Below are positions 1 to 64,000 of a stretch of DNA of 64,000 nt, in pieces. A program made the position numbers and the translations under genes. The notes under the pieces were generated by a model. It saw only the letters and a program-made list of their open reading frames with translations. It was not told the origin of the DNA and made no database searches. Source of the DNA: Mantamonas sphyraenae STR306 (taxonomy: Eukaryota; Protista; CRuMs); contig JAPMXV010000073.1 of the NCBI GenBank assembly GCA_026936335.1, positions 162,431 to 226,430 of the forward strand, in the 5' to 3' direction. Positions within the stretch are counted from its first letter, which is position 1, and each line of letters starts with the position of its first letter.

Positions 1-1170
1 TCGTGCGTTGAAGCGAACCAAGTTGAGGACCACGTCCTCGTCGTCCATCTTGCTGTACAGCTCGTCCATCATCATGGCGGACCCAAACAGCAGCTTCTCC
101 AACACCACACCGAGTTGAGCGCCATGAAAGGAGGGATGCACACCGGCCACCAACACGAGACATTCCATGGCCACAGCCGCGGCACTTCCCTCCAAGGACT
201 CTTCGACCCACTCGAACAACCGGTCGGTGAGTTCGGCAAAGTCGACCTCCTCCCGCCAATCTGGATGCAAGCGGATGGCAGCCATGTCCGATTGCACCTC
301 CATGTTGCCCTTTCCTGTGATGTCAAACTCCAGGCAGGCGATGATGAGGTGTACGCCACAGAGCCACCTGTCGTCCTTGATCTCGTCCATGGGATCCTCC
401 GGGTTGTAGTCCACCTCCTTGTAGTACGGATGGTCGTTGAAGCCAAAGAACACATCGATGCCACACAACATCAGCTGTTTGAGTGCACCGTCGCGGAATG
501 AGGCGGCTGCAGAACGGTGGTTGTGCGACGAGGACAGGCCACGTGCTTCGTAGTTGAACTCATCCACAAGCGCCTGAAGCACACGCATGCTTGTAAACAG
601 GCTCACTTCAGGATCCTCTTCCAACGTACGAATCACCTGCATTGGATACTGTCGGATGTCAAGCGAGTCCAGCCACGACAGCTTGATGATCCGCACCAGC
701 ATGTGAATCAGCGGCGTCACCACCTCTTTCATGGGTGGTTTCGCAATCAACCTGTCCAGAGTGGGCACTGAGTCCATGGGTGGGTGTCAGGATGGGTGGG
801 GGGTGTGCGGTGGGCGGTGGTGGGTGGTGGTGTGAGGTGCGAGAGCTGGGACGACGGACGGCCAGCGTCGCATGTCTTTACAGTGTGCAGAGACACACAC
901 GAGGGTTGCCAGGGTGCACTTACCCAACTGAAGGACGTCATCCACAGCATAGGTGTTCCAGGCGCTGGTCATATCGTTGGTAAAAGCGACGAGCGCCCAC
1001 TGGAGGGCGAAAAAGTTTGTGCTGTGAGTGAGGATGTCGACCAGCTGCTGCAGATTCTCGGAAGTGGCCAGCTCCTCCAATTCCTCCTCTGCCGCAATCT
1101 GCTGTTCTCGGCTGCGGCCGACGAGTGCATCCTCACACAACTGTTCCAACGCTGGCAAATTGTCGACCAT
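1..1170 (-). CDS. Exportin-7/RanBP16-like importin-beta family protein, divergent paralogue (3' end runs off the window); exons 1170-924 and 767-<1
   Basis: The N-terminus MVDNLPALEQLCEDALVG..AEEELEEL..LQQLVDILTHSTNFFALQWA resembles the XPO7 N-terminus. After a GTAAGT..CCTGAC..CAG intron (923-768) it reads VVTPLIHMLVRIIKLSWLD...HRSAAASFRDGAL, matching the XPO7 motifs 'ARITKLGW' and 'HRKIASSFRD'. The frame is open to base 1. Confidence 0.75.
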
Positions 1171-1241
1171 GCGGGGGGGGGGATGGTGGTGGAAGGTGAG
1201 CGATTGGGTTGCGTTGGTTTGGGCAAGTGTGGAGAAGGAGG

Positions 1242-3762
1242 ATGCAAGCACGTCCATTGTCGCCCATGGCACGGGTGAGCAAGGTGAAGCGGTCGACGTC
1301 GCAACGGACGCCGAAGCAGCTGGGAGACAAGGAGAGGCGAAGGAGGATGCGGGCAAGGGAGGAACGTCTTCAGGAACGACGTGCGGCGCAGGCCAGAGAG
1401 CAGGCAAGGGCAAGAACGGCAGAGGAATATCTGGGGCCCTCTGCACGTGGGTTTCGCATGATTGCACGTGGTCGTGTGGATGATAGGATGGCCAGGGTGC
1501 AACGGGAGGCGGAGAAGATGAGGACCATACAGCTGCGCAGGCAGAGGGAGATGTTGGAGGTGAGTGGGGAGTGGGGAAGGAGAGGAGAGGAGGAGACGGG
1601 GGAGGAAAGGGTGGGGTGTGGGGTGGGGTGGGTGGGTGGGTGGGGTGGCAGGGGAGGGAGAGTGGGGGTGGTGGATTCGTGGACGACCGTTGCCGGGGGA
1701 GATGGGGCCGGGAAACTGACATTCGGGTGGCTGGCACACATACACACACACATGCACACAGAGGGAGTATGCAGACAGGATGGCCATGATCCAAGCGGAC
1801 ATTGAAACAAAGGAGGAGAGGAAGAAAGCGGTGGAGGAGTATCGGGAGGCGGTGCAGAAGGACCGAGTGATTGCAGGAAAGATGCGGGATCTGAAGGCCA
1901 AGAACAGGGTGCAACGGAAGCATGTGGAGCGGGAACTGGCACTGGAACGCCAGTTGGAAAGGGAGCGACAGAGGGAGAAGCAGATAGCCAAGGAGGCCAA
2001 GCGGAGACGGAGGGCAAAGAAGAAGGAGGAGAAGGAGCGACGAAGACGTGCGTTGGAACACACAATCCACACCGAAGAACGGTTCATTCGGGAGGCGATT
2101 GCACGGAGGAGGAGGATTGAGGAGGAGGATGTGGCGACACGGCAGATACTGTATGGGGAGTCGAGCAAGTGGAAGTTGTACGGAACACATCGACTGCCGC
2201 CGCTGACGACGTCGATTGGGGCCCACGAGGTGTACACGGTGCAGCAGGTGCACAAAGAGGCGATGCGCGTGCCGGTGGTGGGTGGGAAGGGTGTGGAGGT
2301 GGATGCAGACGACGAGGAGGAGCAGAACAAGCGGAAGTGGCAGGCGTTCAAGTACAGCGTGTATGGGGGCAAGGAGAAGTTTGATCAGATGGTGAGCACG
2401 GTGAGGGAACTGAATGCGATGGAGGCGGAGGAGGCAAGGAGGCAGTTTACGCTGATGAACACGACCGAGGCAGAGATGGAACGGGTGGTGCGATCGAGTT
2501 TGAGTCGAGGCAACGCATCGCGTGAGGCAGAGCTGCTTCGGAGCAACAAGCAGGCACGGCAGGAATTTGTGGTGCGGCAACACGAGGCGAAACGGCCGTC
2601 GTTCAGGGGAGGCAACGCAAGCAGCTTCATTGTGGTGGAGGAGGACCATGAGGTGGACCTGGTGGGGATTGGGGATGGTGGGGGGGATGAAGAGGGTGGC
2701 GGTGTGCTGGAGGAGGTGTTGGCAGAAACGTTGGAGAGGATGCGTGTGGAGGCAGGGAGTGGTGAGGAGGAGGAGGACGGAGAGGACGGGGAGGAATTGA
2801 TGGAGGTTGCACCGGGGTACTTGGTGCAGGTGCAGAGGGGAGAGGGAAGGCGAACGGGAGATGGGCACAGGGAGAAGGGCCTGGAGGAGGACGGGGATAG
2901 CAGTGACAGCGATGATGAGACTGGGAGGAGGAGTGGGAGACGGACGGGGGATGGGGCCGGGGTGTCGTTTGAGAGCATGGAGGCACGGAAGGAAAGGCGG
3001 AGGAGTGAGGCAGGGATGGTGTTGCACACAGAGAGGATGGATGGGGAAGGGGATGATGGGTGGCAGGAGGAGGAAGAGGAGATGGTGTTGTTGGGATCGG
3101 CGAGCACGTCGTCGAGAGGGGCGACGGGAGTGGTGATGCGGCCGGTGGAGTCGGGGATGGGGTCGATGGGGAGTGAGGGGAGTGGGAGGGGAAGCAGAGG
3201 CGTGGGCAATGACACGCCGTTGAGCATGGGGAGCACGGGGAGTGACGGAGGAGTGGGTGGTGGTCGGATGTTGGGAGTGGGGACGCCTGAGAGGCTGCAT
3301 TTGAAGCGGGGCAACAGTCATGCGGGGCTGGAGGCGTTGATGAGGCATCTGGGGGATGGGCCAGGTGGAGAGGGTGGAGAGGGCGGTGGTGGTGGAGGAG
3401 GGAAGGGTGGGCGCGGGAGGAGCATGAGCATGCGGGATGCACAGAGGGAGGCGATGGGGAGGAGTGGGAGGAGGAGGAGCAGTGTGGTGGGGAGGGGAGG
3501 GATGGTGGGGAGGCTGGAGAGGAGGGGAAGTGAGAGTGTGTTGTTGCAGGTGGGTGGGGGTGGTGGGGATGGGATGGGTGGGATGTGACCGGGAGGGGGA
3601 AGGGGAGGAATGGAAGGTTGGTTTTGGTGGGTGTGTTGGGTGGGGTTTGGAAGGTTTGAGGGGGTGGGGCAGCTCCGCGAGGTGATCGTGGGACAGGACG
3701 AGGAGGAGGAAGACAGCGATGATGAGGATGAGGAGAGTGGCAAGGCGGAGGGTGGAAAGTGA
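1242..3762 (+). CDS. Charged coiled-coil / low-complexity protein of unknown function; exons 1242-1559, 1762-3549, 3673-3762
   Basis: R/E/K-rich ORFs are joined by a phase-0 intron GTGAGT..ACTGAC..(AC)n-CAG (1560-1761). A probable second intron GTGGGT..CAG (3550-3672) restores an acidic terminal exon LREVIVGQDEEEEDSDDEDEESGKAEGGK*. Confidence 0.6.
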
Positions 3763-3819
3763 CAGGAGCTGCATGAGCAGGCACTAGCGAGATGGTGGTG
3801 ATGGCCGGGGGAGGGTGAG

Positions 3820-4111
3820 GAGGGAGTGGTGGGAATGAATGTTGGTATTGGTTGGGTGGGGTTTGGCAGGGAGGGGTTGGTGGTGGGAGGGAGGGAGGAA
3901 AGGAGGGAGGTGGGTGTGTGTTTGGTGCTCGGATGCACCGGGTGGACCACTGGAACTTGCAAGTGGAACAAGGTTGGTGTGCAGAGGGAGGGATGTGACT
4001 GTGGATTGGGGCTGGGTCATGGGAGGGGCGTTGTGGAAGGGCAAAAGGAGGAAGCCGAGATGGGTGTGACGTGCTAGCGCTCACGCTGGACGCAGGACCA
4101 GTTGGTTGACC
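3820..4111 (+). promoter_or_regulatory. Conserved ~260-360 bp intergenic element, probably 3' processing signal plus promoter (representative copy; others at 6297-6577, 8715-8998, 10687-11043, 12995-13293, 14807-15074, 16964-17248, 19050-19346, and inverted at 29477-29745, 31296-31554, 33779-~34030)
   Basis: Consensus blocks are GAATGAATG, CTCGGATGCACTGGGTGG(A/C)CCACTGGAACTTG, ACAAGGTTGGTGTGCA and GTGACGTG..GCTCACACGGGACGCAGGACCAGTTGGTTGACC-ATG. The function is inferred from position only. Confidence 0.55.
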
Positions 4112-6296
4112 ATGAGCACACAGACGAAAGTGGACTGGCATTCACTGCTGCAGAACGGTGATGAGGAGCGCATTGGAGCGGCGTTGGCAGAGGCGGGTGA
4201 GGTATGTTTGTGCGGAGGGAAGGGAGGGGAAAGTCGTGGACGTGTCAGACGAAACGCATGGAGAGAGTAGGGTTTGGGACGATGGTTTCCTGAGATACGG
4301 GATGTGATCGCTGACACGAGTGGTGCAGCATTTGAACCTCGGGGAAAGGATCACGGACAATCTGGCAAAGGCACTGGCAAAGAACAGCAGCTTGAAGTCA
4401 CTGAGACTTCGCAGCAACGTCATTGGGGAAGAGGAAGCAGCCGAACTGGCGCAGGCGCTGAGGGAGAACAGCAGTTTGGAGCACCTGGAAATGTACCAGA
4501 ACAGCCTTGGCTACAGAGGGGTAGCAGCATTGGCAGACGCACTGTGTGAGAACAGCACCCTGCGGAGCTTGCACATCGGGAGCAACAGCATCGGTGACGA
4601 AGGTGCAGCAGAACTGGCCAAGGCTGTGGTTGTGAACAGCTGCCTGCAGGAGCTGAGCCTCGGCTTCAACGACATCGGAGTCGAAGGGGCAGCAGCACTG
4701 GCAAGTACTCTGTGTGAGAACAACAGCTTGCAGACACTGGACCTCAGCCACAACACCATCGGTATAGAGGGTGTAACAGCACTGAGCAAGGCACTTTGCA
4801 AGAATAGTAGCTTGCTGACCTTGGAGCTTTACCACAACAACGTCGGGCACGAAGGAGCAACAGTGCTGGGAAAGGCACTGTGTGACAACAACAGCTTGCA
4901 GACACTGGACCTCAGACACAATGACATTGGTGCAGAGGGAGCAACAGCGCTGAGCGAGGCACTTTGCAACAACAGCAGCTTGCTGTCCTTGCAGCTGTAC
5001 TACAACAACGTCGGGCACGAGGGTGCATCAGCACTGGCGACGGTTCTTTCTGTGAACGACACCTTGCGGACACTGGATCTGGACAGCAACGATATCGGGG
5101 ACGAGGGAACATCCGCGCTGGCCAAGGCACTGTGTGACAACAACAGCCTGCAGACACTGATTCTCAATCGCAATAGCATCGGTGCAGAAACTGCAACTAA
5201 ACTGAGCATGGCACTGTGCAACAACAGCAGCTTGCTGACACTGACTCTCGACGGCAACTCCATCGGTGCAGCTGGTGCACTAGCACTGAGCAAGGCACTG
5301 TGCACCAACAGCAGCTTGCAGACATTGCATCTCTACAAATCCAACGTCGGGGACGAGGGAGTAGCAGCGCTGGCACAGGCGCTGAGTGGGAACAGCACCT
5401 TGCGTCGCCTAAACATTGAGGGCAACGTCATCGGGGCCGAAGGGGCTGCAGCACTGGCAAAGGCACTGACGGAAAACAACAGCTTGCAGAGACTGGGCCT
5501 TGGGGACAGCAACATCAGGGATGAAGAAGCATCAGCACTGGCGCAGGGACTGGGTGAAAACAACAGCTTGCAGACACTCATACTCAGCAGGAACAGCATC
5601 GGAGACAAAGGAGCAGCTGCTCTGGCGCAGGCACTGAGCAAGAACAGCACCTTGCAGAGACTGAATCTCAGAAACAATGTTATCAGCGCAGCAGGAGCAG
5701 TGGCACTGGCACAGGCGCTTGTTGAGAACAGCACCTTGCAGGAGCTGGAACTCGCGGCCAACTTCATCTTGAAGAAGGGAATTTCGGCTCTGGCAGTTGC
5801 GATGGAAGACAATCGATCAAGCTGGAAGATTGGCACCGGATCCCTAGTGTATGATCCACTGCGGTCACTGTTGGAGAGGAACAATGAGCGGCATGTGGAG
5901 TTTGTGCAGTGTGGGGATGTGAAGAGGATGGCTGGGCTGAGGGAGTGGGGTGTGCCCGTGGACACGCTTGCTGCACGTGAGGAGACGGCATTGGATAGAG
6001 CGGTGAAACAAGGGAATGATGAGGTGGTGGAGGCATTGCGGGGCTGGGGTGCTACAGTGAGTGAAAAGACCGTGAAGTTGGTGAGGGAGGGAGGATGGAG
6101 GAAGGAGTGGCATTGGATCGGGTGGAGTGGGGTGGTGGATGAGGGGATGGAAGTGGCGTTGGTGATGAATGGGGAGGAGAGGGAAGTGATGTTTGAGTGT
6201 GGGGGGATGGAAGGGTATGAGGCGAGTTGTGATTGGTGGACGGTGCCAGATGAGGTGATGGACAGGGTGTTGGGGTGGATGGGCAAGGGAGGGTGA
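4112..6296 (+). CDS. LRR-ANK-C-terminal F-box-like protein, copy 1 (17 LRRs); exons 4112-4201, 4329-6296
   Basis: 30-codon exon MSTQTKVDWHSLLQNGDEERIGAALAEAGE, then a GTATGT..GCTGAC..CAG phase-0 intron. 28-aa RI/NLRC3-type repeats NxxLxxLxLxxNxIGxEGAxALAxAL, ANK-like TALDRAVKQGNDEVVEALRGWGA, and tail WWTVPDEVMDRVLGWM. Confidence 0.9.
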
Positions 6297-6577
6297 GGAG
6301 AGAGTGATGGGAATGAATGGTGGATTTGGGTTGGGTGGGGTTTGGCATTGGAGGGGATGGGGGTTGGGAAGGGGAAAGGTGGGAGTTGTGCCCTGCTCGG
6401 ATGCACTGGGTGGACCACTGGAACTTGGAAAGAGACAAGGTTGGTGTGCAGAGGGAGGGATGCGACTGTGCATGGGGCTGGGTCATGGAAGGGGCGTTGT
6501 GGAAGGGCAAAAGGAGGAAGCCGAGATGGGTGTGACGTGCTGGAGCTCACACGGGACGCAGGACCAGTTTGTTGAGC

Positions 6578-8714
6578 ATGGGCTCAAAGAACATGGATAG
6601 TTGGAAGGAACTACTGCAGAGTGGTGATGAAGAGCGCATTGCAGTGGCATTGGCAGAGGCGGGTGAGGTATGTTTGTGCGGCGGGAAGGGAGGGGGAAGT
6701 CGTGGACGTGTCACAGACGAGGAGGGGGGTGAGGGGAGACACGAACGCATGGAGAGAGTAGGGTTTGGACGATGGTTGCGTGAGATACGGGATGTGATCG
6801 CTGACACGAGTGTTGCAGCAATTGACCCTGTGGGAGAGGATCAGGGGCAATCTGATGGTGACACTGGCCAAGGCACTGGCAAAGAACAGCAGCTTGAAGT
6901 CACTAAACCTTGGCGGCAGCGGTATCGGGGAGGAGGAAGCAGCCGAACTGGCGCAGGCGCTGAGGGAGAACAGCAGTTTGGAGCACCTGGAAATGTACCA
7001 GAACAGCCTTGGCTACAGGGGGGTAGCAGCATTGGCAGACGCACTGTGTGAGAACAGCACCCTGCGGAGCTTGAACATTGGAGGCAGCAACATCGGTGAC
7101 GAAGGTGCAGCAGAACTGGCCAAGGCTGTGGTTGTGAACAGCTGCCTGCAGGAGCTGAGCCTTTGTTTCAACAACATCGGAGCCGAAGGGGCAGCAGCAC
7201 TGGCAAATACTCTTTGTGAGAACAACAGCTTGCAGAGGCTGAACCTCAGCCACAACACCATCGGTATAGAGGGTGCAACAGCACTGAGCAAGGCACTGTG
7301 CAACAACAGCACCTTGGTGACCTTGCTGCTCTACAGAACCAAGGTTGGGGACGAGGGAGCGACGGCGCTGGCAAGGACTCTTTCTGTCAACGACACCTTG
7401 CGCAAACTGGACCTGGATAGCAACGGCATCGGGGAAGAGGGGGCATCAGCGCTGGCAAAGATTCTCTGTGAAAACAACAGCTTGCAGACACTGAATCTCA
7501 ACCGCAATAGCATCGGTGCAGAAACTGCAACTAAACTGAGCATGGCACTTTGTGAAAACAGCAGCTTGAAGACCTTGCATCTCTACTCCAACAACATCGG
7601 TCCCGAGGGAGCAGCAGCGCTGGCACAGGCGCTGTGTGAGAACAGCATCTTGCAGACACTGAATCTCAACAGCAACGACATCGGTGCAGAGGGTGCACTA
7701 GCACTGAGCAAGGCACTGTGCACCAACAGCAGCTTGCAGACATTGCAGCTTCACCACACCAAAATCGGGGACGAGGGAGCGTCGGCGCTTGCACAGGCCA
7801 TGTACGTGAACAGCACCTTGCGTCGCCTAAACATTGAGGGCAACGTCATCGGGGCCGAAGGGGCTGCAGCACTGGCAAAGGCACTAACGGAAAACAACAG
7901 CTTGCAGAGACTGGACCTTGGTGACAACAACATCAGGGATGAAGAAGCATCAGCACTGGCGCAGGGACTGGGTGATAGCAGCAGCCTGCAGACACTCTTC
8001 CTCAGCAAGAACAACATCGGGGACAAAGGAGCAGCTGCTCTGGCGCAGGCGCTGAGCAAGAACAGCACCTTGCAGAGACTGGATCTGAGAAACAATGTTA
8101 TCGGGACAGCAGGAGCAGTGGCACTGGCACAGGCGCTTGTTGAGAACAGCACCTTGCAGGCACTGGAACTCGGAGCCAACTTCATCTTGAAGAAGGGAAT
8201 TTCGGCTCTGGCAGTTGCGATGGAAGACAATCGATCGTGCTGGAGGATTGACACCGGATCCTTCGTGTATGATCCACTGCAATCGCTGTTGGAGAGGAAC
8301 AAGGAGCGGCATGTGGAGTTTGTGCAGTGTGGGGATGTGGAGAAGATGGCTGCGTTGAGGGAGTGGGGTGTGCCTGTGGACACGCTCGCTGCACGTGAGG
8401 GGACGGCATTGGAACGAGCGGTGAAGCAAGGGAATGATGAGGTGGTGGAGGCATTGCGGGACTGGGGTGCTACAGTGAGTGAAGAGACCGTGAAGTTGGT
8501 GAGGGAGGAAGGGTGGAGGAAGGAGTGGCATTGGATTGGGTGGAGTGGGGTGGTGGATGAGGGGATGGAAGTGGCGTTGGTGATGAATGGGGAGGAGAGG
8601 GAAGTGATGTTTGAGTGTGGAGGGATGGAGGGGTATGAGGCGAGTTGTGAGTGGTGGACGGTGCCGGATGAGGTGATGGAGAGGGTGTTGGGGTGGATGG
8701 GCAAGGGAGGGTGA
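6578..8714 (+). CDS. LRR-ANK-F-box-like protein, copy 2 (16 LRRs); exons 6578-6667, 6819-8714
   Basis: Same architecture; exon 1 MGSKNMDSWKELLQSGDEERIAVALAEAGE; intron 6668-6818. Confidence 0.9.
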
Positions 8715-8998
8715 GGGAGAATGAATGGTGGCATTGGGTGGTGGGGGTTGGCATTGGAGGGGTGGGTGGGAGGGAGGGGGGAGAAAGGAGGGAGTTGTGC
8801 GTCTGCTGCTCGGATGCACTGGATGGCCCATTGGAACTTGGATAGAGACAAGGTTGGTGTGCAAGAAGGGAAGAGCGTGCAGCAGGGAGGTATGGGGCTG
8901 GGTCATGAGAGTGGGCGCTGTGTAAAGTGCAAAAAGGGGGGCCGAGATGGGTGTGACGTGCTGGAGCTCACACGGGACGCAGGACCAGCTGGTTGGCC

Positions 8999-10686
8999 AT
9001 GAGCGCACAGATCAGGAGTGTGTGGAGGGCTCTGTTGTGGTATGGTGACGAGGAGCGCATTGAAGCGGCCTTGGCAGATGCGGGGGAGGTGAGTTTGCGA
9101 TTAGAGGGAAATGAAGTCGGTTGGCCGTGGTGGGGAGTGAGGGAGGAGAGTTGCGTGAAATGTGGGACCACTGGGTTCGCAAGTGACAGCTGACACGAAT
9201 GATGCAGGACTTGAGTCTGCAAATGCTGGATATTGGTTCCGCCGAAGCAAAGTCACTGGCAAGGGCACTCGCTGCGAACAGCAGCTTACAGACGTTATCC
9301 CTCAGAATGAACGACATTGGGGATGAAGGTGCATCGGCGCTGGCCAAGGCTTTGGCAGCTAACCGCACGTTGCTGTCCCTGGCCTTGACCAACAATGCAA
9401 TCGGCGTCGACGGAGCAACAGCACTGGCACAGGCACTGAATGAGAACAACAGCTTGCAGAGGCTGTACCTCGGCGGTAACAACATCGGATCAGAGGGAGC
9501 AGCATCACTCGCCAAGGCAATGGATATGAAGAGCAGCTTGCAGATGTTGGAACTCAGTGACAACAATGTCGAGTCAGAAGGGGCAGCAGCACTGGGTCAG
9601 GCGCTGAGAGAGAACAGCAGCCTAAAGGCACTGGACCTCAGAAGCAACAGCATTGGGGCAGAAGGGGCAGCAGCGTTGGCACATGCGCTTTCTGAGAACC
9701 GCAGCTTGCTGAGACTGGACGTCAGCAACAACAGCATCGAGGCAGAAGGAGCAGTATTACTGGCACAGGCACTAGTTGAGAACCGCAGCTTGCTGAGACT
9801 GGACCTTGGGGCCAATGGCATCGGGGATGTGGGAGCAGAAGCAATGGCCCAGTCAATGTGCGAGAACAGTAGCTTGCAGACACTGCATCTCAGCAAGAAC
9901 AACATCGGAGCAGAAGGGGCGGAAGCACTGGCGCAGGCGCTGAATGGGAACAGCACCTTGCAATCAGTTACCCTTGATGGGAACAATATCGGGGCAGAAG
10001 GAGCAGCTGCACTGGCACAGGCACTCTGTGTGAACAGCAGCTTGCAATTCCTGGACCTTCGCATGAACAGGATCGGGATACCAGGGGCGGTGGCACTGAC
10101 CCAGGCACTGGATGTGAACAGAAGGTTGCAGAGACTTGTCCTGGGCTCGAACGGCTTCTTGAAAGACGGGACGGGAGCAATGGCCAAGGCGATGGAAAAC
10201 AATCGATCGTGCTGGGCGATCCACTTCGGATTCGGTGTCGATGAAGCGCTGCAATCGCTGTTGAAGAGGAACAAGGATCGGCATGTGGAGTTTGTGGAGT
10301 GTGGAGATGTGGAGAGGATGGCTGCGCTGAGGGAGTGGGGTGTGCCTGTAGACACGCTTGCTGCACGTGAGGAGACTGCGTTGGAGAGAGCGGTGAAGCA
10401 AGGGAATGATGAGGTGGTGGAGGCATTGCGGGGCTGGGGTGCTACAGTGAGGGAAGAGACGGTGAAGTTGGTGAGGGAGGAAGGATGGAGGAAGGAGTGG
10501 CATTGGATTGGGTGGAGTGGGGTGGTGGATGAGGGGATGGAAGTGGCGTTGGTGATGAATGGGGAGGAGAGGGAAGTGATGTTTGAGTGTGGAGGGATGG
10601 AAGGGTATGAGGCGAGTTGTGATTGGTGGACGGTGCCGGATGAGGTGATGGACAGGGTGTTGGGGTGGATGGGGAAGGGAGAGTGA
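8999..10686 (+). CDS. LRR-ANK-F-box-like protein, copy 3 (11 LRRs); exons 8999-9088, 9208-10686
   Basis: Exon 1 MSAQIRSVWRALLWYGDEERIEAALADAGE; GTGAGT..GCTGAC..CAG intron. Confidence 0.9.
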
Positions 10687-10892
10687 GGAGAGAGTGATGG
10701 GAATGAATGGTGGATTTGGGTGGTGGGAAGGGTTGGATTGGAGGGTTGGGTGGGTGGAGGGGGGGGGAGAGGAGGGAGTTGTGTGTCTGGTGCTCGGATG
10801 CACTGGGTGGCCCACTGGAACTTGGATAGAGGCAAGGTTGGTCGGTGGTGTCTGTGTGGGAAGGGTGATGGTGGTGGAGAAGAGTGTGGAAG

Positions 10893-11013
10893 GGAGCAGT
10901 GGAGGAGGGGAGCACGTGAGAACGGGAGGGGAGCAGTGGAGGAGGGGAGCACGTGAGAACGGGAGGGGAGCACGTGGGAACGGGAGGGGAGCACGTGGGA
11001 ACGGGAGGGGAGC
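10893..11013 (+). repeat. Minisatellite: four GGAGCACGTG(A/G)GAACGGGAGG units (two preceded by GGAGCAGTGGAGGAGG) upstream of copy 4
   Basis: Directly visible; each unit contains CACGTG. Confidence 0.85.
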
Positions 11014-11043
11014 TGACACAAGGGGATCCAGGTCGATTTGATC

Positions 11044-12994
11044 ATGAGCACAACACATGAGGTGGACTGGGAGACACTGCTGCAGATCGGTGATCAGGAA
11101 CGCATTGGGGAGGCATTGGAAGAAGCGGGGGAGGTAAGTTTGTAGTTTTGCAGGTTGGCTTCTGGGAAAGGCGGGTCTATGGCTGACACAGATGCTGTAG
11201 ACCTTGGAACTACACGGCATGGAGACCAAAGGTGCGTCCGTGGTTCGCGCACTGATGGCAATGAGCCATTTGCGAGCACAGGCGTCTCTGAAGAACGGCA
11301 ACGGCGAGATGGAAGCATCAGCGGGGGGGTCACAAGCACAGGGACAGAGACGGAACGTGATTAGGAACAAAATCAGCGACAGAGGTGCAGCCGTGCTGGC
11401 CGTGGCGTTGAGTGAGAACAGCAGGTTGACGACGCTGAACCTCGAGAGCAACAGCATCGGGCCAGAAGGGGCAGCAGCGCTTGCAACGGCAGTACGAAAG
11501 AACAGGAGCTTGCTGACGCTGATCCTTGCAAGGAACGAAATCGGGGCAGGAGGGGCGGAAGCACTGGCGGGGGCACTGGGGGAGAACGGAACCTTGCGCA
11601 CACTGAACGTCGTTGCCAACAGGATCAACGACGAAGGGGCGGCAGCACTGGCACGTGCACTCAATGGGAACAGCTCCTTGAGAAGGTTGGATCTCGACAG
11701 CAACTGCATCGGGGCAGAAGGGGCAACAGCACTGGCGGAGGCACTAAGAGAGAATAGCAGCTTGAAGAGATTGGATCTGGACAGCAACCACATCGGGGCA
11801 ATTGGGGCAGTCGCCTTGGCAAAGGCACTGGCAGAGAATAGCAGCTTGCAGACACTGTCACTTCACATGATCAACATTGGGGGAGAAGGAGTCGAAGCAA
11901 TTTTCAAGGCACTGCAAAGGAACAACTGCTTGCAGACACTGGACCTCGCCAGCACCTGGATCCAAGGGGAAGGGGCAGCAGCACTGGCAGAGGCACTGAG
12001 TGGGAACAGCAGCTTGAAGACGCTGAAACTCAGTAGCAACAGGTTTGGAGACGAAGGGGCAGCATCACTGGCGCAAGGACTGGCTGAGAACAGCAGCTTG
12101 CAGACACTGGACCTCCGCCAAACCCGCATTGGGCCAGAAGGAGCCGCTGCACTGGCACAGGTGCTGAGTGAGAACGACAGTTTGCAAACAGTCAACCTTG
12201 ACCTCAACAACATCGGAGCAGAAGGGGCGGAAGCACTGGCGCAGGCCCTGAATGTGAACAGCACCTTGCAATCAGTTACCCTTGATGGGAACAACATCGG
12301 GGCAGAAGGAGCAGCTGCACTGGCACAGGCACTCTGTGTGAACAGCACCTTGCAATTCCTGGACCTTCGCATGAACAGGATCGGGACACAAGGGGCGATG
12401 GCACTGGTCCAGGCACTGGATGTGAACAGAAGCTTGCAGAGACTTGTCCTGGGCTCGAACGGCTTCTTGAAAGACGGGACGGGAGCAATGGCCAAGGCGA
12501 TGGAAAACAATCGATCGTGCTGGGCGATCCACGTCGGATTCGGTGTCGATGAAGCGTTGCAATCTCTGTTGAAGAGGAACAAGGAGCGGCATGTGGAGTT
12601 TGTGAAATGTGGGGATGTACAGAGGATGGCTGCGCTGAGGGAGTGGGGTGTGCCTGTGGACACGCTTGCTGCACGTGAGGAGACTGCGTTGGAGAGAGCG
12701 GTGAAGCAAGGGAATGATGAGGTGGTGGAGGCATTGCGGGGCTGGGGTGCTACAGTGAGGGAAGAGACGGTGAAGTTGGTGAGGGAGGCAGGATGGAGGA
12801 GGGAGTGGCATTGGATTGGGTGGAGTGGGGTGGTGGATGAGGGGATGGAAGTGGCGTTGGTGATGAATGGGGAGGAGAGGGAAGTGATGTTTGAGTGTGG
12901 GGGGATGGAAGGGTATGAGGCGAGTTGTGCGTGGTGGACGGTGCCAGATGAGGTGATGGAGAGGGTGTTGGGGTGGATGGGCAAGGGAGGGTGA
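11044..12994 (+). CDS. LRR-ANK-F-box-like protein, copy 4 (13 LRRs plus a unique N-terminal insertion); exons 11044-11133, 11201-12994
   Basis: Exon 1 MSTTHEVDWETLLQIGDQERIGEALEEAGE; GTAAGT..GCTGAC..TAG intron 11134-11200. Confidence 0.9.
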
Positions 12995-13293
12995 GGAGGG
13001 AATGATGGGAATGAATGTTGGCATTGGGTGGATGGGGGTTGGCATTGGAGGGGATGGGGGGTGGGAAGGGGAAAGGAGGGAGTTGTGCCCTGCTCGGATG
13101 CACTGGGTGGACCACTGGAACTTGGGAAGAGAGACAAGGTTGGTGTTGAGTAGGGGGAAGAGTGTGCAGAGGGAGGGATGTGACTGTGGATGGGCTGGGT
13201 CATGGGAGGGGTGTTGTGGAAGGGCAAAACGAGGAAGCTGAGTTGCTTGTGACGTGCTGGGGCTCACACGGACGCAGGGCCAGTTGGTTGACC

Positions 13294-14806
13294 ATGGACA
13301 CAGAGCCATCACTGTATTGGAAGGAATTGCTGCAGAGCGGTGATGAGGAGCGCATTGGAGTGGCATTGGCAGAGGCCGGGGAGGTGAGTTTGCGAGAAGA
13401 GGGCAACGAAGTCGGTTGGCCGTGGTGGGGAGTGAGGAAGGAGAGGCGTGTGAATGTGGGACCGCTGGGTGCGCATGTGACAGCTGACACGGATTGTGTA
13501 GGAGATGTGGCTGCAAATGATGGATTTTGGTCCCGCCGAAGTGAAATCCCTGGCAAAGGCACTGGCTGGGAACAGCAACTTGCAGAGGTTGAACCTCGGT
13601 ATCAATGACATAGGGGACGAAGGTGCCTCGGAACTGGCCAAGGCTTTGGCAGCGAACAGCAGCTTGTTGTCCCTGGCCTTGAGCAGCAATGCAATCGGCG
13701 TCGACGGAGCAACAGCACTGGCACAGGCGCTGAATGAGAACAACAGCCTGCTGAGGCTGTACCTCACAAGAAACAGCATCAAGGCACAAGGGGCAGCAGC
13801 TTTGGCACAGGCACTGGGTAAGAACAGCAGGTTGCAGGTGTTGGAACTCCACAGCAACAGCATCGGGGATGAGGGAGCAGCAGCACTGGGGCAGGCACTG
13901 AGTGAGACCAGATGGTTGCATACACTGGACCTCAGAAACAATAGCATCGGGGCAGCAGGAGCAGCAGCTTTGGCACAAGGACTGGGTGAGAACAGAAGTC
14001 TCCGGCAACTGAATCTTGGCAACAACAACTTCGGGGACGAAGGGGCAGCAGCAATTGGACAGGCACTGAGGGAGAACAGTAGCTTGCAGACACTGAATCT
14101 CGACGACAACAACGTCGGAGCAGAAGGGGCAACAGCACTTGGGCAGGCACTGAGTCAGAACAGCACCTTGCAGACAATGTTCCTCAACACCAACAGCCTC
14201 GGAGAAGAAGGCGCATCCGCTCTGGCTGAGGGACTGAGTGAGAACAGCACCTTGCAGAGACTGTACCTTGACCAGAACAAGATCGGAGAAGAAGGAGTGT
14301 CGGCTCTGGCCAAGGCGATGGACAGCAATCGATCGTGCTGGCAGATGGAGGTCGGAGCCGTTGTCGATGAGGCATTGCAGGCACTGTTGAAGGGGAACAA
14401 GGAACGGCATGTGGAGTTTGTGCAGTGTGGGGATGTGGAGAGGATGGCTGCGCTGAGGGTGTGGGGTGTGCCTGTAGACACGGCACGTTGGGAGACGGCA
14501 TTGGAACGAGCGGTGAAGCAAGGGAATGATGAGGTGGTGGAGGCATTGCGGGACTGGGGTGCTACAGTGAGTGAAGAGACCGTGAAGTTGGTGAGGGAGG
14601 GAGGATGGAGGAAGGAGTGGCATTGGATAGGGTGGAGTGGGGTGGTGGATGAGGGGATGGAGGTGGCGTTGGTGATGAATGGGGAGGAGAGGGAAGTGAT
14701 GTTTGAGTGTGGAGGGATGGATGGGTATGAGGCGAGTTGTAAGTGGTGGACGGTGCCAGATGAGGTGATGGAGAGGGTGTTGGGGTGGATGGGCAAGGGA
14801 GGGTGA
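13294..14806 (+). CDS. LRR-ANK-F-box-like protein, copy 5 (9 LRRs); exons 13294-13383, 13502-14806
   Basis: Exon 1 MDTEPSLYWKELLQSGDEERIGVALAEAGE; intron 13384-13501. Confidence 0.9.
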
Positions 14807-15074
14807 GGGGGAATGAATGTTGGTATTTGGTGGGTTGGTGGGTGGGAGGGGAAAGGTGGGAGTTGGGTGTCTGCTGCTCGTATGCACTGGGTGGCCCACT
14901 GGAACTTGGAAAGAGACAAGGTTGGTGTGCAAGGAGGGAAGAGTGTGCACAGGGAGGGATGCGACTGTGGATGGGACTGGGTCATGGGAGGGGTGTTGTG
15001 GAAGGGCAAAAAGCGGACGCTGAATTGGTTGTGACGTGCGAGCTCACACGGGACGCAGGACCAGTTGATTGACC

Positions 15075-16963
15075 ATGGGCACACAGAAGAAAGTGAACTG
15101 GAAGGAACTGCTGCAGAGCGGTGATGAAGAGCGCATTGTTGTGGCGTTGGAAGAGGCGGGCGAGGTATGTTTGTGCGAGGCAACGTCTCCCGTGCGTGGG
15201 TATGGGCGGTGGTGACTGACACACCTGTGAAGACATTGAAACTGAGTTGGCTGGGCATTACGGCAGAGGAGGCAGTTGCACTGGCCACAGCACTGGCTGA
15301 GAACAGCAGTGTGCGCACGCTGAACCTCAACGTCAACAATACCTTCGGAGCAGAGGGGGCAGCAGCACTGGCACAGGCATTGTGTGTGAACAACAGCTTG
15401 CAGACAGTGAATCTCATCGGAAGTAGCATCGGGGACGAAGGAGCAGCGGCACTGGCACACGCACTGGGCGAGAACAGCAGCTTGCTCGCGCTGTGGCTTC
15501 AGGAGAACCACATCGCGTACGAAGGAGCTGCAGCGTTGGCCGAGGGATTGAGTGCCAACTGCAGCCTGCAGACACTAAGCTTTTCCGACAACACAGTTGG
15601 GGCAGAAGGAGCAGCTCTTCTGGCACAGGCGTTGTGTGTGAACGGCACCTTGCGGACGCTTGACTTGCACGGCAACAGAATCGGTGACAAGGGAGCAGCA
15701 GCACTCGCAAAGTCACTGTGTGGTAACCAAAGCTTGCAGCAGCTGATTGTGAACAACAATGGCATCGGTGCAGAAGCAGCAGCAGAACTGGCCGCGGCAC
15801 TTCGATGGAACAGCACTTTGCAGACACTGGGCCTTCAAAACAACAGAATCGGTGATGAAGGAACAGCAGCACTGGCACAAACACTGGGTAGGAACAATGG
15901 CTTGCAGACACTGGAGCTCGACAAGAACAGAATTGGATCAGAAGGAGCAGCAGCACTGGGGCAGGCACTGAGTGAGAACAGCAGCTTGCTGGCACTGAGT
16001 GTAACCGACAACAACATCGGGGCAAAAGGGTCAGCAGCACTGGCACACGGTCTTGCTGTGAACAGTCGCTTGCAGGCACTGTTTCTCAGCAAGAACGGCA
16101 TCGGAGACGAAGGTGCAGCAGCGCTTGTGCAGGCACTGAGTTCGAACAGTAGCTTGCAGACACTGCTTCTGAGCTTGAACAGCATCGGGGACACAGGGAC
16201 AGCAGCGCTGGCACAGGCACTGGGTAGGAACAGTGGCTTGCAGCAAGTGAATCTCAACAACAACAACATTGGCGTACATGGGGCAACAGCACTAGCACAG
16301 GCACTGAGTGAGAACAGCACCTTGCAGACATTGCTCCTCAACAGCAACAGCATCGGGGAAGAAGGTTCTTCCGCTCTGGCTGAGGGATTGAGTGAGAACA
16401 GCAGCTTGCAAAGACTGTTCCTCAACCAAAACAAGATCGGGGAAGAAGGTGCATCCGCTCTGGCCAGGGCGATGGAAGACAATCGATCGTGCTGGGAGAT
16501 TGAGTTTCGAATCGTCGACTCCAATCTGAAAGCACTGTTGAAGAGGAACAAGGATCGGCATGTGGAGTTTGTGGAGTGTGGTGATGTGGAGAGGATGGCT
16601 GCGCTGAGGGAGTGGGGTGTGCCCGTGGACACGCTTGCTACGTGGGCAGACACGGCATTGGAACGAGCGGTGAAGGGAGGAAATGATGAGGTGGTGGAGG
16701 CATTGCGGGGCTGGGGTGCTCAAGTGAGGGAAAAGACGGTGGAGTTGGTGAGGGAGGCAGGATGGAGGAGGAAGTGGCATTGGATTGGGTGGAGTGGGGT
16801 GGTGGATGAGGGGATGGAAGTGGCGTTGGTGATGAACGGGGAGGAGAGGGAAGTGATGTTTGAGTGTGGGGGGATGGAAGGGTATGAGGCGAGTTGTGAG
16901 TGGTGGACGGTGCCGGATGAGGTGATGGAGAGGGTGTTGGGGTGGATGGCCAAGGGAGGGTGA
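15075..16963 (+). CDS. LRR-ANK-F-box-like protein, copy 6 (14 LRRs); exons 15075-15164, 15233-16963
   Basis: Exon 1 MGTQKKVNWKELLQSGDEERIVVALEEAGE; intron GTATGT..ACTGAC..AAG 15165-15232. Confidence 0.88.
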
Positions 16964-17248
16964 GGAGGGATTGATGGGAATGAATGGTGGCATTGTTTGG
17001 GTGTGGGTTGGCGTTGGGGGGATTGGTGGGTGGGGTGGGGGGGGAGGAGGGAGTTGTGTGGCTGGTGCTCGGATGCACTGGGTGGACCACGGGAACTTGC
17101 AAGTGGGACGAGGTTGGTGTGCACAGGGAGGGATGTGACTGTGGATGGGACTGGATCATGAGAGGGCGTTGTGGAAGGGCAAAAGGAGGAAGCCGAGATG
17201 GGTGTGACGTGCTGAAGCTCACACGGACGCAGGACCAGTTGGTTGACC

Positions 17249-19049
17249 ATGAGCACACAGATGGATGTAGATTGGAAAGAGTTGCTGCAGAGCGGTGATG
17301 AGGAGCGCATTGCAGTGGCATTGGCAGAGGCGGGGGAGGCAAGTTTGCGCTGCGCGAAGGGAGGGGGAATTCGTGGACGTGTCACAGACGAGGAGGGTTG
17401 AGAGGGGAGACACGAACGCATGGAGAGAGTAGATTATGGTCGATGGTTGCGTGAGATACGGGATGTGATCGCTGACACGAGTGGTGCAGCATTTGAGCCT
17501 GGGGAACAAGATCGTTGACAAACTGATGGTGACACTGGCCAAGGCACTGGCAAAGAACAGCAGTTTGAAGTCACTGAACCTTCGCAGCAACGTTATCGGG
17601 GACGAGGAAGCAGCAGAGCTGGCGCAGGCGCTGAGGGAGAACAGAAGTTTGGACCGCCTGGAACTCTACAAGAACAGCCTTGGCTACAGAGGGGTAGCAG
17701 CATTGGCAGACGCACTGTGTGTGAACAACACGCTGCGGAGCTTGAGCATCGGGAACGACAACATCGGAGACGAAGTGGCAGCAGCACTGGCCAAGGTTCT
17801 TGTTGGGAACAGCTGCCTGCAGGAGCTGAGCCTTTGCTTCAACAACATCGGAGCCGAAGGGGCAGCAGCACTGGCCGGGGCACTCTGTGTCAACAGTAGC
17901 TTGCAAATATTGCTTCTCAGCATGAACGGCATCGGAGACGAAGGTGCAGCAGCACTAGGGCAAGCACTGAGTAAGAACAGCAGCCTGAACACAATGTTGC
18001 TCATCAAGAACGGAATCGGGGACGAAGGGGCATCAGAACTGGCACAGGGACTGCGCGAGAACAGCAGCTTGTTGAGGCTTTTGCTCCAGGAAAATCGGAT
18101 CGGAGACGAAGGTGCAGCAGCGTTGGCCAAGGCATTGCGTGCCAACAGCAGCGTGCAGACACTGAACTTGACCGACAACAATGTTGGGGCAGAAGGAGCC
18201 TCAGCTCTGGCTAGGGGACTGTGTGAGAACAGCACTTTGCGGACACTGGACCTCAACAGGAACAGAATTGGATCAGAAGGAGCAGCGGCACTGGGGCATG
18301 CACTAAGAAAGAACAGCAGCTTGCGTGCACTGGGTCTCAGCGACAACAACATCGGGGCAGCAGCTGCAGCAGCAATGACCGGGGCTCTCTGTGTGAACAG
18401 TGGCTTGCAGACACTGTTCCTATCCATGAACAGCCTCGGGGACGAAGGTGCAGCAGCTCTGGCTGAAGGACTATCTCAGAACAGCACCTTGCAGAGACTC
18501 TACCTCGCCAGCAACAGCATCGAGGTGGAAGGTGCATCCGCTTTGGCCAAGGCGATGGAAGACAACCGGTCGTGCTGGAAGATTCAGATCAGAGTCGACG
18601 ACGCTGTAGCGCTGCAATCGCTGTTGGAGAGGAACAAGGAGCGGCATGTGGAGTTTGTGGAATGTGGAGATGTACAGAGGATGGCTGCGCTGAGGGAGTG
18701 GGGGGTGCCTGTAGACACGCTTGCTGCACGTGAGGGGACGGCGTTGCAACGAGCGGTGAAGCAAGGGAATGATGAGGTGGTGGAGGCATTGCAAGGCTGG
18801 GGTGCTACAGTGAGGGAAGAGACGGTGAAGTTGGTGAGGGAGGTAGGATGGAGGAGGGAGTGGCATTGGATTGGGTGGAGTGGGGTGGTGGATGAGGGGA
18901 TGGAAGTGGCGCTGGTGATGAATGGGGAGGAGAGGGAAGTGATGTTTGAGTGTGGTGGGATGGATGGGTATGAGGCGAGTTGTGAGTGGTGGACGGTGCC
19001 GGATGAGGTGATGGAGAGGGTGTTGGGGTGGATGGCCAAGGGAGGGTGA
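17249..19049 (+). CDS. LRR-ANK-F-box-like protein, copy 7 (12 LRRs); exons 17249-17338, 17490-19049; GC-AG intron
   Basis: Exon 1 MSTQMDVDWKELLQSGDEERIAVALAEAGE; donor GAG|GCAAGT at the position homologous to the GT donors of the other copies. Confidence 0.87.
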
Positions 19050-19346
19050 GGAGGGAATGAATGGTGGCATTGGGTTGGGTGGGGTTTGGCATTGGAGGGG
19101 ATGTGGGTGGGAGGGGGAGAAAGGAGAGCAGTGTTGGGTGTCTGCTGCTCGGATGCGAAGGGTGGACCACTGGAACTTGGATAGAGACAAGGTTGGTGTG
19201 CAAGGAGGGAAGAGTGTGCAGAGGGAGGGATGCGACTGTGGATGGGCCTGGGTCATGGGAGGGGTGTTGTGGAAGGCAAAAAGTGGATGCGGAATTCAGT
19301 GTGACATTCTGAAGCTCACATGGGACGCAGGACCAGTTGGATGACC

Positions 19347-21490
19347 ATGGGCACACAGACGAAAGTGAACTGGAAGGAACTGCTGCAGAGCGGTGATGAG
19401 GAGCGCATTGGGGTGGCGTTGGAAGAGGCGGGGGAGGTATGTTTCGGGGCGGCAGGTTTCCCGTGCGTGGGCATGGGTGGTGGTGACTGACACCCGTGTT
19501 GCAGACATTGCAACTGAGTTGGCTGGGCATCAGAGCAGAGGAGGTAGTTGCACTGGCCACAGCACTGGCGGTGAACAGCAGTGTGCGCACGCTGAACCTC
19601 GACTTCAACAAATCCTTCGGAGCCGAGGGGGCAGCAGCACTGGCACAGGCATTGTGTGTGAGCAACAGCTTGCAGACAGTGAATCTCTACGGGAACCGCA
19701 TTGGGGACGAAGGAGCAGCGGCACTGGCACTGGCACTGGGTGAGAACAGCAGCTTGCTGGCGATTTGGCTCCAGAACAACCGCATCGGATACGAAGGAGC
19801 AGCAGCGTTGGCCAAGGGATTGAGTGCCAGCTGCAGCTTGCAGACACTGAGCTTATCCGACAACACACTTGGAGCAGAAGGAGCAGCAGCACTGGCACAG
19901 GCGTTGTGTGTGAACAGCACCTTGCGAATGCTTGACGTGCACGACAACAGAATCGGTGACAAGGGAGCAGCAGCACTCGCAAAGTCACTGTGTGGCAACC
20001 AAAGCTTGCAGCAGCTGATTGTGAACAACAATGGCATCGGTGCAGAAGCAGCAGCAGAACTGGCCGGAGCACTCAGTTTGAACAGCACTTTGCAGACACT
20101 GGGCCTTCAAAGCAACAGAATCGGTGACACAGGAACAGCAGCACTGGCACAGGCACTATGTGGCAACTGCAACTTGATGGAACTGCGTCTCAGCGCCAAC
20201 CAGATTGGTGACACAGGAGGAGCAGCACTGGGGCAGGCACTGAGTGAGAACAGCAGCTTGCTGGCACTGAGCCTCAGCGACAACAACATCGGGGCAGAAG
20301 GGTCAGCAGAACTGGCACACGGTCTTGCTGTGAACAGTCGCTTGCAGACACTGTTTCTCAGCAAGAACGGCATCGGCGACGAAGGGGCAACAGCACTTGG
20401 GCAGGCACTGAGTTCGAACAGTTGCTTGCAGACACTGCTTCTGAGCATGAACAGCATCGGGGACACAGGGGCAGCAGCGCTTGGGCAGACACTGACTGAG
20501 AACAGCAGCTTGAAGACCATCTACCTCGACAGAAACAGCATTGGGGCAGAAGGAGCCTCAGGTCTGGCTAGGGGACTGTGTGAGAACAGAAGCTTGCGGA
20601 GACTTTACCTCAATCAGAACAGCATCGGTGCAGAAGGAGAATCAGCTCTGGCTAGGGGACTGAGTCAGAACAGCAGCTTGCAAAGACTAGGCCTCAGTAT
20701 GAACAACCTCGGGGCGGAAGGGACAGCGGCAATGGCACAGGCGTTGAGTGAGAACAACAGCTTGCAGCATCTGAATCTCAACGACAACAACATCGGGGAA
20801 AAGGGGGCAACAGCGTTGGCTCAGGCGCTGAGTGTGAACAGCGCCTTGCACACAATGCTCCTCGACAACAACAGCGTCGGGGAAGAAGGTGCATCAGCTC
20901 TGGCTGAGGGACTGAGTAAGAACAGCACCTTGCAGAGACTGTACCTCGGCAGAAACAGCATCGAGGAGGCAGGTGCATCCGCTCTGGCAAAGGCGATGGA
21001 AGACAATCGATCGTGCTGGCAGATTCAGATCGGAGCCGTTGTCGATGAGACATTGCAGGCACGGTTGAAGAGGAACAAGGATCGGCATGTGGAGTTTGTG
21101 CAGTGTGGGGATGTGAAGAGGATGGCTGCGCTGAGGGAGTGGGGTGTGCCTGTGGACACACTTGCTGCACGTGAGGTGACGGCGTTGCAACGAGCGGTGA
21201 AGGAAGGGAATGATGAGGTGGTTGAGGCATTGCGGGACTGGGGTGCGAATGTGAGGGAAGAGACGGTGGAGTTGGTGAGGGAGGCAGGATGGAGGAAGGA
21301 GTGGCATTGGATTGGGTGGAGTGGGGTGGTGGATGAGGGGATGGAAGTGGCGTTGGTGATGAACGGGGAGGAGAGGGAAGTGATGTTTGAGTGTGGAGGG
21401 ATGGATGGGTATGAGGCGAGTTGTGCGTGGTGGACGGTGCCAGATGAGGTGATGGAGAGGGTGTTGGGGTGGATGGCCAAGGGAGGGTGA
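19347..21490 (+). CDS. LRR-ANK-F-box-like protein, copy 8 (17 LRRs); exons 19347-19436, 19505-21490
   Basis: Exon 1 MGTQTKVNWKELLQSGDEERIGVALEEAGE; intron 19437-19504. Confidence 0.9.
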
Positions 21491-21504
21491 GCAGTTTTGG
21501 GTGG

Positions 21505-23406
21505 AATGAAGACTGCAATGGAACGATGATGATGACCCACCTCACACACACAATCAATCATTCCCTTTCTCTTCCCCATCCATGTCTTCCATAACCTCCC
21601 CCCCCGATCCCGCCCCCTTCCCAACCACCTCAACCAACACCAAACACCCCATCCGACACCCACCCATGTCCAACACGTTTGAAACCAAGGCACAGAAGGA
21701 GACTTCGGGACTCAAGAGCCACGCCGGCTTGTCTGCCGTCCCTGCGTCGGGCGTCGACGTCAACTCGACCATCAAGAGCTACCTGGCCGTCCACGACGAT
21801 TCCAAGGGCGACAAGAGCGAGGAGCGCAAGACCACGTCCCTGGACATGGTCAACGCCTACTACGATCTGGTCACCGAGTTTTACATCCACGGGTAAGTTG
21901 TGACACAAGCCAGCGGTGTGGGAAAGGGCGCACGGCGTGGTTTTTTTGTGTGTGGTTGGCCAGGTTGGGTCCAGGAACGAACGGCCGAAAAAAAACGCAA
22001 CCGGTGGAGTGTTGCCCACGGGCTGACACAGAGGATGGTGGGGATGATGGGACACATGGACAAACATGCAGATGGGGCGAGGGATTCCACTTTGCATCCC
22101 GTGCTGTGGGAGAGACGTTCCTGGAGTCGATCAAGCGCCATGAGTACTGGCTTGGGCACATGCTTCAGGCGCAGCCGGGCGACAAGATTGTGGACCTTGG
22201 GTGCGGCATTGGCGGACCCATGCGCAACGTGTCTCGGTAAGTGTGGGAGTGGGAAGGGTGTGGAGAGGAGGATGGCGTGGATGGGGGGTGGTTATGGATG
22301 GGCGATGGGCGGGGGCGAGAGGCGAGGAAAAGTCGAGGGACATACACGCCGGAAAGGGTGGTTGGGAGGCTGACGCGGGCGGGACACACACACACAGCTT
22401 TCTGAACCACGGTGTGACGAAGGAGGAGGACCTTGTGCACATTGTGGGTGCCAACAACAACGCGCACCAGGTGAGTGGAGAGGGTGAGGGTGGGAAACGC
22501 GTGGGCGAACTGGCTTTTCGTGAACTTTCCCGTTTCGGGTGGACCTGGAAAGGACGCTGACGGCGAATGGGGACACAGATTGCCAAGGGCAAGCAGTACA
22601 ACATCGACGCAGGACTGGACCACTGCTGCAGCTTCCTGAAGTGCAGCTTCATGGACATGCCTGTGGAGGACGGAGAGTTTGACCGTGCGTTTGCAGTGGA
22701 GGCAACGTGCCATGCACCGGACAAGAACGAGCTGTACGCAGAGATCTTCCGTGTGCTGAAGCCCGGAGGCACGTTCTTCAGCTACGAGTGGTGCTTGACG
22801 CCGCGATACGACCCGCAGAACCGTGAGCACCAGGAGATCAAGAAGGGGATCGAGGTGGGAGATGGTCTGCCGGACATGGACACGATGGAGTACACGATCG
22901 AGTGCCTGGAAAAGGCCGGGTTTGAGATTGTGTTTGAGCGTGACGTGGCTCTGGACAGCCCCGTGCCCTGGTACGAGTCGCTGTCGCCGTCGTTCACTCT
23001 GGAGGGCTTCCGTCGCACATGGGCAGGTCGCATGACGACGCGTGTGGCTGTGAGCATCCTGGAGGCACTGTGGCTGGCACCCAAGGGCACGACAGAGACG
23101 AGTGACATGCTGAACGCAGCAGCCGACGCTCTGGTGGCAGGTGGTGAGACGGGCATCTTTACGCCCATGTACGCCATTCTGGTGCGCAAGCCCGAGTAAG
23201 GAGGGAGTGAGGGGATGGGAATGGGAGTGGGAGATGGTATGCTGCATATGACGGCAGAAGCTCGCTCGCTACCGGACTCTCGCCCAAAGCAAGGATCCGC
23301 CCCAGTGCTGGTGTTGGCAACACAGCAAGAGACAGAGAGAGAGGAGTGGAGAGGAGAGGAGATGTTGCAAAGTGGGACCAGCAATGGAGGCGTTGATCAT
23401 CCTCAC
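21505..23406 (+). repeat. Left arm of a ~1.9-kb inverted duplication (partner 25489-27410)
   Basis: The sequence is the reverse complement of 25489-27410, with only scattered substitutions and small indels. Confidence 0.95.
21666..23199 (+). CDS. SMT1: Sterol 24-C-methyltransferase (SMT1/ERG6), copy A; exons 21666-21892, 22072-22236, 22398-22470, 22579-23199
   Basis: Motifs VNAYYDLVTEFYIHGWGEGFHFA, ESIKRHEY, SAM-binding VDLGCGIGGP, FAVEATCHAP, IFRVLKPGG.F..YEW, IEVGDGLP and LVAGGETGIFTPMY; three GT-AG introns in frame. Confidence 0.95.
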
Positions 23407-23456
23407 TTTCCCCTCAAAGGCACCCTCCACTCCTTCCTGTCACAGCACAGCGCAAC

Positions 23457-25394
23457 TCAGATTTCCATTTCATCGTTCTCCTCCCCTTCTTGCTCGAGCA
23501 CAATCACCCCATTGTCGTCTGTTGTGACGCCACGATCGTCATGCAAGGGAGGCAACACACCCTCTGTGCTGCCTGCCTCAGAGCGTCGTGGTGACCTGCT
23601 GGAGCCGAAAAACTCGCGTTGTCGCCTGCGCTTCTCCTTGTTCTCTTGTTCTTCCTGTGCGTGCACACGTTCGACGACGTCCTGGAAAAACTGCATGCAG
23701 AACATACAAATGTTGACTGGTTCGTACATGCGCGAGGGAATGCGAAAGAGGGCCTTCTCGTCGACGCCCCACTCGCGCCGTTTCTTCTTGGCCACGGTGA
23801 CCCAAGGCAACTGCATCTTCATCCAATCGTTGCGAAAGGATTGGTCGCACACCTCGCAGCGTGTGGTGGTGCCTCGCTTGCTGATGACAGGCTTGGGAGG
23901 CGATGTGGTTTGTGCAAACTTGTCGGGACTTGCCTTGTGCACCACATCCACAGAGAGGTCGTTGCGATGTTGCATGTCCCTCACCAGCTCCTCCAATTCC
24001 GACTTCATCAGCATTTCCTGCCGTGCAAATTCCCTCTGCATCGCCGCACGCTCTTCCTTCTCTGCGTTCAGTTGCGCCACGCGTGCTTCGTACTCTGCAA
24101 TGCTGGCTTCCAAACGTGCCTTTTCCGCCTCCTCCTTCGCCTGCAGGTTGCGCACCGCCTGCGCATGTCGTCCCTCTCGCTTTCTGCTCAATTCTGCCAG
24201 GCGTGCGCGCTGCCGTTCCATCTCTGCCGCCGCCTTTTCTCGTCGGTCGTCCTCCTGCACCCGCTTCGCTTCCAATTCGGCCGCCTGTTCCTCGCGCAGC
24301 TTCTGCAATCGATCACGCAGCTCCTGCGACCGCTCCTCCGCCTGTCTGCGGCTCTGTTCGATCTTGCGCTGCTTTTTTGCCGCCAGCCGGTCGATGCGCT
24401 TTCGTGTGTTGGCTGCCTCCTTGGCTGCCTTGCGCTCCTGTGCCCGTTGTCGCTTCTGAAACTCCCGTTGCGACTCTTTGAACTTTTGGTGGGTCTTTTG
24501 GTTGCGCTTGTGAAACTTGTTGGCCACCCGCTCTCGTTGCGCCTCCGCTGCCGCCGCACGTGCTTCGTACTTGCGTTTGATTTCCTGTTCACGTTCCCTC
24601 TGTGCGGCCGCTTTGGCCCTCCGTCGCTCCTGTGCCTCTTCCTGCCGCAACGACTCTCGGTACGCCGCCTCGTCCGCCTCCAACGCCAGGATGCGCTTCC
24701 GTTGCCGTTCTCGCGCCTCCTCCTCACGCACACGTTTACGGTGTTCCTCGTTGTCCATCAACCCAAGCTTCTTTTCCTTCGACACACTGTGGTGCGGCGC
24801 CACGTGGTCATTGGGTGTCGCGTGCGCGGTGTGTGCGGTGCATCAGTGCAAACACGGTGTCAGTTGTAACGGCTCTCCCTCTTTGCACCCCTCCGTCTCG
24901 CCACACACTCACCGTGCACGCTTTTCCTCTTGAATCAGCTTGATTTTCACTTTGGTGCGCACTGCAGTCGACGAAATCGACGTCGTGGACATCCCAGAGC
25001 CTGGTGAGAGGACTTCCAAGGCACGTGATCCCACGCCCCCTGTGTTTTGTCCTCGGATGGTCACCTTGCTCCCTTCTCCTCGTTCCAATGCCTCCTCCAA
25101 ATCCTTCTCTGCTTCTCGTTTGAGTCTCTCACGAAGTGCCATGGCGTTGGCTCGCTGTCTGTCGCGGCGGCGCTCGTTGGCCCGGATGGTCGTTTCCAAC
25201 TTGGCCCCATTGGACAGCTGCTTTACCTGGTTGGCTTTGGCCCGTTTGATGCGCTCTACATTGCGTTTGTGCCGCCGTTGCACCTCTGCTTGCATCCGTT
25301 CCTGTCGCGACGGCGTCAATCCGGGCGAGTGCAGGATTGACACCGGGCTCTGCGTCTGTCCAGGGGTCTTTGATGATCGCACGTGACGCTGCAT
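23457..25394 (-). CDS. Long coiled-coil protein with a C-terminal CxxC...CxxC (zinc-finger-like) region; exons 25394-24913, 24786-23457
   Basis: Two R/E/K/Q-rich ORFs are joined by a phase-2 GTGAGT..CAG intron (24912-24787); motif CEVCDQSF...MYEPVNICMFCMQFF. Confidence 0.75.
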
Positions 25395-25488
25395 GTTCAC
25401 GTGTCAACACCAAAACAAGAATAAGTTGCGGGAGGAGAGAAGGTGTGGGGTGGCAGCAAGTGGTGTGGTGTTGGAAGGGATCGCGCGG

Positions 25489-27410
25489 GTGAGGATGATT
25501 GATCAACGCCTCCATTCCTGGTCCCACTTTGCAACATCTCCTCTCCTCTCCTCTCCTTTCCTCTCTGTCTCTCGCTGTGTTGCCAACACCAGCACTGGGG
25601 CGGATCCTTGCTTTGGGCGAGAGTCCGGTAGCGAGCGAGCTTCTGCCGTCATATGCAGCATACCATCTCCCACTCCCATTCCCATCCCCTCACTCCCTTC
25701 TTACTCGGGCTTGCGCACCAGAATGGCGTACATGGGCGTAAAGATGCCCGTCTCACCACCTGCCACCAGAGCGTCGGCTGCTGCGTTCAGCATGTCACTC
25801 GTCTCTGTCGTGCCCTTGGGTGCCAGCCACAGTGCCTCCAGGATGCTCACGGCCACACGCGTCGTCATGCGACCCGCCCACGTGCGACGGAAGCCCTCCA
25901 GAGTGAACGACGGCGACAGCGACTCGTACCAGGGCACGGGGCTGTCCAGAGCCACGTCACGCTCAAACACAATCTCAAACCCGGCCTTTTCCAGGCACTC
26001 GATCGTGTACTCCATCGTGTCCATGTCCGGCAGACCATCTCCCACCTCGATCCCCTTCTTGATCTCCTGGTGCTCACGGTTCTGCGGGTCGTATCGCGGC
26101 GTCAAGCACCACTCGTAGCTGAAGAACGTGCCTCCGGGCTTCAGCACACGGAAGATCTCTGCGTACAGCTCGTTCTTGTCCGGTGCATGGCACGTTGCCT
26201 CCACTGCAAACGCACGGTCAAACTCTCCGTCCTCCACAGGCATGTCCATGAAGCTGCACTTCAGGAAGCTGCAGCAGTGGTCCAGTCCTGCGTCGATGTT
26301 GTACTGCTTGCCCTTGGCAATCTGTGTCCCCATTCGCCGTCAGCGTCCTTTCCAGGTCCACCCGAAACGGGAAAGTTCACGAAAAGCCAGTTCGCCCACG
26401 CGTTTCCCACCCTCACCCTCTCCACTCACCTGGTGCGCGTTGTTGTTGGCACCCACAATGTGCACAAGGTCCTCCTCCTTCGTCACACCGTGGTTCAGAA
26501 AGCTGTGTGTGTGTGTCCCGCCCGCGTCAGCCTCCCAACCACCCTTTCCGGCGTGTATGTCCCTCGACTTTTCCTCGCCTCTCGCCCCCGCCCATCGCCC
26601 ATCCATATCCATCCCCCATCCACTCCATCCTCCTCTCCACACCCTTCCCACTCCCACACTTACCGAGACACGTTGCGCATGGGTCCGCCAATGCCGCACC
26701 CAAGGTCCACAATCTTGTCGCCCGGCTGCGCCTGAAGCATGTGCCCAAGCCAGTACTCGTGGCGCTTGATCGACTCCAGGAACGTCTCTCCCACAGCACG
26801 GGATGCAAAGTGGAATCCCTCGCCCCATCTGCATGTTTGTCCATGTGTCCCATCATCCCCACCATCCTCTGTGTCAGCCCGTGGGCAACACTCCACCGGT
26901 TGCGTTTTTTTTCGGCCGTTCGTTCCTGGACCCAACCTGGCCAACCACACACAAAAAAACCACGCCGTGCGCCCTTTCCCACACCGCTGGCTTGTGTCAC
27001 AACTTACCCGTGGATGTAAAACTCGGTAACCAGATCGTAGTAGGCGTTGACCATGTCCAGGGACGTGGTCTTGCGCTCCTCGCTCTTGTCGCCCTTGGAA
27101 TCGTCGTGGACGGCCAGGTAGCTCTTGATGGTCGAGTTGACGTCGACGCCCGACGCAGGGACGGCAGACAAGCCGGCGTGGCTCTTGAGTCCCGAAGTCT
27201 CCTTCTGTGCCTTGGTTTCAAACGTGTTGGACATGGGTGGGTGTCGGATGGGTGTGTTTGGTGTTGGTTGAGGTGGTTGGGAAGGGGGCGGGATCGGGGG
27301 GGGAGGTTATGGAAGACATGGATGGGGAAGAGAAAGGGAATGATTGATTGTGTGTGTGAGGTGTATGTGAGGTGGGTCATCATCATCATTCCATTGCAGT
27401 CTCTTCATTT
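25489..27410 (-). repeat. Right arm of the inverted duplication
   Basis: Reverse complement of 21505-23406. Confidence 0.95.
25701..27234 (-). CDS. SMT1: Sterol 24-C-methyltransferase, copy B (same 4-exon structure, apparently identical protein)
   Basis: The translated exons in the ORF track (27004-27234, 25701-26333) are identical to copy A. Confidence 0.95.
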
Positions 27411-27423
27411 CTCCATGAACTGC

Positions 27424-29476
27424 TTACTCTGCCTTGCCCATCCACGCCAACACCCTCTCCATCACCTCATCCGGCACCGTCCACCACGCACAACTCGCCT
27501 CATACCCTTCCATCCCCCCACACTCAAACATCACTTCCCTCTCCTCCCCATTCATCACCAACGCCACTTCCATCCCCTCATCCACCACCCCACTCCACCC
27601 AATCCAATGCCACTCTCTCCTCCATCCTGCCTCCCTCACCAACTCCACCGTCTCTTCCCTCACTGTAGCACCCCAGCCTTGTAATGCCTCCACCACCTCA
27701 TCATTCCCTTCCTTCACCGCTCGTTCCAACGCCGTGTCTGCCCACGCAGCAAGCGTGTCTACAGGCACACCCCACTCCCTCAGCCCAGCCATCCTCTCCA
27801 CATCACCACACTCCACAAACTCCACATGCCGCTCATTGTTCCTCTTCAACAGTGACCGCAGTGGATCATACACTAGGGATCCAGTGTCAATCTTCCAGCA
27901 CGATCGATTGTTTTCCATCGCAACTGCCAATGCTGATGCTCCCTTTGTTGTGATGAAATTGGCCCCGAGTTCCAGTTCCTGCAAGGTGCTGTTCTCAGCA
28001 AGCGCCTGTGCCAGTGCCACTGCTCCTGCTGCTCCGATGTTGTTGTGTCTGAGGAGCATTGTGTGCAAGGTGCTGTTCTTGCACAGCGCCTGCGCCAGAG
28101 CAGCTGCTCCGTTGTCCCCGATGCTGTTCCTGCAGAGTATGAGTGTCTGCAAGCTGTTGTTTTCACCCAGTCCCTGAGCCAGTGCTGATGCTTCTTTCTT
28201 CCCGATGTTGCTGTCCCTTAGGTCCAGTCTCTGCAAGCTGTTGTTTTCCGTCAGTGCTTTTGCCAGTGCTGCGGCTCCTTCGACTCCGATGACATTGCCC
28301 TCAATGTTTAGGCGACGCAAGGTGCTGTTCCCACTCAGCGCCTGTGCCAGCGCTGTTGCTCCCTCGTCCCCGACGTTGGTGTTGTAGAGTTGCAATGTCT
28401 GCAAGCTGCTGTTGGTGCACAGTGCCTTGCTCAGTGCTGTTGCACCTTCTGCACCGATGGAGTTGCTGTTGAGATTGAGTGTCAGCAAGCTGCTGTTGTT
28501 GCACAGTGCCATGCTCAGTGCACTTGCACCTTCTGCTTCGATGCCGTTCTTGCTGAGGTCCAGTGTCTGCAAGCTGTTGTTGTCACACAGTGCCTGGGCC
28601 AGCGCTGATGTTCCCTCTTCCCCGATGTCGTTGCTGTTCAGGTCCAGTGTCCGCAAGGTGTCGTTCACAGACAGAACCATTGCCAGTGCTGTTGCTCCCT
28701 CGTCCCCGATCGTGGTGTGGTGAAGCTGCAAAGTCACCAAGGTGCTGTTGTTGCAAAGTGCCTTGCCCAGTGCTGTTGCACCTGCTGCACCGATGTAATT
28801 GCCGTCGAGATTCAGTGTCAGCAAGCTGCTATTGTTACAAAGTGCCTTGCTCAGTGCTTTTGCACCCTCTGATCCGATGTAATTGCCGTCGAGGTTCAGT
28901 ATCTGCAAGCTGTTGTTGTCACGCAGAGTCTTTGCCAGTGCTGCTGCCCCTTCGGCTCCGATGTCGTTGAAGCAAAGGCTCAAGCTCCGCAGCGTGCTGT
29001 TCTCACACAGTGCGTCTGCCAATGCTGCTACCCCTCTGTAGCCAAGGCTGTTCTGGTACATTTCCAGGTGCTCCAAACTGCTGTTCTCCCTCAGCGCCTG
29101 CGCCAGTTCTGCTGCTTCCTCTTCCCCAATGACATTGCTGCGAAGGTTCAGTGACTTCAAGCTGCTGTTCTTTGCCAGTGCCTTTGCCAGTGTCACCATC
29201 AGTTTGTCAACGATCTTGTTCCCCAGGTTCAAATGCTGCACCACTCGTGTCAGCGATCACCTCCCGTATCTCACGCAACCATCGTCCATAATCTACTCCC
29301 TCCTTGCGTTCGTGTCTCCCCTCTCAACCCTCCCCGTCTGTGACACGTCCACGACTTCCCCCTCCCTTCGCGCAGCGCAAACTTGCCTCCCCCGCCTCTT
29401 CCAACGCAACGCCAATGCGCTCTTCATCGCCGCTCTGCAGCAATTCCTTCCAGTCTACATCCATCTGTGTGCCCAT
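27424..29476 (-). CDS. LRR-ANK-F-box-like protein, copy 9 (15 LRRs); exons 29476-29387, 29235-27424; GC-AG intron
   Basis: Exon 1 MGTQMDVDWKELLQSGDEERIGVALEEAGE; donor GAG|GCAAGT; ends WWTVPDEVMERVLAWMGKAE. Confidence 0.88.
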
Positions 29477-29745
29477 GGTCAATCAACTGGTCCTGCGTCC
29501 CGTGTGAGCTCGCACGTCACATCCAATTCAGCATCCGCTTTTTGCCCTTCCAAAACACCCCTCCCATGACCCAGCCCATCCACAGTCACATCCCTCTCTC
29601 TGCACTCCATTCCCTCCTTGCACACCAACCTTGTCTCTCTTTCCAAGTTCCAGTGGTCCCCTCAGTGCATCCGAGCACCAGACACCCAACACTCTCCTTT
29701 CCCTTCCCACCCACCAACCCACCAAATACCAACATTCATTCCCCC

Positions 29746-31295
29746 TCACCCTCCCTTGCCCATCCACCCCAACACCCTCTCCATCACCTCATCCGGCACC
29801 GTCCACCACGCACAACTCGCCTCATACCCTTCCATCCCCCCACACTCAAACATCACTTCCCTCTCCTCCCCATTCATCACCAACGCCACTTCCATCCCCT
29901 CATCCACCACCCCACTCCACCCAATCCAATGCCACTCCCTCCTCCATCCTCCCTCCCTCACCAACTCCACCGTCTCTTCCCTCACTGTAGCACCCCAGCC
30001 TTGTAATGCCTCAACCACCTCATCATTCCCTTGCTTCACCGCTCTCTTCAACGCCGTCTCCTCACGTGCAGCAAGCGTGTCCACAGGCACACCCCACCCC
30101 CTCAACGCACCCATCCTCTCCACATCCCCACATTCCACAAACTCCACATGCCGATCCTTGTTCCTCTTCAACAGTGACTGCAATGCCTCATTGAAAACGA
30201 CTTGGAACTCAATCTGCCAGCACGATCGATTGTTTTCCATCGCCTTTGCCAGTGCCGATGCACCTTCTTCCCCGATGCTGTTCTGGTTGAGGAACAGTCT
30301 TTGCAAGCTGCTGTTCTCACTCAGTCCCTCAGCCAGAGAGGATGCGCCTGCTTTCCCGATGCTGTTCTGGTCGAGGAGCATTGTCTGCAAGGTGCTGTTC
30401 TCCCTCAGTGCCTGCGCCAGAGCTGCTGCACCTTCGTCCCCGATCCGGTTCGTGTAGATTTGCAACATCAACAAACTGCTTTTGCCATTCAGTGCGTGTG
30501 CAAGTGCTGCTCCTCCTTCTGCCCCGATGTCGTTGACGTTGAGACGCAGTTCCCTCAAGTTGCAGTTGCAAAGTGCCTGTGCCAGTGCTGCAGCTCCCTT
30601 GTCACCGATTGAGTTGCTTTCGAGGTTCAGTGTCCGCAAGATGTGGTTCTCCCTCAGGACATGCGCCAGTTTCGCTGTTCCTTCGTCCCCGATGTTGTTG
30701 CCGTCGAGGGAGAGTGTTTGCAAGCCGTTGTTCTCTCCCAGTGCCATTGCAAGCGCCGTTGCTCCTTCTTCCCCAATGCCGTTCATGCGTAGGTTCAGTG
30801 TCTGCAAGCAGCGGTTCTTACTCAATGCCTGCGCCAGTTCCGCTGCCCCTTCTGCTCCAATGCTGTTGCCGAAGAGATTCAGCGTCTTCAAGCTGCTGTT
30901 CTCGCCCAGTGCATGTGCCAGTGCCGCTGCTCCTTCGTCACCAATGCGGTTTCCGATGAGATTCACTGTCTGCAAGCTGGTATTCACACACAATGCCTGT
31001 GCCAGTGCTGCTGCCCCTTCTGCTCCGAAGGTTTTGTTGTAGTTGATGTTCAACGTGCGCACACTGCTGTTCACCGCAAGAGCCTGGGCCAGTGCAGCTA
31101 CCTCCTCTGCCCCAACGTCCCGCCAACTCAGTTTCAATGTCTGCCCAGAGTGTCAGTCACCACCGCCCATGCCCTCGCACGGGAGACGTTGGCCCCCAAA
31201 CATACCTCCCCCGCCTCTTCCAACGCCACTCCAATGCGCTCTTCATCACCACTCTGCAACAGTGAAACCCAGTCCACTTTCGTCTGTGTGTTCAT
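29746..31295 (-). CDS. LRR-ANK-F-box-like protein, copy 10 (10 LRRs); exons 31295-31206, 31140-29746
   Basis: Exon 1 MNTQTKVDWVSLLQSGDEERIGVALEEAGE; GTATGT..ACTGAC..CAG intron. Confidence 0.9.
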
Positions 31296-31554
31296 GGTCA
31301 ACCAACTGGTCCTGCGTCCAGTGTGAGCTCGAGCAATTCAACATCCTCTCTATGCCCTTCCACAACACCCCTCCCATGACCCAGCCCATCCACAGTCACA
31401 TCCCTCCCTCAGCACACTCTTCCCTTCTTGCAGACCAACCTTGTCTCTTTCCAAGTTCCAGTGGGCCACCCAGTGCATACGAGCAGCAGACACCCAACTC
31501 CCACCTTTCCCCTCCCACCCACCAACCCACCCAATGCCACCATTCATTCCCTCC

Positions 31555-33778
31555 TCACCCTCCCTTACCCATCCACCCCAACACCCTCTCCATCACCTCA
31601 TCCGGCACCGTCCACCACTCACAACTCGCCTCATACCCATCCATCCCCCCACACTCAAACATCACTTCCCTCTCCTCCCCATTCATCACCAACGCCACTT
31701 CCATCCCTTCATCCACCACCCCACTCCACCCAATCCAATGCCACTCCTTCCTCCATCCTCCCTCCCTCACCAACTCCACCGTCTCTTCCCACACTGTAGC
31801 ACCCCAGCCCCGCAATGCGTCCACCACCTCATCATTCCCTTGCTTCACCGCTGTTTCCAACGCCGTGCCCACAAGTGTAGCAAGCGTGTCCACAGGCACA
31901 CCCCACTCCCTCAGTGCAGCCATCCTCTCCACATCCCCACATTCCACAAACTCCACATGCTGCTCCTTGTTCCTGATCAACAGTGCTTTCAGAGTGGAGT
32001 CGACGTATCCAAAATCAATCTGCCAGCATGATCGATTGTTTTCCATCGCCTTGATCAGAGCGGATGCACCTGCCTCCTCGATGTTGTTGTCTGCGAGGTA
32101 CAGTCTCTGCAAGGTGGTGTTCTCAGCAAGCGCCTGTGCCAGTGCCACTGCTCCTGCTGCGCTGATAACATTGTTTCTGATATTCAGTCTCTGCAAGGTG
32201 CTGTTCTTACTCAGTCCCTCAGCCAGAGCTGATGCACCTTCTTCCCCGACGCTGTTGTTGTCGAGGAGCATTGTGTGCAAGGCGCTGTTCTCACTCAGCG
32301 CCTGCGCCAGTACTGTTGCCCCATGTACGCCAATGTTATTGTTGTTGAGATTCAGTTGCTGCAAGCTGTTGTTCTTACTCAACGCCTGTGCCATTGCCGC
32401 TGTCCCTTCCGCCCCGAGGTTGTTCATGCTGAGGCCTAGTGTCTGCAAGCTGCTGTTCTGACTCAGTCCCTGAGCCAGAGCTGGTGCTCCTTCTGCCCCG
32501 ATGCTGTTCTGATTGAGGTACAGTCTCTGCACGCTGTTGTTCTCACACAGTCCCCTAGCCAGACCTGAGGCTCCTTCTGCCCCAATGCTGTTTCTGTCGA
32601 GGTAGATGGTCTTCACGCTGCTGTTCTCACTCAGTGTCTGCCCAAGCGCTGCTGCCCCTGTGTCCCCGATGCTGTTTAAGCTGAGATGCATGGTTTGCAA
32701 GCTACTGTTCGAACTCAGTGCCTGCCCAAGTGCTGTTGCCCCTTCGTCTCCGATGCCGTTCTTGCTGAGAAACAGTTGCTTCAAGCTGTTGTTCTCACTC
32801 AACGCCTGTGCCAGCGTGGATACTCCATCAGCATTGATGTAGTTGTTGTAGAGGTCCAGGGTCTGCAAGCTGCTGTTCTCACTCAGTGCCTGCCCCAGTG
32901 CTGCTCCTCCTTTGTCACCAATCTGGTTTGCGCTGAGACGCAGTTCCATCAAGTTGGAGTTGCCACAAAGTGCCTGGGCCAGTGCTGCTGTTCCTTCGTC
33001 ACCGATTCTGTTGCTTTGAAGGCCCAGTGTCTGCAAAGTGCTGTTCAATCGAAGTGCCGCGGCCAGTTTTGCTGCTGCTTCTGCACCGATGCCATTATTG
33101 TTCACAATCAGCTGCTGCAAGCTACGGTTGCCACACAGTGACTTTGCGAGTGCTGCAGCTCCCTTGTCACCGATTCTGTTGCCGTGCAAGTCAAGCGTCC
33201 GCAAGGTGCTGTTCACACACAACGCCTGTGCCAGAAGAGCTGCTCCTTCTGCCCCAACTGTGTTGTCGGTTAAAATCAGTGTCTGCAAGCTGCTGTTGGC
33301 ACTCAATCCCTCGGCCAACGCTGCAGCTCCTTCGTACCCGATGCGGTTGTCCTGGAGCAAAAGCGCCAGCAAGCCGCTGTTCTCACCCAGTGCCAGTGCC
33401 AGTGCCGCTGCTCCTTCGTCCCGAATGCGGTTCCCGTAGAGATTCACTGTCTGCAAGCTGTTGTTCACACACAATGCCTGTGCCAGGGCTACTGCCCCCT
33501 CTACTCCGAAGGCTTTGTTGCAGTTGAGTTTCAGCGTGCGCACACTGCTGTTCTCAGCCACTGCTGTGGCCAGTGCAACTGCCTCCTCTGCTCTGATGCC
33601 CAGCAAACTCAGTTTCAATGTCTGCAACACGGGTGTCAGTCACCACCGCCCATACCCACGCACGGGCGACGTTCCCCTCTCAACATACCTCCCCCGCCTC
33701 TTCCAACGCCACACCAACGCGCTCCACCTCACCGCTCTGCAGCAATTCCTTCCAGTGTACATCCATCTGTGTGCCCAT
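31555..33778 (-). CDS. LRR-ANK-F-box-like protein, copy 11 (18 LRRs); exons 33778-33689, 33621-31555
   Basis: Exon 1 MGTQMDVHWKELLQSGEVERVGVALEEAGE; intron 33688-33622. Confidence 0.9.
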
Positions 33779-34161
33779 GGTCAACCAACTGGCCCTGCGT
33801 CCCTGTGAGCTCCAGCCCGTCACACCAAATTCAGAATCCTCTCTTTGCCCCCCCCCTTTCCCATGACCCAGCCCCATCCACAGTCACATCCCTCCCTCTG
33901 CACACTCTTACCCACACACACCACCAACCTTGTCTCTTTCCAAGTTCCAGTGGGCCACTCAGTGCATCCGAGCACCAAACACACACAACCCCCTCCTTTC
34001 CCCTCCAACCCACCAACCCCTCCCCCCCGCCCCTCTTCTGATATCAGCCCTCGTCGCTCTGTCCCTCCACCACATCCATCCCTTTCCCCCAATCATGCAG
34101 GCTCCCCCCCCGCTCGCCCACAACAAAAACACTTTCCTTTGCATTAACACTCCGTTTGGGC

Positions 34162-37100
34162 ATGTCTCTGCGTCACAGTCAGAGTCTGCCAGAGGATGGA
34201 GACGAACGAAAGGGACTGATGCACTCCACAAGTGTGGAAGACATGAGTTCGTCCATGGGTCGGCCGGTGAACAAAAACCTCACCCGAGCACGCCAGAACT
34301 CCAAACGAGATTTCCGACAGCGGTTATCCTTGGCCCTGCGTCAAGTAGACGTCGATGCGGTGCAACGGCAGGTGTCCTCGTTTGAGGACGACTCTGCCGC
34401 AGGAGGTGCCGACAACAATGCCCCGGGCAGCAAGCTCAAGTCCTCCATTGTCGACGTGATGAATCGCAACAAGTCCAAGAAGAAAATCATGGCCAATGTG
34501 GCACGTGCGCTAGCCTCCTATGTGCCCAACCTTGTCCTGGACGTACGTCTGCTTGCCCGCTCGGCCGAAAACCCGCCCAGCCTTGCGTTTGTCCCCGAGC
34601 CCGCCTTTCACGCTCCCTCCTCCACACCCTCGCTTGCCCGCCCTGCCAGCCGCCACGCCCCGCCACACCTGCCACGCTGGCGGTCTATCCCATGAGCGTA
34701 GTGTCTGCCTTCACGCAAAGTCTGCGAGGGTGCATATCCCACGTACGGGCACACACGCGCGTTGCGCAGCGCACTGGTTTGCCTTTAACCGTGCAACCTG
34801 TGCCTGTGTCCATCGTGTGGCACGCCGTCGGTGCACCGCTTCGCCCGTACACACGCTTTTACAAACACCTGCGTGTGCGTGTGTGTGTGTGTGGGCAGGG
34901 GCGCTGGTGGTGCCTGGCGCACGGCTGGAAATGTCTGGTTGGCGCCGTTTCTTGCACGTTTTTCCACTTGTGGCCTTGTGTGCATGGATGCGAGGCAAGC
35001 GGTTGAGCTGACACGTGAACCGCTTCATACGACGAATACCCAACAGCAATTCGCACTGTACCCGTCGGCGTTGACGTCGCCGCTGGCCATGGACTTTGAC
35101 GGCGTCATCCTCTTTGCGGACATCGCAGGCTTCACCCCGCTGACGGAGAAGCTGACGCAGCAGGGAGACCAGGGAGTGGAGGTGCTGACGTTGCTGCTGA
35201 ACGACTTTTTCGGCCGGCTCATTGACATCATCAAAGCGTTCAACGGCGACGTGGTGAAGTTTGCCGGAGACGCCCTGTTCATCTGCTGGCCCTGCGGCAT
35301 GGAGGTGACACGGGAGGTGCTCATGGCCATCCAATGTGGCCTTGCGGTGCAAAGCGAACTGCGTGATTACACCACCGTGACGGGCGACAAGTTGAAACTA
35401 CGCATCAGCCTCGGCGTCGGCCAAATCACAGGCTTGCACGTCGGCGGCGTGCCTCATCTCAACGTACCCCGCTGGGAGTATCTTATTGTGGGCGACCCAC
35501 TGGTGCAGGTGTCTGACGGCTCACCCCTTGCTGGTCACGGCGAGGTGGTCGTCTCGCAAGCAGTGTACGATCTTGTCGACCATCTGGTCGTGGCCAAAGT
35601 CGTGGGCGACGACGACGACGACGGCCAAACCGGAGGAGAATCGCCTGCGTCGCACGCCTCGACACCCAAAATGGGTGGTGGAGCACACACAGGCACAGGC
35701 GACGCCGGAGCAGGCACGGACGGCAACGGGGACCAGGACACAATGCCCAGCCCGTCGCTACTGGGACAATCCATGCTGTCGCTGTTGAATCCGCGCTTGT
35801 TGCGTGGTTCGGGCGACGCAGGCGACGACGAGGATCCGTTGGCCAATGCACTGGGTGAGGACGGCGACCACGACACGCAGGAGGAGCAAGAGACGACGCA
35901 GAGCAAGTTTTATCGCATTGTGCGCATTCTGAATCCGCTGACAGTGATGGAGGAGGAGGAAATTGAAGTGAGCAAGGAAATGGCGGATGCATGCCGTTCG
36001 TACATCCCAGCAAGTGTGCGCACAAAGTTGGACGCAGGACAGCTGGATTGGACAAACGAGTTGCGTCTGATCACCGTGGTGTTTGTCAACCTGATGGACC
36101 TTACGGCGGACGACCCAGAGAATCTCAACGTGGACGTGGTCAACACCGTGTTCACCTCCCTGCAGAAGGACATCTACGCACAAGACGGCATTGTGCGCCA
36201 GTTCCTGATGGACGACAAGGGCAGCGTGCTCATTGCCGCGTTTGGGCTGCCGCCCCGCTCGCACGCAGACGACCCGTCGCGCGGCGTCAAGGCGGCGCTG
36301 GCCATGCACGCCTCATTGGAGGCGTTGGAGATGCGCTCGTCCATCGGGGTGACCACAGGCAAGGTGTTTTGTGGGGCGGTGGGCTCGTCACGCAGGCGGG
36401 AGTACGCCATGGTGGGCGACATTGTGAATCTGTCGGCGCGGCTGATGAGTGCGGCGAAAAAGGAACAGGGCATTCTTGTGGACAGGGCAACGTACAGCGA
36501 GGCACGGTCGGACGTGGTGTTTGACACGCTGGAGCCCATCAAGGTCAAGGGGAAGGCCAACAAGGTGGACATCTTTCGTCCGGTCCAGCTGCTGGAGGCT
36601 GGCACGGGCACACAGGGACGACCCGACGACGACGAGGACGAATCCGTGCTCATTGCAAAGCTGGACATCCATCCGGAGGAAAAGAGGAAAATCTGCGCAG
36701 GCATCGACGCGTTTACCCAACGGATACTAGGTGGGGCCGGCAGTAGCGGCATGACGTCGTCGTCATCATCGTCATCGACGTCCTCCACGTCGTCCCAAGA
36801 CTCGGGCGGCATGGAGGATGACGAGACCGAGGACCGCGAATCGGTGGTGTATCTGATTGGCGGCGAGGCAGGCATGGGCCAGTCGAGCCTGGCTGCACAG
36901 GTGGCGGGCAACTACGAGGGCCACAAAGACGTGCGTGTGGTGACGACGAGTGCGCAGGACAGGGAGCAGACGTCGCCGTACTATGCGTGGGCGCAGCTTG
37001 TGCCACGGCTGCTGGGGCTTCAGGCGGGCGAGGGCCACGCAGACATGCAGACACAAATTGCGGAGCAGCTGCGTGCGAGCGGAGCACGCAACGACGTGGA

Positions 37101-39987
37101 ATTGCTTCCGTTGTTGAACAGCGTCATGCCGTACAAGTGGCCGGAAACAGAGGCGGTGCGGGAAATGGGATCGCAGAAGCGTGCGCAGCAACTCAAGTCG
37201 CTGCTGTTGCAACTGGTGGAACTGGGTGCGAGCAGAAGCACGGTGCTGGTGCTTGTTTTTGAGGCGGTGCAGTGGATGGACAACGCCAGCTTTGCCTTGC
37301 TGAGCGCCGTGGTGGACGGAGGCGTGCCGAACGCTGTGTTGATCCTCACGCAGGAGGAGGAAAAGGACAGTGGAGTCAACAACGCAGGGCGGTTGGCAGA
37401 GGTGGCCAGTGCGCCGTGGTGCACGTCGTTCGTGCTGACGCCGTTGCAACCACAGCGCATCGACACGCTTGTGGCACAGGTGTTTGGTGTGGACACAATC
37501 CCTCGTGAGGTGTCCGAGGTGGTCAATCGCAAGGGTCAGGGCAACCCGTTCTTTAGCATCCAGGTGGCGTTGACGCTGAAGGAGGCAAACGCGGTGCAGA
37601 TCCGCAACGGGTTTTGCACGGTGGTGGGAGACAACATGGACGCCGTGGAGCTTCCCACGTCGTTGGTGGGCATTGTGACGTCGCGCATCGACTCGTTGTC
37701 GCCTCAGCAGCAGCTCCTGCTCAAGGTGGCGAGTGTGATTGGGCCGGTGTTCTCCGTACATCTGCTGGTGCACGTGCACCCGATCCAAACCATGGCAGAA
37801 TCGCTGGTGACGGACCTTGCGCTGTTGTCCAAGTATGATCTGGTGGAGAAGCTGCCGTCGACGGACATTGACGTGTTGTACAAGTTCAAACACTCGTACA
37901 CGCTGGATGCGGCGTACTCGATGATGCTGTACTCGCACCGGCGTCGACTGCACCGCAAAGTGGCCGAGTACTACGAGGAGTACCACTCGGATGCGCTTGA
38001 GCGGCATTGCACCCTGCTGAGCTACCACTACGGCAAGGCCCACCATTTCCCAAAGACGGTGGAGTACCTGCAGCTGAGTGCGGACCAGGCGCTGCGTCGC
38101 TTTGCCAACCAGGAGGCCATCGGCGCGTACCAGAGCCTGCTGGACCTGTACGACCGCATGCTGAGCCACGGCGAGGAGATGCTGGAGGAGCTGAACGCAA
38201 GCAACAGCGAGAGTGCAGAAGAGTCGGATCTGCAGCGCATGCTGGTGGATGGCGACGAGGGCACGCTGAACAAAATCGCAGGCCTGCAGCAGAGGAAACA
38301 AGGACGGCGAAGCACGTCGGATGATTCCGAGGAGGAGACCGACGACGATGAGGCCGAGGGTGACCTGACCAGCAGACGCATCTCCATCTTCCAGTCCAAT
38401 CGACGTTCGGTGATGCCTGCCGGCCGCGGTGGAGCGGTGAGTTTGGATGACGACGAGGAGGACGAACACGGTGAGGAGGGGAGCGGAGGCGTTTCGTCGT
38501 CGTCGTCGTCGTCGTCGTCGGCTGCGGCAGAGGAAGCAAACCAGCCGACGACGATTCTGGATGTGATCAATGTGGACGGATTCCTGTTGAGTGGGTGGAA
38601 GCGGAAGCTGGGCACGGCGTACTTCAACGTGGGAGATACGGTGCAGGCGCAAAAGTTGCTGCTGAGTGCCCTGGAAGACATGGAAGCGAACGTGCCAACG
38701 ACGGAGTTTAAGCTGAACAACGGCGTGAAGCTGGAAAAGGGCAGGCTGGCAATGCGCAAGCATTCGTACGCAGACACGGCGGCAAGCAAGCGAAGCGAGG
38801 CAAAGCTTGAACGGTACACAAACCTGGTGCTGGCGCTGATCTACCTGGCGCGTTGCTCGTTGCTGAATGGGCAAACCAGCCTGAGCAGCTGGTGCACGTG
38901 GAAGGCGGTGAGTGCGGCGGAGAAGCTGAGCCACAGTGGCGCCCTTGTGGAGGCGTACGCGTTGGGGATCAGCAACCTGTGCATGTCGAGCGGGAACAAC
39001 CGCAAGGCGATTGCGAACCTGCTGGCCAAGGGGGAACACAGCATCGAGCGGATGAACAGGTTGCAGTCGACAGCACACTTTCTGCTGGTGAAAGGCACAT
39101 ACCAGGTGTCGCAAGGGGAACTGGAGGATGCGCGTGTGTCGCTGCGGCAGTCGTTGGATGCGGCGACGCAGGTGGGCGATGACCGACTGCGTGAGGAGTG
39201 TCTGATTGTGAGTGGCTTCCGTGCATTCTTTGCCAATCGCATGCAACATGCGGGGGCGTATGTGAAGCAGGCGATCACGAGTGCGCGTACGCGTGGGGAT
39301 TTCCAGTCGCAGGCAATGGGTCAGAACATGCGTATGCTGGTGATGGCGGCGCAGGACAAGGTGAACCTGTGTCTGGACGCCGTTCTGCAGGTGGACCGCC
39401 TGTACGAAGATCACACCGAGTTTATCGACGTGCAAAGCCTGGTGAACGCGTACGCCATCAAGGCGTGGGTGCAACTGAAGGTGAACGAGGGCGATTTGGC
39501 GTTGGATTCTGCGCGCAAGGCGCTGGACATGATGGGCGAAGGGGAAAATGCACCGGCACCCACGCTGGCACTGTTTCAGGCACACTTTTGCCTGTGCGAG
39601 GTGTTGTTCACGCTGTGGAACGACTCGGAGCTGCTGGAGAGCACGGGAGGACGGATGGGCGGGAGCGACGGCCCCAAGCTGGCAAAGACAAACGCAAGCA
39701 CAAAGGAACTGGCCAAGATGGCAGGGGAGGCGCTGGAGAGGCTGACGGCGTTTGCTGAGATCCACCCGTGTTGCACGCCACGGCGATACACAATGAGTGC
39801 GTGGCAGATGTTTATGTTGGGCAAGGACAGCAAGTCGTTGAACAAGGGGGTCAAAGCGGAGGCCAGTGCCAAGGAGATGGGCATGACGTTTGAACAGATT
39901 GTGTACCACGAGCTGGCGGCAAGGTGGATGGGTGAAGGCCCTGGCAAGCAGCATCTGAAAAAGGTGCGCGAGTTGAAAGGAGAATGA
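34162..39987 (+). CDS. Soluble adenylyl/guanylyl cyclase-like protein (ADCY10/sAC architecture: two class III cyclase domains, STAND-type NTPase-like domain, TPR-like tail); exons 34162-34542, 35047-39987
   Basis: Motifs LASYVP, ILFADIAGFTPLTEKL, VVKFAGDA, FLMDDKGSVLIAAFGLPP, REYAMVGDIVNLSARLM, IKVKGK, GNPFF, RIDSL..QQLLLKVASVIG and YKFKH..AY..M...RRRLH; intron GTACGT..GCTGAC..CAG 34543-35046. Confidence 0.9.
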
Positions 39988-40129
39988 CGGAGTGGGGAAA
40001 GGGGGCAATGAAGATGGTTGCAGAGCGGGAGGGGGGGGGGGGGGGGGGGGGGGTCATGGAGTGGTTGTTGTGTCGAGGTGGCTGCGATGGGCGAGGCACC
40101 ACGAAGGAAACGAAAGAAGAGAAGAGAGA

Positions 40130-41480
40130 ATGAGCACAAACACGCTGAACCTTGTGACGATTGGCAACCCGCTGCTGGACATCACTGCGGTGGTTGAGGA
40201 CCAGGCCATTATGGAGAAGTGAGTGGAAAGAGGGGTCCCAGGGAAGCGCAAACACTGCGGACTTTTTCGCCGCAGAGTGAGCTGATCGTTTCGCTGACGT
40301 TGCGCCGCGGTGTGTGCTGGACAGGTACGGCCTGGAGAACTCGAACGCGATCATGGCGAACGAGGAGCAGCTTGCGCTGTATGACGAGCTGGTGAACAAC
40401 TTTGAAGTGGAGTACTCTGCTGGTGGGGCGGGCCAGAACTCGACGCGCATGTGCCAGTGGGTGCTGGGGGAGCCTGGCCACACGGCGTACATCGGATGCA
40501 TCGGTGACGACAAGTATGGCAAGATCCTGAACGAGCAGGCGACGGCGGACGGCGTGGAGACGCTGTACCGTGTGGACCCCGAGGTGGCCACGGGCACGTG
40601 TGCGGTCCTCGTCGTGGACAAGGATCGCTCGCTGGTGGCCAACATCAGCGCGGCAAACCACTACAAGATCGAGCATCTGCAGGAGGAGAAGTGAGTTGAG
40701 TGGGGTGGGTGGGTGAGAGAGGGTGGGGGGGGTTAGTGGGGGGGGGGGGTGGGGAGTGGTAGAGGAGGAGGAGGAGGGGAAGGGATGTGAGAGAGGGAGG
40801 TTGACAGGTTGCACGACGACCACCACCACCATACGCTGACACATACACCATCCAACCATGCACCATGGGATGACAACCACAGGCAGCAGGAGGCCATCAA
40901 GAACGCAGGCGTGTACTACGTGTCGTCGTTCTTCCTGACGGTGTCGCCCGAGTCTGTGGTGAGCGTGGGCGAGCATGCGGCCAAGGAGAACAAGATCCTG
41001 GCCATGAACCTGGCTGCGCCGTTCCTGATGCAGATCTTCAACGACCGTGTGCTCCAATGCGTGCCCTACATGGACTACGTGTTTGCCAACGAGCATGAGG
41101 CGGCCGCCTTTGCCGAGGCCCAGGGTTGGGAAGAGGAAAAGACGGACCTGAAGGCCTGCGCCCTGAAGCTGGCAGCCATGGACAAGATCAACACGGAGCG
41201 TCCGCGTGTGGTTGTGTTCACCCAGGGTGGTGAGCCTGCCATCATTGCCTCGGAGGGCAAGGTGACGGAGTACGAGGTGATCCCGTGCCCCAAGGAGGAC
41301 ATTGTGGACCTCAACGGCGCAGGTGACGCCTACGTGGGCGGCTTCCTGGCCGGTCTCCTGCGTCAGGAGTCGGTGGAGCAGTGTGTGGCATGCGCCAACT
41401 ATGTGGCCAACGTGGTCATCCAGCAGCGCAACGCCACCTTTCCCAAGGAGTGCACCTGGTCCTGGGACAAGAAAGAATGA
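40130..41480 (+). CDS. ADK: Adenosine kinase (PfkB family); exons 40130-40218, 40325-40690, 40883-41480
   Basis: Motifs IGNPLLDI, AGGAGQNS.R, YIGCIGDD.YG, TGTCAV....RSLVAN..AAN, NLAAPF, FANEHEA and VDLNGAGDAYVGGF. Confidence 0.95.
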
Positions 41481-41486
41481 AAATGA

Positions 41487-42805
41487 ATGGCATTCGTGAT
41501 TGGCAAGGAGGAGGGGGAAGTGGTGAACCACTTGAAGAGGGGGGATGCGTCAGGAGAGACACTAAAAATCCAGGTGTCGCAGATGGAAGCCGCGGCCGCA
41601 GCTGACGACGAGCGGGATGCATTGCTGACGGACGGACAGGGCCCGAGGCGTCGTCGACCTCGGTTGAATCTGATGCACGTGGTGGGATCCATGGTGGACA
41701 TCTTTATGATGGTGGTTGGGCCGATCCTCATCACACTGGCCACCTCGCTGATTTCCTACGTCATCTACGTGTACTTCAACGGCGTGTGGGGCGAGTTGAC
41801 GGGCGATTCGCTGCTTCTCAAGGCGTTCCACATCACCATTGCCTGCTGGCTCATGTTCAATGTGTTTTACAACTATTACAGCGTGGTTCGCACGCCGCCG
41901 GGGGCCATCCCCGATTCCATGGTGGCGGACGAAGAGACGCAGGCCGCCATGCGCGACGCAAGCAAGCCGCAGCGTGGTCAGGGGTTCTCTACGTATTGTG
42001 ACAAGTGTAAGTGTGTGCGATGGAGGCGTGTGCGATGGACGTGGGGTTCCGCGTGCGTGTGTGCGGGGCGTGGGAATGCGGCGTGGGAAAACACGGCGGT
42101 GGAGTTTGGGGGCGATCACTGACTCGTTTTCGGACGCCAAAATTGTGGCGCTTGGCATCGTGACACTGTGGGTGTGGGGCGTACGGTGACGCGACGATGA
42201 TGATCCACAACAACACACACAAAACCACACACACACACACACACACGCACACAGGCAAGAAGATGAAGCCCGAACGAGCGCACCACTGCCACATTTGCAA
42301 AAAGTGCGTGCTGCGGATGGACCACCATTGCCCGTGGATCCACAACTGTGTGGGCCATTACAACCACAAGTTCTTTCTGCTGTTTCTGTTTTACATGTGG
42401 GTGGGCTGTCTGTACGTGGCCTCGGTGACGGTGCGGCCCTTTCTGTACTTTTCCTCCCTCGACTACCCTCGCGAGTACCGCGGGGGCATTGTGTTTAGCT
42501 TTGTCATCTCCCTGTCTGTGTGTGCAGCCATTTCCATGCTCATGTTCTGGCACATCTACCTGGTGATCAGCAACCAAACCACCATCGAGTTCTACTACAA
42601 CCGCAGCAGGAAGCGACGTGCACGCATGGCCGGTGAGGTGTGGCAGAACGAGTTTGACCTCGGCGCACGACGCAATTGGGAATACTTTTTCGGATGCACC
42701 TGGTATTGGTTCTGGGTGCCCCAGATTGGTGCCCAGGTGCCAGGCGACGGCATCGAGTACCCCAAGCGCTTTGGGAACAACCTTGTTGATCGACGTGTCG
42801 AGTAA
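41487..42805 (+). CDS. DHHC palmitoyltransferase (ZDHHC16-like); exons 41487-42006, 42255-42805; start codon uncertain
   Basis: CDKC|[44 protein letters not shown] motif and four TM segments. Confidence 0.93.
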
Positions 42806-42934
42806 AGGGCGCACGCCGCCGCTGCCCTACATTCGCTCGTGGGATGATGGATGTGTGGGACGGGACAAAAAGGGAGGAGGGAGGAAGGAGGAGAGCGGGG
42901 AAATGGATGGTGTCAAATTTCATCTCAGCTCTCA

Positions 42935-43804
42935 TCAAACGCCCATCGGCTTGGGCGTTGCCGCGGTGAGTGCAGCAAACACATCCGAGGCAGCAATGAG
43001 AACCCAAGGCACAGAGATGATGAGGGTGTGTCGCACGCTGTTGAGTGCACCAAAGATGCTGTTGGGGCCAAAGAGTGCCATCCCGGCAAGGACAAAGCCG
43101 CTGCCAGCAGTCCAAATCCAGCCAAAGGCAAAACGGTAGCCACCGGCCAGCCAGGCCTGGGTGACACTGGTGAGCCATGCGTCGTAGTTGACGAGGGCAT
43201 TGAGGAAGGACCAGAGCTGACTCCAGTTGTACCAGTTGGAGGCAAGGTAGACCCAAAAGCGGGCCACAGGATGGGTGATGGTCTGCTTGGCATGCTCGGC
43301 AGCAATGATCCAGGTGCCAATGGCAAGGAACCCGTAGCCGGCGTCGCGTCCTGCGTGGTTGATGCGTTCGGTGGCCACCCAGAGGGCAGCGCGGGAAGTG
43401 TTTGCTTGCATCACGGCGGCCACAGGCGCCGCAAACGTGCGTTGGGTCCACTCTGCAAACCCTACGTCGGCAATGTGGAACATGGCCGCCAGGGTGTGCA
43501 CAGAGCACGAGGCGTCCCAATACACGGAGCGAGCGGCAATGGCGGCGCCGCTCGGTTTGCCCAAACCCTTTTCGTTGATGACCGACTCGGGCAGCCCTGC
43601 AACGGACAGGGCATGGGTGTACTCGTTGAGACGGGCTGCCAAATCGATGGCGCCGTACAGGGGCAGTTCGCCCATCAGCAGTGCCGAGCGCGTGTTGTTG
43701 TGGAACGTCTGTGCCAGCTGGCCCTGGCCCTGGCGATCCAGCACGTGCACCACACCCACCGTGGCAACCAACACCGTCAGGAGGGCGTATGTGAACAGTC
43801 GCAT
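42935..43804 (-). CDS. Hypothetical membrane protein (N-terminal signal or TM, hydrophobic C-terminal segments), 289 aa
   Basis: Intronless ATG ORF with host-like codon usage and a W/A-rich composition; no family recognised. Confidence 0.65.
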   Translation of the reverse strand: MRLFTYALLTVLVATVGVVHVLDRQGQGQLAQTFHNNTRSALLMGELPLYGAIDLAARLNEYTHALSVAGLPESVINEKGLGKPSGAAIAARSVYWDASCSVHTLAAMFHIADVGFAEWTQRTFAAPVAAVMQANTSRAALWVATERINHAGRDAGYGFLAIGTWIIAAEHAKQTITHPVARFWVYLASNWYNWSQLWSFLNALVNYDAWLTSVTQAWLAGGYRFAFGWIWTAGSGFVLAGMALFGPNSIFGALNSVRHTLIISVPWVLIAASDVFAALTAATPKPMGV

Positions 43805-43881
43805 GAGTTGAGATGGAAAGGGGGAAGGGTTGAAATGCGGTGGCTGCGTGGGTGCCCCGGCCGAGGCAGTGAATTCAATTC

Positions 43882-44764
43882 ATGTTTAGCCGAGTGTATA
43901 TTGGCAGTGCAAACGAGAGTGGGAGCACAGTGAGCAACAGTGTGGACAATCTGGTGGCAAGAAACGAGGAGGCAAGCAGCGATGAGGCGGACGTGACGAC
44001 GCGGTCGCGTGCCGGCATCGGAGCCATTGCGCGAGGGTTTGGCAAGGACGACAGGGCGCTGATTGAAAACGTGGCCACCGAGAAGTTGGTACAGGGTAGG
44101 TTGGAGGACCACGGGTTGCATGCAGGACACTCGTAAACGTGCAGTCGTGTACCAACGTGTTCTGGCGAACATTCGCGAAGAGGACGGAGGCCGGACTTGC
44201 GCTCCGGACACGCGTCGGGAGCGGTGGGTGGAATTTCCTGGAGTGGCATCCTGACACACATGAGTGGCCTCTCTCTCTCTCTCCCTCTCTCTCTGTGCCT
44301 ACATAGGATTCATTGTGGGTGGCGTGCCTGCTGTGACGGCCATCATGCTGGGAAACCAGTTTTCGCCGCGATTCAAAGCCATCCCGCAGGCGCCCAAGGT
44401 GCTTCTGGGCTGGGCAGCGGCCATTTCCACGAGCTACGTGTTTGCCGAGCTGGCCATCACCGAGCTGGCACAGACAGAGGAGCACGAGGCGTACCAGCGG
44501 TCGATTGAGAAGCATCGTGTGGTGACCAAGTGGCAGCAGAAGTTGGTGGAGAACCGGTACACCATGGTGGCCAGTGTGTGGGCCCTCAGCATGATTGGCT
44601 CCCTGCTGTTTAGTTTCAGGAACCCCAATCTCAAGACGTCGCAAAAGCTCATCCATGCCCGTCTGTACGCACAGGCCAGCACACTGGGTGCGTTGGGTCT
44701 GGGCGCCCTTGCACACTCGCTCGACCCGCACAAAGACGACGAGAAGAAGCTGATCCTGTCTTGA
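43882..44764 (+). CDS. RCF2: HIG1-domain mitochondrial protein, Rcf2-like; exons 43882-44095, 44307-44764
   Basis: ENRYTMVASVWALSMIGSL....NPNLKTSQKLIHARLYAQASTL matches the Rcf2/HIG1 signature; phase-1 GTAGGT..CCTGAC..TAG intron. Confidence 0.8.
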
Positions 44765-44834
44765 GGAGGGAACGCAAAGGGGTGGAGTCAATGTACAATT
44801 GACATGTGCAGTTCCGTTTCATTCAAATTCCAGA

Positions 44835-47800
44835 TCACACAATCAAAATATGCTTCATGGCACGGCGGAACCGCACGAGGTTTTGATGAAAAGTGTTGCG
44901 GTTGCGCGTGCCCATTGAGTTTTCCACCTTTTCAAACAGCAGCTCAAACTCTTCCAGCATCTGTTCGTGGAGCTCGCCGGGCTGCCCTGCAATGATGTCC
45001 TCCTTGATGGCGTCAAACTCGTCTTCGTGTGTCAACGACAGCGCAAGCAGCGGCGAGCACATCATCCACATGCCCTGGTAGCCCTGGAAGAGCACAATGT
45101 GCATGAGGGCCTGCAGAAAGTTGGGCAGCACTTCGCGCCCGGGCTCGCTGTCCAGCACCGCCATCAGTGCCTGGGCCTCCTCTTTCGACCCCGGATGCTC
45201 GCGGTAGCGGTAAAACAGGGCTGTGATGCTGTTGAGAGCCGTGACGCAATGGCCAATGACCATGGCGTCGTAGGAGCGAAAGCCCTCGAGGAGGGCCTCA
45301 AAGAGCTGGAGGAGCAGCTCGTCGCTGAGCTGGAGGAGAAGGACGCGGCGGTGGTGGACAAACAGCATGTCGAGGAGGTGGTAATAGGCGGTGGTGAGCT
45401 TGGGATAGACCATGACGTGTTCCATGGGGATGGAGACGAGGAGAGTGAGGATGGCGGCGAGGATGTTGGCAAAGCTCTCGTCCTCAAAGATTTCAAAGAC
45501 ACTAAAGTTGATGTACTTGCCCACAATGGTGTTGTCCAGGATGCGCATGCACAGCGTGATGCCCTTGTACTTGTGCGAGTAGAGCTTGTCCTCGTCGGCA
45601 ATGTCCAGGTCGATGAGCTGCTCGGCGTAGTTGTGCACCAGCCGCGACGTCTGCTGGAACAGCAGAATGCCGTACGGCGAGTTCCAGTTGCCGCTCAGGC
45701 GGTCGTTTGCGTCGCGTGTCATTTCGTAGAGGACTTTGAGCAGGGGCGAGGTGACGGATGGGTCGTCTGCATACAACGTGACGAGGTTGGCCATGAGCTC
45801 AAAGTAGGCGGAGAACCATTCAAAGAACAGCGGGAAGGAACGCACGGTGCATGCCTGCAGGATGCCACGCAGGTCGCGCAGGACGCCAATCACGGTGTCG
45901 CGTGCTTCGTCGGTGAGCAGATCGTCCGGGTCGGATTCGCCCACTTCGGCGATGAGGTCGAGCTGTTCGCCAATGGGGGCCACAAACTCTTCAAAGATTT
46001 CCTCTTCGCCCTCGCTGTGGCCGTAGCCGAAGCAGACCGTGGCCAGGGTTTTGTGGTAGCTTGTGCGGAGTTTGAACAGGGACGGGTCGTTGAAGAAGGG
46101 CACGGTTTCAAAGGTGCCCGAGCGGCGAAAGACGTCGTCGAGAATGTCGAGCTTGAGGAGCTCGGAGGGTGTGCGTGAGCCGCTGGTGAGGTTGGCCAGC
46201 AGCTCGAGGGTGCGTTCGAGCAAGATGCGCGAGTCCCAATTGGCAAAGTTTGCGTAGCAGCGGTTCCAGATGACGCCCGGCAACTCGTGGCTCTCCTTGA
46301 AGCCCATGCGTTCGTTGATCTCCTGGCAGAAGCGGTTGTTGGCAATGATCATGTCGCCCGGATAGACGTCCCGCATCCGGCGCATGCTGTACAGGTAGGC
46401 GAGTTCCAGCGGCTCCATGGAGTGGATGTCCTGCAGCTCGCCGTTGCCGGCGTAGTGTTTGTCGGTCCAACGCATCAGGTCAAACAGTTCGGCCATGAGC
46501 ACGGCGTCGAGGACGTCTTCGTCGGGTTTGGGTGCGCCGTAGCGGCCGCCGACCATGGCGCCGATGACATGGACGACATACACGAGGGAGGCCATGTCTT
46601 CGCGCATGCGCAGGACGTCGGCTTCGTCGGCGCCGCGGGAGGACTCGACGTCGCGGACACTCTGGCGGAACGAGTGGGCGGTAGAGGTGAGCAGCTCGAG
46701 GGCATACTCGCCTGCGGTTTGGTAGGTGACGCGTGAGATGACTTTGATGGCGTCGAGTTGGGTGCTCATGTCTTCGGCGGCGTCGTTGAGTTGCAGGTCC
46801 CTGTCGGTGCGCACGTCGTCGGCCACCTGGTCCAGACGGGACTGGAGGAACGCTTCCAGCAGCTGGGAGGGGAAGGATTCAAAGACAGGATCCGGGACAG
46901 AGTTCATCAGGCGAACGGTGCGCAGCATGCGGCTCCACAGCTGCAGGAGGTAGTAGAGGGCGTCGTCGTCGTCCTGAAAGTCGCGAAAGGCGGCCTCGGT
47001 GAACTGGGCGACCTGGTTGACCCAGTCGACAAACTCGGGCATGCGGCGGATCTCGGCGGAGCGGAAGTTGTAGGTGATGCGGTCGAGAAGGCGGCAAAAC
47101 TCGCGGAAGCATTGCGGGTCGTCCATGCCGTTCATGTGATCGATGACCACAAAGGTGCCTTCGAGGAGCCAGCCGAGAAAGGCGTCGCGTTGCTGTTCCT
47201 TGGGAAACAGGGTGCTGCGTACCCAGCAGATGCTCATCAGGCAGGTCAGCGCCTCCTCTTTCAGGTCTGTGTCGTTGTAGGCGTCAAACAGCATGGTGAC
47301 CATGGTGCGTTCGATAAACAGTTCGCTCCAGCTCATGGGCACAAGGACCGCTCCGGGGTTCTCCAGCGTCTCGTCGCGGATGCCGGCAAAGTTGTAGCCG
47401 ACGCAGGCCGCACACAGGCGCATGGCGGCCCCCAGCAAATCCAGCTGGTCGTCATTGAGCTCTGCATAGCCACGGCCGTGCAGGTTGTTCATGACGGCGA
47501 GGGACATCTGAAAGACGCGGAGGAGGGCGGTGTCACAGTACGAGGCGACGGTGCGTCGGTAGCCGCCGACCTTGGGGCCTTCCAGCGAGGTGAACCCGTC
47601 GCGGTTCTTGCTGATTTCCTCGGTGATGCCCTGGAGGACATCCATGGCCATGGTGTACATTTGGATGTCGTCGCTCTGTGCACAACGAGGGGGAGGCGGG
47701 GTGAAAAACGTCAGGCGGCGGGGAAATGGCGCGCAAGGCGGGAATGGGCCCCGTGAAGGCGGGTGCATGGGTGGATGGATGGGAGGGTGGGGGGAAAGGG

Positions 47801-48462
47801 GAGCAAGGGTGGCTGTGGTCCAGCTGGACGACGGCGGGGACTCGACAGGGGGCGTGGGAGGGCGGGGAAGGGGCCGGGAACGTACGTCCATGAAGCTGTC
47901 CTGCATGATGTCGAGAATGTCGCGCAGGCCGTTGTCGAGGTACCAGCCGAGCTTTGTGATGCGAGCGAGGAGGTGGATGATGGAGCGGCGGATGTTTGCA
48001 GGGACGTCCAGGCCGTTGCTTTGGAGATAGTCGACGAGGTAGTCGCGGATGACGACGCGATCGGCCGTGTCAAACAAGTTCCAGTGTTGGGTGATCTGCG
48101 ACGGGGTGGGAAGGAAAGAGGGGAAGGAAGGTGTGTAGGGGAAGGTTGGTGGGGGGGGGTAGAGGGGACGGGAGGGTGAGCGGGGAGGTAGGGAGGGCGA
48201 GGGGAACGGGGAGCGGGGAGCGGGAACGTACAAGGCCAGTGAGGCAGGTGATGGCGTAGGAGAGGGCGCTGACGTTTGTGGAGCGCTCAAGGACAAATTG
48301 GAGCTGAGGGATGAGGTTGGGCTCTTCGGTGTACTCTCTGAGGGCTTCTTCGGCCTCCTTTTGAGAGTGGCCGCTGACAAGCATGTCGGTGCACAGGGCC
48401 TCAAACTCTGCGAGCTGGTCATCAGACATCTGGCCGTCTTCGGACGGTCCGTTGTCGCTCAT
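44835..48462 (-). CDS. XPO7: Exportin-7/RanBP16 family protein; exons 48462-48232, 48095-47886, 47675-44835
   Basis: Motifs LAEFEALC, IRDYLVDYL, LARITKLGW, FREFCRLL.R...NF, YYLLQLWSRM, LRDLRGI, VTSPLLK, SPYGILLF, KYKGI..C, YINFSVFEIFED and RNRNTFHQNL..FR. Confidence 0.92.
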
Positions 48463-48568
48463 AGGGTGAAGTGGATGTGTGGTGAAGCGGGTGTGTGGTG
48501 TGAAAGTGGGTGAGGTTGTGGGTGGGAGTTGAGTTGAGCTGGGAGTGGGGGCGCATGAGCATTTGTCT

Positions 48569-49693
48569 TCATTGTGGCTGAGAGAGTTGGACTTTGCCAA
48601 CGTCATGGGTGGCAAGATGGTACTGCTGGGTGCCGGAGCTGTGCTGGAGGTTTGTCGGCTGCCAGGGCTCATGGTCGACGGTGAGGGAGAGGACCCAAAG
48701 GAACTGGCGGAGCCACATGAGGACGATATCGTCGAGGTGGTTGTCGAGCTTGTCTTCGTAGAGGGCGGCCTGCTGACGGACGTGGTCCATGTTGTACAGT
48801 TCGACCTCGAGCTCGTAGGAAAAGTGCTGGCCGGGGCTTTGGACAGTGGTGAGGTCGACGGCAACGAGGTTGTTGATGATGTAGCGCATTCGGTCCTTCC
48901 AACGCTCGTGGGTGACGCGGAGGACGCGGAGATTGTGGGTGGGGTGAGTGGTTTCCTGGCTGGCTGACACGCGCAGGTGCATGAGGTGACTGTCGGCACA
49001 GAGGACGTTGATATGTTCGAGCTTGCGCTTGGAGAGGGCGGTGCACTTTGTAAACTGCTGCTTGTTGCGTTGGTGAAAGGCGGCTTTCGGGTACTCGTAG
49101 GTGAGGCGGAGCTCGCCGGCAGGGGTCAGCACAGCCTGGTCGAGGTGGTACTCGTGGACGTACTTGACTTTGTGTTGGGCTGACACGAGTGTGTTGAGGT
49201 GTTGGTTGAGGTGTTTGAGGAGGCTGTGGTGGATGCCCGAGTGGAAGCGGAGGTTGCGGGGCTCCAGACCTACGCCGTGGCTCGACGTGAACCACACGGG
49301 GAGGGAGGAGAGGCGGAATTCGCCTAGTTTGCATTCGAATTCCACGTTGCCCATGTGGGCGTAGTCTAGGATGAGGTTTCGGGCGCGTGTGAGGAGGGAG
49401 GAAGGGATGGAGTCTTTGGGGATGGATGAGGTGACTGGGGACGGGAGGGAGAGGGGGGAGATGGTGGTGGTGGTGGTGGTGGTGGTGGTGGTGGTGGTGG
49501 TGGTGGTTGACGAGGAAGAGGAGGAGGAGGAGGAGGAGGAGGGTGTGGGATTTGGTTTTTGACGTTTGAGGGCTGGAGAGGAGGAGGAGGAGGAGGTGGT
49601 GGTGGTGGTGGTGGAAGAGGAGGCGGAGTTGGAACGGGGTGACGGTGGTTCGGAGGAGGAGGAGGATTCGTCTGGACGCTCTCGTTTGCTCAT
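48569..49693 (-). CDS. CET1: mRNA 5'-triphosphatase, Cet1/CYTH triphosphate-tunnel family, with a Ser/Thr low-complexity N-terminus
   Basis: Motif A VEFECKLG, RVSASQE, RWKDRMRY, VDLTTV, and motif C YELEVEL. Confidence 0.85.
   Translation of the reverse strand: MSKRERPDESSSSSEPPSPRSNSASSSTTTTTTSSSSSSPALKRQKPNPTPSSSSSSSSSSSTTTTTTTTTTTTTTTISPLSLPSPVTSSIPKDSIPSSLLTRARNLILDYAHMGNVEFECKLGEFRLSSLPVWFTSSHGVGLEPRNLRFHSGIHHSLLKHLNQHLNTLVSAQHKVKYVHEYHLDQAVLTPAGELRLTYEYPKAAFHQRNKQQFTKCTALSKRKLEHINVLCADSHLMHLRVSASQETTHPTHNLRVLRVTHERWKDRMRYIINNLVAVDLTTVQSPGQHFSYELEVELYNMDHVRQQAALYEDKLDNHLDDIVLMWLRQFLWVLSLTVDHEPWQPTNLQHSSGTQQYHLATHDVGKVQLSQPQ
49462..49625. repeat. (GGT)n/(GGA)n trinucleotide microsatellites encoding poly-Thr/poly-Ser
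   Basis: Directly visible within the Cet1-like ORF. Confidence 0.9.
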
Positions 49694-49794
49694 TTTGGGG
49701 CGGGGGTGTGGAGCGTGGAGCGTTGGAGGAGCCAACGCATCGGAGCGGAACTCCGCGGAGAGATAGAAACAAGAAGGGGAAAGAGTGAACGAGC

Positions 49795-51561
49795 ATGGCT
49801 GTACGACAAAGGCGTGGAGGGCAAACCGAGACGAGTGAGGGGAAAGAAGGAGAAATGGGACGCGCGGAACCGCAGGGACAGGCGTTGGCAGAGGAGACAG
49901 GGTTCCGGGAGCGGCAGGGAGTGATTGTGGTGGCATTGATTGTGTTTAGGGTGTGCAACGCACTGCTGATCCGGACGTTTTTCGATCCGGACGAGTACTG
50001 GCAGAGCGTGGAGGTGGCGCACCAGCAGGTGTTTGGGCGAGGCCTGTTGACGTGGGAATGGCGCGAGGCAATCCGAGGGTACTTGCACCCCGGCCTGTTT
50101 ACGTTGCTGTTCAAGGCGTTGCAGTGGGCAGGGTGGGACACGCGTGAGACGGTGTTGGCGGCCCCCAAAGTGCTGCAAGGGTGTTTCCAGGCGGCCGGGG
50201 ACTGGGCTGTGTATGTGCTGGCTTTTCGGCTGGCACGGGCGGCCGGGAAACCGTTCCTGGAGGCCAAGCGGGTGGCAAGGTGGAGTCTGTTGGCACAGAT
50301 TCTGAACTGGTTTGTTTACTACGCTGGCGTACGGACGTACAGCAACTCGTTGGAAGCGGTGCTGTGCACATTGGCACTGGCACGGCTGCCCGCAGAGCCG
50401 CTGGTGGGCAAGGCGACGAGACAGGGCGGGTGGAGTGGACTGGAGGGGATGCTTGTGGCGGCGTCGGCCATGCTGATCCGGCCGACGAACGCGGTGGTGT
50501 GGTTGTTTGTGGTGCCCAATCACTTGTGGGCGCTGTGGAAGGGAACGGGAAAGGCGAGCGCAGTGTTTGGGTTTGTGGTGAAGAGCGTGGTGCCCGCGGC
50601 GGTGGTGTTTGTGGCGGCGAGCGTGGCGGTGGATGCGCAGTTTTACGGGCGGGTGGTGCTGACGTGGTGGAACTTTGTGTCGTTCAATGTGCTGCATGCA
50701 GTGGGAGACTTTTATGGGACACATCCGTGGCATTGGTACGCGACGCAGGGGCTGCCTGCGGTGCTGGGGCCGCAGCTGCCGATGGTTGTGCTGGGAGTGC
50801 GCACAGGGGAATACCGGCGGCTGTTTTACGCGTGCGCGTGGTACACATGCGTGTTTAGTGCAATTGCACACAAGGAGTTCCGGTTCATGATGCCCATTGT
50901 GCCTTTGGCGATGGTGTGGGTGGGTTTGTGGCTGGCACGGGCAGACATTCGGAAGCTGCAGGCTGCCGTGTTGGCGATGCTGCTGCTGGGTGGCGGAGTG
51001 GCCATGTACACATCGCTGAGGCACCAACGGGGGACGATTGACGTGATGGATGCCCTGGCGAACGACGACCACTTTGGCAGTCTGAAGGAGGCGCACTTTC
51101 TGATGAACTGCCACTCGACGCCGTTCTATTCGCACATGCACACAAGCAAACGCATGCGGCAGTTGGACTGCACACCTCGGTTTGAGCCAGGGTACATGCA
51201 CGAGAGCGCGTGCTTTCACGCAAACCCAGTGGCGTTTATGTGCAGCCTGTACGCAGACATGAAGAGCGAATGGTGTCGTGGCGTGCGTGCGGAGGACACG
51301 TACTGTCGCGAGGTGACGCAGGCGCGGCTACGGGCGACAGAGACGCTGCCGTCGCACGTGGTGGTGTTTGGGTCCATGTTCAGGCAGATTGAGCGGGTGC
51401 TGACCGCGCATGACTACCACGTGTGGTATTCGTATCCGCATCGGGACATCGATGGAGAACGTGTGATTGTCATGCTCAAACTGGAGCCAGGTGCACGCAA
51501 GTCCTTGCAGGAGATCGTGAACACGGCGTTGGCGCATAGTGGCGCGGGCGCGGGCAAGTGA
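49795..51561 (+). CDS. PIGB: GPI mannosyltransferase 3 (PIG-B/Gpi10)
   Basis: Motifs RTFFDPDEYWQSVEVAH..VFG.G.LTWEW, RTYSNSLE, IRPTN, FYGTHPWHWY.TQG, HKEFRF, HQRG, and FLM.CHSTP.YSH.H...M..LDC. Confidence 0.95.
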   Translation: MAVRQRRGGQTETSEGKEGEMGRAEPQGQALAEETGFRERQGVIVVALIVFRVCNALLIRTFFDPDEYWQSVEVAHQQVFGRGLLTWEWREAIRGYLHPGLFTLLFKALQWAGWDTRETVLAAPKVLQGCFQAAGDWAVYVLAFRLARAAGKPFLEAKRVARWSLLAQILNWFVYYAGVRTYSNSLEAVLCTLALARLPAEPLVGKATRQGGWSGLEGMLVAASAMLIRPTNAVVWLFVVPNHLWALWKGTGKASAVFGFVVKSVVPAAVVFVAASVAVDAQFYGRVVLTWWNFVSFNVLHAVGDFYGTHPWHWYATQGLPAVLGPQLPMVVLGVRTGEYRRLFYACAWYTCVFSAIAHKEFRFMMPIVPLAMVWVGLWLARADIRKLQAAVLAMLLLGGGVAMYTSLRHQRGTIDVMDALANDDHFGSLKEAHFLMNCHSTPFYSHMHTSKRMRQLDCTPRFEPGYMHESACFHANPVAFMCSLYADMKSEWCRGVRAEDTYCREVTQARLRATETLPSHVVVFGSMFRQIERVLTAHDYHVWYSYPHRDIDGERVIVMLKLEPGARKSLQEIVNTALAHSGAGAGK

Positions 51562-51587
51562 ATGGACAGCAAAGGACGGTGAAAGCA

Positions 51588-54500
51588 ATGGAGGGTAGTT
51601 TGTATGGTCATAATGCAGAGTTTGTGGAGAGTAGCAGCGAGGAGTCTGGCACTCCGGAAGTGGCTGGAGGGGCAGAGGCCGCGCCGTCGCCAATGCAGGA
51701 AACGAGCTCCGGCTCCGGAACTTTGTACCACGCAGCGGGAAGTGCAGAGGAAGGGGCGAGTGCATTGAGCTCGTCGTCAGACATTGTCGGGGGGGGAAAG
51801 GAGATGCCAGTGAGCGGGTTCGCGCTGGACGGGGACGTGGCAGGAGCAGAGACGCTAGAGAGCGATCTCAGGCTGTGGATGGACGATTTTGAGAAGCTTG
51901 CCAAAGCGTTGACAGAAGCGACGGAAGAGGAAAAGAGGGCGGAGGCGCTGAAGGAAATGAGTGAGCTGGTGATGGAGTTTGCAAAGTTTCAGCGTGGACG
52001 TGGAGGGAAAGAACAAGAGGGCAGCGAGCGGGACTGGTGTGGGGAGTTTCGAGAACTGTTGTTGGTGGTGCAGAAAGGGGAGGCGGGTAGCGAGGAGCAC
52101 AGACGCGCGTGCAGGAGGCTGCAGCAGCTCGGGAGGGATCTTAAGGAAAAACGCGACGGGGGCGCAAGGGCGTTTCTGGACGAGAGCAAGCGGGACTGGA
52201 ATTCCGAGTTTCAGGAGCTGGTGGACAGGCTGGAAAAGGCGGATGAGACGGAGCGGGTAAGCGTGTACGGGCAGTTGAAGCAGCTGGGGAACGACTTTGT
52301 GCACTGCGCTCAGGTGTTTGGACGGGTGATCATCAGCGAGGTACACGTGCCGGAGGAGCGCAAGAGCATCCGGCCGGTGAAAACCACCGGGGTGGCCGGA
52401 GGGGAAAAGTACTCTGTGCAGAACATCTTTTTCAAGTTTGCGCTGGAAGGAGACGAGGAGATTTACGGGTCGGATGAAAACGCGAGCAAGGCGGCAGGGC
52501 ACGAGCTGCGCTGTTTGTCGACCGCATACGGGGCAGGCGTAAAGGGGATCCGGGTGCCATTGATGGCAGTTGTGGATTACAAGGGCTATCGTGTGGTGGC
52601 GGTGAGCGCGTTGCCGCTGGGCGAGGGTTCGCTGATCTACGGATCCAAGGAAGCATCGCAGAGGGATGGAAAGGTGCACGCGAGCGACGAGAGGTTTAAC
52701 AACTTGATGGAGGATCTGGGGCGTGAGCTGAATCTGGCAAAGCACACAGCGCGCGATGTGGAGATTGTGGGCCCGATCGACATCGAAGGCCATCGTGGCC
52801 AAGACGGTCGGTACTACCTGCTGGACTTTGCGCGGTTGATGCCTCCGCAACAGTACGAGGATACGGAGGATCCAAAGGGCGTGATGTACAAGATGTTGCG
52901 GCCGGAGTTTGTGAAGCGGGTGGAGTCGCCGTTGTGTAGTGATGCACTGACGAATTTCATGGCCAAGGGAGAGGAGGAGGAGCAGGCAAAGCGTGACATC
53001 GAGGCTGCAACGGAGAAGTTGAAGGCCGAGGTCGAGGAATATGGCAAAACGCTGAGTGAATGGGTGGACGGGGAGCAGCTGACCAGGGACATGCACAGGC
53101 ATGGGCTGAACATGCGGTATTTGGGATTGATGCGCAACTCGACGAGCGGAAAGGAGGCAGATGCAGCAGTGTTGGTGGAGATGGTGGCACGTGTTGTGAA
53201 GCAATGGCTGAGGCGGCAGATGCGGGAGAAGATGGAAACGAGCAGCTCGCCGATGGAGGAGGAGTTGAGACGTGTGGTGGTGGACACATTGAACATGCTG
53301 ATGGAAGGACATGCGTGGGAGGAGCTACACGCGCAGATGCGGGCCAAGTACGGGGAGAGCGGCGGCAAAGGCGTGGAGGAAGTGGATGTGGGCAAGGTGG
53401 TGCGTAGGCTGCAGCAGATGGGCGCTGTGCAACTTGAAGCGTCTGCACTGGAGCTAGTGGGCGTGGAGAGTGGTTTTGTGCTCGTGGACGCGGACGTGGA
53501 GGCCCTGGGAGGACGGGTGAAGCACATGAGTGTGGTGGACGTGGCGACGGGCATGGTGCTTGCCGCGGATGCAATGCGTGCGTCGGGTTCACAGGCTGTG
53601 CGTGTGTGCAAGCTCGCAGGAAACCGGTTCGAAGCCAGTCGCGTACGCAGCACAGAGGTGGTGCTAGAGTGGGCGCACGTCCTGATGCGGCAGGGAGAGG
53701 TGGCGCAGGATATCGGAGCGTTTGACAAGGCGTTGGAGATGATGCGTGAACTGGATCTGCCCAAAGGGCAGGCAGAGTGCCACATGGGCAAGCGACAGGT
53801 GTATCTGGATCAAGGCAAGTACATAGAAGCAGAGGAGGAGCAGAGGCTTGCGGCGGAGCTGGACGCGCAGCACTCGGAGGCAGAGGTGGTGATTGAAGGG
53901 TGGCCGAAGCGTGTCAAGCCCACCTGGCTTTGGGAGAACGCGGATGGACAGGTGTGCGTGAGTCGGCGGGGCTATGAGGTGCTGCGTGATGCTGCAGCGG
54001 CCTATTTGGGCGTAGAGACGAGGAATCTCGGCAAGGATGAGAAGGTGATTGCCACCACGTTGAAGTGCTCCTTGTTGATGTTTACGTACGCGGGTGACGA
54101 TGCGATAGAAAGCCATGTGGAGACACCGGAGGGAGTCTCGGAAGGCGGTGTGGAGGTGGTGCTGGCACAGCACAGGGAGACTGGGCTGTGGCATCTGGTG
54201 TGGTGGAGCGAGGAGAGTGGCGACGCATACATGGCGTATCTGGAGGATGTGATCAAGGAGAACTCACTCGGTAGTCGGTTGGAACGCGTTGCGGTGGCAC
54301 CGTTTGCGCGTCGGCTGTGCGCGGAGAAGAAGTTGAGCGCACGCAATCGGAGGTTGAAGTGGGCATGTAGTCAAGGTCGAGTGGAGGTTGTGAAGGCGTG
54401 CAGGGAGTATGTGGACGAGTTGGTACTGTGGAAGCAGATGGCAAAGCGCACGGTGGATGCGAACAGCGTCGAGACGCTGTTGGCGCTTGGGGAACCCGTG

Positions 54501-54911
54501 GGTACAGCACGAGACGCTATGGTGAAGGCAGTGACCGAGGTGCTGAAGTACGCGGCAAAGGCGCTGAAGGACGTGAATGGTGAGCTGATGCAAGTGGACG
54601 GGGGTTTTGTGCATGTGTTGGCTGGATGGGGAGGCAACGTGCATGAAGACGAGAGTGAAAAGGGCGTGCTGGAGTTGGCGGCACTGTCGGTAAACCCAGA
54701 CTGTGTACAGGCAGTGTTGGATCTGGAGGGCGAGTGGGAGGGGGACACGGTGCACGCTGTGTTGCAGAAGATGACCACCCATTCAGACCCATCGAGTCCC
54801 AAGGAGCACAAGAAGGCCATTGCAGTGATGCTGGAAGGACAAGGAGCAAAATTGGCCGAGTTGAAAGACACGGAAAGACGTCGGCTTGGATTTGAGACAG
54901 CGTCCGGATGA
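51588..54911 (+). CDS. Clu (clustered-mitochondria)-domain protein with TPR/ANK-like C-terminal segments
   Basis: Motifs RDWNSEFQ, DFVHCAQVFGRVIISE, GVAGGEKY.VQNIFFKFA, ASKAAGHELR, VVDYKGYRVVA, LIYGS, DIEGHRGQDGRYYLLDFARLMPP, LRPEFV and MHRHGLNMRYLG. Confidence 0.85.
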   Translation: MEGSLYGHNAEFVESSSEESGTPEVAGGAEAAPSPMQETSSGSGTLYHAAGSAEEGASALSSSSDIVGGGKEMPVSGFALDGDVAGAETLESDLRLWMDDFEKLAKALTEATEEEKRAEALKEMSELVMEFAKFQRGRGGKEQEGSERDWCGEFRELLLVVQKGEAGSEEHRRACRRLQQLGRDLKEKRDGGARAFLDESKRDWNSEFQELVDRLEKADETERVSVYGQLKQLGNDFVHCAQVFGRVIISEVHVPEERKSIRPVKTTGVAGGEKYSVQNIFFKFALEGDEEIYGSDENASKAAGHELRCLSTAYGAGVKGIRVPLMAVVDYKGYRVVAVSALPLGEGSLIYGSKEASQRDGKVHASDERFNNLMEDLGRELNLAKHTARDVEIVGPIDIEGHRGQDGRYYLLDFARLMPPQQYEDTEDPKGVMYKMLRPEFVKRVESPLCSDALTNFMAKGEEEEQAKRDIEAATEKLKAEVEEYGKTLSEWVDGEQLTRDMHRHGLNMRYLGLMRNSTSGKEADAAVLVEMVARVVKQWLRRQMREKMETSSSPMEEELRRVVVDTLNMLMEGHAWEELHAQMRAKYGESGGKGVEEVDVGKVVRRLQQMGAVQLEASALELVGVESGFVLVDADVEALGGRVKHMSVVDVATGMVLAADAMRASGSQAVRVCKLAGNRFEASRVRSTEVVLEWAHVLMRQGEVAQDIGAFDKALEMMRELDLPKGQAECHMGKRQVYLDQGKYIEAEEEQRLAAELDAQHSEAEVVIEGWPKRVKPTWLWENADGQVCVSRRGYEVLRDAAAAYLGVETRNLGKDEKVIATTLKCSLLMFTYAGDDAIESHVETPEGVSEGGVEVVLAQHRETGLWHLVWWSEESGDAYMAYLEDVIKENSLGSRLERVAVAPFARRLCAEKKLSARNRRLKWACSQGRVEVVKACREYVDELVLWKQMAKRTVDANSVETLLALGEPVGTARDAMVKAVTEVLKYAAKALKDVNGELMQVDGGFVHVLAGWGGNVHEDESEKGVLELAALSVNPDCVQAVLDLEGEWEGDTVHAVLQKMTTHSDPSSPKEHKKAIAVMLEGQGAKLAELKDTERRRLGFETASG

Positions 54912-54958
54912 GTCCGGAGGAGATCCGGAGGCGAACCGGACATGAAATGCAGACTCGC

Positions 54959-55894
54959 CTACAAGATGTCGGGAGAGGATCCAGAGTCGTCGTTTTCGTC
55001 GTTGGTGAAGGCATAGAAGGCAGCGGCGCCGGCGGCGACGAGGCTTGCCGCGAGTCCTGCGTAGAGGAGGGTGTTGGAGGAGGACTTGGCGGGTGCAACG
55101 GAGCCGTCGGTGTCGGGAACAATGATGATGGCCTTGGGCATCTCGCCATCCCAGGGCCAGAGGACCTCGGAGGTGGTCTTTGCGGCGGAAAAGTAGGCGT
55201 TGGTGAGGCCAAGGCGCTCGAGGACCCAGACGTCGGTGACAAAGCGCTGCCAGGGGTCGTCGTCCTTGTATCCGTCCTTGCGTGTGTAGACAACGTCTTG
55301 GGGCTCGAGGGTGGTGTCTGGAACGTAGTTGATGACGACGGCCTTTTCGGCGTGTTCGCCCTTGAGGGTCTGGGAAGCACCCTTGGGGTTGGGGCCGTCG
55401 AGGAGCTTCTTTTGAACATCGTAAAAGTCAAAGTTGGGCTTTTCGTGGGCGTCACCGAGCTCGTTGGCGTTCCAAAGCGAGTCGAAGAATCCGCAGCCGG
55501 AGAGTTTTTCGTGGTTGGCGGTGAGGTGGTCCTCGTGGACGGCAGGTGTATAGCCCTGTGCGGAAATGTCGTCAATGACGGCGTCGATACCGTTGAGGTT
55601 TGTGACGCCACGCATGGCGGCTACACCGAGGGTACCGCCAAGGATCTTTGGACCCGGGGCGTCGTTGGGGTGTTCGGCAGGACGGCCGTCGACACATTGC
55701 AGGAGGCCGTCTTTGGCAACATTGACGAGCGTGAGGTTGAGGCGGGAGGCGTCGAGGCCCGTGGAGGAGAGGGTGGGGTTGGGCAGTTTGGAGGAGGGGA
55801 CGATGTCCACCTGCCATCCTGCGTGGGTCAGGATGGTTTTCAGTTGCTTTGGGGTGTAGATGGAGGTGGGTTGTTGGGATGAGGATTGGCTCAT
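54959..55894 (-). CDS. CDCA1: Zeta-class (CDCA1-like, cadmium/zinc) carbonic anhydrase, single domain with a C-terminal TM anchor, 311 aa
   Basis: Collinear with the diatom CDCA1 repeat as recalled: GW..DIV, GLLQCVDGR, GPKILGG...A..RGVT, G..PAVH.DH, GCGFF..W, H.EK.V.IN....TLEP, QRFVTD.W, A.IIVP. The hydrophobic tail is LLYAGLAASLVAAGAAAFYAF. Confidence 0.85.
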   Translation of the reverse strand: MSQSSSQQPTSIYTPKQLKTILTHAGWQVDIVPSSKLPNPTLSSTGLDASRLNLTLVNVAKDGLLQCVDGRPAEHPNDAPGPKILGGTLGVAAMRGVTNLNGIDAVIDDISAQGYTPAVHEDHLTANHEKLSGCGFFDSLWNANELGDAHEKPNFDFYDVQKKLLDGPNPKGASQTLKGEHAEKAVVINYVPDTTLEPQDVVYTRKDGYKDDDPWQRFVTDVWVLERLGLTNAYFSAAKTTSEVLWPWDGEMPKAIIIVPDTDGSVAPAKSSSNTLLYAGLAASLVAAGAAAFYAFTNDENDDSGSSPDIL

Positions 55895-55962
55895 GGTGGG
55901 CAGAGGCGGGGTTGGGTTGGGTGGGGTGGGGATGAGGCGATGGCGTGACCAGGTTTGGTGTG

Positions 55963-57347
55963 ATGAGTGGGAGCTTGCGTGTTCGTGCAGCGATGGAGTG
56001 TATGGTGAGGGGTGTGCCTGTTGCGTGGTCAGAGTTGACAATGGAGGAGGCGCAGGTCGTCGGCGGGTGGTTGAAGGGCAACAAGTGCGTAGAGAGGCTG
56101 TGGTTGACAAACAATGCCTTTCGCAACGATCGCGTGACGATGTTGGATGTGTTGCTAGGGGTGGAGAGCTGTGTGAGGGAGCTGGTTCTGCGGAACAACA
56201 ATTTGGGGGCGGAAGGCGCGCACGTGGTTGCGCAAGCCTTGCTGCAGCTCGTTAGCCTGGAGAAAGTGGATGTGGACTCGAACAGATTGGGGAAGGATGG
56301 CGGACGTGTGCTGGCTGAGGCGCTCAAGGTGAATGAGGCTCTGGAGGAGCTGCATCTGGCGCTGAACCAGCTGGGCGAGCGTGGGGCCCAAGCTTTGGCA
56401 GAGGGCTTGTGTGTGAACAGGACGCTCGTGTATTTGGACCTTAGGGGGAATGGATTGGGGGATGAAGGTGCAATGGCGTTGGCGGGAGCCCTGAGGGCAA
56501 GTAGCGGGCTTCGGGCTTTGGATTTGTCGATCAACTGGATCGGAGACGATGGTGCTGTGGAACTGGGCGGCGCGATGGCAAAGAATGCCGGGTTACAGGA
56601 GCTGCTGTTGTGCAACAATGGAATTGGGGACAAAGGGGCGGCAGCGCTGGCTGGTGGGCTGCTGAAGAATTCGACGTTGCAGGTTTTGGATCTCCGTGAC
56701 AACGCAGTGGGTTTCAAGGGCGCAAGTGCGTTGGAAGAGGCGCTGAAAGTGAACAAGAAATGCTGGGGGATTGTTGGGGTGGAGGAAGAGGGGCTGATGA
56801 GGCTGGTGGAGGAGAATCAGGACATGGCAATTGCGTTTTGGGAAGCAGGACAGCGTGGAGACACAGTGTTGATGGAAAGGCTTTTGCGGTGGGGCGTGTG
56901 TGTGGATGCAATTGCAGAGGGTAAGGCGGTTTTGGATGAAGCCGTGTTTGGGAGGCAGGAAGAGGTTGTGGAGGTGTTGAGGGCGTGGGGTGCGACGCCA
57001 AGTGTGGAGACGGTGAAGATGGTGAGGAAGGCAGGGTGGAAGAGGGAGTGGCATTGGATAGGGTGGGGTGCGGAGGTGGATGAGGCGATGGAGGTGGCGT
57101 TGGTGATGAATGGGGAGGAGAGGGAGGCGATGTTTGCGTGTGGGGGGATGGATGATATGTGGAGGAGAGTGGGTGGGGAGGGTGGGTGACGTTGCCAGAT
57201 GAGGTGATGGAGAGGGTGATTGGGTGGGTGGGGAGGGGCGTCGTGACGGCGAGGGTCGCTGATGTGGGGTCAGCGGGGAGGAGGAAGCGCGAGAGAGGAG
57301 GGGAGGAAGAGGAGGTGGAGAAGAGGCAACGTGTGGAGGAGGAGTGA
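55963..57347 (+). CDS. Divergent, apparently intronless LRR-ANK-F-box-like protein, copy 12 (~8 LRRs), with a 1-nt frameshift at ~57155 (pseudogene or assembly error)
   Basis: The ORF reads to MFACGGMDD and then loses homology. The family tail GWVTLPDEVMERVIGWVG continues in another frame (57159-57347). Confidence 0.75.
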
Positions 57348-57373
57348 GCAGTGGGGGTTGCAGCGCATGGCAT

Positions 57374-58100
57374 TCAATTCACTCCACGAAACAATCGTCT
57401 CTTCATTCCCCCTTCTCGTCGTCCGCATCCACGCCCAACACCCTCTCCACCGCCCTGCACTCCCTCTCGACCAACTCCATCAGCACTGGCCCCTCCATCG
57501 ACGGCAAACACCGACTCGCCGCCGCGTACGCGGCCTTGAATCTCGCCGACCCCTTGAACGACCGCAGCGTGTGCACAACCTCGCCCAGCTGCGGTGGAGG
57601 TGAAGCGCAGAAAGGGGAAGGAGGAGGCGATGGAAGAGGTGGGGAGGGTTGTGGGGAAGGTGGTGGCCGGCAGGGAGGTGTATGGAGTGTTGAAGAAGGC
57701 GCATGCGGAAGTCGGGGAGGAGGAGCTGCGGAAGGCGGCGGAGGTGTTGGGAAGGGTGGCGAAGGGGGAGGGGATGGAAGGGGTGGAGGAGGTGGAGGAG
57801 GTGGTGAGGGTGTTGAGGAAAGTGGTGACAAAAGGGAAGAGGGCGTGGGTGGGGGAGATGTTGATCGAAGGTGAGGGGAAGTGGGTGGAGACGGTGTTGG
57901 GGGTGAGAGGTGGGAGTGGGGTGATGAAGGTGAAGAAGGGGGAGAAGGGAGGAGAGGGAAAGGAGGAAATTGAGTTGAAGGTGGTGGAGGGTGGGGAGGG
58001 GGAGGAGGAGGAGGAGGAAGAGGGAGAGAAATGAAGATGATCCGCTGGTGGAGGCACCCAGGGTGGAGATTGGTCGCAGGTCATGGATGCAGTGTTGCGT
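57374..58100 (-). CDS. Possible short hypothetical gene; frame and structure unresolved
   Basis: The protein-like 3' segment LGEVVHTLRSFKGSARFKAAYAAASRCL..LVERECRAVERVLG ends GAATGAA at 57403, after a candidate CAG acceptor (57589). The region has the C-rich 5' to G-rich 3' polarity seen in other genes here. Confidence 0.3.
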
Positions 58101-58343
58101 GGAGGGTCATTTATGAACAGTGATTGGGTGTGTGTGTGTGTGACGGCGGGGAAGAGGCTGAGCGCTCTTTTCCGCTGTGCGGAGGTGCATCCAACGCATA
58201 TTGCACATACACACACAGAGCTTGGAACAGTCATAGGGTAGGGAAGGGTGGGGGGTCGGGGACTTGTGCACGTGTGTGGTAGAAAGAGAGTCACGGAAAG
58301 AGAGGACGCAGAAGGCTGACACTCATGAGCAATCGCAGGAAAT

Positions 58344-59981
58344 ATGGTGTTGGGAAAACATGGATGGGCAGCATTATTGCAAGGCGGGGACCATGGGCGG
58401 ATTGTGGAAGCTTTGGAGGCTCAGGGAACGGTGGGTTGGCGGAAAGAAATCGGGAGGGAGTTTTGACGAGCATGACGTTTGATCGTTGCACAAGGGGGAG
58501 GGAAGGAGAGATGGGTGTAGGATGGGTGTGATGGTGTGTAGACAGGGGTAGAACATGTGTTGACACGACACACACAGAAATTGGACCTTGCACGAAGGGT
58601 GCTGGGACCCAAAAGTGTCGCTGCACTGGCCGAGGCGCTAGCTCAGAACAGCAGCTTGCAGACACTGGACCTCGACAGCAACAGTATCGGGGACGAAGGT
58701 GCAGCAGCACTGGCGCAGGCACTGAGGGAGAACAGCAGCTTGCAGACACTGGACCTTGGTCGCAACAGCATCGGGGCAGAAGGGGCAGCAGCACTGGGGC
58801 AGGCATTGAGGGAGAACAGCAGCTTGCAGATACTACACCTCAGCTGGAACAGCATCGGTGCAGATGGAGCAGTAGCACTGGCGCAGGCACTGAAGGAGAA
58901 CAGCAGCTTGCAGACGATCTTCCTCCACAACAGCAGCATCAGGGCAGATGGAGCAGCAGCACTTGCCCAGGCACTGAGGGAGAACAGCAACTTGCAGACA
59001 CTGTATCTCGGATGGAACAGCATTGGGGACGAAGGTGCAGCAGCACTGGGGCAGGCATTGTGTGAGAACAGCAGCTTGCGCACACTGGACCTCGGAAAGA
59101 ACAGCATCGGAGCAGAAGGCGCTGCAGCACTGGCACAGGCACTGAGTGAGAACAGCAACTTGCAGACACTGAAAATCAACGAAAACAGCATCGGGGACGA
59201 AGGAGTAGCAGCACTGGCGCAGGCACTGAGTAAGAACAGCAGCTTGCAGACACTACTTCTCTGGGAAAACAGCATTGGGGACAAAGGAGCAGCAGCACTG
59301 GGGCAGGCACTGGGTGAGAATAACAGCTTGAAGACACTGAGTCTCTGGGAAAACAGCATTGGGGACCAGGGGGCAGCTGCACTGGGACAGGCGTTGTGTG
59401 TGAACAGCAGCTTGCAGACACTGAACCTCGAAAGCAACCGCATCGGGGACGAAGGAGCAACAGCACTGGCGCAGGCGATGAATGCCAATCGGTCGTGCTG
59501 GAGGATCGACGGCGTTCGCGATGACGCGTTGCAGTCGCTGCTGGAGAGAAACAAGGAGCAGCATGTGGAGTTTGTGGAGTGTGGGGATGTGGAGAAGATG
59601 AGAGAGTTGAGGGGATGGGGTGTGCCTGTGGACACGTTTGCAGGGGAGGGGGGGAGGATGACTGCGCTGGAGAGTGGGTTGAGGGGGGGGGATGAGGGGA
59701 TTGTGGAGGTGTTGCGGGAGTGGGGTGCAAAGCCGAGGATGAAAGTGGTGGTGATGGTGAGGAAGGCAGGGTGGAGGAAGGCGTGGCATTGGATTGGATG
59801 GGGTGGACAGGTGGATGAGGCGATGGAAGTGGCGTTGGTGATGAATGGGGAGGAGAGGGAGGCGATGTTTGAGTGTGGAGGGATGGAGGAGTATGTGGAG
59901 GAGAGAGGGTGGGAAGGATGGGTGACACTGCCAGATGAGGTGATGGAGAGGGTGGTGCAGTGGGTGGGGAGGGGAGGGTGA
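58344..59981 (+). CDS. LRR-ANK-F-box-like protein, copy 13 (10 LRRs); exons 58344-58430, 58578-59981
   Basis: Exon 1 MVLGKHGWAALLQGGDHGRIVEALEAQGT is homologous to the array exon 1; GTGGGT..TTGAC..(AC)nCAG intron; tail GWVTLPDEVMERVVQWVG. Confidence 0.85.
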
Positions 59982-60000
59982 CTGGGAATGAAAGGGTGGT

Positions 60001-63000
60001 TCATTCGAGGCGTTGGCGTTTGGAGGAGGAGGAGGAGGGAAAGAAAGGGTCTTTGCGCTTGGGCAGCGTGAAGGAGGGGATGGGGTAGGCGTTGACGAGT
60101 GCGACTGTGGTGGGGCGTGTGGTGATGTGGGGTGTGATGCGGTCGATGAGGGTGTGGAGGAGGGTGTGCAGTGTGGCGTCGCTGCGTTGGGGGTTGTCGA
60201 GCCAGGCGATCTTGAGGGAGAGGGAGGTGACGCCGCGGGTGAGGGTGGCGCTGATGGCAGGGCAGACCTGCTGGTAGGTGAGGTGAGGTCTGAGGAGGCG
60301 GACAAAGAAGGCCAGGTCGACAGGCGGCACGCCAACGTTGCCCAGCGCCAGGATGATGTGTCGCAGCAGGGACAGCAGGTTGCCGTTGTTGATCAGCTCA
60401 CGGAGTGCCTGGTGCTCGTGTGCGTGCTGATGGCGAGGGTGCTTAGCTGCGCGTGCCTTCATGTGTGCCAGCAGCGTCTGGAACTCCCGCGCCGTGCAGC
60501 TGCCACGCTCATCGCTGAGACGGCTGCTCCAGCCACTGCGCACAGACTCTGGATGCCACTTTTCCACGTCGGTGTTGGTGAGGAGGTGGTCATAGTCGCA
60601 ATGTGTCCAGTGTGGGTCGCTGTTGTTGTCAGCAGGGCGTCGTGCTTTCTGCAGCCACAGCTGGGTCTGCTTGTGTTTCTTCCAGGTGGTGGGATGGGGC
60701 CTGTTGCCAAAAGTGTCCATCTCAGTCATAAGCAGGTGGAGGAGGGCGTAGTTGGGGTCGCCGTGGTCGTGTGGCTCCTCCAGCCAGCACACCTTCAACC
60801 CAGCCTTTGTCACACCCATGGCCAGACATGCGTCGTGGACGGCACTGCCGCACGCCTGTTGATCCATTTCACGGCCGAGAAGGGTGAGGCAGAAGGCCAT
60901 GTCGCCCTGGGAAAGGGTAATGTTGCCCAGAGCGAGCTGAATCTGTCGGACCAGCGTCAGCAGGGTGCCATGGCAGACTACAACACGCGCCTGCAGGGTC
61001 ATGAGATCAGAGATGTCGTCGTTTGGATGCTCGTTGGCCAGAGTTTGCATGTGATTCAGCAGTGCCGTGTGCTCCTTCTTGTTGCTGTGGGTGCGCTCGC
61101 TCTTGCGCCAGTTTGTCCAACCACTGCGCACGACGCCATCTGGCACCCCATCCTCCACGGCCATCTTCTCCTCCTCTGTGGGATCAGGAAGAATAAGCTC
61201 GGGGATGTCGAGGGTGATGACGGCATCGATGGTGGTGGGTCGATTGGTGATGTGGGGTGTGATGCGGTCGATGAGGATGTGGAGGAGGGTGTGCAGTGTG
61301 GCGTCGCTGGGTTTGGGTGTGTCGAGCCAGGCGATCTTGAGGGAGAGGGAGGTGACTCCGCGTGTGAGGGTGGTGCTGATGGCACGTTGAACCTGCTGGT
61401 AAGCGAGATGTGGCCTGAGGAGGCGGACAAAGAAGGCCAGGTCGACAGGCGGCACGCCAACGTTGCCCAGCGCCAGGATGATGTGTCGCACCAGGGAATT
61501 CAGACTGTCGTTGTTGATTAGCTCACGCAGTGCATAGTTCTCGTGTGTGTGCTGATGGCGGGGGTGCTTGGCTGCGCGTGCCTTCATGTGTGCCAGCAGC
61601 GTCTGGAACTCCCGCGCCGTGCAGCTGCCACGCTCGTCGTTGGGATTGTGCGTTGCCCAGCCACTACTCACAGACTCAGGATGCCACTTGTCAACCTTGG
61701 TGGTGGTGAGGTGGTGGTCGTAGTCGCATTGTGTCCAGTGTGGGTCGCTGTCGTTGTCAGCAGGGCGTCGTGCTTTCTGCAGCCACAGCTGGGTCTGCTT
61801 GTGCTCCTTCCAGGTGGTGGGATGGGGTTTGTTGCCAAGTGTGTCCATCTCAGTCATGAGCAGGTGGAGGAGGGCGTAGTTGGGGTCGCCGTGGTCGTGT
61901 GGCTCCTCCAGCCAGCACACCTTCAACCCAGCCTCTGTCACACCCTTGGTCAAACCAGAGTCACGGATGGCAGCACTGCACGCCTGTTGATCCACGTCAT
62001 GGCCGAGAAGGGTGAGGCAGAGGGCCACGTCGCCCTGGGAGAGGGGAATGTTGCCCAGAGCGAGCTGAATCTGTCGGACCAGCGTGGTCGTGGTGCCATG
62101 GCAGACCACAACACGCGCCTGCAGGGTCATGTGGTCGGGGATGTCGTCGATAGGATGCTCATTGGCCAGGGTGTGCATGTGCTTCAGCAGTGCCATGTGC
62201 TCCTTCTTGTTGCTGTGGCTGCGCTCGTCACTGTGTCCCTTTGTCCACCCTTTGCGCACAACACCACCTGGCAACTTGTTGGTCTTGTTCACGCCTGCTG
62301 TCTTCCGTGCGCTTGTGTCTCCGTTCTTGGCCCTCCTTGCCAATGTGCTCGACGTTCCTGTCTCTGTGCCGCTGCCAGCCGTGACCCTGAGTCTGCGCTG
62401 TCCGCTGCCTTTCATCGGTTGTGGATCAGTGCGACGGCTGTTTTGGCCTCTGCGACGCCGTATGTGGCCTCTACTTGTGCGTCTCGGCTGCCATTCGTCC
62501 CTGTCCTCCTGCTCCATGTCGTCTGCGTCGTCGTCGCTGTCGTCTTGCAGCATGTACTCCTCATCCATGGCATCATCAATATCTGCGAAACTGAGTGCGC
62601 CCTGAGTGTCCAACCCGTCGTCCACGTGCTGCTGGGTTGCGTCGTTTGCCTCGCCGTCTTCTTCGTACGCCTCCATCCATGAACTGGTCATCCACTCTGA
62701 GTTGCTGGAGTTTGACCGTGGTTCACGGTGGCCAAAGTTGAGAAACATCAGGTCTTCCACGTCGCCGGTGTCATGTGTGTGGGTGTCCTGGTCTGCGTCG
62801 TCGGCGTCGCTGTCTCCAGTCTGCCGTGTGGCCTGGTTGGAGGAGGACGACGTTGTGGTGGTGGATGTTGTCCGTGTGATGCCCACAAAGGCAGGACTGA
62901 TGCGTTTGGGGACGCGGTTGTGGTTTCCGGTGGGTTGAGCAGGCGGAGGGTGCAACGGAGGCTGAGCGAAGTGCACATGGGCGGTTTGTCGCGGCTGAGG

Positions 63001-63573
63001 AGGCGGCGGAGGAGGGTAGGCGTAGTATGGGTGGCCCTGATGAGCATATGCGTGGGGTTGCTGGGGGTGGGTGTTGACAGGGACCCAGATGATGGGTGGT
63101 TGTGGGTTCTGGTACGGGTTTTGTACGCCAGAGGCGGGCAGCATGTGCGGAAACGGCTGGGCAGCCATGGGAGGGACCATGTACGCGTAGCTGTGTGGGA
63201 GACGGTGAGGGGCAGGGCGGGGTGGGAACGGTGAGCGGAAGGCGGTATGGACGCCGTCAGAGCAGAAGCGGGGTGAAGGGCGGCTGGAACGAGCAAAGAG
63301 GGAAAAACGGAGGAGATTGGCAGACCGGGAAACTGGCAGCGGGGAGGGCAGTGACAGGGGAGATGGGAACGAAGAAGAGCGGAAAAGGCAGCGGCGGTGG
63401 TGATGGGCAAGTGGAGATGCAGGGGAGGAGTGCAGGGAAGCAACGGAGGCATGGAGGAGGCAAAGAAGAGGGAGGAGCGGGCAGTCAGAAAACGGAGTGG
63501 AAGGCAGAACGCACGCTGGGTAGGTGTTGGATGTGTGTTGTTGCTTCGGAGTGCTTGAATAGTCCTTGGCCAT
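60001..63573 (-). CDS. Telomere-proximal hypothetical protein: Pro/acidic low-complexity N-half, tandem-duplicated ~375-aa domain, basic NLS-like C-terminus (start and possible 5' intron uncertain)
   Basis: Open frame of >3.5 kb; the internal repeat preserves the frame; ends PKRKDPFFPSSSSSKRQRLE. Confidence 0.7.
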   Translation of the reverse strand: MAKDYSSTPKQQHTSNTYPACVLPSTPFSDCPLLPLLCLLHASVASLHSSPASPLAHHHRRCLFRSSSFPSPLSLPSPLPVSRSANLLRFSLFARSSRPSPRFCSDGVHTAFRSPFPPRPAPHRLPHSYAYMVPPMAAQPFPHMLPASGVQNPYQNPQPPIIWVPVNTHPQQPHAYAHQGHPYYAYPPPPPPQPRQTAHVHFAQPPLHPPPAQPTGNHNRVPKRISPAFVGITRTTSTTTTSSSSNQATRQTGDSDADDADQDTHTHDTGDVEDLMFLNFGHREPRSNSSNSEWMTSSWMEAYEEDGEANDATQQHVDDGLDTQGALSFADIDDAMDEEYMLQDDSDDDADDMEQEDRDEWQPRRTSRGHIRRRRGQNSRRTDPQPMKGSGQRRLRVTAGSGTETGTSSTLARRAKNGDTSARKTAGVNKTNKLPGGVVRKGWTKGHSDERSHSNKKEHMALLKHMHTLANEHPIDDIPDHMTLQARVVVCHGTTTTLVRQIQLALGNIPLSQGDVALCLTLLGHDVDQQACSAAIRDSGLTKGVTEAGLKVCWLEEPHDHGDPNYALLHLLMTEMDTLGNKPHPTTWKEHKQTQLWLQKARRPADNDSDPHWTQCDYDHHLTTTKVDKWHPESVSSGWATHNPNDERGSCTAREFQTLLAHMKARAAKHPRHQHTHENYALRELINNDSLNSLVRHIILALGNVGVPPVDLAFFVRLLRPHLAYQQVQRAISTTLTRGVTSLSLKIAWLDTPKPSDATLHTLLHILIDRITPHITNRPTTIDAVITLDIPELILPDPTEEEKMAVEDGVPDGVVRSGWTNWRKSERTHSNKKEHTALLNHMQTLANEHPNDDISDLMTLQARVVVCHGTLLTLVRQIQLALGNITLSQGDMAFCLTLLGREMDQQACGSAVHDACLAMGVTKAGLKVCWLEEPHDHGDPNYALLHLLMTEMDTFGNRPHPTTWKKHKQTQLWLQKARRPADNNSDPHWTHCDYDHLLTNTDVEKWHPESVRSGWSSRLSDERGSCTAREFQTLLAHMKARAAKHPRHQHAHEHQALRELINNGNLLSLLRHIILALGNVGVPPVDLAFFVRLLRPHLTYQQVCPAISATLTRGVTSLSLKIAWLDNPQRSDATLHTLLHTLIDRITPHITTRPTTVALVNAYPIPSFTLPKRKDPFFPSSSSSKRQRLE
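60100..62275 (-). repeat. Direct tandem repeat, period ~1125-1128 nt (two copies), inside the subtelomeric ORF
   Basis: GGTGATGTGGGGTGTGATGCGGTCGATGAGG at 60121 and 61246; TCCTTCTTGTTGCTGTGG at 61073 and 62201. Confidence 0.92.
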
Positions 63574-63845
63574 GGTGGTGGTGGTGGTACTGGAGTGTAT
63601 ATGGATTGTGTTGGACTGGACTGGAGGGTGTTGTCGGTGTTGGTGATACTTTGGTTGAAGGCGCATGGGCAGTGCTGACTGCGCGGCGTTGCAGGACAAC
63701 GGCCACTCACCAGCGACATTTCCACCCCCACCTCTTACCCACAGCCCCATGTCAGCACCCACCTCAGCCACCCCGCCAGCAGACACAAGCACGACTCATA
63801 TGACATAGACCAGACTTAACACCTAATCACTTATCAAGTTAAGAG

Positions 63846-64000
63846 TTAGGGTTAGGGTTAGGGTTAGGGTTAGGGTTAGGGTTAGGGTTAGGGTTAGGGT
63901 TAGGGTTAGGGTTAGGGTTAGGGTTAGGGTTAGGGTTAGGGTTAGGGTTAGGGTTAGGGTTAGGGTTAGGGTTAGGGTTAGGGTTAGGGTTAGGGTTAGG
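63846..64000 (+). repeat. Telomeric (TTAGGG)n tract; right chromosome end
   Basis: Perfect TTAGGG repeats to the end of the window, with the G-rich strand pointing outward. Confidence 0.98.

Follow-up and report, generated by a model that had tools for sequence, protein, structure and literature searches.

The window, a 64,000-nucleotide stretch of DNA from Mantamonas sphyraenae, contains an array of genes that we interpret, with moderate confidence, as a repertoire of cytosolic proteins made by ordinary ectopic recombination, in which a variable binding domain is joined to a constant docking module and which is plausibly directed at non-self proteins. The layout is that of immune-like recognition families, but an immune role is only putative. 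The initial annotation had recognized a design of variable leucine-rich repeats (LRRs) and a constant tail, and our analysis bears this out: the number and residues of the LRRs vary, while a tail of 162-164 aa is shared.

In total, 13 related copies were found in the window. Eleven of these are clustered at 4112-33778, eight on the forward and three on the reverse strand, and two (G12 and G13) are dispersed (Table 1). As initially proposed, the reading frames of all 11 clustered genes are intact: each fits a two-exon model with an exon 2 free of stops. Exon 1 of each clustered gene has 90 nt, ends in phase 0 and encodes 30 aa, and the intron has a CTGAC branch point 16-18 nt upstream of an in-frame acceptor; G7 and G9 use GC donors. 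All LRRs of a gene are located in exon 2, without interruption. Although the copies are constantly rearranged, open frames were kept in 12 of the 13, none of which has a premature stop. The 5' end of G4 (about 64 aa) has decayed, with its frame still open, and its upstream element has been replaced by a short tandem repeat (10888-11013). The earlier statement that both dispersed copies share exon 1 applies to G12 only. The tail of G12 has a DNA identity of about 77%, and the tails of G12 and G13 are far more divergent than those in the cluster. The piece of G13 downstream of the frameshift encodes the terminal helix and a basic end resembling a nuclear localization signal. Searches and folding were run exon by exon, with exon 1 and exon 2 separately and G13 as two pieces.

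Table 1. Positions of the genes, tail segments and surrounding features in the window.
Feature	Position	Strand	Description
Spacer	3811-4111	+	conserved, about 300 nt; belongs to the duplicated unit and precedes each of the 11 clustered genes
G1	4112-6296	+	exon 1 4112-4201, exon 2 4329-6296; intron class A; 17 LRRs and tail
G1 tail segment 1	5802-5879	+	variable final strand of the LRR solenoid, with its C-cap
G1 tail segment 2	5883-6065	+	two ankyrin repeats
G1 tail segment 3	6066-6296	+	orphan helical end of about 75 aa; F-box-helix-1-like motif at 6234-6281; no database match
G2	6578-8714	+	exon 1 6578-6667, exon 2 from 6819; class A; 16 LRRs
G3	8999-10686	+	exon 2 from 9208; class B; 11 LRRs; resembles G5 in the 5' part and G4 in the last 3-4 repeats
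G4	11044-12994	+	exon 2 from 11201; decayed in-frame 5' stretch, then 13 LRRs
G5	13294-14806	+	exon 2 from 13502; class B; 9 LRRs
G6	15075-16963	+	exon 2 from 15233; class C; 14 LRRs
G7	17249-19049	+	GC-AG intron; exon 2 from 17490; 12 LRRs; chimeric, the 5' half being of class A and the 3' repeats resembling class C
G8	19347-21490	+	exon 2 from 19505; class C; 17 LRRs
Inverted duplication	20623-23399 / 28291-25500		joins the two arms of the cluster
G9	27424-29476	-	GC-AG intron; exon 2 29235-27424; class A; 15 LRRs; two repeats fused in register form repeat 3
G10	29746-31295	-	exon 2 31140-29746; class C; 10 LRRs
G11	31555-33778	-	exon 2 33621-31555; class C; 18 LRRs; a class A gene is the source of repeat 17 (96% to G1 repeat 16)
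G13	about 55960-57347	+	divergent; about 8 LRRs; no exon-1 homologue, start uncertain; frameshift near 57155
G12	58344-59981	+	dispersed, intact, 3.9 kb from telomere; 29-aa exon 1; exon 2 from 58578; 10 LRRs, internally similar (82-89%)
Telomere, (TTAGGG)n	63845-64000	+	cluster 30-60 kb away

Tandem duplication of a spacer-plus-gene unit (about 2 kb), together with a single inverted duplication, gave rise to the gene family; the inverted duplication includes two copies of a sterol-methyltransferase gene (97-100% identical). The window does end in a telomere array, but the cluster lies at some distance behind housekeeping genes, and the source chromosomes are probably about 320 kb long. Hence, the label 'subtelomeric' given to the array is weak. 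CpG is depleted in the gene array. No Rfam RNAs were found in the 64-kb window, and the window's own proteins are absent from the protein collection searched.

Our recount of the LRRs gave exactly the numbers stated earlier for the 11 clustered genes. The 162 units analysed are nearly all 28 aa long (a period of 84 nt) and are of the ribonuclease inhibitor (RI) type, with 28-29-aa repeats of the form LxxLxLxxNxL followed by a helix. They matched Pfam LRR_6 with E values down to 1e-73. An AF2 model of the repeats predicted an alpha/beta horseshoe (pLDDT >90) with strands at unit positions 3-5; Foldseek matched it to ribonuclease inhibitor at E 5e-20, and the best fold matches were ribonuclease inhibitors and doublet-microtubule LRR proteins. 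The x positions of LxLxxN vary widely, as had been noticed: entropy was 3.1-3.75 bits at unit positions 5, 7, 8 and 10, compared with 0.3-1.0 bits at core positions, and the residue combination at these four positions was distinct in 135 of the 162 units. In the predicted fold, these variable residues map to the concave strand or next to it, which agrees with their assignment to the binding face. The framework of the repeats, in contrast, is not homogeneous, contrary to the initial annotation: median identity between units is 65%, and the convex positions 13, 21, 24 and 25 have entropies of 2.5-2.75 bits. Single-repeat blocks are conserved at 90-100% between paralogues.

The genes are mosaics. 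Gene painting revealed that blocks of repeats have been exchanged between genes in the 84-nt register, triplet runs tests gave p<0.001 in three gene trios, 49% of the informative site pairs of the tail were incompatible, and chimeric repeat units were found (e.g. G9 repeat 3 and G11 repeat 17). Some sub-repeat patches are identical to other units, for instance over 13 nt spanning 7 differences, although the clustering of differences was not significant (p 0.065). Changes involve all base types, and many of the variable codons end in C while many others end in G or A. In-register unequal crossing-over and gene conversion among the 84-nt repeats alter the number of repeats and mix blocks between genes. 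The tail has been homogenized by the same process: its fourfold-site divergence was 0.113 within and 0.114 between intron classes, whereas that of the end repeats across intron classes was saturated at 0.57. The constancy of the tail is therefore due partly to DNA homogenization and not to selection alone. Repeat shuffling and variation in repeat number between paralogues, both present here, characterize diversifying repertoires.

The tail (dN/dS 0.29) and the LRR core (0.16-0.22) are under purifying selection. By class, dN/dS was 0.5 at convex and about 0.9-1.3 at concave positions, and concave positions (1.2) evolved faster than exposed convex positions (0.5; p about 2e-7). Concave residues have been freed from constraint. 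The concave class as a whole did not significantly exceed 1: its dN/dS was 0.9-1.26 with repeats paired by their flanking repeats (p 0.10-0.83) and 0.87-1.07 on a tree of all units, and the class therefore comes close to the dN/dS <=1 that the initial annotation had named as refuting diversifying selection at the xxLxLxx sites. Of that proposal, the faster change of the concave face stands. Only positions 5 and 8 exceeded 1, with a dN/dS of about 1.7 [1.2-2.5], an interval that is conditional on branch lengths and concerns two positions picked among several in a type of test that recombination inflates. A site mixture on concave sites gave p 0.04-0.05. A higher dN/dS of 1.8 with a very small p, from repeats paired by high framework identity, was rejected because choosing pairs for a similar framework lowers the denominator; in that fit the synonymous-rate parameter had also not moved from its starting value. 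Change at positions 5 and 8 was probably favoured, and the evidence for selection as the driver of LRR variation is modest.

The claim of a near-invariant C-terminal module applies to the clustered genes, where the tails share 91-96% of their DNA, and not to the dispersed copies or to the first 26 residues, which vary (59-96% DNA identity) and include the last LRR-like strand. In the tail, an LRR cap is followed by two ankyrin repeats and then by about 75 residues without a detectable relative, the last helix of which is F-box-like. Residues 28-88 match ankyrin proteins and DARPins and have the 33-aa helix-turn-helix form of such repeats, but the two repeats are degenerate and score under the Pfam cut-off. 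The protein-database search, which covered proteins of 0.55-1.75 times the query length and included the Mantamonas plastica proteome, yielded no homologues of the tail. Likewise, no related loci were found in metagenome, viral and prokaryotic contigs, no matches in NCBIfam and PHROGs, and only generic ankyrin proteins in a search of 50% clusters. AlphaFold of the tail alone reached a pLDDT of 42, too low to use, and fold searches with this model returned only non-significant ankyrin matches. One terminal helix was predicted, at pLDDT <50. The Pfam, PDB and profile tests of this last helix as an F-box were all negative: it had no match to Pfam F-box or PRANC models or in the PDB, and hhalign left the motif unaligned to the real F-box of GALA1. 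Matches to Pfam PRiA4_ORF3 and RHH_5 were below the cut-off and were taken as chance. A bacterial origin of the genes from Ralstonia GALA proteins was not supported, as that match was limited to the LRRs with <40% identity.

No NTPase, kinase, TIR, GTPase or other known effector domain was found. NACHT/NB-ARC had no Pfam match in three full exon 2 sequences and there is no room for it in any gene model; the ROC-COR GTPase tandem is absent, the 164-aa tail being made up of ankyrin repeats and orphan helices. Neither a signal peptide nor a convincing membrane helix was predicted, which supports the earlier view that the proteins are intracellular. The hydropathy of exon 1 was <1.0 and the tail is not hydrophobic; hence, the signal peptide, stalk and GPI anchor of variable lymphocyte receptors (VLRs) were not detected.

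Nearly neutral repeat turnover is a possible, though somewhat doubtful, explanation of these patterns. On this view, an LRR gene that is dispensable or was amplified for dosage sits in a tandem array prone to recombination, where selection keeps only fold and frame, unequal exchange alters repeat number, and concave residues drift at the neutral rate because they bind nothing specific. A concave dN/dS of about 1 in three analyses fits this explanation, as do the part of conversion in tail constancy, the decay of G13 and of the G4 5' end, and CpG depletion as in silenced repeats. Relaxed selection on young repeats is, moreover, general (PMC5120217), and gain or loss of repeats is automatically in frame because the unit is 84 nt. 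However, it is opposed by exposed convex positions being held at about 0.5 with concave positions at >=1.2, by a dN/dS >1 at positions 5 and 8, by purifying selection on tail and core and by the lack of premature stops in 12 genes. It is quite unlikely that the genes are paralogues for the cell's own targets, such as RI-like inhibitors or scaffolds, or cytoskeletal or axonemal RI-type LRR proteins, that diversified once and then remained stable. The best fold matches and the conserved single-repeat blocks would suit such proteins, but the mosaicism is recent, repeat numbers have changed, and housekeeping scaffolds are normally conserved whereas the searches for this tail, including that of the Mantamonas plastica proteome, returned no homologue.

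Programmed or somatic diversification, by VLR-like cassette assembly or by mutagenesis as in diversity-generating retroelements (DGRs), seems very improbable. The exact sub-repeat matches and the C-ending variable codons are what it might leave behind, yet codons ending in G or A are also frequent, the clustering of differences fell short of significance, and every repeat lies within a complete gene; the window contained no cassette pseudogenes or fragments, no template repeat and no signal sequences. A DGR-like process was rejected because changes are not confined to adenine, there is no template repeat, and the neighbouring ORFs scanned include no reverse transcriptase. Least credible of all is an assembly artefact with collapsed or chimeric repeats: repetitive sequence and an inverted segment that is nearly identical might suggest it, but copies differ by 4-9% even in the tail, introns are distinct, splice signals are clean and frames are open.

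The same evolutionary regime has been described for fungal NLR repeats, Caenorhabditis F-box genes and Ectocarpus ROCO LRRs (PMC4986451, PMC8665587, PMC3341825). As in the repeat domains of fungal NLRs (Podospora NWD/HNWD, ANK and TPR NLRs; PMC4986451), repeats are shuffled within and between members, their number varies, and variable sites are on the concave face. In contrast to these NLRs, the array genes have no NACHT/NB-ARC or death effector, their repeats are LRRs, and these repeats are much less alike (median DNA identity 65%). The Ectocarpus LRR-ROCO candidates (PMC3341825, PMC11378527) are likewise intracellular LRR genes that occur in clusters; their repeat number varies, their C-terminal module is constant and their concave residues evolve fast, but they carry the ROC-COR GTPase, which the array genes lack, and the repeats here are of the 28-aa RI type. 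Shuffling of one repeat per exon, as in LRR-ROCO genes, is ruled out because all LRRs are in one exon. With the Tetrahymena LRR genes built of 90-bp exons (PMC6564038), the array shares a protist-specific LRR expansion reshaped by ectopic recombination, differing repeat numbers and the location of young genes close to chromosome ends; it differs in having no introns between repeats, no recognized adjacent retrotransposon, and a constant ankyrin-containing tail.

The combination of a variable binding domain with a constant dock also recalls poxvirus and Orientia ANK/F-box (PRANC) proteins and Caenorhabditis F-box proteins (PMC9414399, PMC4353913, PMC8665587). Like PRANC-type proteins, the tail consists of ankyrin repeats, a linker and a C-terminal helix of the LP-x-E type; unlike them, it has one helix before the stop in 12 of the 13 copies where PRANC keeps two, it matches no F-box/PRANC model, its variable part is an LRR domain and the gene is host-encoded. 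The likeness to ribonuclease inhibitor and to the LRR domains of NOD2/NLRP, a 28-residue alpha/beta horseshoe, is one of fold only (26-37% identity), and ribonuclease inhibitor is a conserved single-copy protein without the tail. In lamprey VLRs, the concave LRR face carries specificity and modules are built from shared blocks. The array places its putative specificity on the same face and shares blocks between genes, whereas the secreted or surface location, 24-aa LRRs and somatic cassette assembly of VLRs were not seen.

On the preferred reading of a cytosolic repertoire, the horseshoe of 9-18 RI-type repeats would form the variable binding surface of lineage-specific adaptors, and the two ankyrin repeats and helical tail would dock every member on one shared partner. 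The repertoire would bind ligands that keep changing and are most plausibly non-self proteins of viruses, prey or symbionts. In the weakest step, the tail might recruit a cullin ubiquitin ligase via its F-box-like last helix, which we regard as unlikely overall; the family would then act like the substrate adaptors of the nematode F-box or poxvirus ANK/F-box type. The full scheme, a germline-shuffled intracellular repertoire of a CRuMs flagellate whose LRRs catch foreign proteins and whose new tail, with ankyrin repeats and a minimal F-box-like part, passes them on to a cullin ligase, is equally speculative.

The CRuMs lineage lies near the base of Amorphea, and no comparable family in CRuMs is described in the searchable literature. 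Fungi, brown algae, plants and ciliates already provide examples of the design with shuffled repeats, a constant module and a fast concave face; the novelty lies in the domain architecture, the orphan tail and the lineage rather than in the principle. For the question of how free-living unicellular eukaryotes recognize intracellular invaders, the array offers a compact test case: a dozen predicted cytosolic binders share one tail, and the mechanism of their shuffling has been mapped. If the proposed cullin recruitment were true, the family would mirror poxvirus ANK/F-box proteins on the host side and would represent ubiquitin-based innate immunity in a deep-branching unicellular eukaryote.

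In each of the 11 clustered LRR genes (G1–G11), the first exon comprises 90 nt in phase 0, the intron branch point lies 16–18 nt upstream of an in-frame acceptor, and the second exon is free of internal stops (11/11). Reading frames were verified by phase arithmetic. The initial annotation of 11 intact genes within 4112–33778 therefore holds, and its LRR counts per gene agree exactly with ours. It also listed two dispersed copies sharing the first exon. This applies to G12, an intact relative near the telomere, but not to G13, which lacks exon 1 and has a frameshift near 57155 that could be a sequencing error. The piece after this frameshift (57156–57347, +) carries at its end two basic clusters that look like a bipartite nuclear localisation signal.

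A spacer of ~300 nt is part of the duplicated unit. Eight genes on the + strand face three on the − strand across an inverted duplication (see table), and the G+C skew changes sign between ~24 and 35 kb, consistent with an inverted arm. The sterol 24-C-methyltransferase pair appears to reflect very recent duplication or ongoing conversion. Upstream of G1, a remnant (3811–3840, +) corresponds to the final codons, stop and 3′ flank of the family tail, which suggests the loss or replacement of another copy at this site.

Features in and around the LRR gene cluster
Feature	Position	Strand	Remarks
Inverted duplication	20623–23399 / 28291–25500		Between the two arms of the cluster; includes sterol methyltransferase gene copy
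Sterol 24-C-methyltransferase genes	21585–23399; 25500–27330	+; −	97–100% identity, inverted orientation
Coiled-coil gene	23457–24803	−	In 2.1-kb spacer between the sterol 24-C-methyltransferase copies
Soluble-adenylate-cyclase-like gene	34831–39987	+	Two cyclase domains and an AAA/STAND-type ATPase domain
mRNA triphosphatase, fungal/protozoan type (beta-chain, CYTH)	48569–49936	−	Pfam E 1e-13
Cadmium (zeta-class) carbonic anhydrase domain	54959–55895	−	Pfam CDCA E 5e-29; divergently oriented, adjoins G13
Telomere-adjacent ORF, ~1260 aa	60001–63792	−	~320-aa module repeated twice; no Pfam match over cut-off
Telomere, TTAGGG	Right end of window

The uniform repeat framework described initially was not recovered: median identity between the 84-nt units was only 65%. 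Most units have a partner of 90–100% identity in another gene, arranged in collinear blocks, and unit comparison indicates that the repeats are not independent variations on one uniform framework. The introns sort into three classes that cannot be aligned with one another, A (G1, G2, G7, G9), B (G3, G5) and C (G6, G8, G10, G11 and, loosely, G4), and nearest relatives differ from one gene segment to another. G7 is a class A/C chimera, repeat 17 of G11 derives from a class A gene, the similarity of G3 to G4 is confined to their last repeats, and repeat 3 of G9 consists of two repeats fused within the strand. A single history was rejected in all three gene trios (runs tests, p < 0.001), and half of the informative site pairs in the tail were incompatible. 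The variation was made by ordinary ectopic recombination. G7 (17339, +) and G9 (29386, −) share a 96% identical GC-AG intron despite lying on opposite arms.

Fourfold-site divergence of the tail was 0.11 within and between intron classes alike, versus 0.57 (only 44 sites) in first and last repeats across classes. Hence, exchange homogenises the tail, which is also under purifying selection (dN/dS 0.29). CpG was depleted in the LRR family (4100–21500, 27400–33800), with an observed/expected ratio at codon positions 3-1 of 0.47–0.64 versus 0.9–1.0 in four housekeeping genes, and CpG transitions had about a twofold higher frequency in the differences between paralogues. Repeat-directed methylation may lie behind this pattern, although the measure is unpolarised and hence weak.

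When orthologous repeats were identified by the repeats flanking them, concave positions 3, 5, 7 and 8 gave a dN/dS of 0.92–1.26, no different from 1 (p 0.10–0.83); the all-unit tree gave 0.87–1.07. Core positions had dN/dS of ~0.2 and exposed convex positions 0.5–0.7, the latter lower than the concave positions (p ~2e-7). Positions 5 and 8 each reached 1.7 (conditional interval 1.2–2.5), and the site-mixture test of the concave sites gave a borderline result (p 0.04–0.05), in tests that recombination biases upward. A value of 1.8 from one pairing of repeats was rejected as an ascertainment artefact. For the xxLxLxx sites, where diversifying selection was proposed, dN/dS is thus above 1 at positions 5 and 8 but not significantly so for the class as a whole. 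These results partly show that the binding face changes more rapidly than other surfaces, with a rate equal to the neutral one or slightly higher, and they fit the coexistence of constrained and positively selected sites.

Searches and folds were run on exon 1 or exon 2 separately. AlphaFold confidently predicted a horseshoe of the RI type whose strands occupy unit positions 3–5, and a structure search with this model matched ribonuclease inhibitor, NOD2/NLRP and axonemal LRR proteins. No signal peptide, no convincing membrane helix, and no NTPase, GTPase or kinase domain was found. The tail divides into three: a variable final strand with a cap (residues 1–26), two degenerate ankyrin repeats (residues 28–88), and ~75 final residues that matched nothing in any database tried (protein, Pfam, PDB, NCBIfam, PHROGs, metagenome/viral/prokaryotic contigs). 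It ends in a helix, W-x-T-[VL]-P-D-E-V-M-x-R-V, kept even in G12 and the downstream piece of G13. By eye, this helix resembles helix 1 of the F-box; Pfam, PDB and profile comparison with the real GALA1 F-box all failed to find one, and the likeness is a lead, not a finding. Poxvirus PRANC proteins have an ankyrin–linker–C-terminal F-box layout (PMC4353913, PMC9414399), an order that the family tail would share if its last helix were an F-box, but they retain two helices, whereas a single one is predicted in the tail.

The window (G+C 58.6%, short spliceosomal introns, TTAGGG telomere) is eukaryotic, not human, and a sterol methyltransferase exon beside the cluster matched Mantamonas plastica best (64% identity; next hit 58%). 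For M. sphyraenae, the published genome shows 59.2% G+C and TTAGGG telomeres; it comprises ~66 chromosomes, with contigs averaging 321 kb (PMC10492846). Judged by this one gene and the genome features, the window probably comes from Mantamonas (CRuMs). The genome paper mentions no LRR families, and the searchable literature contained no paper pairing Mantamonas with leucine-rich repeats. The cluster was initially called subtelomeric, but 30–60 kb separate it from the telomere, a stretch that contains adenylate cyclase, exportin-7-like, mRNA triphosphatase, PIG-B-like and CLU genes; the label suits only G12 and G13, the truly telomere-adjacent members. If chromosomes are ~320 kb long, as is probable, about one third of all sequence falls within 60 kb of a chromosome end, and the position of the cluster says little. 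From 35000 to 64000, third-codon G versus C preference tracks DNA strand (G-rich toward the telomere), not gene orientation. The flagellate hosting the CDCA gene is probably heterotrophic.

The diversification steps are demonstrated. The most likely reading, at about even odds, is that the family forms a cytosolic repertoire: the LRR arm would confer specificity, the constant tail would dock on a partner common to all members, and the likely ligands, we infer, would be non-self proteins. Our single best guess for the partner, a doubtful one overall, is a cullin ligase, suggested by the parallel with nematode F-box families (PMC8665587) and viral ANK/F-box proteins. Less probable than such a repertoire, but a serious competitor, is a tandem array that turns over almost neutrally; the concave rates are also compatible with release from constraint alone. 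It is rather unlikely that the paralogues are specialised on self targets. Programmed diversification is very improbable, as there was no sign of cassettes, signal sequences or a retroelement, and an artefact is the least credible explanation.

In mode of evolution, the family resembles the repeat domains of fungal NLRs (PMC4986451), Ectocarpus LRR-ROCO genes (PMC3341825) and young Tetrahymena LRR genes (PMC6564038). The family belongs to none of these systems, because the NTPase, GTPase and one-repeat-per-exon features that define them were looked for and are absent. The kind of system is already known; new here are the architecture and the orphan tail, in a poorly known lineage.
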